NCBI GenBank assembly: GCA_964016885.1
Contig: OZ024742.1
Span: 120,032,001 to 120,096,000 of the forward strand
Direction of reading: 5' to 3'
From: Eledone cirrhosa
Lineage: Eukaryota
Length of the DNA stretch: 64,000 bases
Below are positions 1 through 64,000 of this stretch, one piece after another. A model generated the notes under the pieces. That model did no database searches and was not told where the DNA came from. It saw only the letters and a list, made by a program, of their open reading frames with translations. The position numbers and the translations under genes are program-made. Each line of letters begins with the position of its first letter. Position 1 is the stretch's first letter.

Positions 1-637
1 GTTCTGTGTCTGGACAAAAGCAACACAATCACAATTTCAATGTTCTTTAGAGTAAACTGAAGAGACTTCTATTCAGCAACCACATAAGCAAGATTAAATT
101 TGTTTGAATAGTTTGATATAAAAAAAACCCAAAGTTCTTGAGAATAAACTGGAATTGAATGTGTTGGTCACAGGGTGTGTAAGGGACATATAATTCTTAC
201 ATTAGATTATCAGTTATAATTAAGATCAAATAGAATTTCTGTGATCAAGTAGCTAAAAAATGATAACACAAAAGGTTATAAGTTCAAATCATGTTTACAA
301 ATTCTAATTGCATTGTGTTGTATTCCAAGACATTGTGTAGTGTCCTCAGGCAAAGCTTTGTTTTTCTTTTAGTAGTTTCATCTAAGCTATCTAAGACATA
401 AAATGCCACTCATGTTTCACAATGAAGCAGATAATGATAAGGACATTCAATAGTAGAGTAATTATTTCTCACAATTCATGGTAATTTCTAGATAGACAAA
501 CTTAAGTTTTAAAAAATGCAAGATATAAAAAGAAGATATAAAGTTAAAAAGGGAAAGATTGGTAAATTGTAATAGATTTGTAATTTTGTCAAATACTAAA
601 ACTAGAATGCAATTTTATTTTCATTACTATTAAACTA

Positions 638-830
638 TAGTGGTGGATTGGCAATATTGGTAGAGGGTCGGACGCCATGCTTTGACGCAAAGGGTTACGG
701 CCCTGTCCATTCTGAGTTCAAATCCTGCCGAGGTTAACTTTGCCTTTCATCCTTACAGGGTCAATAAAATAAAGTACCAGTAATGCACTGGGTAATTGCT
801 GGCCTTGTGCCAAAAGTAGAAACAATTATT
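638..830 (+). mobile_element. tRNA-derived SINE, family A (copy 1)
   Basis: TGGATTGGCA..GGTAGAG A-box-like and GAGTTCAAATCC B-box-like motifs. The body CTTTGCCTTTCATCCTTAC..ATAAAATAAAGTACCAGTAATGCACTGGG and the tail GTAGAAACAATTATT are near-identical to the copy at 15129-15312. Confidence 0.8.
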
Positions 831-835
831 ATTAG

Positions 836-1040
836 ACAGCAGTGGATTGACAGTATCAGTAGATCATCAGACAACGTGCTTGCTGCATATAGTTATGTCC
901 CTTTATATTTTGAGTTCAAATCCTGCTGAAGTTAGCTTTGCTTTTCATCCATACAGGGTAGATAAAATAAAGTACCAGTAATGCTCTGAGGTAAATTTAA
1001 TCAACTTTCCCCTCTGCCAAAATCAGAAATCATTATTATT
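836..1040 (+). mobile_element. SINE family A-related copy in tandem behind copy 1 (more diverged, different 3' part)
   Basis: Repeats GTGGATTGACAGTATC..GAGTTCAAATCC..GATAAAATAAAGTACCAGTAATGC immediately after copy 1 and ends in ATTATTATT. Confidence 0.7.
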
Positions 1041-1299
1041 AGACTAATGCAGAAGCAATTATTTACAACCATATGACCAAAAGAAGCTATAACAAGAAAG
1101 TATACACAGTAACAAGATTGATAGCAAGAACCGCAGTAACTAATCACTAACTTCACTATTGTAAACAAAATCATAACATCACACAATACAGAGCTCATTC
1201 TAAAAACACAAGCAAATCGACTGTCATTAACAAAAGTCTACTTGACTCTAAGGGGAAAATTTTCACGTGATGTGGGAATTTTCCCAAAGAACCTGGTTC

Positions 1300-1975
1300 T
1301 CATGAAAGCCTGTACAGTGCACTACATATAAATGGAGTTCCACTGAATCAGGTAGAAAAGTTCAAGTATCTTGGGGTCAGGTTCACGAGTGATGGAAGGC
1401 AAGAGGCTAAATTAAGTGCAAGTATTGTAGGTGTTGGGGCAGTAATGCGCCAGCTTCAGCATTCAGTAATCAGAAGAAGGGAGGTAGGTATAAAAGCCAA
1501 ACTCACTATCTTCAATTTGGTGTTCATGCTGACCCTTACCTATGGTCATGAATCTTGGGTAATGACTGAAAGTATACGGTCGTGAATACAACTGGCTGGA
1601 ATGGGTTTTTTCCAAAGGGTCTTTGGAGTAACGTTACTTTGTAGAGTGCGTAGTTCAGAGATCAAAGAGTCACTCCAAATAGAGCCGCTACTTCTACAAA
1701 TTAAGAGATCACAGCTCCGATACTATGGTCATGTTGTTAAAATGTATCAAGAAAGAATTACTGGACAGATTTTACGAGCAAAACCAACCGGCAGGAGACC
1801 CAGGGGTAGACTCCCAGCAAGATGATTAGATAATATCCATGAACATGGCTTGTCTCGCTTGGGGATCCAGCCGGATCAGTTGGAGACGGTTGATTCTGAC
1901 AGGACCCACTGGAGGGAGTGTTTGAGGACTTTGCCCCAACGACCCTCTTAGGAATAAGTAGGTGAAGAAGAATAA
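1300..1975 (+). mobile_element. RTE-clade LINE 3' fragment (Rex3/Expander-like), decayed
   Basis: Translation VEKFKYLGVRFTSDG...LTYGHESWVMTE...RVRSSEIKESLQIEPLLLQIKRSQLRYYGHV...PTGRRPRGR matches the C-terminus of RTE ORF2 of the Rex3/Expander type. In-frame stops are present. Confidence 0.85.
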
Positions 1976-2193
1976 GAACCTTTTGGAGAGGCCTTTTAAA
2001 GATGCTTTTTCCCTAGACAAGAAGACTACATTACTTATTCTTTGAATACAAGGTATATAGCCTCTCACTTTTTCCTCTAAACAACATGACTGTACTAATA
2101 GAAGTGGTTCAATAAATGCATGTGAGCCAGAGATGGCCTGGAACCAAGGTTACTTTACAGTCTATTTTACTTGTGATATGATATTAACCTATA

Positions 2194-2231
2194 CTAGCAG
2201 AAAAACCACCCGAAGGGTGGTTTTCTGCTAG
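2194..2231. repeat. Near-perfect hairpin CTAGCAGAAAAACCACCC-GAA-GGGTGGTTTTCTGCTAG; possible 3' end of a minus-strand non-autonomous Helitron
   Basis: 17-bp stem with one bulged A and a 3-nt loop, read directly. On the minus strand it ends hairpin...CTAG|T, as Helitron 3' ends do. Confidence 0.5.
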
Positions 2232-3519
2232 CATGTGTAGTGTGTATATTGATATTATACACAAGTATATATACATGTAGATATGATACATCAAATAAAA
2301 TCGTAATTGACAATATAAACTGAAATTGAACGAAGACGTTGTTACACCACTGTCTTATGTAATCAGTAACGTAATCCATGATACATTAAAAAAAGACAAT
2401 ATTATATATAAACTGCATTAGGAGAAAATTAGTGACAGAAAATTAGTATGTTTATTTGAGTGATCGCCACCGGAAGTGTTGACATCACACACTCTCTCTT
2501 TCTATATATATGGTAGTTGAAGTGGTGGTGGTGGCAACGATATACCGGAAGTGCAACTTTGAAAAGAAGTCAATTTTAAATTATTTATTTTTACTAATTT
2601 GGTAGATAAATTATGTAATATTCATTCACTATTTATTCAAAGTATCCAACTTATTTTACTAACGGGATAAAAAAATATAAAATGTACACAGTCCTGCAGA
2701 CCCTCCTTTATTATAGTTTAGATTCCTTACTTTTAACATTTGTAGCAATATGTCAGTGTTCAAAATGACCTGAAAGAATGGTAAAGTTATTGTTGATAAG
2801 CTAGGAATATGTTACCATATTTTTTTAATTAAGAACTAAATCAAGAGAAGAGTCCATTGGCTAAACTCTAAAATATTGTTGGTATTACTATAACTTATTT
2901 TATCAAAAATACACTGTAAAAATCTACAGGTATAGCTCTCTACTATCTCTACCAATTCCAATTATTTTATCCATTATGATAAATTTGAAGTGATTTTGTT
3001 TTTATTTTTAATCAACATTGAAATAAAGAAAAGTTATGAAGAACCAAGTTCGAAGATTACATGACAAAGAACTTTCCTTATGAAGGCTTGAGAAAAAGGA
3101 AAATAAAGACAGAGAAAAAAAAATGAATGTGAATGTTAATCACCTTTCAACATCAAATAACTTTCAATTATTGAAGACTTCCTTAATGATGACTCTTCAA
3201 TAAATTATATTCTTCAGAATTTCTTTAACATGCAAATAGCTAAACTAATACTAACTCTAATGTGTCATAGTCACACAATTTGCATGAAGTGAAGTATCAA
3301 ACTTCATATAATTGATGACAGTATTAGAAGTGAAAAAAAAAGAAATAGAAGAATGGAAACATTTTCCAGCCAGATGAATAAATTACAAAATGCTTCAAGA
3401 TCATCCATAAGTATTAACGAAAACTTTAAAGATATGGAAAAAGAGAAGAGACTTGAAATGCTGTATATACTATGCAGAGAAATGCTGATAATATTATATA
3501 TCTATGGCATTCAATAGTG

Positions 3520-3830
3520 AAAGTGCATGCCTTAGTGGTTAGAGTATTACACTCATTATTATGAGAATGTGAGTTTGATTCCTGGACTGGGTGATGTGTT
3601 GTGTCTTTGAGCAAGACACTCAATTTTACATTGCCCCAGTTCATTCAGCCAGAAAAATGAGTTGTGCTGTCACTAGTGCTAAGCTGTATTGGCTTTAGCC
3701 TTCCCTTGGACAAGATTGGTGGCATGGAAAGAGCATATCAGTATCATCCATGAGTGATTGCTGGTCTTCCACAAAAACGCCTTGCCTAGGTCTGTGTCTC
3801 AGAGGGGGAACTTTCTAGGTACAAATCCCA
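3520..3830 (+). mobile_element. tRNA-head SINE with CORE-like central domain
   Basis: CCTTAGTGGTTAGAG and GAGTTTGATTCC boxes, then TGTCTTTGAGCAAGACACT...CAGC.AGAAAAATGAGT (MIR/CORE-like). The head is shared with 16268-16533 and 17020-17291. Confidence 0.65.
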
Positions 3831-3913
3831 TTTCTGCCCTATCATGATGTAACTGAATAGTCACTTGTGTTGCTATAGTTATAGTAATATTTGAAAGTAT
3901 AGTTACACTATAT

Positions 3914-4440
3914 TGTGGGCCCTGTTTGTGAGGCGAGCCTTTCCGAGACTCGTCTCACTCACCGAGCTGCAATCCTGGGTCAAGCAAAGACCGAGAAAAG
4001 TGGGCGACTGGCACATTGAATGTGCCCAGGCGCTCACGGCCCTCTGGCAAGCGGATCCGGCAATCAGTTGAGACTCAACCTCAACATTCTATAGAGGGTT
4101 GGTGCGCAGTAAGTGCGACGACGCTCTCGGAGAGGCTCTGGGCATGGAGGAAGACGAGCTGGCCAGTCTGTTCGGTAGGACGTTTGGCCCGGGACCGATG
4201 GACAATTTCCAAAAGTCCCTAGCTTGGCAATGTTACCGAGGATCTCTACCCGTTCGGGACAAGCTCTACAGACAAGGGCGCCCGGGTAGGGACCCCTCGG
4301 AGAAGATCTGTCCGAGATGCGTGCGTGACGAGGAAACGGTCGCACACGCATTCATACACTGCCCAGGCGTTACTGACCTGTGGGGCTATGTGGAGCGACT
4401 ACTGTCGCGGGTGGGACCAATCCGGTTGACCACCGAGATC
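3914..4440 (+). mobile_element. Tx1/L1-clade LINE ORF2 C-terminal fragment (zf-RVT CCHC zinc-binding region)
   Basis: ORF 4099-4500 reads LAWQCYRGSLPVRDKL...ICPRC...ETVAHAFIHCP...LW, the C-x2-C..E-T-x2-H-x4-C signature of zf-RVT. The segment is a sharply bounded GC- and CpG-rich island. Confidence 0.8.
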
Positions 4441-4723
4441 TTTGGCAACTGGTATTTATTTCTGGTTCCTATAATATTAAGTGAACAAGAAATAAATTGA
4501 TCTTTGGATGGGATACTAGCTGATCACAGGTAGCTTTCCTATAGAAGAAATAGGACTCTATCCAATAAAACACTTAATTAATTGGTAGTTCCACAGTACT
4601 AACACTTTTTGTAGCAGTTAATTATACCACCTATGACACCTACTTAGAAAATGGTTGAGTGGTATACCAAGAGCTATATGTTTCAGCTATGGATGGACAC
4701 ATAAGCAATGCTACCTACAACAT

Positions 4724-4939
4724 TTAACCCTTTAGCATTTACATTACTCTATATATACTATTATATTTTCACAGTAAAGGCTTTACCTAACATAATATTG
4801 AATCTATGAGATTTTGATATTGTTTATTTTGAGAACATTACCTTAACATCAGTAGGAGTGGCCAGTTACGGCTGGTTTGAACAGAAAAAGGGGAGAGAAT
4901 TCTGGCCGGATACGGCCGATTTAAATGCTAATGGGTTAA
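4724..4939. mobile_element. TTAA-flanked MITE family P1 (piggyBac-like), copy 1
   Basis: Ends are TTAA-CCCTTTAGCATTTA ... TAAATGCTAATGGG-TTAA. Reverse-oriented homologues lie at 31697-31909 and 60379-60601. Confidence 0.8.
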
Positions 4940-5311
4940 AGCACTAATCTTTTATCCAGTTTTCTCATGCTCTATCATTCTAAATAGCCACTCTGTTAGT
5001 TACACTGCATTGGGTATTTATGTTTTACAAAACTGGGACATTGTCTAATTGTAATTATATGATATCTGAGTAAATATATCAAACACTATGATGTAACCAT
5101 ACTATTGCCATGTCCCTACATAGCACCACACTAACATACCTGTGTGAATGTTGTATAACTGCAATATAAATATATGGTTCTCTCTTCCAGAAAACTACAA
5201 CGCTAGTTACATTTCCAAGGAACTACAATATGCTTTGCTTCTTCAGGTAATAGCATAATTTTCATTTCAAGGTAATTATAACAGAAACTAAAGTTCTTTA
5301 GAGAAATCACA

Positions 5312-5572
5312 TTAACTCTAACTGTTTTGATACAAAGCCACCTAAAATTCACCCTGGTTCTACAAACTATTTATTTTAAAGTGTTTATATTTATCTAAAA
5401 ACATTCTAGTATAATTTTATGCAAGAAACTTTATTAAGTTATGCCCCAGATACCAGTTTAAAAATGAAAAAGTTAGTTAAACTATTAAATGCCTCCAAAG
5501 ACTAAATTTTCAAAATTATTTGAAAATTACAAGCAGTGTTTTTCATAAGAAATGTGGTAATGAAAAAGTTAA
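5312..5572. mobile_element. TTAA-flanked MITE family P2, decayed
   Basis: TTAAC..TTTTGATAC..CCTAAAATTCACCCTGGTTC ... TGGTAATGAAAAAG-TTAA. Similar to 61350-61601 and, inverted, to 12370-12595 and 15736-15957. Confidence 0.6.
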
Positions 5573-6727
5573 ATACTTCACAACGTCAACGAAATAAAAC
5601 TACAGTACCATCACAGTATAAGAAACAAAATTTTGCCACTTCAAGTGACTGAGTTTTAAAAAGTTGTTAGAACAAATTGAAAGCGTCCATTTATATATAG
5701 ATTAGAATTTCAACTTCATGAAAAATAAATCCTAATACAATCCCAAATGAAAATAACTTTTTTCAGTCTTTCCAATAGGAAAAATAAAATTAAAAACTAG
5801 TAACATAGAGATACAAAGTTTCCATTACATGCTAAGCTTATTTCACTATTTTGTTTCAAGGACAATAAAGTTAGCACAGATTGTTAAAAAAAAAATATTA
5901 ACTAATTGCTTTGCAGTTGAAGAGTACTTCACAGTCCTAAGTTCAGAAACTGCCAAGTTGACTTAGTTTTCCATTTCTTTCATATCTAAACACATTTGAA
6001 ATTGATTTTGTGTTTTCTTTTTTTTCTAAATTCTAGTAGATGGTATCTAGAGTAAGATCAAGAAGTAAACTAAAAACTATAATTTATAGTTAATAGAGGA
6101 AATGTCAAATAGTAGATATAAAGAGAAACAATTTTGTAATTATGCTTCATACATGTCTGCATAAAATAGCTTCCATATATTAATGGAACTGATGGCACAA
6201 TTATCAATAAATCAGTAGGTGTAGACTAACACTAGAAATGTTACACAGTCTATTACAAAATAATAAACATTATATATCTTTAAAGGTTTGGTAGGAAAGA
6301 AGGAGTTAAAGCCATGGATTTCACAGGCTTTCTGAGATTGGTAAGATCAATTCAGGTGTTTTTCTTAAACAGCTGTAATTAGATGGCTGTAAGAAAAACA
6401 AACAAATTCCAGTGGGAAGAAATTCTAAGAGGAAGGACTAGGAAAAATGGTTAGTATGGGACTTAGGGGTAGCGTAGATAATTTGGGCAATAAGACAAAG
6501 GAGAGAAATGAGATGAGACTGCCTGACTGGAAATAGCCTGAGATGAGTCAAACTTTGAGAAGCAGAAGCCAATGTAGTAGCAACACAGGAGGTAAAGTGA
6601 AGACACAGCACATCTATGAGTCAGAAATAGATATGTGTTGGTGAGTAACTTCATGCTACTCAGTAGAAAGAAATGTGAAATAAGTGTCGAAGGGCATGGT
6701 AAATAATTTAAAATATTCTGAAACAAT

Positions 6728-6772
6728 ACATCATCATCATTTTACGTCCGCTTTTCCCTGCTTGCAAGGGTT
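6728..6772 (-). mobile_element. Extremely 5'-truncated RTE 3' tail
   Basis: CATCATCATTTTACGTCCGCTTTTCCCTGCTTGCAAG is near-identical to the 3' end of the RTE at 8738-9572. Confidence 0.7.
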
Positions 6773-8312
6773 CCACGCATATAAATATTTACAATTTAAT
6801 TGAAACACATTGGTGCTGTATAGATTGTTAAAGATACTATAGAACCTTTCAGTATGAGATGATGAATAATATCTATGGCTTTGTGGGCGTTTATTTTGGA
6901 GTTACTGGGCTAACTCAGCACAAACAGACATATATTTAGAAATATGTATAAGATATATAAATATATTTTGGTGTTATTGAGCTAATTCAGCAGAGACAGA
7001 CCTGTATTCAGAAACATGTATTAGCTATGTAAATATGTATAGAAATATGTATTAGGTATATAAATATATTCTACTTATAAAAGGTATTTAATTTCATCTT
7101 GTGCTGTAAAAACTGCTTCAAAAATATTTCTTTCTAACACAGGGTTTTTGTATTATGGACTTTTAGCACGATTTAGGAAACACCTACAATTATAAGTTTT
7201 TTTTTTATATTCTCAAGAGAATAATTTGCAATAAAATAATAACTTACAAAAAAAATATGATTATATACAAAGATATTATAAATAGAAATGTTGCTTCTCA
7301 TAACTATGAATTTAAATGTGGTTAAAGGATATTGTATGGGTACACAGCATAAAGACATATAGAGAATAAGACATGACATTCTTAAACTAACAATTAGTAT
7401 ATTCTGCATGGCAGTAGAAAATACAGTGTATTGATTGGCAGCTTTGATTTATCAACCAGATGAAGAATTGTATGTATGTATGTATGTATGTGTATATGTA
7501 CACACATTTCTTGAGCTGAAGTTAATTCTTAACCTGCATCTGATATTATAAAATGTAACAATATTGATTTTTTTTCATCACCTAGCTTTAATCGTGAAAA
7601 GAAAAAGAAAATATTTTGAAAGGTGAATTATTATTTATGGTTATCTCCAATGGTTACAAGTAATATTCATTTGGAAAGATTGTACTCAACATACACTGAA
7701 AAATGAAACCCTTTCACTGATAGTTTATATTAGGAGGTTTCAAATTCACATGCATCTATCTTGTGAATTATGATCAGAAGAAATTAAGGATGGATAAAAG
7801 GAAATATAAGTAAACAAAAACTATTTTGATTGTCAGCTATTACAATAAATCGACTAAATAATTTATACCATGCTTAGATTTCTTCATTTTATAAAAAAGT
7901 TTCTAGCTTCAAATCAAAACAGATAATTGCTAATATAGTTATATTCTAGACAGTTTAAAAATGATCAAAATAAAATAGTTATAGCCTTCTTTTACTGGTT
8001 TGCTATTTTCCTCTCGGTGTAGTGCGAATGACACAAATTACTTTTCATTTAAATCAAAGGTAAGAAAATATGCTATCAAATATTACTGTTCTCTAACTTT
8101 AATCTATCTATCTATCTATCTACCAATCTATCTACATATTTTTCTACTCACCCCCCACCCTATCTATCTAATTACATCTTTACCTGTATGTCTGTTTGAC
8201 TGACTGACTGTCAATCTATAGCTATCTATGTATATATATTTACCCCTGTATCTATTTGTGGACAATAACTAAGCAAAAATTTCAATAGCAGCCCCAAAAG
8301 ATATATATATAT

Positions 8313-8353
<41 letters not shown>

Positions 8354-8670
8354 ACAAAGCCATCGTAATTTAGTGCATATATGTTTGATAATGATTAAAG
8401 AGAATACAGCAAAACATATTTTAATTGATTTAAATGAATGTAAAATGAAATATGGTGATGGTCAGAGTGATAAGAGGGAGTGGGTCAAGGAAAATCAAGG
8501 ATTCAAACATCTTTACATAGAATGTTGTAATCAAGGAATTATTAAATTAAATAATTTGTACATTGCCCAATGGATGGTTGAAGAGGAAGATGATAGATGC
8601 TTTTGTTCATTTGTTCCACATAATGAAAAAAAAAAAATTTTTTTTTTTACATGCACAAGTTTTCCATCTA

Positions 8671-8672
<2 letters not shown>

Positions 8673-8738
<66 letters not shown>
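8673..8738. repeat. (TA)n microsatellite
   Basis: Pure TA run abutting the RTE tail. An (AG)n run also lies at ~8317-8349. Confidence 0.95.
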
Positions 8739-8741
<3 letters not shown>

Positions 8742-9572
8742 TCATCATCATTTTACGTCTGCTTTTCCCTGCTTGCAAGAGTTGGATGGGTCCTATTCAG
8801 CACAGCATCTCTCCACTTGTCACGGTCCTTCGTCATCTCCTTGGTGAGTTTCAGCGATCTGAGGTCTGCTCTCACCACCTCCGCCCATGTTTTTTGTGGT
8901 CTTTCTCTACTGGAATTTCTTGGCACTTCTTTACCATGCACATCACATGTCCATACCATCTCAGTCTTCTCTCCTGCACACCACAACTTATCCCTCTTAT
9001 ACCCAGTTTCTTTCTCAACTCATCTATGCTTGGTCATTCACGCACATTGACATTGTACATCCAACGGAGCATACTTGCTTCATTTCTCTCAAGCCATCGC
9101 ATAACTTCTGCAGTTGCTGCCTATGTCTCACTACCATGCAGCATCGTGCATCTCACACAGGCATCATATAACCGTCCTTTCGTACGCAGGGAGAAACCCT
9201 TCTATTTCAACAGAGGAAGCAGTTCCCTAAACTTCTTCCAACCCGTCCTTATTCTAGATACTATGGCCTCGGAACCCCCACCCCCCGCATGCTAATCTGA
9301 TCACCTAGGTACTGGAAGCTATCAACCACTTCTATAGAACCCACCTGCATTGGAAAAATGTGTCTATCACTGCGATTACTACTGCCAACTTTCCTTGTAC
9401 ATCTACTGCATACATAGTTTTCCCTACCTATTAGTTTGCCTGCTATCCCACTACATCTCTTGTGTACCCAAGATCTGCATTGCGTACATTTTATGGAATT
9501 TATGCCAGTTCCTTTCCTACATATCGAACATGGCCATTTCCCTGATGGAATCAGAGTATTGTCCTCTCTTCT
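8738..9572 (-). mobile_element. RTE-type LINE 3' portion with a PHD-type (C4HC3) finger in ORF2, (GAT)n tail
   Basis: Minus-strand translation WPCSICRKG..SIKCTQCRSWVHKRCSG...YVCSRC...EVVDSFQYLGDQIS...RIRTGWKKFRELLPLL...KGRLYDACVR..MLHGSET...ERRLRWYGHV, with stops and frameshifts. Confidence 0.85.
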
Positions 9573-10709
9573 ACTTATGTGTGTGTGTATATACATATAT
9601 AGAGATATGTAGTGGCCAACAGCTATGTCCATAATAAAAAAAAACTACATCTATCCATTTATATATCTATCTACATATCTATCTATCTATGTTGCTCTTT
9701 GTCTAAACTTTTGTGTGTCTGACTGATTGTCTGCCAATCAAGGGGTACAGTGGATTAAAACAAAAACAGTACTATTCAGTACTATCTTTGTCTTATAATA
9801 ATTAGTTATTGTTGTGTTTTGTTTCTATAACATATTGAATTGTATTGAATTATTTGTCAAATATCTAATCTACCCCAACTCCTTGAAATAAAATGATGGA
9901 TACTATTTTTGCATTTATTCGCAATTTATTTAAAATATCTAATTAAAAATTTATAGTATTTCACATTATGGTTGCTGCTAGTGATTATATAATAACAACA
10001 ACAAATAAATGTTGTTTTCTTAAACTTTGATTTGATTTCTACTGGAAAAAAATACTAATTTATCTCTTCTCAATTTTGTAACAATATCTTGTTCTCTTCT
10101 TTCTAAATTTGTTCATAATCCTGCTTTAAAATTTGTTCATTTGTTTTGCTGTTGTTCAATTTCCATTCAAAGCAAAAATGAACATATTTTATATTTACAC
10201 AAATGGAAGTATTCCTATCTTAACTGCTTTACTATCATATACACCTCTTTACATCTAGTTAGTGCAAAGAAGAGTTTTTATTAGGGTGTGGGGGATAGAA
10301 ACAAGAACAACATCAGTAAAAGCAGTGCGGAAAAAAGTGAATGAGTACAGAATTTCTACTAATTATTAATTTGACAATGGCTATGTCTTTTAAAAAATTG
10401 CCATTTTTATAAGCATACTTCTGGTCTACAACAACTATCTATCCAATTATGTCTATTATTTCATTGATTTTTCTTAGTTTAGTTCTTGCTGACCATATGT
10501 CACTACTTCATCTTTCACTCAAATCTCACTACCATAAAATGCTAGAAAATAGCAATTCCCATCAAGTATACACCACTAAATCTCATATTGTCTAAATCAC
10601 TACAATTATCTTTGGTGGTGAATTAGTACATTACATGGCTTTGTTTTTTTAACATGTTGCACATCTGTCTCCTCATCCCAACTATTAATATAAACATGTA
10701 TATGCGCAT

Positions 10710-10721
10710 GTGTCTGTGTGT

Positions 10722-10772
<51 letters not shown>

Positions 10773-10844
10773 CGTTAAACAATGGTATATATATATATAT
10801 ATATACCATTGTTTAACGTCCATGTTCTACGCTGGCATGGGTTA

Positions 10845-10893
<49 letters not shown>
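10710..10893. repeat. (GT)n - palindrome - RTE-type tail - (GT)n composite
   Basis: Two GT runs flank a 48-bp perfect palindrome (10772-10819) and a short retro-tail CCATTGTTTAACGTCCATGTTCTACGCTGGCATGGGTTAGACG. Confidence 0.85.
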
Positions 10894-10896
<3 letters not shown>

Positions 10897-12369
10897 CTAT
10901 ATATACACACATACACATAAATAGATAGAAAGAGAGAGGGAGAGAAAAGGAGGATGAGTGGATAAAAAGAGAGGGGAGTGAAGAAAAGAAAACCATGAGA
11001 TAAAGAGGCGTAGAGATTGGTTAAAGGTAAGCAGCTGCAATGCCAGGTGGAGGCTTTCTTGGTTTGGGTAACTGAAATAATGTATGTTAGTGGCATCAGT
11101 GCAGTAGAATAATAATAGATTGGTGATTATTTCAGCAGATATTATGGAAAATGGAGAATGTTGAGTCGATAGGAAATGAAACAGTTGAGAGGTTATCTTT
11201 AACATTACAGTGTCACTGGTCAACACACTTAACTCTCAAGTGCTACAGTATACCAAGTTATAAATATGTGCTGCAGAAAAAGAACAACTTGTTTTATAGT
11301 GGTAGTATCACTGCAAATTAGACCAGTGTTTTGTAAGCTTCAAGTACTAAGTTCAAATCAATGTATTCTGAACAACAGCTTAGAGTTGGACAGTTTATAC
11401 TAAATTCCTTTTCTCTTTCCCTATATACAGTATATGAAAATAAAATCTGTTACCCAATGGATTTTCAGACTTACTCACTGCTCCTCAAAACATAGAATCA
11501 GTTGACATAGGTAGGTATATAACTTAACTGTGTTAGTCTTAACAGAACATTTAGTTATTTATCATGAAGAATAATTCTAATTATATCTCAGCACTTACTG
11601 TCATTTGCCCTATTTCCATTTTGTTTTTATCTATTAAAGGATCCTGAGATGCCCTTCACTTAATGATGTCCATACAACACAATAGGTTATATGTTTTATA
11701 ACTACTTGAATACATAGAAAAATAAAGAAACATATATAAAAAGGAAAGAAGAAAGAAGTTGACAAATAAAATACCCCCCCACCTCTAATTAAGTATTGTC
11801 ACAGAAAAGAAAACAATAAAAAAAATTTGGTTCATTGTCAAATTCAGTTATCTCAGCAAATGATTCTCATTTTACTTTCAATTAGATGCTAATGAGAAGA
11901 GACATTAGATGTGAGTTTGGAATGTTCTTAGTGTGTGTACCTGTATGTGCTTATGTGAGAAGTATGAAGTATTCATTGTTCACAAAACTCAACGTAATTA
12001 ATCATAGAATGTATTTTAAAGCTATGTCAAAAAGTAAAATATCTCAAAAAATATCAAGCAGCACTCTCAAGGTTTCAGATAATGTGTCAATAAACACTGT
12101 TCAGCTATCATGCCAAACCAAATAAATGAAATTTCTTTTCCCCAGTGACATAATTATCAACAAAATAATTTAGAAACACTGGATGTATATGAACATAAAA
12201 TTATCTATGCAATCATGATTTCCCAAGTCAGAACATCTGTCTGATTAAAGATTGAACTGAGAAAATAAAAATTTTAGTTAACACAATAAAATTGCAGTCT
12301 AAAAGATACAGAGTGAATTTCACATTAATTTCATTCTCATTTCTTTCTTTTGAATGTTGATAATCTTCT

Positions 12370-12595
12370 TCAACCCTTTTGTTACCATAATTCTAATGAA
12401 GAACATTGCCAACAATTTGCTATTAATTATGAAAAAGGATAATAAATTTAGAGGGATTTAGTAATATAACCAATTTTCTCATTAAGCTGGTTCTTACATG
12501 AGTTTTTTTTTGATAAATATAAACACTTTAATATAAAAAGTTTTGTGTTATGAAACCAGTTATGGTTTCAGGCAGTTTAGTATCAAGAGGGTTAA
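12370..12595. mobile_element. MITE family P2 copy, ~55 nt from the GALNT exon donor
   Basis: TCAA-CCCTTTTGTTACCAT ... AGTATCAAGAGGG-TTAA. Confidence 0.65.
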
Positions 12596-12649
12596 AAAAA
12601 TTGTCTTCAAGAGTTTAAATTATACAAAATGAATAAAGTTGAACTTTAC

Positions 12650-12819
12650 CTCTTTCACTGGCATCATCTACCATGATAACTTCTTCCAGTAATTCTGGGG
12701 GAGATCTGTTGATGATACTATGTACAGTCCGTAGTAGTGTAGACCAAGCTTCATTATGAAACACTATAACTATACTTGTTTTTAGATATTTTTCTATGTG
12801 GTACGTTTTTTTCTTGCAC
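12650..12819 (-). CDS. GALNT1: Polypeptide N-acetylgalactosaminyltransferase (GALNT1/13-like, CAZy GT27), internal exon, start of catalytic GT-A domain
   Basis: Structure is ttgttag|G TGC...GAA AGA G|gtaaag, 170 nt, phase 2 to phase 1. It encodes [56 protein letters not shown], containing the hallmark ppGalNAc-T motif [17 protein letters not shown]...VDDAS. It joins in frame (GG|G = Gly) to exon 27786-27951. Confidence 0.95.
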
Positions 12820-13819
12820 CTAACAAAATATATGAATATATAGAATAAAAATAAACATTTTCATGTCATGTAATATCAGAAAAACAAAAACATTTTTTTA
12901 TATTTAAAGCATTAACATTCACTTCAATCTCTAATTATTTTTAGTAGCGTTTCTTGATGATCAAGATAAAATAAAACAGAGGATGTTATTTAAGGTTGAA
13001 GAGTTGCAACTAGCCAAATCAAGTTGGTGTTGATCTATTGACTGAAGATTACCCAGGTCTGTATCCACTGAAGAGCACTGAGCTGTATCACCAAATGACA
13101 TTCAACTATTACTGGGTCAGTCCACCTAACTGTAAATAATACCAGATTCACTGAGAACACTGCATAACTAATGTCAGATCTACTGAGCTGCAGTGATTAG
13201 CTCAAATCTTTACATTGGTATGTATAACTCTAATGGCTGACACTAATGAAGTTAATAGAGTTAATTATTGATTGATGAATGTATTAAATTAGGAAAGTTA
13301 ACTTCTAATTTATCATACTTGCATAAACTACATCAATTTTGATTTAATACTAATTCTTTTTTAGTTCTGTTTCAGTGAAAGTAATTAAACATTTATTCTT
13401 TAAAATTGTTGTCCATACATTTTTTTCATCAAGTATAGGCAAGAAATTTATTGCAAATTTAAATATTTTCATAGCATTTATAGGAGCAAAAAGTAAACTT
13501 CGCAAAGACCAAAAGTTTTGTAAGTAGAAAAGACAGGATTTCAGTTCTATCAGGGAAGTGGCCATGCTCAAGATATAGAAAAGAAGGCAGGATTTCTATA
13601 TGATGTACACAATATAAAAGATAGGTACTGTGATTGTAGGCAGACAAACGAAAAAGTAGATTTTGTATGTAGGATATTCATAGGGGTAGTTATTAGTAAG
13701 AACTCCAGTGTAATAAACTTTCTTTGAACCTAGGAGAGCTCCATAGAAGTAGTTGATAGCTTCTATTACCTATGTAACCTAATTAGTAGTTGAGGAGATT
13801 GGTCTGCAAGTATAGTAGC

Positions 13820-14325
13820 TAGTGTAAGAACAGGATGGAAAAACTTCAGTGACCTACTACCTCTGTTGACAAAAGGTTTCTCTCTACAAACGAAAGGCTG
13901 GCTGTATGATACCTGTGTGCGATGTGTGATGTCGTATGGAAGTGAAACGGCCAGAAAATGAAGAGAACATGCTTCATTGAATGTGTGATGTTAATATGCA
14001 TCAATGGCAAAGCATGGATGGACTGAGAGAACTGGGTACAAGTAGAATCAAATATAGTATGCAAGAGAAAAAGCTGCACTAATAGAGACATGTGATGTAT
14101 GGGTGATGGTTGTTAGGTGAAGAGGTGCCAGGAATTCCCAGTGGATGGAAGTTATAGTGCATAAAAATGAAAGATCTAAGCAAAAGTAGATAGTGTGGAA
14201 CTCAAAAGGCTGAACCTCTCAGAAGAGATTTTAAAAGAACACAGTAGGTGGAGGGAAGCTGTGCCGGGAAAGACTCATCCAACCAATGCAATCATGGAAA
14301 AGTTGACTCAAAAGGATGCTGCTGA
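13820..14325 (+). mobile_element. Decayed RTE 3' fragment (same lineage as 8738-9572)
   Basis: AAGAACAGGATGGAAAAACTTCAG..CTACTACCTCTGTTGACAAAAGG..AAAGGCTGGCTGTATGAT..ATGGAAGTGAAAC, and a 3' end CATCCAACCAATGCAATCATGGAAAAG. Confidence 0.7.
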
Positions 14326-14629
14326 TGAATTCCACTCCTCTTACCACTATTGAAACTGGTGTAAAGTGAAATTGTTATACCTATTTACAGCTACGCAGAC
14401 TGAGATTAATAGAGAAAATAGTGCAACAAAATGAGTATATAATATTTTTAATTCATATGGTCACAACTATTATTCCAATAAATTCAGAGCTACTGATACA
14501 TTTATGAACTAAGATGTTGCCTGTTACATGACAGGAATATACTTTTGTCATTGTCAGTAATATTAAGTAATTTTAACTGTGTGTATCCAATTTAGAATAG
14601 ATACACCATATCACTGGATGTCATAAGAA

Positions 14630-14738
14630 GTGACTAAAAGGGTTAGTGTCAGAAAGTGCATCCAGCTGTAAAATAGCACCTCAAAAGATACCATTCAACC
14701 TATGCCAGCATGGAAAAGTTGACACGATGATGATGATA
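14630..14738 (+). mobile_element. SINE 3' part with RTE-type (GAT)n tail
   Basis: GCATCCAGCTGTAAAA...CAACCTATGCCAGCATGGAAAAGTTGAC..GATGATGATG. Confidence 0.6.
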
Positions 14739-14754
14739 TTACATAGGTACAACC

Positions 14755-15090
14755 ATCATCTTTCTTATGTCTGCTTTATCATGGGTTATACAGATCTTTT
14801 CCAAGATAGTTTCCCTCCACACATTGTCTTCCTTTGTCATTTCTTCTGTTAGATTCAGTGTTTTGAGATTCATCTTCACCACTTCTGTTCAGATTTTCCT
14901 TGACCTCTCTCTCTCTCTTTATGGCAGTTTCCTTTCAGTGTGAGCTCTGAGCACTTCTTCACCCATATGCATTACATGTCTATACCAGTGCAGCCTTCTC
15001 TCTTGAACACATTTGATTCCTCTTATACTCAATTTCTCTCTCAATTCATCCTTACTTCATCATTCCGGTACATTAATATAATACATCCAT
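14755..15090 (-). mobile_element. Decayed RTE 3' fragment
   Basis: CATCATC tail, then CACATTGTCTTCCTTTGTCATTTC..CACCACTTC..ACATGTCTATACCAGTGCAGCCTTCTCTCTTG, the reverse of the RTE ERRLRWYGHV region. Confidence 0.6.
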
Positions 15091-15128
15091 TATCCCTGCA
15101 TTTACTGCCATTAATTTCACACAATAAT

Positions 15129-15312
15129 GGCGGTGGATTGGCAGTATCGGTAGAGGGTCGGACGCCATGCTTTCCAGCATAGTTACGTCCCTTTACGATC
15201 TGAGTTCAAATCCCGCCGAGGTTGACTTTGCCTTTCATCCTTACGGGGTCGATAAAATAAAGTACCAGTAATGCACTGGGTAATTGCTGGCCTTGTGCCA
15301 AAAGTAGAAACA
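15129..15312 (+). mobile_element. Full-length SINE family A with 19-bp TSD
   Basis: Flanked by perfect ATTAATTTCACACAATAAT at 15110-15128 and 15313-15331. CpGs are retained and the B-box-like GAGTTCAAATCC is present. Confidence 0.9.
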
Positions 15313-15735
15313 ATTAATTTCACACAATAATTTCAACTTTTTCAAATTTCAGAGTAATTATATCAAATAATGAAATGAATACTAATTTTCAAAATGAAAA
15401 TATTTATCATATTAAAATATAATTAAATAAAACAAATTTCTCATTTGTATATTTGCATGAAATGTGTTTAACAATAGCAATAACTATCAATTAATTACAG
15501 ATATACTATGTAAATTAACTCTATATAATGTAATGTGACAATTTTAGGATGGCCAAACAACCAACAATGAATATTAACCTTGATATTTTAAAGTCTATTA
15601 GGAATGCACAGAAAAATATATATGGAATTGTATACATTTACATTTTCAAATATAATCTTAGCCTGAGGACATGACAAATGATAGTTTTATTGTTTTTGAA
15701 GACTGTTGAACAGTTATTAAAAACAGCATTTGTAT

Positions 15736-15957
15736 TTAACCCTTTCATTACCATATTTCTAAAGTAAAACAGTCTATGGTTTTCAAATAATTTTTTAAAT
15801 AATTGGGAGAGATATAGTAAAATAGCTAACTTTCATTATTAAAAGTTCTTAAATAAAATTATGATAAGGTTTTAGATAAATATAAACACCTTAAATTTAA
15901 CAGCTTTGTATCACAGAATCAAGGGTAGTTTCAAGTCATTTGGTATCATAAGGTTCA
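15736..15957. mobile_element. MITE family P2 copy
   Basis: TTAA-CCCTTTCATTACCATATTTCT ... TGGTATCATAAGGTT. Confidence 0.6.
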
Positions 15958-16267
15958 AAAAAGTAATATACTTACTCATTTAAAAACAGAAAATATCTAG
16001 TCAAAACTAAATGATGTTTTAGTACAAGAGCTTACAATCAATATAGAAATGAACTAGACAATTTTTTAGAGTATATAAACCAAGTATCACTCAGATAAAG
16101 AACCCATTTAGAACTATATGTATCCTCTACAACTTATAAATGTGGTTTTTGCAGGTCAATAGAAATCCGTTATTGTTTAGCCCATGGCATCTCTGATTAA
16201 ACAGACCTAAGATGAAAAGAGTTCAAGCTACGACCATCCTATCATTTTCTATATTTAGGACTAAAAA

Positions 16268-16533
16268 AGTCTTAAGCCATTTAAGGCTCATTAGGCCAGT
16301 GCTTTTCCCGGTTTCATGGCTTGAACCGACAGAGTACAAGATACCCCCCCCTGGACAGGACACCAATCCATCACAAGGTTAAAACCCCAGCTATTGTTGG
16401 TACTCATTTTCAGCTGAGTATACTGGAACAATTTGAAATGAAGTGTTTTGCTCAAGAACATAACACAGCCCAGGAACCACACTCACGACTTTATGATCGT
16501 AAGTCCAACACTTTTACACTAGGCCATGCACCT
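16268..16533 (-). mobile_element. CORE-like tRNA SINE
   Basis: Reverse complement of the 17020-17291 family: GGCCTAGTG..TTCTTGAGCAAAACACTT..CTCAGCTGAAAATGAGTACC..GATGGATTGGTGTCCTGTCCAGGGG..GAAACCGGGAAAAGCACTGGCC. Confidence 0.75.
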
Positions 16534-17019
16534 CTACGTATTATATTTAGGACTGCCTTGTCTAATTTGTCCTACCTTTTTAAAGATGACAGTGTACGAA
16601 TTGAGTGTTAAAATAGATGCTATTTCTAGCAAGTCGAACAACAATATAGAACCTCCTTTGATGGCTTTGTCGTAACAAGTGTAGGCCATAAATGTGAGAA
16701 AATTGCTTGGAAAACAAGAGCAGATGAACTCAGTCAAAATATCAGTAGGTGATCAGAAAATGTGACTAGTTTTGTTTGATGTATGAATTCAAACAGCATA
16801 CTCTGAGAATAATAACTTCAGCCAAGATTAAAAACTAGCCGGCATTCTGGCTGTATCATAATTCTTTTACACTATATCACTTTCTCACTTAGTGTCGGTT
16901 ACCGCATCCTCTTATTCTGGCAACTATACATATATGCATATATAGCAAACATATTTTCTCTCCTTCTCTCTGTATATAATATATATATATATATATATAC
17001 ACACACATATATTGCATAA

Positions 17020-17291
17020 GGTAGAAGGTGCATTGTCTAGTGGTAAGGTCTTAAGATCATAATGTAGTGGGTTCGATTCCTAGACTGGGTTGTGTGTTGT
17101 GTACTTGAGAAAAACACTTTGTTTCATGCTCTAGTATACTCAGCTAAAAATGAGTACCAGCAATAGCTGGGGGTTTAACCCTGCAATGGACTGGCATTCT
17201 GTCCAGGAGGGTTTCATGCACTATCACTTCACACCATGGAAATTGGGATAAGCACTGACCTGATGAGTCTCTGAGCTCATGACAGACTTTA
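17020..17291 (+). mobile_element. CORE-like tRNA SINE
   Basis: TCTAGTGGTAAG and GGGTTCGATTCC boxes, then CTTGAGAAAAACACTT..CTCAGCTAAAAATGAGTACC..AACCCTGCAATGGACTGGCATTCTGTCCAGG..GGGATAAGCACTGACCTGATGAG. Confidence 0.8.
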
Positions 17292-17325
17292 GACTATAGA
17301 TATTGTATATAGTTTCATATATGCC

Positions 17326-17327
<2 letters not shown>

Positions 17328-17402
<75 letters not shown>

Positions 17403-17433
17403 ATAAACCCATGCTAGCGTGGAAGATGGACGT

Positions 17434-17475
<42 letters not shown>
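17328..17475. repeat. (TA)n(GT)n followed by a short RTE-type tail with (GAT)n
   Basis: Read directly: AACCCATGCTAGCGTGGAAGATGGACG followed by (GAT)n. Confidence 0.9.
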
Positions 17476-17759
17476 ATTATCTATGATTGACAGCAGAAGC
17501 ACATGAGATAAAAAAGACCCCCAAAACCTTACATTACAAATAACACTTGACTGAAAGCCTTTATTGCTATTTTAGGATTTATTGATTAAACATTAATCAT
17601 AAGCACATTTGGGTTCATAATCCTTTATCTAACATGTTTTATTTATTTTGTTCTGATTAATAAATTGGTGAATTGAAGGTTGGAAAGATGGGAGTATATA
17701 CTGGATATTTACTATTTGGAGATACTAAATATGTACTTTCAGTTCAGGATGGAGTTCTG

Positions 17760-18077
17760 TTTTCTTGGGTTTCAAATAATCACCCCACCCCCTGCTTATT
17801 AATTTTTCAGATTTGTACCCCACTGCTCTTATTTTACCCCACCCAGCTTATTAAATTTTGCTAATCTATCTCTGGCAACAATTTTCTGTAGAGATTAGAA
17901 AACATATTATACATGACAAAAGGTATATTACAAGAAATTCCATATGTTATAAAATGAAAAGGATAGGTTGGGGTCTCAATATATAAACTAAATGACTAAT
18001 TCTGGTTTTTAAAAACATCAATGAAGACAACCTAGAAAAATCACCTACCCCACCATATTATTTGGGACCTGAGAGTA
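17760..18077. mobile_element. Possible non-autonomous Tc1/pogo-type DNA transposon remnant
   Basis: Right end TTATTTGGGACCTGAGAGTA, a degenerate left counterpart near 17760, and internal repeats CCCC..GCTTATTAA.TTT. Confidence 0.35.
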
Positions 18078-19677
18078 TGCCTCCATAAGCTGGAGATTTA
18101 GAACGTGTGTGTCTAAGAACTGAGGCATGGTAATGTGTGCTGAAATGCTAGGTTTTGTTGCTTTGTAAAAGTCTTCATATATTCTGATGTATAATTTCTG
18201 TTTTGTTCATCTGATGTATGTTGCCCAGTATTGGCAAGTTAATTTATAAATAATGTTAGTTTAAAGATATTGACCGGACACTGCCTGCTGATTTATTCTC
18301 TGATCTGACCGGATATTGGCTAAGATGGCAGGTTTCTTGTGAGTTCTTCTGGATGACAGGTACTGTTTTAGAGTATAACCATGTTATGTTATTCTGACAG
18401 GAAGATCAGACTTCCTTAGACAGCTTCTTCATCGATTTTCCATTGTTGTATTTGTGTTACTTTCTCACTTCTATTTTATTCTATCTCTCTCCTATTTCCT
18501 CTGCCTAGTATCTTTGCCATTACATTTACTGCTCTACACCTGTTTAACATGAGGTGATGTGTATTTGTCTGCCCCCTGTGGGGCACATTCATTTCACATG
18601 ATGCAGTTTGTAACCTCTAACAGACAGCATTTCTCTGGAATTTTCCCATACAGGTCTTGCTTGTACAGTCATATTGAAACTGGGTATACCTTGCACATGT
18701 TTGTGCATTGCTATACAGTATTTAAGGCTTTGTAAGCAAAGGGGATTTCGGATGACTAACAATATACCTGATCTTAAGAAATAGCAAAATCCCACTCACA
18801 AAAATTGAGTGGCTGCACACACAACAATTCAAGCTGTTCATTATACATGTAAGCAGTAGGCAATGTATAGAACTTCTCCACAAACTTCCTCGGAGGCAGT
18901 AGCAGAAAGCTGAAAGCATGTGCTAAGTAAATATACCAACATCAGAAGCAACACACTCGATAAAACAACACACCAAGAGAGGACACAAAATTGCAGTAAA
19001 TTTTCTATCAATGGTATTTTCGCTTGTTCTGCACTACAAACATGTTCTTCATGTACAAAAACACATGGAAGTACAAATCTAGTACCTCTGAACAATAAGA
19101 TATTTTTGTTAAACTCACTATATTGCTCATTTGTAATTATATATTCTTACATTCTTTGCAAATTATCTCCTGTTTTAATGTTTGAATTATTTCTATGTGT
19201 GTTATTCGCTTTTGAATTTATATTAAGAGCTTGAAATTTTTTCTTTGAGCTTCCTTTGCCAGCGATATGACACATATCTGTAATTTTCTCAGGCATGACA
19301 TCTTTATCCATTTTAGTAATATATATTTGCTCCTGAATAGTATTTTAGTAGAGCTTTTTATTGTTGAATGGTTTTTTGGCTGCTATTTCTAACTATCAAC
19401 ATACATATTCATGTCGAATGGACAAGACTGAGATGCAGTAGTTTTTTTCGAAACTCCATGTGCATTTCAGCCAATCCTCAGATTTGTTTTAGAGGTGTAA
19501 GTTCATATGGTTGCTTCTCTCTCACCGATGTTCCTAATTAACAATTGAATTTAACCATTTCAAAGGTGAAACATGGTTCTGTAACCATAAAATAATTATG
19601 TACGAGATAGCAAAATAGTTATTTAATGTCTGGTATGCTCCATTTGATATTTTTGTTAAATTTCACTATACTGCTCA

Positions 19678-19975
19678 TTGGTACCATGGCAAAAAATGCT
19701 CTGTCCACACCGTAAACTGGCCATGTTGGTGACATGATAAAAAGCACGCTGTCCACACTGTAAAGTGGTCATTTTTGTGTCACAATAAAAAGCACCAAAT
19801 CCACACTGTACATGTGGTTGGCATTAGAAAAGACATCCACCCATAGAAACTAAGCCAGAAACAGTTCTGTATGAGCAAGACACAGTCATCTGATCTGATG
19901 TGTCACACAACCAAACAACTCGTCTAACCCATGCTAGCGTGGAAAAAAATGGGCGTTAAATGGTGATGATGATGA
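19678..19975 (+). mobile_element. SINE with internal ~50-bp triplication and RTE-type (GAT)n tail
   Basis: Three copies of AAAAAGCAC..TCCACACTGTAAAGTGG, then GGTTGGCATTAGAAAAGACATCCA..AACCCATGCTAGCGTGGAAAA..CGTTAAATGGTGATGATG. Related minus-strand copies lie at ~22100-22440, 36945-37130 and 37685-37870. Confidence 0.7.
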
Positions 19976-21059
19976 GATAGACACACATATTTATTTTATA
20001 CACCTCTCTCAATGTTTTTTTGTGAGAAATCTAGCTTACTAGTTATAAGATCATGATTAAAGTGGGAAAATATAAAAACACACTGAGTATAATACTTGAT
20101 GGAAAGCCAGAATTAATTATGTTAGCAATCCAAACAATTAAGAACACATTTAGTGGATAGAGTAGATCTTTCAATTATTGGCAAGAGAAAGATTTACAAA
20201 TGCAAAGTATGCAGTTGTAGACACTTTAGTGTGAAGGATACATAGATACATATGTATACATATGTGTGAGTGTGTTTATGTGCAGCCAAGTGTATGCATG
20301 CACAGGAAACTCAAACAGAAAACAAAACTATTATGAAATATATCTAGAAACCCAGAGGCAATTTCTCAGAATATTTGATCTCCAACACAGAACATACTAC
20401 AAATATTGATCAAAGCAATCACCGGGTGATTCAACGATGGCTATTATGTACACTTGAAACTAACATTATATGTCTTGTATACACCTGTGATAAGTATTAA
20501 CATGATAAAACTAAACCCATTATAAGGTTAAAGGAGAGTTTGATGTTTTAAAGTCTCTAGTTAGAAGTCACATATTTACTGAATGGATCCTTACTTTACT
20601 TATCCATCAACAATAATATAATGTGAGAGTAGAGACAGGAGATAATGAAAATTTTCATTTTTGTATAATAATCCTATAAACTTGGTATTTTTATGTTCAT
20701 CATAAATCCTTAAGTTGTAAATTACAGCATCAAAAGCTAAACAGTCAGGCATACAAATACTCACTAGAATATTAGCACATACTAGAACTATTATATAGTA
20801 TTTGTCAACAAACCATAGAGCAAATAGTGAATAAACATCACTTCAAGATATAAGGGCAACATTAATGTACTGTTGTAAGTAGTTGTAAAACATATTTAAA
20901 ATCTGATAATTATATTCTGACATGAAGACATGTTCTATCAAGAAATCGTTTAAACCTTTTGGGATTAAATGACCTAAAACCACTCCTAGTTTTATAATAC
21001 AAAACTGCTTGTTTTAAAGTATTTATACACAACAACAAGTATTTTTATGCAACATATAT

Positions 21060-22085
21060 ATATGACCATGTCAATACTTCTACTTGGAGTTGTTTATTGC
21101 CCCCCAAATTACCATCAAGACACACAGCTTTTTGATATCCTTAGAGCTGCTGCCAGGAAAACCGCCACTTATGTTTTCATTGCAGGCAACTTCAATTACC
21201 CTGAGATTGATTGGGAAACCTTTTGTTGGCCGTAAGGTGTAAATGATTTCCTTGAACTAGTGCTGGATTTGAACTGGTCCCAAGTAGTCACCTCCCTCAC
21301 AAGAGGTAACAACATACTGGATCTGCTCTTTACCACTACTCCTGAAACGGTTATTAGTGTTACTACTGAGGAACCTTCAGGTGACTCTAATCATTGCCAA
21401 TTTGTTTCTTATGGGTAGTAACAAAAACTACAACCATCTTGAAACTGCTAGCTTTACTGGAATAAAGAAGACTGCACAACACCCAGCCTGGCTTGAATTT
21501 TATGGCTCTGGAGATATGAATACTATACTTCAGAACATCCTGAATTCAATATGGACAGCATGTGCAGCATCAGTACCATGTAAGCACAAAAAACATCACC
21601 AAAGTGTAATTTGGGAGACTGCAGCAGTTCAACTTATCAGGAAAGAACGTTGTGAAGCTGAATGGGAATACAGACTACATAGATCAGAGGTTAATAGAAA
21701 AAAGCGCAATAAATCATCTAACCATCTCAAGCAGGTGACAAAAAATGCAGTGTTTGAATCGGAACAGCGTATAGCAACCAACTCCGACAGTAAAGTATGT
21801 ACATTCAAAACAGACCTCGCTCTCCAATTGGTCCTCTTCATAATCCCCACAGGCTGGATTACTGACAATCCCAAAGAATGCACAGAACTAATGGCTAAAT
21901 GCTATTGCAGGCATTTTTACAGTTGGAAACCAAAACGTACCATCTCCACCACTTTTGACACCAAATTCTATAGCAACTATGAAATTTACATTCGCAATGC
22001 TGTGATGCCACCTCAAGAATAAGCATAACTATGCTTCTCCTGGTCCTGATGGTGTTACATACCTGCTTCTCAAACGTACAGGTTA
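21060..22085 (+). mobile_element. CR1/Jockey-group LINE ORF2 fragment (APE endonuclease to start of RT), decayed
   Basis: LGVVYCPP..IAGNFNYPEIDW..QVV...TRGNNILDLL..SGDSNH endonuclease motifs and ASPGPDG at ~22033. Stops and frameshifts are present. Confidence 0.8.
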
Positions 22086-22561
22086 CTTTCTTCTGCACAA
22101 GTTTCCATTCTTCTATGGTTGGATGCACTTTCTAATTCCAATTATTACAGAATGTACTGGGTGCATTTTATCATGACACCTGTGTTAGAGTGGTCATCAT
22201 GTATTTGACAAGGCTGAAAAGTCCTCTCTACCTTTTTTGGAACCATTTCCAAGGATAGATTTCCTTCCTAATATCAATTCCATTACAGGTTTTAGAGGGT
22301 GCATTTCATCATGACTAGAGAGGTTGTCATCTTAATGAGGCTGAAGAATCAACTCTATCCTATGTTTTTACCATTTGAACACCAACCACTTTATACAGTG
22401 TACTGAGTGCCTTTTATAGTGGCACCCTCACAGGAAATGCTGGCCTCACATTAGCCCCTACATCATCCCGTTCCCACCCTGAATTCTTTCCATGCACATG
22501 TATTTTCTGTATTTATTTCCTTGTAACTGTTTAAGAGGAATGTTAACCACATTAATCGCAC

Positions 22562-22604
22562 TGATCACAAAGAGCCTATGACTGTCATAGGCTCTTTGTG
22601 ATCA
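22562..22604. repeat. Perfect 43-bp inverted repeat (21-bp arms, 1-nt spacer)
   Basis: TGATCACAAAGAGCCTATGAC-T-GTCATAGGCTCTTTGTGATCA. Confidence 0.95.
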
Positions 22605-22701
22605 AACAACAGAAGTGGTTGAAACACAAAGATTGTACTGTTATAGTTCTCTCAAAGAATAACTTCATGTGAGTGGGTAACAGTCAACAAACACAACCAT
22701 A

Positions 22702-22885
22702 GGTGCCGGCATGTCTATGTGGTTAAGAAGTTCGCTTTGCAGTCATGTGGTTTTGGTTTCAGTTCCACTCTAAAATAAGTACTGAACTAGTAAAAATATA
22801 TACTTGGGTTGATATATTAGACTTATTCCCTAGAAGGCAGTAAACCATTATGGTTGCAGTCTAATGACTGAAACGAGTAAAATAA
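22702..22885 (+). mobile_element. tRNA-head SINE (internally deleted)
   Basis: Head GGCATGTCTATGTGGTTAAGAAG..GGTTTCAGTTCCACT and tail GCAGTCTAATGACTGAAACGAGTAAAA. The same tail recurs at ~59264-59298. Confidence 0.6.
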
Positions 22886-23189
22886 TACATGCAATACAAT
22901 TTCTTCTTTATTGTTAATAGGAAACTGAAGTATGTACACCCTAATGTATAATGCTGTTTAAGGCAGAGCTGGACCTGCCTAGGCCAACACAATTGCTGCT
23001 CAATAGATGTCATGACTTGTACATATGGTTCCAGGTTTGGGGGACTGTTTGTCCTTATAAATAAATCTACTCCACCCCAAGAAATAAAGAAAGACTAATT
23101 ATGTCCACTCAAACTATAATTAAGCCTACTCAAACTAAATTTATGCTATTTTTTTGATCGTTGTTACTTAAAACAAATTAAATTCTGAC

Positions 23190-23400
23190 TTAATGAGGGA
23201 ACGTGTAGGTAGTCATACAACCTATTGAAAATAAACAGTCAAATCCTCCTTAAATTAACAAAAAGGAGACACATGACGTAATAGTCTTAGATAGACTATA
23301 CTCAAAAGGAAAGACGCATGGTAATTACTGAAATGCCTTTGATTATAAATCTGCTTGATAAAAGTTGTCCCGGGATTAAACAGTAACTACAACAACAATA
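23190..23400 (+). mobile_element. SINE 3' portion with (CAA)n tail
   Basis: GAAATGCCTTTGATTATAAATCTGCTTGAT..GGGATTAAACAG..CAACAACAA. A reverse-oriented relative lies at ~16168-16255. Confidence 0.55.
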
Positions 23401-23526
23401 TCAATGCTTTTAATTAACTAGGAAGAATGTTCTTAAATTATAAGTCAATAAAATCATTCCAGGTTCTCAATTCTTTTTATGAGTATGTATATAATTGATC
23501 AATAACACATGTTCCTCTCACATTAA

Positions 23527-26500
23527 ACAATGGTATAGGATAAGACTTGACAATGGTATAGGATAGGACTGGACAATGGTATAGGATAAGACTGGACAAT
23601 GGTATAGGATAGGACTGGACAATGGTATAGGATAGGACTGGACAATGGTATAGGATAAGACTGGACAATGGTATAGGATAAGACTGGACAATGGTATAGG
23701 ATAAGACTGGACAATGGTATAGGATAAGACTGGACAATGGTATAGGATAAGACTGGACAATGGTATAGGATAAGACTGGACAATGGTATAGGATAAGACT
23801 GGACAATGGTATAGGATAAGACTGGACAATGGTATAGGATAAGACTGGACAATGGTATAGGATAAGACTGGACAATGGTATAGGATAAGACTGGACAATG
23901 GTATAGGATAAGACTGGACAATGGTATAGGATAAGACTGGACAATGGTATAGGATAAGACTGGACAATGGTAAAGGATAGGACCGGACAATGGTATAGGA
24001 TAGGACCGGACAATGGTATAGGATAGGACCGGACAATGGTATAGGATAGGACCGGACAATGGTATAGGATAGGACTGGACAATGGTATAGGATAGGACTG
24101 GACAATGGTATAGGATAAGACTGGACAATGGTATAGGATGAGACTGGACAATGGTATAGGATGAGACTGGACAATGGTATAGGATGAGACTGGACAATGG
24201 TATAGGATGAGACTGGACAATGGTATAGGATAGGACTGGACAATGGTATAGGATAGGACTGGACAATGGTATAGGATAAGACTAGACAATGGTATAGGAT
24301 AAGACTAGACAATGGTATAGGATAAGACTAGACAATTGTATAGGATAAGACTGGACAATGGTATAGGATAGGACTGGACAATGGTATAGGATAAGACTGG
24401 ACAATGGTATAGGATAAGACTGGACAAGGGTATAGGATAGGACTGGACAATGGTATAGGATAGGACTGGACAATGGTATAGGATAAGACTGGACAATGGT
24501 ATAGGATAGGACTGGACAATGGTATAGGATAAGGCTGGACAATGGTATAGGATAGGACTGGACAATGGTATAGGATAAGACTGGACAATGGTATAGGATA
24601 AGACTGGACAATGGTATAGGATAAGACTGGACAATGGTATAGGATAAGACTGGACAATGGTATAGGATAGGACTGGACAATGGTATAGGATAGGACTGGA
24701 CAATGGTATAGGATAGGACTAGACAATGGTATAGGATAGGGCTGGACAATGGTATAGGATAGGACTGGACAATGGTATAGGATAGGACTGGACAATGGTA
24801 TAGGATAGGACTGGACAATGGTATAGGATAGGACTGGACAATGGTATAGGATAGGACTGGACAATGGTATAGGATAAGACTAGACAATGGTATAGGATAA
24901 GACTAGACAATTGTATAGGATAAGACTGGACAATGGTATAGGATAGGACTGGACAATGGTATAGGATAAGACTGGACAAGGGTATAGGATAAGACCGGAC
25001 AATGGTATAGGATAGGACTGGACAATGGTATAGGATAAGACTGGACAATGGTATAGGATAGGACTGGACAATGGTATAGGATAGGACTGGACAATGGTAT
25101 AGGATAAGACTGGACAATGGTATAGGATAAGACTGGACAATGGTATAGGATAAGACTGGACAATGGTATAGGATAGGACTGGACAATGGTATAGGATAGG
25201 ACTGGACAATGGTATAGGATAGGACTAGACAATGGTATAGGATAGGACTGGACAATGGTATAGGATAGGACTGGACAATGGTATAGGATAGGACTGGACA
25301 ATGGTATAGGATAGGACTGGACAATGGTATAGGATAGGACTGGACAATGGTATAGGATAAGACTGGACAATGGTATAGGATAAGACTGGACAATGGTACT
25401 GGACAATGGTATAGGATAGGACTGGACAATGGTATAGGATAAGATTGGACAATGGTATAGGATAAGACTGGACAATGGTATAGGATAAGACTGGACAATG
25501 GTATAGGATAGGACTGGACAATGGTATAGGATAGGACTGAACAATGGTATAGGATAAGACTGGACAAGGGTATAGGATAGGACTGGACAATGGTATAGGA
25601 TAAGACTGGACAAGGGTATAGGATAGGACTGGACAATGGTATAGGATAGGACTGGACAATGGTATAGGATAGGACTGGACAATGGTATAGGATAAGACTG
25701 GACAATGGTATAGGATAAGACTGGACAATGGTATAGGATAAGACTGGACAATGGTATAGGATAAGTCTGGACAATGGTATAGGATAAGTCTGGACAATGG
25801 TATAGGATAGGACTGGACAATGGTATAGGATAAGACTGGACAATGGTATAGTATAGGACTGGACAATGGTATAGGATAGGACTGGACAATGGTATAGGAT
25901 AAGACTAGACAATGGTATAGGATAAGACTAGACAATGGTATAGGATAAGACTAGACAATGGTATAGGATAGGACTGGACAATGGTATAGGATAAGACTAG
26001 ACAATGGTATAGGATAAGACTAGACAATGGTATAGGATAGGACTGGACAATGGTATAGGATAAGACTGGACAATGGTATAGGATAGGACTGGACAATGGT
26101 ATAGGATAAGACTGGACAATGGTATAGGATAGGACTGGACAATGGTATAGGATAGGACTGGACAATGGTATAGGATAGGACTGGACAATGGTATAGGATA
26201 AGACTAGACAATGGTATAGGATAGGACTGGACAATGGTATAGGATAAGACTGGACAATGGTATAGGATAGGACTGGACAATGGTATAGGATAGGACTGGA
26301 CAATGGTATAGGATAAGACTAGACAATGGTATAGGATAGGACTGGACAATGGTATAGGATAAGACGGGACAATGGTATAGGATAAGACGGGACAATGGTA
26401 TAGGATAGGACTGGACAATGGTATAGGATAGGACTGGACAATGGTATAGGATAGGACTGGACAATGGTATAGGATAGGACTGGACAATGGTATAGGATAA

Positions 26501-27769
26501 GACTAGACAATGGTATAGGATAGGACTGGACAATGGTATAGGATAAGACTAGACAATGGTATAGGATAGGACTGGACAATGGTATAGGATAAGACGGGAC
26601 AATGGTATAGGATAGGACTGGACAATGGTATAGGATAAGACTGGACAATGGTATAGGATAGGACTGGACAATGGTATAGGATAGGACTGGACAATGGTAT
26701 AGGATAAGACTAGACAATGGTATAGGATAGGACTAGACAATGGTATAGGATAAGACTAGACAATGGTATAGGATAGGACTGGACAATGGTATAGGATAGG
26801 ACTGAACAATGGTATAGGATAAGACTAGACAATGGTATAGGATAAGACTAGACAATGGTATAGGATAGGACTGGACAATGGTATAGGATAAGACTGGACA
26901 ATGGTATAGGATAAGACTGGACAATGGTATAGGATAAGACTGGACAATGGTATAGGATAGGACTGGACAATGGTATAGGATAGGACTGGACAATGGTATA
27001 GGATAAGACTGGACAAGGGTATAGGATAGGACTGGACAATGGTATAGGATAAGACTGGACAATGGAATAGGATAGGACTGGACAATGGTATAGGATAGGA
27101 CAATGGTATAGGATAAGACTGGACAATGGTATAGGATAGGACTGGACAATGGTATAGGATAGGATTGGACAATGGTATAGGATAGGACTGGACAATGGTA
27201 TAGGATAGGACTGGACAATGGTATAGGATAAGACTGGACAAGGGTATAGGATAGGACTGGACAATGGTATAGGATAAGACTGGACAATGGTATAGGATAA
27301 GACTGGACAATGGTATAGGATAAGACTAGACAATGGTATAGGATAGGACTGGACAATGGTATAGGATAGGACTGGACAATGGTATAGGATAGGACTGGAC
27401 AATGGTATAGGATAAGACTGGACAATGGTATAGGATAAGACTGGACAATGGTATAGGATAAGACTAGACAATGGTATAGGATAGGACTGGACAATGGTAT
27501 AGGATAGGACTAGACAATGGTATAGGATAAGACTAGACAATTGTATAGGATAAGACTGGACAATGGTATAGGATAAGACTGGACAATGGTATAGGATAAG
27601 ACTAGACAATGGTATAGGATAGGACTGGACAATGGTATAGGATAGGACTAGACAATGGTATAGGATAGGACTGGACAATGGTATAGGATAGGACTAGACA
27701 ATGGTATAGGATAAGACTAGACAATTGTATAGGATAAGACTGGACAATGGTATAGGATAAGATTGAACA
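23527..27769. repeat. 23-bp tandem satellite/minisatellite, ~184 copies, unit GGACAATGGTATAGGATARGACT
   Basis: Read directly. Main variants are AAG/AGG and TGG/TAG, with rare short internal deletions (~25398, ~27098). Confidence 0.98.
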
Positions 27770-27785
27770 TGAAATAATTACTTAC

Positions 27786-27951
27786 CCATCCATGCGGTAA
27801 TCAGGAAGGGATCTATTTAATGATATCATGTCACTAGCCACTAAATTAAATTGATTAATTTTAAATTTTTCTTTAGATTCTTGCTGCCTGTGAGCTGGCA
27901 CGATGACAGGTTTCCCATTCTCTCCAGGACCTACTGCATGTGGTATCAAAA
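27786..27951 (-). CDS. GALNT1: GALNT1/13-like internal exon (end of stem, [22 protein letters not shown] motif)
   Basis: Structure is catttcag|TT TTG ATA...ATG GAT GG|gtaag, 166 nt, phase 1 to phase 2. It encodes [54 protein letters not shown](G), which closely follows vertebrate GALNT1 GPGEMGKPV...[24 protein letters not shown]. Confidence 0.95.
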
Positions 27952-28973
27952 CTGAAATGAAATGAAATGAAAATAGTTTAATTAGAATGGAAAGATTAAG
28001 TTGATTTCAAATTGAAGGAAAGATACCAGTAAGTTGAAAACAATTGTTTCAGTGTAGAAGAACTGCAGTAACTTTCACGTCATCTTTGGCAGCTATAGTT
28101 AATGAATAAAAGACTTGTGTACCTTTATGTCAACTGTACCTCCTTTAGGAGTTCAAGAGATGAAATTTTACCACCACACCATCTTGCCAGTTTAACATGC
28201 AATTAATAATAATAATAAAAACAGCCCAAAATTGTGATATTTTGATTCATTACCAATACAACAACTTTGAGTGGTTTTCAAAATGCAAATTTTAAGCTAG
28301 ATTTACAATTCTGAATAATCAAATCTCTCAAATGTACATTGGGAACCACTTTGTCTACTCTTTCTGTGGTCACCAGAAGTGCTTCATTTTCATAAGAATA
28401 GAATAAACAGAACGTTGTTAGCAACATACTGCAGTTCCCATGTTCTACTAGTCAAAAGTAAAATGCTCTCTCATCCGTTGATTTACAAAACACTGCTTTT
28501 AACAAAAAATGGAAGTTAAGCTTCAGTTAGTCACAATATCAATGTTCTTTTTGGAAACATGATCTTAACTCAAATGACTCAACTTTCTTACAATAAAACT
28601 ATGGCAACGTTTTCAGGTAGATATTTTCTCCTGGTTAAAATTGAAAAACATTTTGTTATATAAGCAAAAAATCTAAATATATGCTGACAATGGATCAAAA
28701 TTAAATTCACAATCTGAATGTTTCCATTGAATAAAATCTTAACTAGTCAAAATAAAACAAATTCATATAATATCAACACTAAATACTTATATAGCCATAC
28801 AGATACATTTTACCTTTTGTTTCAAGTTAACCTTACATTTTTCACAAAACAATCATTAAGTTTCACTTAAAATGTAACACCATGATAAATCAGTTTGGTA
28901 TTATATTCACATCTCAAATAACTAAACTTGCTTATATTGAAAATATAACCGTTTCTTGTTTTGTAAAACTCAC

Positions 28974-28985
28974 TTGCAATATAAA
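28974..28985 (-). CDS. Candidate 12-nt microexon of the GALNT stem
   Basis: attttcgtgtttttttgttttttattctcag|TTTATATTGCAA|gtgagt: long polypyrimidine tract, consensus donor, length a multiple of 3, open in the required phase 1 (xYIAx). Confidence 0.55.
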
Positions 28986-29970
28986 CTGAGAATAAAAAAC
29001 AAAAAAACACGAAAATATGCTGACTTTAGATCTAAAAATAACAAGTATATTTTTATTTTTAATGCTGACACCAAATTTAGCTAACAAAAAGATGAAATGT
29101 TTATTTCACAATAGAAATATAATTGTTATAAGAAAATGAAAACTGTTAAAGGTTACATAAAAATTCATAGGCCACACATAAATGCTACATTGAACATCAA
29201 TGGCAGTTAAGAAATCAAACTGATAATTGAATATTTTAAAACAAAAGGGATATCAAAGATCACTTGTTAGTTATTGAAAACATTTTTAAAAAAAATGAAG
29301 TGGTTGTATAAACAAAACAATTGCAGTTATTTCTTCTATTCTTAGACTTAGTTAAAGTACTGGAGACAGTCTAGGCTTGGGATGATTAATTTAAAATCTA
29401 TTATATAGCTAAAGTTTGACATTACTTTGGCAAAGGGCCAATATAATCAGTCAATAATATAAGTATCCAAGATCAGGTTCAGTTTCATTCTTGATAGATA
29501 GAAAGATATTTATTCTCCAAAATGAAAATGATGGATATCGTACAGAATATATTAGAATAGGGAATAAAAATATGTTGAATAGACTTTAGATTTCATCTTA
29601 CACAGACTACACTGATAACTGTGAGCTAGTAATGTCAATGAAAACTTGAATGAAATATATAAAATAAATGTGATTATATACATTAAAGATGTGGAACTAT
29701 ATAATAAACAGTCAGTCTTTTGTGAATATTACACATGAACTGTAATTGTTATATCAGAAGTGAATTCAACAAATCAAATGATAAGGAATTTGGTGAATGC
29801 ATCTAATTAGCTCATCATATCAGTAATCATTAGTATCTTCTTAGAAAACATTAACATAGGTTTGTATCACTTTTAAGCATATTTCACACTTTCATTTATT
29901 TTGGAATTTTTCCAAATTTCTCTTTATTTTTCTAATTTCAGCAACAGAACAGTATTATTATTATTAGGGA

Positions 29971-30108
29971 GCAGCACAGTTACGTCCCTTTACGGACTGA
30001 GTTCAAATCCCGTCGAGGTTCACTTTGCCTTTCATCGTTACGGGGGTCAATAAAATAAAGTACCAGTAATACACTGGGTTTGCTGGCTTTGTGCCATAAG
30101 TAGAAACA
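29971..30108 (+). mobile_element. 5'-truncated SINE family A with 11-bp TSD
   Basis: Flanked by ATTATTAGGGA at 29960-29970 and 30109-30119. Confidence 0.85.
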
Positions 30109-31696
30109 ATTATTAGGGAATCTAAGTCCAGAAAGACAACTTTTCAGTCCTGGTACCATGCTTAAATTCCCATCTGGTTCAATTTAACCACATAGCTGTT
30201 GAGTGTCTTTCAGAAAGTCCTGTTTGTTGCAAGAATTTGGGCAACGCTTACAGCCAAGGGATAACAACAATCACTTCATTCACCGATTCTTACTGCATTT
30301 TACTTATGTGGTGCCACTGTTTGTCTGAGGGTACAGTTAAAAACGGTTTCTCAGTGGCGATTCAGGGTCAGATAACTCTGTGAGGAACATCTCAGGAGGC
30401 TGTCTTATTAGCTGGTACATAATGCAGAGTCTTTTCCCAGTTCATTACTAGTGTGCTGAGTACAGGATAGAAGTGCTGAGTACAGGATAGAAGTACTGAA
30501 TAGCTACAATTCATGAATCTTGCCCTTGCCTCTCTACCATAAATCTAAATATTATAAATGAAATGAAGTAAAAAAAATGCTTAATTCGCTGGACAATTTC
30601 CTCTCCTACATCTGTAGTCTTTGGTCCAATATTTACTCCATCTCTCAACTGTTACCTTCTAACTACATATACAAGAAAATACTAAACAGATCTTGTTTCT
30701 TTAATTATAGACAGTAAGAAGAAAAGTGAAAAACAATAAATTTCTAGAGTTCAGAAAGTTAACAAAAATATAAACCTTAGAATGAGGAATGATTCTTGAA
30801 GCATTGTACATATGTGCTTGATCAACTGGCATGGTCATTAAAGCTCAAACTCCAAAACCGTTGGCTTTATAAGAAATAAGAATGTTGGAGCTCCCAAGTC
30901 AGGTAAATAAATAATGATTTCCTCATATGTACAACAGTTTTTTTTTTTTCCATCCAAACCCCACCTCCTCTGCCAAGTCAAATATTTACTTGAGAATCTG
31001 TGGCATCATGTATTACAGTGCAGACATACATCTATTTATCGATATTCCTAATAATGGCCAGGAAATCAATTTTGAGTGTTTTATGGAGCCAAATCCTATT
31101 TGTCTAAGTGAAGTTGGTCAACTGAATATCTTTTAAATAAGACATTTTAGAATGTATGTTACTGGGTAAATCAAGATGAATGCTTTGTTTATTAGGTTTT
31201 TCTTTTTCCCTTCTTCTCATATTGTCTAATCAAGATGCCCAATTTGAATCTAACATATTCTTCAAAAGTGACTGCTAATAAATTCTATTCTGTCTTCACC
31301 TGAGATTTGTATTCCATAACTAAGTGAGGCTCCTGAAGTTTAAAACAATCAGTGTTTGATGAATAGCAGATTGCTGGCTTATTGGCTTTTCTTTTTATGT
31401 TTGACATCAAATTATCAACTTCTCATTGTCAAGGTGTCTTTTCTGTGGGAATCACTCAATATACTACAGGAAATTGTTTAGTTATGTTTTTAAAAGCTAG
31501 AACTGAACTTGATAAATTAGAAATTAATAACAAAATCCTAATGGGAAGCTTTTGTGAAATAAATATCTTGGTTGTATGGTGGTTATAATGGAGAATTAAC
31601 CTTTCCAGTACCATATTTCTGATGAAAGACAAGAATTTGGAGGATTTAGTAATATAACCAAATTTATTATTATTTATCCGATGTTTGAAACACGCC

Positions 31697-31909
31697 TTAA
31701 ACCTTTAGCATTTAAACTGGCCATATCCGGCCAGAATTCTATCCCTTTCTGTTCAAACCAGCCATAACCGACTGCTTATACTGATGTTAAGATATTGTTC
31801 TCAAAATAAATAATATCAAAATCTCGTAGCGTCCATATTATGTGAGATAAAGCCTTTACCATGAAAATACAATAGTAAATATAGAGTAATGTAAATATTA
31901 AAGGGTTAA
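31697..31909. mobile_element. MITE family P1 copy, inserted into a P2 fragment starting at ~31597
   Basis: TTAA-ACCTTTAGCATTTAAACTGGCCATATCCGGCCAGAATTCT ... GTAAATATTAAAGGG-TTAA. The upstream TTAACCTTTCCAGTACCATATTTCT is a P2 left end. Confidence 0.8.
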
Positions 31910-32523
31910 AGGTTCTTATACAAAATTATCTCAAACTGGTAATTTCCCTTAATAGCACTACCAGGCCAATAATTCATCCACTTATTCCTCAGGTTGAAAG
32001 TTTTCCAGACCAAATGAGTTAGCTGATTCTCATTGAGTCCCAGAGTTTTCTAAAGAAGATCATTGGTGTTTCCCACCAACATTTCTCTATTGAAAGCTGA
32101 TAGAAGTTCTACTGGCTAAATTGCAAGGCTAGTAAATGTCTGTGAGAGCCTGATATCATCCCAAATGTCAGGTGCCTAATTTTGGCCTGGCTTTGACCCA
32201 AGACTGCAGCCCCATCAAAGAGATAAACTGTGCAAAAGCAGTATCTCCTGCAATTTCTAATAAAGCTGTAGCTTCAATACAACATCAAGCATTTCACAGC
32301 AAACCTCTTGTATAGAGAGTGATGGTAGTATATGAACTGCATGACTAGCAGAATACATCTCTTACACAAGAAGCAAATAAGGAGATACTCCAATATAGCC
32401 AAATGGAAACTGGAAAGGCAGGACAAGGTGATGTAATCACTTGCGACATCTACCTGACTTTTCAAGAATAGCTTCCTCTCCATCTTTTTCTGGGTGATAT
32501 TAGCATGTACTCTCAATAATAAT

Positions 32524-32646
32524 TGTTTCTACTTTTGGCACAAGGCCAGCAATTATCCCAGTGCATTACTGGTATTTTATTTTATCGACCCCGTAACGAT
32601 GAAAGGCAAAGTTAACCTCGGCGGGATTTGAACTCAGAATGGCAAG
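32524..32646 (-). mobile_element. 5'-truncated SINE family A with 11-bp TSD
   Basis: Reverse complement of family A, flanked by TCAATAATAAT at 32513-32523 and 32647-32657. Confidence 0.85.
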
Positions 32647-33304
32647 TCAATAATAATAGGAATAATTCATAACATTTGAACAAGGACACAGATTTTTGAG
32701 TACATTGATTTGTTGCATCTCAGGAGTTGACAATCACTTGTTTTACTGACTATGGATATAGGAATGCTAAAGGCACACCAGGCAGAAACTTGAACCTAAA
32801 CAATAAAGGGACATAATCAAATACCACAAAGAATTTTGTCTAGTGCCTAAACATTTGTGAAACAATGTTATTCATAACAACATTAGAAGCTTCTTACTGA
32901 AGGATAAAGCCTCAAATATTTTATAACGGTCAGAGAAACTCTATATATTTTCCTTGATCAATAAATATATCAATGAAAGAAATTCTAACTGGAATTGAAA
33001 TGGAGTTACAAACCCAATGCACTAAGAACTTTCACCTCAAAGTGCAAGACCAATTTTGGATTGATCCTAATATATTTCATTAACCTGTAGGGATATCTAA
33101 AGCAAACTCGGCTTCAGCAAGTTAGGAAACAGGCAAATACTAAACCATGTGTATTGCAAAGCAACCAGATAATATATCTACTAATTCTCCCCTCATCCCT
33201 TCCCTACCAATAACAGATCCAGTCAAGAATCACTAAATCCCCAGGCATATCTGGAGTATCCTTTTCTATAGCTATTTAAACATCAGTGTGAATTTTTCAC
33301 GATG

Positions 33305-33335
33305 CAAATATACAAACATATATATATATATATAT

Positions 33336-33371
<36 letters not shown>

Positions 33372-33896
33372 ATATACATGTATACACACACATGTATATA
33401 TATGTATACACATACATACATTCATATATATGTACAAACATATATATATGTATACACATACATACATACATATATATGTACAAACATATATATATATGTA
33501 TACACATACATACATACATATATATGTACAAACATATATATATATGTATACACATACATACATACATATATATGTACAAACATATATATATGTATACACA
33601 TACATACATATATATATATATGTACACACATACATACACATACATACATATATATACACACACATATATATGTATACACATACATACATATATACACACA
33701 CATATATATATACACATACATACATATATATATATACACACACACACATATATATATATATATACACACATACATACATACACACACACATCTATATATA
33801 TATATATATATAGGTATGTATACACATACATACATATATACATACATACATACGTATACATATATATTTATATATATATGTATACATATATATTTT

Positions 33897-33932
<36 letters not shown>

Positions 33933-33977
33933 TCTGTATATTTATATATATGTATACATATATATTTATATATATGT

Positions 33978-34041
<64 letters not shown>

Positions 34042-34070
34042 ATATATATATATCTGTGTGTGCATATATA

Positions 34071-34104
<34 letters not shown>

Positions 34105-34235
34105 CATATATATATGTATGTGTATGTATGTATGTATGTATGTATGTATGTATGTATGTATGTATGTATGTATGTATGTATGTATGTATGTATGTATGTA
34201 TGTATGTATGTATATATATATGTATAGTATGTATA
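33305..34235. repeat. Compound TA/CA/TATG microsatellite field with a ~42-bp superperiod at its start
   Basis: Low-complexity sequence read directly. ATGTACAAACATATATATATATGTATACACATACATACATAC recurs several times at ~33430-33600. Confidence 0.95.
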
Positions 34236-34629
34236 AATAATTTGATAAGAACACATGTCAAAAAGCTATGGAAACATTTTTCAAGGTGGATTAACCCATC
34301 AATATAAATATGCTATTCTGAATTGAAGCAGCTTCTGGCACTCAGCTACTGCCAGTTGAGAACATTCATAGAGCACTATTCATATATTTTAAAGTCATAT
34401 TCCTTCAACTTGCTGGAAAATATTGGTTGAAAGCCAGGTGAAAGCTGTCCATATAACAGAAGATATGCTCTTTTATCAGTAATGCCAAGAGTCGAAACAA
34501 CATTTGACTAAATTTCTTATATAAGTAACAGGTATTATGAATACAAAGAGGACATCAGTTAATACCAAATTGCTTTTAATATAATTTTTATTTCTGAATG
34601 TGTGTGACTGATAGAGAAAGAGAGCGGGT

Positions 34630-34661
34630 TGCATACATACACACACACACATATATATGTG

Positions 34662-34703
<42 letters not shown>

Positions 34704-34739
34704 GATGTATATATATATATATATATGTGTGTGTAAGTG

Positions 34740-34819
<80 letters not shown>
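34630..34819. repeat. Compound (TA)/(GT) microsatellite ending at the mariner TA target
   Basis: Read directly. Confidence 0.95.
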
Positions 34820-35700
34820 CAGGGTGCGGACGATATTTGTTCGCAATTTTTAACTGCTAATTTTATGCAAATTTTTTTTACTTCCGTTGTCACTCTTGTC
34901 TTCATAAAAACAGTGACTATATTTCCATTATTTATTTTCAGAATAATTGATTATGAATAATTTTGAACCTCCAAATTTGTGGAAGAGGCACGGAGTTCTT
35001 CTTGGAATCCGCGCCGCGAGGACAAATAAGACCAGAAGATCAACTCCCAGAACAACAGGTTGGTCGCTGTCTCATCCAAAGACGTGCCCAGAGTCATGCA
35101 GACAAAGTTTCCAGCGACAACATTGGTCTTAGGTGTCATCAGCAGTCAAGGTGACGTCATGCCACCTCACTTCTTCCCTGAGGGCCTCAAGCTGAACACC
35201 GATGGCTACATCCGCGTTCTGAGCGAGGTAGTAAAGTCCTGGATTGACCAGGTAGCTGCAGGTAGGTCGTACGTGTGGCAGCAAGATTCAGCGCCCTGCC
35301 ATACCAGCCGAAAGACCCAAGCCTGGCTGTCAGAGAACTTCGTCGACTACACTTCACCTGACATCTGGCCTCCCAGCTCGCCTGACTGCCGCCCCCTCGA
35401 CTTCTTTGTGTGCGGCACAGTGGAACGAGACACCAACAAATCTAGCTGCAATACAAAAGACGATCTGAAGGCCAGGATCACAAGTGTCTTTAGGGGCCTA
35501 AGTCGGGAGACAGTGACGAAGGCCTGTAGCCGATTCCGAGGCCGTCATCAAAGCCAATGGCGGGTTTACCGAGTGAGATCGAAAGAACAAGTCATGAAGA
35601 CAAACTGACCCAAGTTTGATAAATATATCTTAAAAAATAAAACTACTGTGTTAATTTTTCCTAGACAGTAATCTTGCGAACAGATATCGTCCGCACCCTA
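34820..35700 (+). mobile_element. Tc1/mariner DD37D (maT/Bmmar1-type) transposon, internally deleted
   Basis: 27-bp TIRs CAGGGTGCGGACGATATTTGTTCGCAA / TTGCGAACAGATATCGTCCGCACCCTA (25/27) flanked by TA. The transposase QQDSAPCH...WPPSSPDCRPLDF has 37 residues between the 2nd and 3rd Asp. The N-terminus MNNFEPPNLW.. is fused out of frame to the catalytic region, so the HTH and first Asp are lost. Confidence 0.92.
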
Positions 35701-37357
35701 TATTGGTAAATTTTCCAAAAGATTGCTTAAACATTTTCCACTATTAGACATCATAACATAGTCCATATTGAAACCCCTTACTACTATCTCTTTTCTGTGT
35801 AAAGAAGCAACTTAAACAGAAGCAAAGTTATATCATGATAAATGAAAATAAATGACTTTCCTAATTTCTTTTTATTTAGCTTAACATCTCTTATTTAGTC
35901 GATCAACACAACCTTACAAAAAAAGATGTAAAATAAACCTCATATTACAGGAAATATTTTGGAAGTTATAATGACAGCATTTCATTTTCTGCCAACTCCT
36001 TTTTTAGTTGAACTAAACAATCTCTACCTACAGTTTAGAAAGCAAGAATTCAAATCTATGTATAAACCACTTCTCATTTTCAGTTACAGAAGAAAGAAAA
36101 CAATCTAGTGACGAATAACAGTATGTCTATACTGTCAAATAGAAATTGAAAGAAATATTGCATTTATGCAAGAATTCAAGAAGATTAAGCTGCAGATTTC
36201 CAATGTATATGACAATTAGATCTACTCCACTTCTATTAATTTTCTGTCATATGAAAAGCCGATTATGACATAATGAATATTGAATTTTGACTGATTTAGA
36301 TATATTTCGAGATGTATATTAAACATACAAAGGTATGCCTTTAATAAACACACATATTTAGCCTCACCATAATATGTAGGCACAATCATTAAACCACATA
36401 GTTTTCTGTATGGCCAGAAAAATAGACTGACCTGAGATCTTTCAGAGTAGTTTGGATCTTTATTGGAGACCAGTTTTTTTTTTCATTTTCCTGATCAGAA
36501 AGAATAGTAGCTTATGGCTATACAAACTCAGAACTAAACTGGTGGCCCAAATTTACATAAAAGTACTGCAAGCAACATTATTAATTAAATATTAAAAGAA
36601 TGAAAATAAACACTTTTATCCAAACACTATACTGTGCTTCTATTAATTAATTTCCAACACTTACACTAGTTGTGCAAATTAGGAGTTTGTATATGCTATA
36701 AATAGGCTCCTATTCTCTCTGTGGTCTGGAAAATAAATAACCAATTTCTGATGAAGCAGTAAAAGATGGTGAATTATCTCAGGCTAATCTCCTTTTCTAA
36801 GACCACAGATAGAAAAAGACGAGGTTCAACCACATTATCTACTTATCATGGTAATGCTAAAAATGTATGTTTATGAATTCAACTGTTGCAAATTAATATT
36901 TGCAGATATTATATGATCTTTTATTCATTAACTGGTTTCAGACATATCACCATCATTATTGTTTTTACACCTACTTCCTACACTGGCATGGGCTGGAAAA
37001 GCTGTCCTGCTTTGAGTCCAGACAGATCAGGGAGACTCCAGCTCACTCATATGTTCGATATTTGCTATGGCTGGACGTTCTTCCTAATATCATCTACCTT
37101 ACAGAGTACATTGATTGGTTTTGTAACACCAGTACTATATATATATATTATAAAGAAGAGAGACGGTTTTAAATGTAGATCCTATGTTTATTATATAATC
37201 CTGTTATATTTAAAAGCCATTAAAATGATTGCACAATAACCCTGGAGATACTAGCCTGCCTGCTTACAAAAGTAACCATGTACATCATATGACTACTGTA
37301 GTCCCAACACGCTTCTAACTACAGTAGCATATAAAAAATAAAAACACCACAACTTAC

Positions 37358-37364
37358 CACCTGC
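37358..37364 (-). other. Weak candidate microexon (7 nt GCAGGTG, or 3 nt GTG at 37358-37360)
   Basis: tgcatg...gttctcttcag|gcag|GTG|gtaagt: a perfect donor, two tandem acceptors and an upstream TGCATG. Confidence 0.3.
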
Positions 37365-38050
37365 CTGAAGAGAACATGTCAAAGAGTTATCATGCAATCA
37401 TTTTGACATCTTTGAAATATGTATAACAGGATTATATAATAAACAAAGAGTGTTCATTTAAAACAGTCTCTCTTCTTTATAATATTGACACTCTGTTTGA
37501 TACCTTATTGATAATACTTTAAGGAGCACAAGTTGTAGAATGCTTTACATATGTTTACAACTAAAGTCTGTGGATTATTTGATCAACCAACTTTCTTCTC
37601 TTGAATTATATATATATATATATATATATATCCTGTTGTCAAGGAAAATTGATGTTAAATGATGATAATTATAATAAATCAATATCAACATCATCATTTA
37701 ATATCCATTTATCCAAGCTAGTATGGGTTAAATGAGTTATCCAACTGTGAAACAAGCCAGATTGGGTGACTGTCTAAACTCGTACAGAACTGTTTCTGAC
37801 TTGGTTTCCATTGCTGGATGCCCTTTCTCATGCCAACCACATTTAGAGTGTGGTGCTTTTTGTCATGACTCCTACTAAACTTACATGTACATGAAATGAA
37901 TATTATTAGTTTATATCACGCCTCTTTGTTTTTATTATATTAGCAAACAACATTTGATATTATTCTAGATGGACTACAAGTCAGCATTGAAAACCACATA
38001 TAGAATTATGATGATTTCACACACAGTCAGACACACTGCAAGTAAATTAC

Positions 38051-38074
38051 CAGATCTTACTTTTACTTTCCATA
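38051..38074 (-). other. Weak candidate microexon (24 nt, or 14 nt at 38061-38074)
   Basis: TACTAAC branch-point consensus at 38090-38096, then tcctccttag|TATGGAAAGTAAAA|gtaaga or ...GATCTG|gtaatt. Open in phase 1 (xWKVK..). Confidence 0.3.
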
Positions 38075-38152
38075 CTAAGGAGGACCTGTGTTAGTAAACT
38101 AGAACAATTGTAAGGTGAAAGAAGAATTTATTTAGTGGTTCCTTGTTTAATC

Positions 38153-41100
38153 TAGTCTGCAAAGTGGACAGTGGGGAAGGCCAGCACTACATATAGATAG
38201 TCAGTAAAGTGGACAGTGGGGAAGGCCAGTACTACATATAGATAGTCAGTAAAGTGGACAGTGGGGAAGGCCAGTACTACATATAGATAGTCAGTAAAGT
38301 GGGCAGTGGGGAAGGCCAGCACTACATATAGATAGTCAGTAAAGTGGACAGTGGGGAAGGCCAGCACTACATATAGATAGTCAGTAAAGTGGACAGTGGG
38401 GAAGGCCAGTACTACATATAGATAGTCAGTAAAGTGGACAGTGGGGAAGGCCAGTACTACATATAGATAGTCAGTAAAGTGGACAGTGGGGAAGGCCAGT
38501 ACTACATATAGATAGTCAGTAAAGTGGACAGTGGGGAAGGCCAGCCCTATATATAGATAGTCAGTAAAGTGGACAGTGGGGAAGGCCAGTACTACATATA
38601 GATAGTCAGTAAAGTGGACAGTGGGGAAGGCCAGTACTACATATAGATAGTCAGTAAAGTGGACAGTGGGGAAGGCCAGTACTACATATAGATAGTCAGT
38701 AAAGTGGACAGTGGGGAAGGCCAGCCCTATATATAGATAGTCAGTAAAGTGGACAGTGGGGAAGGCCAGTACTACATATAGATAGTCAGTAAAGTGGACA
38801 GTGGGGAAGGCCAGTACTACATATAGATAGTCAGTAAAGTGGACAGTGGGGAAGGCCAGTACTACATATAGATAGTCAGTAAAGTGGACAGTGGGGAAGG
38901 CCAGCCCTATATATAGATAGTCAGTAAAGTGGACAGTGGGGAAGGCCAGTACTACATATAGATAATCAATAAAGTGGACAGTGGGGAAGGCCAGCACTAC
39001 ATATAGATAGTCAGTAAAGTGGACAGTGGGGAAGGCCAGTACTACATATAGATAGTCAGTAAAGTGGACAGTGGGGAAGGCCAGCACTACATATAGATAG
39101 TCAGTAAAGTGGACAGTGGGGAAGGCCAGTACTACATATAGATAGTCAGTAAAGTGGACAGTGGGGAAGGCCAGTACTACATATAGATAGTCAGTAAAGT
39201 GGACAGTGGGGAAGGCCAGTACTACATATAGATAGTCAGTAAAGTGGACAGTGGGGAAGGCCAGTACTACATATAGATAGTCAGTAAAGTGGACAGTGGG
39301 GAAGGCCAGTACTACATATAGATAGTCAGTAAAGTGGACAGTGGGGAAGGCCAGTACTACATATAGATAGTCAGTAAAGTGGACAGTGGGGAAGGCCAGC
39401 ACTACATATAGATAGTCAGTAAAGTGGACAGTGGGGAAGGCCAGTACTACATATAGATAGTCAGTAAAGTGGACAGTGGGGAAGGCCAGTACTATATATA
39501 GATAGTCAGTAAAGTGGACAGTGGGGAAGGCCAGTACTACATATAGATAGTCAGTAAAGTGGACAGTGGGGAAGGCCAGTACTACATATAGATAGTCAGT
39601 AAAGTGGACAGTGGGGAAGGCCAGTACTACATATAGATAGTCAGTAAAGTGGACAGTGGGGAAGGCCAGTACTATATATAGATAGTCAGTAAAGTGGACA
39701 GTGGGGAAGGCCAGTACTACATATAGATAGTCAGTAAAGTGGACAGTGGGGAAGGCCAGTACTACATATAGATAGTCAGTAAAGTGGACAGTGGGGAAGG
39801 CCAGTACTACATATAGATAGTCAGTAAAGTGGACAGTGGGGAAGGCCAGTACTACATATAGATAGTCAGTAAAGTGGACAGTGGGGAAGGCCAGTACTAC
39901 ATATAGATAGTCAGTAAAGTGGACAGTGGGGAAGGCCAGTACTACATATAGATAGTCAGTAAAGTGGACAGTGGGGAAGGCCAGTACTACATATAGATAG
40001 TCAGTAAAGTGGACAGTGGGGAAGGCCAGTACTACATATAGATAGTCAGTAAAGTGGACAGTGGGGAAGGCCAGTACTATATATAGATAGTCAGTAAAGT
40101 GGACAGTGGGGAAGGCCAGTACTACATATAGATAGTCAGTAAAGTGGACAGTGGGGAAGGCCAGTACTACATATAGATAGTCAGTAAAGTGGACAGTGGG
40201 GAAGGCCAGTACTACATATAGATAGTCAGTAAAGTGGACAGTGGGGAAGGCCAGTACTACATATAGATAGTCAGTAAAGTGGACAGTGGGGAAGGCCAGT
40301 ACTATATATAGATAGTCAGTAAAGTGGACAGTGGGGAAGGCCAGTACTACATATAGATAGTCAGTAAAGTGGACAGTGGGGAAGGCCAGTACTACATATA
40401 GATAGTCAGTAAAGTGGACAGTGGGGAAGGCCAGTACTACATATAGATAGTCAGTAAAGTGGACAGTGGGGAAGGCCAGTACTACATATAGATAGTCAGT
40501 AAAGTGGACAGTGGGGAAGGCCAGTACTACATATAGTCAGTAAAGTGGACAGTGGGGAAGGCCAGTACTATATATAGATAGTCAGTAAAGTGGACAGTGG
40601 GGAAGGCCAGTACTACATATAGATAGTCAGTAAAGTGGACAGTGGGGAAGGCCAGTACTACATATAGATAGTCAGTAAAGTGGACAGTGGGGAAGGCCAG
40701 CATTACATATAGATAGTCAGTAAAGTGGACAGTGGGGAAGGCCAGCACTACATATAGATAGTCAGTAAAGTGGACAGTGGGGAAGGCCAGTACTACATAT
40801 AGGTAGCCAGTAAAGTGGTCAGTGGGGAAGGCCAGCACTACATATAGATAGTCAGTAAAGTGGACAGTGGGGAAGGCGAGTACTATATATAGATAGTCAG
40901 TAAAGTGGACAGTGGGGAAGGCGAGTACTATATATAGATAGTCAGTAAAGTGGACAGTGGGGAAGGCCAGTACTACATATAGATAGTCAGTAAAGTGGAC
41001 AGTGGGGAAGGCCAGCACTACATATAGATAGCCAGTAAAGTGGACAGTGGGGAAGGCCAGTACTACATATAGGTAGCCAGTAAAGTGGTCAGTGGGGAAG

Positions 41101-44100
41101 GCCAGCACTACATATAGATAGTCAGTAAAGTGGACAGTGGGGAAGGCCAGTACTACATATAGATAGTCAGTAAAGTGGACAGTGGGGAAGGCCAGTACTA
41201 CATATAGATAGTCAGTAAAGTGGACAGTGGGGAAGGCCAGTACTACATATAGATAGTCAGTAAAGTGGACAGTGGGGAAGGCCAGCACTACATATAGATA
41301 GTCAGTAAAGTGGACAGTGGGGAAGGCGAGTACTATATATAGATAGTCAGTAAAGTGGACAGTGGGGAAGGCGAGTACTATATATAGATAGTCAGTAAAG
41401 TGGACAGTGGGGAAGGCCAGTACTACATATAGATAGTCAGTAAAGTGGACAGTGGGGAAGGCCAGCACTACATATAGATAGCCAGTAAAGTGGACAGTGG
41501 GGAAGGCCAGTACTACATATAGGTAGCCAGTAAAGTGGTCAGTGGGGAAGGCCAGCACTACATATAGATAGTCAGTAAAGTGGACAGTGGGGAAGGCCAG
41601 TACTACATATAGATAGTCAGTAAAGTGGACAGTGGGGAAGGCCAGTACTACATATAGATAGTCAGTAAAGTGGACAGTGGGGAAGGCCAGTACTACATAT
41701 AGATAGTCAGTAAAGTGGACAGTGGGGAAGGCCAGCACTACATATAGATAGTCAGTAAAGTGGACAGTGGGGAAGGCCAGTACTACATATAGATAGTCAG
41801 TAAAGTGGACAGTGGGGAAGGCCAGTACTACGTATAGATAGTCAGTAAAGTGGACAGTGGGGAAGGCCAGTACTACGTATAGATAGTCAGTAAAGTGGAC
41901 AGTGGGGAAGGCCAGTACTACATATAGATAGTCAGTAAAGTGGACAGTGGGGAAGGCCAGCACTACATATAGATAGTCAGTAAAGTGGACAGTGGGGAAG
42001 GCCAGCACTACATATAGGTAGTCAGTAAAGTGGACAGTGGGGAAGGCCAGCACTACATTTAGATAATCAGTAAAGTGGACAGTGGGGAAGGCCAGCACTA
42101 CATATAGATAGTCAGTAAAGTGGACAGTGGGGAAGGCCAGTACTACATATAGATAGTCAGTAAAGTGGACAGTGGGGAAGGCCAGCACTACATATAGATA
42201 GTCAGTAAAGTGGACAGTGGGGAAGGCCAGCACTACATATAGGTAGTCAGTAAAGTGGACAGTGGGGAAGGCCAGTACTACATATAGATAGTCAGTAAAG
42301 TGGACAGTGGGGAAGGCCAGTACTACATATAGATAGTCAGTAAAGTGGACAGTGGGGAAGGCCAGTACTACATATAGATAGTCAGTAAAGTGGACAGTGG
42401 GGAAGGCCAGCACTACATATAGATAGTCAGTAAAGTGGACAGTGGGGAAGGCCAGTACTACATATAGATAGTCAGTAAAGTGGACAGTGGGGAAGGCCAG
42501 CACTACATTTAGATAATCAGTAAAGTGGACAGTGGGGAAGGCCAGCACTACATATAGATAGTCAGTAAAGTGGACAGTGGGGAAGGCCAGCACTACATAT
42601 AGATAGTCAGTAAAGTGGACAGTGGGGAAGGCCAGTACTACATATATATAGTCAGTAAAGTGGACAGTGGGGAAGGCCAGTACTACATATAGATAGTCAG
42701 TAAAGTGGACAGTGGGGAAGGCCAGTACTACATATAGATAATCAGTAAAGTGGACAGTGGGGAAGGCCAGCACTACATATAGATAGTCAGTAAAGTGGAC
42801 AGTGGGGAAGGCCAGTACTACATATAGATAATCAGTAAAGTGGACAGTGGGGAAGGCCAGCACTACATATAGATAGTCAGTAAAGTGGACAGTGGGGAAG
42901 GCCAGTACTACATATATATAGCCAGTAAAGTGGACAGTGGGGAAGGCCAGTACTACATATAGATAGTCAGTAAAGTGGACAGTGGGGAAGGCCAGCACTA
43001 CATATAGATAGTCAGTAAAGTGGACAGTGGGGAAGGCCAGTACTACGAATAGATAGTCAATAAAGTGGACAGTGGGGAAGGCCAGCACTACATATAGATA
43101 GTCAGTAAAGTGGACAGTGGGGAAGGCCAGTACTACATATAGATAGTCAGTAAAGTGGACAGTGGGGAAGGCCAGCACTACATATAGATAGTCAGTAAAG
43201 TGGACAGTGGGGAAGGCCAGTACTACATATAGGTAGCCAGTAAAGTGGACAGTGGGGAAGGCCAGTACTACGTATAGATAGTCAGTAAAGTGGACAGTGG
43301 GGAAGGCCAGTACTACATATAGATAGTCAGTAAAGTGGACAGTGGGGAAGGCCAGCACTACATATAGATAGTCAGTAAAGTGGACAGTGGGGAAGGCGAG
43401 TACTATATATAGATAGTCAGTAAAGTGGACAGTGGGGAAGGCGAGTACTATATATAGATAGTCAGTAAAGTGGACAGTGGGGAAGGCCAGTACTACATAT
43501 AGATAGTCAGTAAAGTGGACAGTGGGGAAGGCCAGCACTACATATAGATAGCCAGTAAAGTGGACAGTGGGGAAGGCCAGTACTACATATAGGTAGCCAG
43601 TAAAGTGGTCAGTGGGGAAGGCCAGCACTACATATAGATAGTCAGTAAAGTGGACAGTGGGGAAGGCCAGTACTACATATAGATAGTCAGTAAAGTGGAC
43701 AATGGGGAAGGCCAGCACTACATATAGATAGTCAGTAAAGTGGACAGTGGGGAAGGCCAGTACTACATATAGGTAGCCAGTAAAGTGGTCAGTGGGGAAG
43801 GCCAGCACTACATATAGATAGTCAGTAAAGTGGACAGTGGGGAAGGCCAGTACTACATATAGATAGTCAGTAAAGTGGACAGTGGGGAAGGCCAGCACTA
43901 CATATAGATAATCAGTAAAGTGGACAGTGGGGAAGGCCAGCACTACATATAGATAGTCAGTAAAGTGGACAGTGGGGAAGGCCAGTACTACATATAGATA
44001 GTCAGTAAAGTGGACAGTGGGGAAGGCCAGTACTACGTATAGATAGTCAGTAAAGTGGACAGTGGGGAAGGCCAGTACTACATATAGATAGTCAGTAAAG

Positions 44101-47100
44101 TGGACAGTGGGGAAGGCCAGTACTACGTATAGATAGTCAGTAAAGTGGACAGTGGGGAAGGCCAGCACTACATATAGATAGTCAGTAAAGTGGACAGTGG
44201 GGAAGGCCAGTACTACGTATAGATAGTCAGTAAAGTGGACAGTGGGGAAGGCCAGCACTACATATAGATAGTCAGTAAAGTGGACAGTGGGGAAGGCCAG
44301 CACTACATATAGATAGTCAGTAAAGTGGACAGTGGGGAAGGCCAGCACTACATATAGATAGTCAGTAAAGTGGACAGTGGGGAAGGCCAGTACTACATAT
44401 AGATAGTCAGTAAAGTGGACAGTGGGGAAGGCCAGTACTACATATAGATAGTCAGTAAAGTGGACAGTGGGGAAGGCCAGCACTACATATAGATAGTCAG
44501 TAAAGTGGACAGTGGGGAAGGCCAGTACTACATATAGATAGTCAGTAAAGTGGACAGTGGGGAAGGCCAGTACTACATATAGATAGTCAGTAAAGTGGAC
44601 AGTGGGGAAGGCCAGCACTACATATAGATAGTCAGTAAAGTGGACAGTGGGGAAGGCCAGCACTACATATAGATAGTCAGTAAAGTGGACAGTGGGGAAG
44701 GCCAGTACTACATATAGATAGTCAGTAAAGTGGACAGTGGGGAAGGCCAGTACTACATATAGATAGTCAGTAAAGTGGACAGTGGGGAAGGCCAGTACTA
44801 CATATAGATAGTCAGTAAAGTGGACAGTGGGGAAGGCCAGTACTACGTATAGATAGTCAGTAAAGTGGACAGTGGGGAAGGCCAGCACTACATATAGATA
44901 GTCAGTAAAGTGGACAGTGGGGAAGGCCAGCCCTACATATAGATAGTCAGTAAAGTGGACAGTGGGGAAGGCCAGCACTACATATAGGTAGCCAGTAAAG
45001 TGGTCAGTGGGGAAGGCCAGCACTACATATAGATAGCCAGTAAAGTGGACAGTGGGGAAGGCCAGCACTACATATAGATAGTCAGTAAAGTGGACAGTGG
45101 GGAAGGCCAGTACTACATATAGATAGTCAGTAAAGTGGACAGTGGGGAAGGCCAGCACTACATATAGATAGTCAGTAAAGTGGACAGTGGGGAAGGCCAG
45201 TACTACATATAGATAGTCAGTAAAGTGGACAGTGGGGAAGGCCAGCACTACATATAGATAATCAGTAAAGTGGACAGTGGGGAAGGCCAGTACTACATAT
45301 AGATAGTCAGTAAAGTGGACAGTGGGGAAGGCCAGCACTACATATAGATAATCAGTAAAGAGGACAAGGCCAGCACTACATATAGATAGTCAGTAAAGTG
45401 GACAGTGGGGAAGGCCAGTACTACATATAGATAATCAGTAAAGTGGACAGTGGGGAAGGCCAGCACTACATATAGATAGTCAGTAAAGTGGACAGTGGGG
45501 AAGGCCAGTACTACATATATATAGCCAGTAAAGTGGACAGTGGGGAAGGCCAGTACTACATATAGATAGTCAGTAAAGTGGACAGTGGGGAAGGCCAGTA
45601 CTACATATAGATAGCCAGTAAAGTGGACAGTGGGGAAGGCCAGCACTATATATAGATAGTCAGTAAAGTGGATAGTGGGGAAGGCCAGTACTACATATAG
45701 ATAGTCAGTAAAGTGGACAAGGCCAGCACTACATATAGATAGTCAGTAAAGTGGACAGTGGGGAAGGCCAGTACTACATATAGATAGTCAGTAAAGTGGA
45801 CAGTGGGGAAGGCCAGTACTACATATAGATAATCAGTAAAGTGGACAAGGCCAGCACTACATATAGATAGCCAGTAAAGTGGACAGTGGGGAAGGCCAGT
45901 ACTACATATAGATAGTCAGTAAAGTGGACAGTGGGGAAGGCCAGCACTATATATAGATAGTCAGTAAAGTGGATAGTGGGGAAGGCCAGTACTACATATA
46001 GATAGTCAGTAAAGTGGACAAGGCCAGCACTACATATAGATAGTCAGTAAAGTGGACAGTGGGGAAGGCCAGTACTACATATAGATAGTCAGTAAAGTGG
46101 ACAGTGGGGAAGGCCAGTACTACATATAGATAATCAGTAAAGTGGACAAGGCCAGCACTACATATAGATAGCCAGTAAAGTGGACAGTGGGGAAGGCCAG
46201 TACTACATATAGATAGCCAGTAAAGTGGACAGTGGGGAAGGCCAGTACTACATATATATAGCCAGTAAAGTGGACAGTGGGGAAGGCCAGTACTACATAT
46301 AGATAGTCAGTAAAGTGGACAGTGGGGAAGGCCAGTACTACATATAGATAGTCAGTAAAGTGGACAGTGGGGAAGGCCAGTACTACATATAGATAATCAG
46401 TAAAGTGGACAAGGCCAGCACTACATATAGATAGCCAGTAAAGTGGACAGTGGGGAAGGCCAGTACTACATATAGATAGTCAGTAAAGTGGACAGTGGGG
46501 AAGGCCAGTACTACATATAGATAGTCAGTAAAGTGGACAGTGGGGAAGGCCAGTACTACATATAGATAATCAGTAAAGTGGACAAGGCCAGCACTACATA
46601 TAGATAGCCAGTAAAGTGGACAGTGGGGAAGGCCAGCCCTACATATAGATAGTCAGTAAAGTGGACAGTGGGGAAGGCCAGTACTACATATTGATAGCCA
46701 GTAAAGTGGACAGTGGGGAAGGCCAGTACTACATATTGATAGCCAGTAAAGTGGACAGTGGGGAAGGCCAGTACTACATATAGATAGTCAGTAAAGTGGA
46801 CAGTGGGGAAGGCCAGTACTACATATAGATAGTCAGTAAAGTGGACAGTGGGGAAGGCCAGCACTACATATAGATAATAAGTAAAGTGGACAGTGGGGAA
46901 GGCCAGTACTACATATAGATAATAAGTAAAGTGGACAGTGGGGAAGGCCAGTACTACATATAGATAGTCAGTAAAGTGGACAGTGGGGAAGGCCAGTACT
47001 ATATATAGATAGCCAGTAAAGTGGACAGTGGGGAAGGCCAGTACTACATATAGATAGTCAGTAAAGTGGACAGTGGGGAAGGCCAGTACTACATATTGAT

Positions 47101-50100
47101 AGCCAGTAAAGTGGACAGTGGGGAAGGCCAGTACTACATATTGATAGCCAGTAAAGTGGACAGTGGGGAAGGCCAGTACAACATATTGATAGCCAGTAAA
47201 GTGGACAGTGGGGAAGGCCAGTACTACATATAGATAGTCAGTAAAGTGGACAGTGGGGAAGGCCAGCACTACATATAGATAATAAGTAAAGTGGACAGTG
47301 GGGAAGGCCAGTACTACATATAGATAATAAGTAAAGTGGACAGTGGGGAAGGCCAGTACTACATATAGATAGTCAGTAAAGTGGACAGTGGGGAAGGCCA
47401 GTACTATATATAGATAGCCAGTAAAGTGGACAGTGGGGAAGGCCAGCACTACATATAGATAATAAGTAAAGTGGACAGTGGGGAAGGCCAGTACTACATA
47501 TAGATAATAAGTAAAGTGGACAGTGGGGAAGGCCAGTACTACATATAGATAGTCAGTAAAGTGGACAGTGGGGAAGGCCAGCACTACATATAGATAGTCA
47601 GTAAAGTGAACAGTGGGGAAGGCCAGTACTACATATAGGTAGTCAGTAAAGTGGACAGTGGGGAAGGCCAGTACTACATATAGGTAGTCAGTAAAGTGGA
47701 CAGTGGGGAAGGCCAGTACTACATATAGATAGTCAGTAAAGTGGACAGTGGGGAAGGCCAGTACTACATATAGATAGTCAGTAAAGTGGACAGTGGGGAA
47801 GGCCAGTACTACATATAGGTAGTCAGTAAAGTGGACAGTGGGGAAGGCCAGTACTAGATATAGGTAGTCAGTAAAGTGGACAGTGGGGAAGGCCAGTACT
47901 ACATATAGATAGTCAGTAAAGTGGACAGTGGGGAAGGCCAGTACTACATATAGATAGTCAGTAAAGTGGACAGTGGGGAAGGCCAGTACTATATATAGAT
48001 AGTCAGTAAAGTGGACAGTGGGGAAGGCCAGCACTACATATAGATAGTCAGTAAAGTGGGCAGTGGGGAAGGCCAGCACTACATATAGATAGTCAGTAAA
48101 GTGGACAGTGGGGAAGGCCAATACTACATATAGATAGTCAGTAAAGTGGACAGTGGGGAAGGCCAGCACTACATATAGATAGTCAGTAAAGTGGACAGTG
48201 GGGAAGGCCAGCACTACATAAAGATAGTCAGTAAAGTGGACAGAGGGGAAGGCCAGCACTACATATAGATAGTCAGTAAAGTGGACAGTGGGGAAGGCCA
48301 GCACTATATATATAGATAGTCAGTAAAGTGGACAGTGGGGAAGGCCAGCACTACATATAGATAGTCATTAAAGTGGACAGTGGGGAAGGCCAGTACTACA
48401 TATAGATAGTCAGTAAAGTGGACAGTGGGGAAGGCCAGTACTACATATAGATAGTCAGTAAAGTGGACAGTGGGGAAGGCCAGTACTACATATAGATAGT
48501 CAGTAAAGTGGACAGTGGGGAAGGCCAGTACTACATATAGATAGTCAGTAAAGTGGACAGTGGGGAAGGCCAGTACTACATATAGATAGTCAGTAAAGTG
48601 GACAATGGGGAAGGCCAGTACTACATATAGATAGTCAGTAAAGTGGACAGTGGGGAAGGCCAGTACTACATATAGATAGTCAGTAAAGTGGACAGTGGGG
48701 AAGGCCAGCACTACATATAGATAGTCAGTAAAGTGGACAGTGGGGAAGGCCAGTACTACATATAGATAGTCAGTAAAGTGGACAGTGGGGAAGGCCAGCA
48801 CTACATATAGATAGTCAGTAAAGTGGACAGTGGGGAAGGCCAGCACTACATATAGATAGTCAGTAAAGTGGACAGTGGGGAAGGCCAGCACTACATATAG
48901 ATAGTCATTAAAGTGGACAGTGGGGAAGGCCAGTACTACATATAGATAGTCAGTAAAGTGGACAGTGGGGAAGGCCAGTACTACATATAGATAGTCAGTA
49001 AAGTGGACAGTGGGGAAGGCCAGCACTACATATAGATAGTCAGTAAAGTGGACAGTGGGGAAGGCCAGCACTACATATAGATAGTCAGTAAAGTGGACAG
49101 TGGGGAAGGCCAGCACTACATATAGATAGTCAGTAAAGGGGACAGTGGGGAAGGCCAGTACTACATATAGATAGTCAGTAAAGTGGACAGTGGGGAAGGC
49201 CAGTACTACATATAGATAGTCAGTAAAGTGGACAGTGGGGAAGGCCAGCACTACATATAGATAGTCAGTAAAGTGGACAGTGGGGAAGGCTAGCACTACA
49301 TATAGATAGTCAGTAAAGTGGACAGTGGGGAAGGCCAGTACTACATATAGATAGTCAGTAAAGTGGACAGTGGGGAAGGCCAGTACTACATATAGATAGT
49401 CAGTAAAGTGGACAGTGGGGAAGGCCAGCACTACATATAGGTAGTCAGTAAAGTGGACAGTGGGGAAGGCCAGCACTACATATAGATAGCCAGTAAAGTG
49501 GACAGTGGGGAAGGCCAGTACTACATATAGATAGTCAGTAAAGTGGACAGTGGGGAAGGCCAGTACTACATATAGAAAGTCAGTAAAGTGGACAGTGGGG
49601 AAGGCCAGCACTACATATAGATAGTCAGTAAAGTGGACAGTGGGGAAGGCCAGCACTACATATAGATAGTCAGTAAAGTGGACAGTGGGGAAGGCCAGCA
49701 CTACATATAGATAGTCAGTAAAGTGGACAGTGGGGAAGGCCAGTACTATATATAGATAGTCATTAAAGTGGACAGTGGGGAAGGCCAGTACTACATATAG
49801 ATAGTCAGTAAAGTGGACAGTGGGGAAGGCCAGCACTACATATAGATAGTCAGTAAAGTGGACAGTGGGGAAGGCCAGTACTACATATAGATAGTCAGTA
49901 AAGTGGACAGTGGGGAAGGCCAGCACTACATATAGATAGCCAGTAAAGTGGACAGTGGGGAAGGCCAGCACTACATATAGATAGTCAGTAAAGTGGACAG
50001 TGGGGAAGGCCAGCACTACATATAGATAGTCAGTAAAGTGGACAGTGGGGAAGGCCAGTACTACATATAGATAGCCAGTAAAGTGGACAGTGGGGAAGGC

Positions 50101-53100
50101 CAGTACTACATATAGATAGTCAGTAAAGTGGACAGTGGGGAAGGTCAGCACTACATATAGATAGTCAGTAAAGTGGACAGTGGGGAAGGCCAGCACTACA
50201 TATAGATAGTCAGTAAAGTGGACAGTGGGGAAGGCCAGCACTACATATAGATAGTCAGTAAAGTGGACAGTGGGGAAGGCCAGTACTACATATAGATAGT
50301 CAGTAAAGTGGACAGTGGGGAAGGCCAGCACTATATATAGATAGTCAGTAAAGTGGACAGTGGGGAAGGCCAGCACTACATATAGATAGTCAGTAAAGTG
50401 GACAGTGGGGAAGGCCAGCACTACATATAGATAGTCAGTAAAGTGGACAGTGGGGAAGGCCAGCACTACATATAGATAGTCAGTAAAGTGGACAGTGGGG
50501 AAGGCCAGCACTATATATAGATAGTCAGTAAAGTGGACAGTGGGGAAGGCCAGCACTATATATAGATAGTCAGTAAAGTGGACAGTGGGGAAGGCCAGTA
50601 CTACATATAGATAGTCAGTAAAGTGGACAGTGGGGAAGGCCAGCACTATATATAGATAGTCAGTAAAGTGGACAGTGGGGAAGGCCAGCACTATATATAG
50701 ATAGTCAGTAAAGTGGACAGTGGGGAAGGCCAGCACTACATATAGATAGTCAGTAAAGTGGACAGTGGGGAAGGCCAGTACTACATATAGATAGTCAGTA
50801 AAGTGGACAGTGGGGAAGGCCAGTACTACATATAGATAGTCAGTAAAGTGGACAGTGGGGAAGGCCAGCCCTACATATAGATAGTCAGTAAAGTGGACAG
50901 TGGGGAAGGCCAGTACTACATATAGATAGTCAGTAAAGTGGACAGTGGGGAAGGCCAGCACTACATATAGATAGTCAGTAAAGTGGACAGTGGGGAAGGC
51001 CAGCACTATATATAGATAGTCAGTAAAGTGGACAGTGGGGAAGGCCAGCACTATATATAGATAGTCAGTAAAGTGGACAGTGGGGAAGGCCAGTACTACA
51101 TATAGATAGTCAGTAAAGTGGACAGTGGGGAAGGCCAGCACTATATATAGATAGTCAGTAAAGTGGACAGTGGGGAAGGCCAGCACTATATATAGATAGT
51201 CAGTAAAGTGGACAGTGGGGAAGGCCAGCACTACATATAGATAGTCAGTAAAGTGGACAGTGGGGAAGGCCAGTACTACATATAGATAGTCAGTAAAGTG
51301 GACAGTGGGGAAGGCCAGTACTACATATAGATAGTCAGTAAAGTGGACAGTGGGGAAGGCCAGCCCTACATATAGATAGTCAGTAAAGTGGACAGTGGGG
51401 AAGGCCAGTACTACATATAGATAGTCAGTAAAGTGGACAGTGGGGAAGGCCAGCACTACATATAGATAGTCAGTAAAGTGGACAGTGGGGAAGGCCAGTA
51501 CTACATATAGATAGTCAGTAAAGTGGACAGTGGGGAAGGCCAGTACTACGTATAGATAGTCAGTAAAGTGGACAGTGGGGAAGGCCAGTACTACATATAG
51601 ATAGTCAGTAAAGTGGACAGTGGGGAAGGCCAGTACTATATATAGATAGTCAGTAAAGTGGACAATGGGGAAGGCCAGTACTACATATAGATAGTCAGTA
51701 AAGTGGACAATGGGGAAGGCCAGCACTACATATAGATAGTCAGTAAAGTGGACAGTGGGGAAGGCCAGCACTACATATAGATAGTCAGTAAAGTGGACAG
51801 TGGGGAAGGCCAGCACTACATATAGATAGTCAGTAAAGTGGACAGTGGGGAAGGCCAGCACTACATATAGATAGTCAGTAAAGTGGACAGTGGGGAAGGC
51901 CAGTACTACATATAGATAGTCAGTAAAGTGGACAGTGGGGAAGGCCAGCACTACATATAGATAGTCAGTAAAGTGGACAGTGGGGAAGGCCAGTACTACA
52001 TATAGATAGTCAGTAAAGTGGACAGTGGGGAAGGCCAGCACTACATATAGATAGTCAGTAAAGTGGACAGTGGGGAAGGCCAGTACTACATATAGATAGT
52101 CAGTAAAGTGGACAGTGGGGAAGGCCAGCACTACATATAGATAGTCAGTAAAGTGGACAGTGGGGAAGGCCAGTACTACATATAGATAGTCAGTAAAGTG
52201 GTCAGTGGGGAAGGCCAGTACTACATATAGATAGTCAGTAAAGTGGACAGTGGGGAAGGCCAGTACTACATATAGATAGTCAGTAAAGTGGACAGTGGGG
52301 AAGGCCAGCCCTACATATAGATAGTCAGTAAAGTGGACAATGGGGAAGGCCAGCACTACATATAGATAGTCAGTAAAGTGGACAGTGGGGAAGGCCAGCA
52401 CTACATATAGATAGTCAGTAAAGTGGACAGTGGGGAAGGCCAGCACTACATATAGATAGTCAGTAAAGTGGACAGTGGGGAAGGCCAGTACTACATATAG
52501 ATAGTCAGTAAAGTGGTCAGTGGGGAAGGCCAGTACTACATATAGATAGTCAGTAAAGTGGACAGTGGGGAAGGCCAGTACTACATATAGATAGTCAGTA
52601 AAGTGGACAGTGGGGAAGGCCAGCCCTACATATAGATAGTCAGTAAAGTGGACAGTGGGGAAGGCCAGCACTACATATAGATAGTCAGTAAAGTGAACAG
52701 TGGGGAAGGCCAGCCCTACATATAGATAGTCAGTAAAGTGGACAGTGGGAAGGCCAGCACTACATATAGATAGTCAGTAAAGTGGACAGTGGGGAAGGCC
52801 AGTACTACATATAGATAGTCAGTAAAGTTGACAGTGGGGAAGGCCAGCACTACATATAGGTAGTCAGTAAAGTGGACAGTGGGGAAGGCCAGCACTACAT
52901 ATAGATAGTCAGTAAAGTGGACAGTGGGGAAGGCCAGTACTACATATAGATAGTCAGTAAAGTGGACAGTGGGGAAGGCCAGCCCTACATATAGATAGTC
53001 AGTAAAGTGGACAGTGGGGAAGGCCAGCACTACATATAGATAGTCAGTAAAGTGAACAGTGGGGAAGGCCAGCCCTACATATAGATAGTCAGTAAAGTGG

Positions 53101-56100
53101 ACAGTGGGAAGGCCAGCACTACATATAGATAGTCAGTAAAGTGGACAGTGGGGAAGGCCAGTACTACATATAGATAGTCAGTAAAGTTGACAGTGGGGAA
53201 GGCCAGCACTACATATAGGTAGTCAGTAAAGTGGACAGTGGGGAAGGCCAGCACTACATATAGATAGTCAGTAAAGTGGACAGTGGGGAAGGCCAGTACT
53301 ACATATAGATAGTCAGTAAAGTGGACAGTGGGGAAGGCCAGTACTACATATAGATAGTCATTAAAGTGGACAGTGGGGAAGGCCAGTACTACATATAGAT
53401 AGCCAGTAAAGTGGACAGTGGGGAAGGCCAGTACTACATATAGATAGTCAGTAAAGTGGACAGTGGGGAAGGCCAGTACTACATATAGATAGTCAGTAAA
53501 GTGGACAGTGGGGAAGGCCAGCACTACATATAGATAGTCAGTAAAGTGGATAGTGGGGAAGGCCAGTACTACATATAGATAGTCATTAAAGTGGACAGTG
53601 GGGAAGGCCAGTACTACATATAGATAGCCAGTAAAGTGGACAGTGGGGAAGGCCAGCACTACATATAGATAGTCAGTAAAGTGGACAGTGGGGAAGGCCA
53701 GTACTACATATAGATAGTCAGTAAAGTGGACAGTGGGGAAGGCCAGTACTACATATAGATAGTCAGTAAAGTGGACAGTGGGGAAGGCCAGTACTACATA
53801 TAGATAGCCAGTAAAGTGGGCAGTGGGGAAGGCCAGTACTACATATAGATAGTCAGTAAAGTGGACAGTGGGGAAGGCCAGCACTACATATAGGTAGTCA
53901 GTAAAGTGGACAGTGGGGAAGGCCAGTACTACATATAGGTGGTCAGTAAAGTGGACAGTGGGGAAGGCCAGCACTACATATAGATAGTCAGTAAAGTGGA
54001 CAGTGGGGAAGGCCAGTACTACATATAGATAGTCAGTAAAGTGGACAGTGGGGAAGGCCAGTACTACATATAGATAGTCAGTAAAGTGGACAGTGGGGAA
54101 GGCCAGCACTACATATAGATAGTCAGTAAAGTGGATAGTGGGGAAGGCCAGTACTACATATAGATAGTCATTAAAGTGGACAGTGGGGAAGGCCAGTACT
54201 ACATATAGATAGCCAGTAAAGTGGACAGTGGGGAAGGCCAGCACTACATATAGATAGTCAGTAAAGTGGACAGTGGGGAAGGCCAGTACTACATATAGAT
54301 AGTCAGTAAAGTGGACAGTGGGGAAGGCCAGTACTACATATAGATAGTCAGTAAAGTGGACAGTGGGGAAGGCCAGTACTACATATAGATAGCCAGTAAA
54401 GTGGGCAGTGGGGAAGGCCAGTACTACATATAGATAGTCAGTAAAGTGGACAGTGGGGAAGGCCAGCACTACATATAGGTAGTCAGTAAAGTGGACAGTG
54501 GGGAAGGCCAGTACTACATATAGATAGTCAGTAAAGTGGACAGTGGGGAAGGCCAGCACTACATATAGGTAGTCAGTAAAGTGGACAGTGGGGAAGGCCA
54601 GCACTACATATAGGTAGTCAGTAAAGTGGACAGTGGGGAAGGCCAGTACTACATATAGGTAGTCAGTAAAGTGGACAGTGGGGAAGGCCAGTACTACATA
54701 TAGGTAGTCAGTAAAGTGGACAGTGGGGAAGGCCAGCACTACATATAGGTAGTCAGTAAAGTGGACAGTGGGGAAGGCCAGCACTACATATAGGTAGTCA
54801 GTAAAGTGGACAGTGGGGAAGGCCAGCACTACATATAGGTAGTCAGTAAAGTGGACAGTGGGGAAGGCCAGTACTACATATAGGTAGTCAGTAAAGTGGA
54901 CAGTGGGGAAGGCCAGTACTACATATAGATAGTCAGTAAAGTGGACAGTGGGGAAGGCCAGCACTACATATAGGTAGTCAGTAAAGTGGACAGTGGGGAA
55001 GGCCAGCACTACATATAGGTAGTCAGTAAAGTGGACAGTGGGGAAGGCCAGTACTACATATAGGTAGTCAGTAAAGTGGACAGTGGGGAAGGCCAGTACT
55101 ACATATAGATAGTCAGTAAAGTGGACAGTGGGGAAGGCCAGCACTACATATAGATAGTCAGTAAAGTGGACAGTGGGGAAGGCCAGTACTACATATAGGT
55201 GGTCAGTAAAGTGGACAGTGGGGAAGGCCAGCACTACATATAGATAGTCAGTAAAGTGGACAGTGGGGAAGGCCAGTACTACATATAGATAGTCAGTAAA
55301 GTGGACAGTGGGGAAGGCCAGTACTACATATAGATAGTCAGTAAAGTGGACAGTGGGGAAGGCCAGTACTACATATAGGTAGTCAGTAAAGTGGAGTGGG
55401 GAAGGCCAGCACTACATATAGATAGTCAGTAAAGTGGACAGTGGGGAAGGCCAGTACTACATATAGATAGTCAGTAAAGTGGACAGTGGGGAAGGCCAGT
55501 ACTACATATAGATAGCCAGTAAAGTGGACAGTGGGGAAGGCCAGCACTACATATAGATAGTCAGTAAAGTGGACAGTGGGGAAGGCCAGTACTACATATA
55601 GATAGCCAGTAAAGTGGACAGTGGGGAAGGCCAGTACTACATATAGATAGTCAGTAAAGTGGTCAGTGGGGAAGGCCAGCACTACATATAGATAATAAGT
55701 AAAGTGGACAGTGGGGAAGGCCAGTACTACATATAGATAGTCAGTAAAGTGGACAGTGGGGAAGGCCAGCACTACATATAGATAGTCAGTAAAGTGGACA
55801 GTGGGGAAGGCCAGTACTATATATAGATAGTCAGTAAAGTGGACAGTGGGGAAGGCCAGTACTACATATAGATAGTCAGTAAAGTGGACAGTGGGGAAGG
55901 CCAGCACTACATATAGGTAGTCAGTAAAGTGGACAGTGGGGAAGGCGAGTACTACATATAGATAGTCAGTAAAGTGGACAGTGGGGAAGGCCAGTACTAC
56001 ATATAGATAGTCAGTAAAGTTGACAGTGGGGAAGGCCAGTACTACATATAGATAGTCAGTAAAGTGGACAGTGGGGAAGGCCAGTACTACGTATAGATAG

Positions 56101-57632
56101 TCAGTAAAGTGGACAGTGGGGAAGGCCAGTACTACATATAGATAGTCAGTAAAGTGGACAGTGGGGAAGGCCAGCACTACATATAGGTAGTCAGTAAAGT
56201 GGACAGTGGGGAAGGCGAGTACTACATATAGATAGTCAGTAAAGTGGACAGTGGGGAAGGCCAGTACTACATATAGATAGTCAGTAAAGTTGACAGTGGG
56301 GAAGGCCAGTACTACATATAGATAGTCAGTAAAGTGGACAGTGGGGAAGGCCAGTACTACGTATAGATAGTCAGTAAAGTGGACAGTGGGGAAGGCCAGT
56401 ACTACATATAGATAGTCAGTAAAGTGGACAGTGGGGAAGGCCAGTACTACGTATAGATAGTCAGTAAAGTGGACAGTGGGGAAGGCCAGTACTACATATA
56501 GATAGTCAGTAAAGTTGACAGTGGGGAAGGCCAGTACTACATATAGATAGTCAGTAAAGTGGACAGTGGGGAAGGCCAGTACTACATATAGATAGTCAGT
56601 AAAGTTGACAGTGGGGAAGGCCAGTACTACATATAGATAGTCAGTAAAGTGGACAGTGGGGAAGGCCAGTACTACGTATAGATAGTCAGTAAAGTGGACA
56701 GTGGGGAAGGCCAGTACTACATATAGATAGTCAGTAAAGTTGACAGTGGGGAAGGCCAGTACTACATATAGATAGTCAGTAAAGTGGACAGTGGGGAAGG
56801 CCAGTACTACATATAGATAGTCAGTAAAGTTGACAGTGGGGAAGGCCAGTACTACATATAGATAGTCAGTAAAGTTGACAGTGGGGAAGGCCAGTACTAC
56901 ATATAGATAGTCAGTAAAGTGGACAGTGGGGAAGGCCAGTACTACGTATAGATAGTCAGTAAAGTGGACAGTGGGGAAGGCCAGTACTACATATAGATAG
57001 TCAGTAAAGTGGACAGTGGGGAAGGCCAGCACTACATATAGGTAGTCAGTAAAGTGGACAGTGGGGAAGGCGAGTACTACATATAGATAGTCAGTAAAGT
57101 GGACAGTGGGGAAGGCCAGTACTACATATAGATAGTCAGTAAAGTTGACAGTGGGGAAGGCCAGTACTACATATAGATAGTCAGTAAAGTGGACAGTGGG
57201 GAAGGCCAGTACTACATATAGATAGTCAGTAAAGTGGACAGTGGGGAAGGCCAGTACTACATATAGATAGTCAGTAAAGTGGACAGTGGGGAAGGCCAGT
57301 ACTACATATAGATAGTCAGTAAAGTGGACAGTGGGGAAGGCCAGCACTACATATAGATAGTCAGTAAAGTGGACAGTGGGGAAGGCCAGTACTACATATA
57401 GATAGCCAGTAAAGTGGACAGTGGGGAAGGCCAGTACTACGTATAGATAGTCAGTAAAGTGGACAGTGGGGAAGGCCAGCACTACATATAGATAATCAAT
57501 AAAGTGGACAGTGGGGAAGGCCAGTACTACGTATAGATAGTCAGTAAAGTGGACAGTGGGGAAGGCCAGCACTACATATAGATAATCAATAAAGTGGGCA
57601 GTGGAGAAGGCCAGTACTACGTATAGATAGTC
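38153..57632. repeat. 45-bp tandem satellite, ~19.5 kb, ~433 copies, unit TAGTCAGTAAAGTGGACAGTGGGGAAGGCCAGYACTACATATAGA
   Basis: Read directly. The array is highly homogeneous with clustered variants, a few indel units and more diverged terminal units. Confidence 0.99.
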
Positions 57633-58769
57633 CTTTCACAAGGATAGAGAAGTTGAGTAAAATTACTTTGGTAAGGGTGATGATTATAGTTAGCAGAGAA
57701 AATTAAGCAGGTAAAAATACACTGCAGGAAGCAAATTACAGGGTGTAATAGTTTTCTGAATGAAGAACTGGATGAAATGTTTTCTACAATAGATGGCTTG
57801 GAATAGATGTGAGATGCAGCAAGCAAGTTCAGAAGAGAAAATTGTTATATATAACATGCAAAAGGAGGGGAGGGACAGTGAGAGAGAGAATGATGTATCA
57901 TAGATTAAAGATTTTTCTTCTTGTTAATCAGCCAGATGGTTTTCTTCTGATCAATTTACAATGAATGATTGGCAAAGAGGGTATTTATTTATTTGGAGGA
58001 GGAGCAACAGACTGGACCATTGTTAGCTCTCCAAATATATAGACATGTTTGTACCTTGTAGATTCAACAGCTGCTTAGAGCAGAAATATGTTGATATTTT
58101 TCTTCATTGAATCATAAATATAAAGCTGCCTCTAGATTATGCAAGAGGCATTAATGCATAAATATGCATGGTAAAGCCAGATAATTGCCACTGGGAGTTA
58201 TTTGTGCTAAGTAGCTGTGCCATGAAGTACTCTTCCCTGTAAAAGTAATGTTTGTAATTCAAGGCTATCAATTTTTTTAGATTCTACAAGTGAAAGAGAT
58301 GAATGTTTGATTTATAAATGCTCATATTTCTGTTTCATATGATATTAGATATTTTTTAAATGGGGATATGAAGATTTGTATCCTCTAGATAAAAATGTAA
58401 TGTGTTGAAGACTCACTAGTCATATCACATATACATTATCTTTATATTTCCCAGTTGGGTTTCATATTAACCAAAGAGGGTTAGAAAACAATGGTTAAAA
58501 TAACAAAACAAAAATGATATTAAGATTGTAGAAAACAAGCCACTGATCCTGTTAAAATTGAACAACATTTCAATGATTATTAACACTTAGTATTTTAAAC
58601 AAACATTAACAGATGATTTTAGTTATCAAATAATAAAAGATGGGAAGGGCTTTGAGCTTTCCTTTATGGCTTGATAACAAAAATTAGTAATGTGTTCATC
58701 ATCATACAATCCAAAACATTTCTGTAATATCCACATCAGGTCAAATTTGCATCATTTTGATATAATTCA

Positions 58770-59070
58770 CAATAGCACTAACACAGTGTGGTTTAGAATA
58801 AAGGCATACACGAATCCATATACAAATGGTTTACATATAATAAACACGTTTAGTTCAGTATTTGCCTAGGTGCTGAGGTATGGAAAACAATATCTTCATA
58901 TAGAATTTGTAAACAAACTATTCTTGGTGTAAGTTTATTTACATATAGTGCAAGCTTGATTGACTAGTATTAATTAGCAATAGCACTAACACAGCGTGCC
59001 TCAGAATAAAAGTATGTATGAATCCATATGCAGTATATTTACATACAATAAACATACACTTAGTCTCCAG
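58770..59070. repeat. Diverged ~85-bp direct duplication (58770-58858 vs 58978-59068)
   Basis: CAATAGCACTAACACAG..AGAATAAA..GAATCCATAT..TTTACATA.AATAAACA occurs twice. Confidence 0.75.
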
Positions 59071-59452
59071 TGAGTATTTTAAGCTGTTATTATATCACAA
59101 CTACCTCAGTATCTAGGCCTAAGTATTCAAGTGTAATGAATTGTTATGACAGTAAAATGCATACACCACTCTTTCCGTGATGCTGAGGTAGCTATGACAC
59201 GATCACAGCCCAAAACACTCACAGTCAGATTACATTTCTGTTTGTTATATGTAGCATGATCACAGTCAAATGACTGAAACCAATAAAAGAATAAATAAAA
59301 CATATTGCCTATGCATTCATATACACATTCTACTTTAATATGTAAGTGAAAATTTACAAAACAAAACTACATAGGTTATAACAGACTAGTCATATCTAAA
59401 TTAAATGTGAGTAGCTTTATTTTTCTCTAAAAAAAAAAAAAAAAATACTCAC

Positions 59453-59479
59453 AGTCTAGCACTGGAATAAAATGTTGTC
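59453..59479 (-). CDS. Candidate 27-nt microexon of the GALNT stem
   Basis: ttcctaacttttacag|GACAACATTTTATTCCAGTGCTAGACT|gtgagta, with a ~70-nt U-rich tract upstream (59551-59623 on +, A-rich). Length is a multiple of 3 and it is open in phase 1 (xQHFIPVLDx). Confidence 0.6.
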
Positions 59480-60378
59480 CTGTAAAAGTTAGGAATTAAG
59501 TAATCATCTAAAAAACGGATCCTAATCTATAAAATCAAGACATTGGGTCCAAAAGAAAAACAAAATAAAGAAAACAAAGAAAACAAAAACGAAAGAATAA
59601 AAAAAAATAATAAAACACAAAAATATATTTATAAAAATGGGTTCTTTTAAGAAAAGCAGAACTACTTCCTGTAAAGATAAATTTAAAAGTAGCATGCTAA
59701 GAGAGAAACAGCTCAACACTTAGTATCTTGTTGAAGATTTAAATGGATACAATTTCTGACAGTATCACATTAACACTCTGAGAAACATATGTATTTCAAT
59801 TACTTAATCTATTTGAAATCTGGGGTAAAATTAAACACAAAACTCTTCATGAGACTTTAGAAGTATCTTTCACCATTAGGTTTAATGAAGAGTTCTCCCC
59901 AACTACATATGAAATGAAATTACAAAGTGTATGACATATTTAATACTATCTTTTTAAAGGCATTGGTAAAAAAAATTGAAATTATTTCAAATTTGTCAAG
60001 GGAATAGATAAAAAAATATAAAAGAAGAGTAAAGAAAAAAATCCAATACCCCATATTTAAAAATTAATGCACAAAGTCAAATTATAATAGAAAAAGTCTA
60101 TTATTTGTAAAGTTGAAATAAGCTTTGCATATTATATAAAATCTAATTGAAGGGTGAAATGATTTACACTGAAAAGGTGTATTTAGGCATTGTTAAATAG
60201 TTAAATATTTCTGTTTGATCATCATGTCGTGAAGAGAATTACGGTACCTTTTATAACAAATAAGATCAAACTTTAAAATTCTCTACTTTACATTTCATAT
60301 TTTAAGTTTTCAATTAAATCTAGTTCTGTCTGAAATAGGTAAAAAATAAAATGGCTTTGATGCATTTAATCATTACAC

Positions 60379-60601
60379 TTAACCCGTTAGCACTTAAACC
60401 AGCCATATCCGGCCAGAATTCTCTCATTTCTTTCTGTTCAAACTGGCCATAAATGGCCATTTATGTTAAGGTATTGTTCTCAAAATAAATAATATCAGAA
60501 TCTCATAGATTCAATATTACGTGAGATAATTATGAGCGGTAAAGCCTTTACCGCGAATATACAATAATAAATATAGAGTAATGTAAATGCTAAAGGATTA
60601 A
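60379..60601. mobile_element. MITE family P1 copy, sharing its right TTAA with a P2-like left end
   Basis: TTAA-CCCGTTAGCACTTAAACCAGCCATATCCGGCCAGAATT ... GTAAATGCTAAAGGA-TTAA-TGCTTTTGTTACCAT. Confidence 0.8.
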
Positions 60602-61349
60602 TGCTTTTGTTACCATTTTAATAACGAAAAACATTGCCTATGGTTTTCAATCCATTTTTTTTTAAAGAATCAAGAATTTGAATAAATTTAGAGATATCAC
60701 AGACTTTTTCATCATGAAGATGACTTAAAGTTTCTATTATATTGGAAGGTGTTTTAGGTACTTTAAAAGAACATTTCATATTGTAGAACCAGAGTTGTTT
60801 TCAGTACATTTGGTATCATAAGGATGGCATATAAGTAAATTCATGGTTATTTTCCTTAATGCACATAGGATAGGAAAGTGAGCACCTATTTCCCCCCATA
60901 TCTGACACACATATGTAGAGAATAAATGTAGTGGTGGTGCAGAGAAGATAATAAATGCATAGTAATTATATATATATTTCCACATTTTACCACCTGTAGG
61001 TTTTAGACCTACCCAGTCTAAATGGTGAAATGATTATTAAAGGTATTATAGAGCAATGACAAGAAATATAAGTAGATATTAACATTAGTTCATCATAAGA
61101 AAAATGAGTTATGGTAATGTATAAAAAAAAAAAAAAAAAAGCAGTTCATATTATTAAGTATAACAAATTCTCTTTGTAGATTTGAATTAGAAGTATATAA
61201 ATTTTTGAAATAACATTAGAAGGAATATACATACATAATAGATCACTTTCAATATTTTTTTTTTTTTTTTTTCTTTTTTTTTTTTTTACCATTTGTATGA
61301 TTGTCACTAACTTTTGTTTTGAATTTGCTTGAGAAATTAAGGCAAACGG

Positions 61350-61601
61350 TTAACCTTTTTGATACCAACTTATCTGAAATTACCCTGGTTTTTAGATACA
61401 AAACTATCCATTTTAAATATATTCACATTTTTATTAAAACCTTCCATCATACTTTTAATTAAAGTAATGTTCCGAACATCATCTTACTTAAAAAAAAGGT
61501 TAGTTATTTCATTAATTCCTCCAAAGTTTTTGAGTACTTTCAAAATGAATTGAAACACATAGGTAGTGTATTTCATTGTAACTATGGTAATAAAAGAGTT
61601 A
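61350..61601. mobile_element. MITE family P2 copy
   Basis: TTAA-CCTTTTTGATACCAAC..CTGAAATTACCCTGGTT ... TGGTAATAAAAGAGTTA. Confidence 0.65.
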
Positions 61602-61721
61602 CGCCTACACTAGCAGAATTATATCTTGTCTTTTAACATAACACAGTATCTGTAAAAAAAAGGGCTTGAATGCATGAGTAGTCAGTCAATATTCTGACAT
61701 GTTAACATTGTAGCTATTGAG

Positions 61722-61760
<39 letters not shown>

Positions 61761-62034
61761 AACAGAGAAAACGTTTTTTGACACTAACTTACAGGACATC
61801 TCAATGAAAAGATAGCTAAAAATATCTAGATCAGAGATGCATATAAACATTGCTTGTATTCCCCCTAAGGAGACTTTGGCATAGGTTAAACTATGTTTCT
61901 ATACACACACATATATTAAACTATGTTTATATAATATATATATATATAAACTATGCTTCTATATATTAAACTATGTTTCTATATACGCACACATAATTCA
62001 AGTTCTTCCCATGGCAGACACCACTAGCAATATT

Positions 62035-62699
62035 GGAAAAAAAGGAGTTTGAAGCTGGAGACGAAGTATGCAGTATACAGAGCCGTAGTCGTGACTGCAT
62101 TGCTGTATGGATACGAGTCCTGGACTTTCTACCATAGGTATGTCAAGCTATTAGATCAGTTTCACCAGCGCTGCCTCTGCCGTATTTTAAACACAGAATG
62201 GTACCACAGGATCTCAAATGTGAAGGTACTTTTGTAAGCCCAGATGCCGAGCATAGATGCACTGCTAACAGTCTCAGTTAAGATGGTCTGGACATCTTGT
62301 GCCATACAGGGTAACAGGTACCAAAGCAATTCTATGGTGAACTGACATAGGGTTATCGACCAAGAGGACAGCCTAAGCTTCGCTACAGACACACCCTGAA
62401 ACAATCCTTCCCGAAATGTGACATTGATGCAGAACAATGGGAAATTAAGGCCACAAACAGGTGTGAATGGAGGCAAGCTATTCGCAAGGAAACAGAAGCT
62501 TATAAAAATGAAAGACAAAGCAGCCAAGTGGAAAAGCATGCAACAATGAAGTCCAGAACCAACACTGTAGAAGGTTCCATTCACTGTCCAGTATGAAGCC
62601 GCTTGTGTGCATGAAATTTGGGCTTGAGGTCCCACACGAGGGTACACAAATGAATGAAGTGCTAGACTGGACTTTATCGATTACGATAGTCAACCAACA

Positions 62700-62700
<1 letters not shown>
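62035..62700 (+). mobile_element. RTE-BovB-like LINE 3' fragment with C-terminal C2H2-like finger, decayed
   Basis: KLETKYAVYRAVVVTALLYGYESWT..LDQFHQRCLCRIL...QLRWSGH...FYGEL...RPRGQPKLRY..TLK...WE..ATNR.EWRQAI...CPV..R....GLRSH.RVH, with stops and frameshifts, followed by (TA)n(GA)n. Confidence 0.85.
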
Positions 62701-62747
<47 letters not shown>

Positions 62748-64000
62748 TAAAATCCTGACGGCGGCACCAAGCAGTTTTGGTTTGTGTGGTCAGCAAACCT
62801 TTTCAAAGGTGTAGTAATATTTGTAGGGTATGGAAAAAATAGGCCACTGGTCTTGGTAGATTATATCTCTTTTACTATATTCATTGAATAGGATAAATAT
62901 CTACTAGAGTAAGTTTTTGGTGGATAATGTGGAAATGGCAAAAATGATCTCCACAAATTAGAGAGACTGATAAAGCTTGCAACTTTTTCCTCAATAAGAT
63001 AACAAGTCTATTTAATGTATTGTTCCTTGGTAAATCTGAGAAATAGTCCTGACAGTGAGGTTAAATGGGAGATATACTGTATATACTCTAAGTTGTATTT
63101 TGACCACAGAAATGATCATATGAATCATCTACCATAACTTGCTCTGGAGCTTGAAATTAGCAGCATGTAGTAACACACACACATACACACAAAAATAAAT
63201 AAATGTAACACAGGTTGGTATCAGGACACAGTCTATATAATTATAGACATTGAAAAGAAATTTATGTTGATAATGCCACAAGCATACACAAAAAAACTAG
63301 TTTGATTCTGCTACAAAACAAATGCACCTTGGACAGATTGCTGTCTCATAAATGTATGCACACATACCTTTCACATGTGAGAAACATATGCAGTTCTCTA
63401 ACTGCCAGCTGTAATTCTAAGAGTTGCATTTGTTGTCAGTCAATCAAGAATTGTGATTTAAAAGCACCAGTTAATGTTTGTTCTGGTCATAGATGATATC
63501 TATGATTCTGTGTTTTGACATCAGATGGTACCACCACATTTCCAACAATGTGTTGCATGTGTGCACGCATCAGCCCACAGCTTTCCACCTCATAGCCACA
63601 CTTGAAGCCGAAACATTTTAAAGGTGAAGACATATACAATTGCAGCTTATATAAGCGTATAGAGAGTAAAGTTAAGTGCCATGACTATAGAAATAATGAA
63701 ATGCCTGTGGTGGGTGTGAGATCATGATTTATAAGACATTTCACTCATAACAATAAACATGGAATCCCAATACTTATTTTACCATCACTTGAATATCTTG
63801 CAACAAAACTTTCTTTAAATTCCAATAATAAATATACAAATGCAGAAAAAAAAAATAATACCGTTTAATGATGTACCCTAACCCTACTTTTTACCATAAG
63901 CAATTTAATAAGCCACAGAATATTACAGAAATGGTGAAGAGAAATCAAGTGTGGCAGGATAAACTGAGAGTGCAGATAAAGGAAGCTAAATATTGTCAGT

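What the first reader, a model, noticed from the sequence alone, without database searches (positions are those of the whole stretch)
28974..59479. GALNT stem region apparently assembled from dispersed, frame-preserving microexons
Seen: upstream (in the transcript) of the first recognisable GALNT exon, whose acceptor is phase 1, I find no normal-sized coding exon in ~36 kb. Instead there are two tiny segments with strong splice signals on the gene's strand: 27 nt (59453-59479; cag/gtgagt; long U-rich tract) and 12 nt (28974-28985; cag/gtgagt; long pyrimidine tract). Both are multiples of 3 and stop-free in phase 1. Splicing gives ..[26 protein letters not shown].., and any subset is also in frame. 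Established: this position is the luminal stem between the TM anchor and the catalytic domain of ppGalNAc-Ts, a region affecting Golgi localisation and shedding. Microexons of 3-27 nt are typically neural and Srrm3/4 (eMIC)-dependent in bilaterians. Inference: this could be a combinatorial microexon cassette that tunes an O-glycosylation initiating enzyme in a cephalopod. Standard annotation would likely miss it.
Basis: partly seen in the sequence, partly recalled or inferred. Interest (0 to 1): 0.75.

Follow-up and report, generated by a model that had tools for sequence, protein, structure and literature searches.

The report
Optional microexons in octopus glycosyltransferase stem
In an octopus-type animal, the gene for an enzyme that starts sugar chains on proteins has four tiny exons (9-27 bases), matching optional exons already annotated in two Octopus species, plus one unconfirmed 12-base candidate, in the intron before its catalytic part; they would lengthen the enzyme's predicted floppy stalk and likely adjust where it sits or is released in some tissues.

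Summary
Both segments are present as described. The 27-nt segment is a real microexon: its orthologue is already in RefSeq isoforms of Octopus sinensis and O. bimaculoides GALNT1, so annotation does not miss it. It is the fourth of four phase-1 microexons (9, 27/12, 27, 27 nt) in one 90,837-nt intron; the other three and the membrane-anchor exon lie upstream of the window. All four have collinear orthologues here, and 14 of 14 junction residues agree with Octopus isoforms. The stem is not built from them: an RNA contig's length fits skipping of all of them exactly (1,253 nt). The two last 27-nt exons never co-occur in 15 listed isoforms. The 12-nt segment has very strong splice signals (0.07-0.2 expected by chance) in single-copy DNA but no counterpart in those 15 isoforms: about 45% real. 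Neural, eMIC-dependent control is untested; the UGC motif is missing at both window segments. Bivalves, Aplysia and a nemertean show unrelated optional inserts at the same stem position. Most likely a tissue-regulated stem-length cassette; effect on Golgi retention or shedding is inferred. New member of a known kind.

The parts
59453..59479 (-). Microexon D, 27 nt, phase 1-1, optional; 9 residues, 5 of 9 identical to the Octopus insert
   Evidence: orthologue in 3 of 15 listed Octopus isoforms (O. sinensis X2, X7; O. bimaculoides X5); core single-copy
28974..28985 (-). Candidate microexon E, 12 nt, phase 1-1, unconfirmed (about 45%); would add 4 hydrophobic residues
   Evidence: strong splice signals; single-copy; absent from 15 of 15 listed Octopus isoforms
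27786..27951 (-). Constitutive coding exon 2 (166 nt): end of stem and start of catalytic domain
   Evidence: 93% identical to O. sinensis XP_029633286
12650..12819 (-). Constitutive coding exon 3 (170 nt), catalytic domain
27952..64000 (-). Window part of the 90,837-nt host intron. The intron runs on beyond the window and holds there microexon C (27 nt, G000:C3:120096898-120096924), microexon B (27 nt, 12-nt short form by an internal donor, C3:120103095-120103121) and microexon A (9 nt, C3:120108410-120108418); the membrane-anchor exon (456 nt) is at C3:120150789-120151244 and a 5' exon has its donor at C3:120171569
   Evidence: A in 6, long B in 6, short B in 1, C in 6 of 15 listed Octopus isoforms
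38153..57632 (.). 45-bp satellite (434 copies) inside the host intron between D and E; not coding

Best explanation
The 27-nt segment is one of four frame-preserving microexons, matching optional exons annotated in two Octopus species, in the long intron between the membrane-anchor exon and the catalytic exons of an octopod GALNT1/13-type gene; they are likely skipped by default and likely included in tissue-regulated combinations, which would lengthen the predicted disordered luminal stem by 3-21 residues and likely tune Golgi retention or shedding without touching the active site. Shown: the exons, their order A-B-C-D, phase, the alternative donor in B, and their alternative use in RefSeq models of two Octopus species. 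Shown by length arithmetic only: a fully skipped transcript in one RNA run of this organism. Inferred: inclusion in this species, C/D exclusivity, tissue regulation, and the functional effect. My guess for the effect is a change in protease access and retention: long B adds a basic stretch ending in a dibasic pair that resembles a proprotein-convertase site (recalled, not tested) and short B removes it. The 12-nt segment may be a fifth, rarer or lineage-restricted member (about 45%). Confidence by step: cassette real 0.93; tissue-regulated 0.65; neural and eMIC-driven 0.35; affects retention or shedding 0.4.
For: Listed Octopus isoforms differ by short in-frame inserts at this junction and otherwise only by the lectin exon or C-terminus. 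B, C, D are each the single best hit (1 of 5,436; 1 of 6,000; 1 of 6,000 candidates) in 1.1 Mb and lie in the same order as in the proteins. 14 of 14 junction residues seen in Octopus isoforms, which depend on split-codon bases, are reproduced from this genome. 48 of 48 combinations are stop-free. Run X4 holds a spliced 1,762-nt contig = 53 + 456 + 1,253 nt, and exons 2-10 up to the lectin branch sum to 1,253. Residues 32-110 of the longest isoform, which include all inserts, have pLDDT below 50; similarity to GalNAc-T1 chain 8v9q resumes at residue 102. Unrelated optional inserts sit at the same stem position in six mollusc genera and a nemertean. An eMIC-domain (SRRM_C) gene exists in this genome.
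Against: No read or contig showing inclusion of any microexon in this organism was seen. RefSeq isoforms are automatic models; tissue and level are not given. C and D are only 5 of 9 identical to Octopus against 409 of 418 for exons 2-10, so constraint on their sequence is weak. No insert in the Argonauta protein or in 6 of 6 full-length cuttlefish-cluster proteins. No UGC within 60 nt of the acceptor at A, D or E. The constant stem already has a dibasic pair, so the convertase idea is not specific. In-frame inserts in a disordered stem may simply be tolerated.
Confidence: 0.6

Rival explanations
1. Tolerated exon turnover: the exons are real but functionally near neutral. A 91-kb symmetric-phase intron in a disordered stem gains small in-frame exons that are included at low level and persist because they do no harm.
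For: Inserts at this position are unrelated between lineages; C and D diverge fast; the dominant form in X4 and all listed cuttlefish proteins skip them; site predicted disordered.
Against: Four exons, their order, phase, split-codon bases and even the internal donor of B are kept between this genome and Octopus; A is 3 of 3 and B 7 of its first 7 residues identical.
Confidence: 0.25
2. Classic neural eMIC programme: all segments, the 12-nt one included, are neuron-specific targets of the Srrm2/3/4 eMIC isoform and combine freely.
For: Sizes 9-27 nt, multiples of three; AG-free zones of 26-141 nt; weak acceptors with upstream U tracts and a UGC at -53 and -32 for B and C; eMIC gene present; UGC is not strictly required (10.1101/2024.09.17.613571, section read).
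Against: No UGC near the acceptors of A, D, E, whereas 74-79% of human targets have one; A and E have strong acceptors while fly eMIC targets have very weak ones; C and D do not co-occur; no tissue data.
Confidence: 0.25
3. The 12-nt segment is a pseudo-exon: chance strong splice signals in an AT-rich intron, never used. This concerns E only and is compatible with the best explanation.
For: Absent from 15 of 15 listed Octopus isoforms although a 3-residue insert is annotated there; equally strong signals occur by chance: 3 in 848,520 control bases, and the top-ranked candidate of this intron (37364) lies in an interspersed repeat.
Against: Only 0.07 in-frame hits expected in this intron; single-copy DNA; right phase; 19 of 34 cluster members could not be seen; a nemertean has a 4-residue optional insert at this position.
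Confidence: 0.55

Closest known systems
RefSeq GALNT1 isoforms of Octopus sinensis (XP_029633230, XP_029633241, XP_029633312 and others, X1-X14) and O. bimaculoides (XP_014774705, XP_014774711 and others)
   Same: Orthologous gene; same four stem inserts in the same order, same short form of B, same lectin exon pair.
   Different: B is 27 nt here and 10 residues (30 nt) in Octopus; C and D differ at 4 of 9 residues; the 12-nt candidate is not in the 15 isoforms seen. The database models carry no tissue or functional information.
Neural eMIC (Srrm3/4, Srrm234)-dependent microexons of vertebrates and flies (10.1101/2021.02.24.432780, passages; 10.1101/2024.09.17.613571, abstract and one section)
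   Same: 3-27 nt, frame-preserving, optional, long AG-free zones, long host intron; regulator domain present in the genome.
   Different: UGC missing at three of five acceptors; several microexons share one intron; neural specificity untested; target is a Golgi luminal stem.
Alternative splicing of ppGalNAc-Ts: duplicated-exon swaps in GALNT13 / Pgant5 / gly-5 (PMC9741552, passages) and the pgant9 switch (PMC6115407, abstract)
   Same: Same enzyme family; this gene also has a duplicated, alternately used lectin exon pair.
   Different: Those events swap a duplicated exon or a substrate-gating loop; the microexons here change the stem, outside the folded domains.
Optional stem inserts of the orthologue in other lophotrochozoans (Crassostrea 38 + 14 aa, Mytilus 22, Mercenaria and Ruditapes 35, Dreissena 41, Aplysia 16, Lineus 4 + 17)
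   Same: Same position in the protein, in frame, present in some isoforms only.
   Different: Unrelated sequences, mostly one or two larger inserts instead of four microexons; exon status inferred from proteins, DNA not seen.

Membership tests
ppGalNAc-T (GT27), GALNT1/13-Pgant5-gly-5 type | Type II membrane anchor, stem, GT-A catalytic domain with DxH, C-terminal ricin lectin domain | tested here: met
   All exons mapped; exons 2-10 open, 409 of 418 residues identical to O. sinensis X14; best solved match GalNAc-T1, E 2e-254
Alternative (cassette) microexon: D, and A-C | 3-27 nt, AG/GT bounded, frame-preserving | tested here: met
Alternative (cassette) microexon: D, and A-C | Both included and skipped transcripts exist | tested here: met
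   In orthologues: RefSeq isoforms with and without each insert. In this organism only skipping, by length arithmetic
Alternative (cassette) microexon: E (12 nt) | Included in some transcript, or conserved in a relative | tested here: inconclusive
   0 of 15 listed isoforms of a 34-member cluster; no cephalopod DNA found to compare; no joints shown
eMIC-dependent neural microexons | UGC motif close to the acceptor | tested here: not met
   None within 60 nt at A, D, E; at -53 for B and -32 for C. The motif is frequent, not obligatory
eMIC-dependent neural microexons | Long AG exclusion zone, weak acceptor, strong branch point | tested here: inconclusive
   AG-free zone 50, 141, 52, 26, 32 nt for A-E; weak acceptor at B and C only; CUAAY at C (-23) and D (-13) only; constitutive exon 2 also has a zone of 109 nt
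eMIC-dependent neural microexons | eMIC regulator encoded in the genome | tested here: met
   PF15230 match over cut-off at G000:C22:28167743, with a weak second piece (below cut-off) 21 kb downstream that continues the domain
eMIC-dependent neural microexons | Neural-specific inclusion and loss on eMIC depletion | not testable with these tools
   No tissue-labelled RNA reads available
Mutually exclusive exon pair (C / D) | Never both in one transcript | tested here: inconclusive
   0 of 15 with both (C in 6, D in 3; about 1.2 expected if independent); O. sinensis numbering follows length in 10 of 10 seen and X1-X4 leave no room for five of six C+D combinations. Isoforms with neither exon exist, so not a strict one-of-two swap
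Tandem duplicated exon substitution (C / D or B / C) | Detectable homology between the exons | tested here: inconclusive
   Exon identity B-C 10 of 27, C-D 9 of 27, B-D 5 of 27 nt; B and C share acceptor and donor context, 24 of 47 with flanks

The most novel reading that the evidence does not exclude
Octopods evolved a five-microexon switchboard in the stem of an O-glycosylation initiating enzyme: a neural splicing programme picks C or D and uses the long or short form of B to add or remove a convertase site, converting a Golgi-anchored transferase into a shed one, independently of a lectin exon swap; the same intron was recruited separately in bivalves, a gastropod and a nemertean.
Probability: 0.12. 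Interest if true: 0.72.

Novelty: new member of a known kind. Interest (0 to 1): 0.4.

Why it matters
Stems of Golgi glycosyltransferases are held to contribute to Golgi localisation, and their ectodomains are shed (10.1101/2021.02.15.431224 and PMC8918473, passages). This gene offers a set of small natural stem inserts, with and without a dibasic end, on an unchanged catalytic domain, so the stem's role can be tested directly in cultured cells. It also gives concrete candidates for asking whether cephalopods use the eMIC microexon programme, on which my searches found no dedicated study. It is not a new kind of system, and four of five exons are already in automatic annotations of relatives.

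Tried and rejected
RNA search: no RNA holder listed. Laying X4 and X1 on 27775-29500 showed no joints and no X4 cover of exon 2 or E; a filter leaves records out, so this says nothing on E. X4 was recognised as spliced RNA only; contigs drop rare variants, so absence of inclusion there is no evidence. Metagenome scan for cephalopod DNA around exon 2: 52 loci, best 74% identity, none used. A second cluster listing returned the same 15 of 34 members. Searches for shorter and near-length relatives gave no further cephalopod isoform with inserts. Other candidates in the intron: 37364-37358 (7 nt, rank 1, frameshifting, or 3 nt from a second AG) rejected as lying in an interspersed repeat with 52 matches; 29397-29368 (30 nt) rejected, rank 4,806 of 6,331; a 24-nt candidate at L005:149-172 (strong acceptor, weak donor, rank 4) left open. 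Origin of the microexons by duplication: not demonstrable. Long open frames in the 45-bp and 23-bp satellites are repeat artefacts. Literature on furin-type cleavage of GalNAc-T stems: nothing found. The splice-site score uses recalled generic frequencies, not a trained model; it ranks the real exon C only 81st, so it is crude.
Full report
Observation. On the minus strand, 59479-59453 (27 nt) and 28985-28974 (12 nt) are bounded by cag and gtgagt, are stop-free in phase 1 and join in frame to the 166-nt exon 27951-27786. That exon is 93% identical to Octopus sinensis GALNT1. The window is G000:C3:120032001-120096000 of a 3.0-Gb genome. The exon with the start codon, membrane anchor and constant Gly-rich stem ends 54.8 kb beyond the window, so the host intron is 90,837 nt. 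Coordinates above 64000 below continue the window numbering (add 120,032,000 for C3).

The 27-nt segment is a known-type, already annotated microexon. The O. sinensis cluster has 34 members, of which 15 were listed (10 O. sinensis, 4 O. bimaculoides, 1 O. vulgaris). Their stems differ by short in-frame inserts at exactly this junction: A (3 residues, in 6 of 15), B (10 residues, in 6; a 4-residue short form in 1), C (9 residues, in 6), D (9 residues, in 3), none in 3. D is the orthologue of the window's 27-nt segment (5 of 9 residues identical, same length, same junction residues). So the claim that standard annotation would miss it is wrong for D.

The cassette is larger than the window shows. 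Scoring all 2,734 stop-free AG..GT phase-1 candidates of the intron against the Octopus inserts gave one clear top hit each, in the order of the proteins: A 76418-76410 (9 nt), B 71121-71095 (27 nt, with an internal GTAAGT donor that yields the 12-nt short form), C 64924-64898 (27 nt), D 59479-59453. As a control, in 1,104,600 bases (both strands counted) B, C and D were the only hits at their scores among 5,436, 6,000 and 6,000 candidates; A, being three residues, had 4 hits among 9,366, of which only this one lies in the host intron, with strong splice sites. All 14 junction residues that occur in the listed Octopus isoforms are reproduced from this genome (comparison), and 48 of 48 combinations, E included, are stop-free. 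Spacings are 42.4, 5.3, 6.2, 5.4, 30.5 and 1.0 kb.

The exons are optional. Run X4, not on record as RNA, holds a 1,762-nt contig at depth 97 that covers the anchor exon from its acceptor and continues for 53 nt into a 5' exon 20 kb upstream, so it is spliced RNA. Removing those 53 nt and the 456-nt anchor exon leaves 1,253 nt; exons 2-10 of this genome, up to the point where the two lectin exons branch, sum to 1,253. This fits a dominant transcript without any microexon. No inclusion was observed in this organism. The Argonauta protein and 6 of 6 full-length proteins of the cuttlefish cluster also lack inserts.

C and D may exclude each other. None of 15 isoforms has both; about 1.2 would be expected if independent, which is weak alone. 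O. sinensis numbering follows length in 10 of 10 seen, and X1-X4 (613, 613, 612, 610) are all known, which leaves out five of the six C+D combinations; C+D alone (609) could hide among the unseen X5 and X6. They are 5.4 kb apart, so steric exclusion does not apply; no mechanism was tested.

The 12-nt segment (E) is unresolved. For: rank 2 of 6,331 sense candidates, above all 6,013 antisense ones and above all four real microexons (ranks 3, 12, 14, 81); 1 in-frame and 3 any-frame hits as strong in 848,520 control bases, 0.07 and 0.20 expected in the 56,732 unmasked bases of the intron; single-copy context. Against: absent from 15 of 15 listed isoforms although a 3-residue insert is annotated there; the threshold was set after the fact and the score is crude; the rank-1 candidate (37364) is a repeat-borne false lead. 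By length, E could still be in unseen isoforms X5, X6 or X12. No cephalopod DNA was available to test conservation. I put it at about 45%.

Regulation. The genome encodes an eMIC (SRRM_C) domain. Fly eMIC targets have weak acceptors, long AG-free zones, UGC near the acceptor and CUAAY branch points (10.1101/2021.02.24.432780, passages); UGC is found in 74-79% of human targets and is not strictly required (10.1101/2024.09.17.613571, abstract and section 10). B and C fit partly (weak acceptors, zones of 141 and 52 nt, UGC at -53 and -32); A, D and E have no UGC within 60 nt, and A and E have strong acceptors. Neural control is therefore possible for B and C and unsupported for the two window segments.

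Likely effect. An AlphaFold2 model of the longest O. sinensis isoform (48-sequence alignment) gives pLDDT below 50 for residues 32-110, which include all inserts, and similarity to GalNAc-T1 resumes at residue 102. The inserts would thus lengthen a flexible stem by 3-21 residues and leave the catalytic and lectin domains unchanged. All regions of Golgi glycosyltransferases, the stem among them, are reported to matter for localisation, and ectodomains are shed (10.1101/2021.02.15.431224, passages); for GALNT2 the reported release is by SPPL3 at or next to the membrane anchor, not in the distal stem (PMC8918473, passages), which weakens a stem-cleavage model. Long B ends in a dibasic pair in both this genome and Octopus and short B lacks it; the likeness to a convertase site is recalled and untested, and a search found no report of such cleavage in GalNAc-T stems (PMC5288242, passages). 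I commit to tissue-regulated tuning of retention or shedding as most likely, with near-neutral tolerance as the main rival.

Comparison and novelty. Isoforms of the orthologue carry unrelated optional inserts at the same position in Crassostrea (38 and 14 residues), Mytilus (22), Mercenaria and Ruditapes (35), Dreissena (41), Aplysia (16) and the nemertean Lineus (4 and 17); none was seen in the listed isoforms of Haliotis, Patella, Pomacea, Biomphalaria, Babylonia, Liolophura or scallops. The position is thus a recurrent site of alternative splicing; this rests on proteins, not DNA. The gene also has a duplicated lectin exon pair; duplicated-exon swaps are reported for GALNT13, Pgant5 and gly-5 (PMC9741552, passages), and a splice switch in pgant9 is known to alter specificity (PMC6115407, abstract and outline). 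Searches for octopus or cephalopod microexons and for GALNT stem splicing found no description of this cassette (listings only, except as cited). A 20-species splicing study that includes O. bimaculoides does not mention GALNT in its main text (10.64898/2026.09.05.749416, passages); its supplements were not seen. PMC8797185 gave only a reference-list hit.

Verdict. Observation confirmed; interpretation partly supported. A real, conserved octopod stem microexon cassette, largely present in automatic annotation and not studied in the papers I could search. New member of a known kind; interest 0.4.

Noticed in passing
G000:C3, L011 and L012 (about 37.7 kb and 44.5 kb below window position 1, minus strand): Two duplicated lectin-domain exons, used alternately in Octopus, cuttlefish, bivalve and gastropod isoforms; the Argonauta model and one cuttlefish model include both.
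   Followed up: partly
window 38153-57632: 45-bp satellite, 434 copies, 96% matches, 19.5 kb inside the intron between D and E; frames on the gene's strand are open for up to 1,620 codons, a repeat artefact.
   Followed up: no
window 23527-27769: 23-bp satellite, 185 copies, starting about 16 nt after the donor of exon 2.
   Followed up: no
window 37364-37358 (-): Strongest splice-signal pair in the intron (7 nt, frameshifting, TGCATG upstream) lies in an interspersed repeat with 52 matches; probable pseudo-exon.
   Followed up: yes
L005:149-172 (-): 24-nt in-frame candidate with strong CU-rich acceptor and 61-nt AG-free zone but weak donor, 0.7 kb downstream of C; no counterpart in listed isoforms.
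   Followed up: partly
window 35030-35605 (+): 192-codon open frame resembling a Tc1/mariner transposase fragment (resemblance recalled, not searched).
   Followed up: no
window 1271-1822, 4072-4497, 8756-9644, 21288-22019, 62351-62593: Short frames resembling decayed LINE reverse-transcriptase or endonuclease pieces (recalled, not searched).
   Followed up: no
G000:C24:26948619-26950121: Intronless GALNT paralogue (619-codon open frame, 43% identity) among otherwise multi-exon paralogues.
   Followed up: no
P0154, P0161 (Mytilus): A 7-residue optional insert at the end of the exon-3 region in the catalytic domain of Mytilus isoforms, possibly another microexon or alternative splice site.
   Followed up: no
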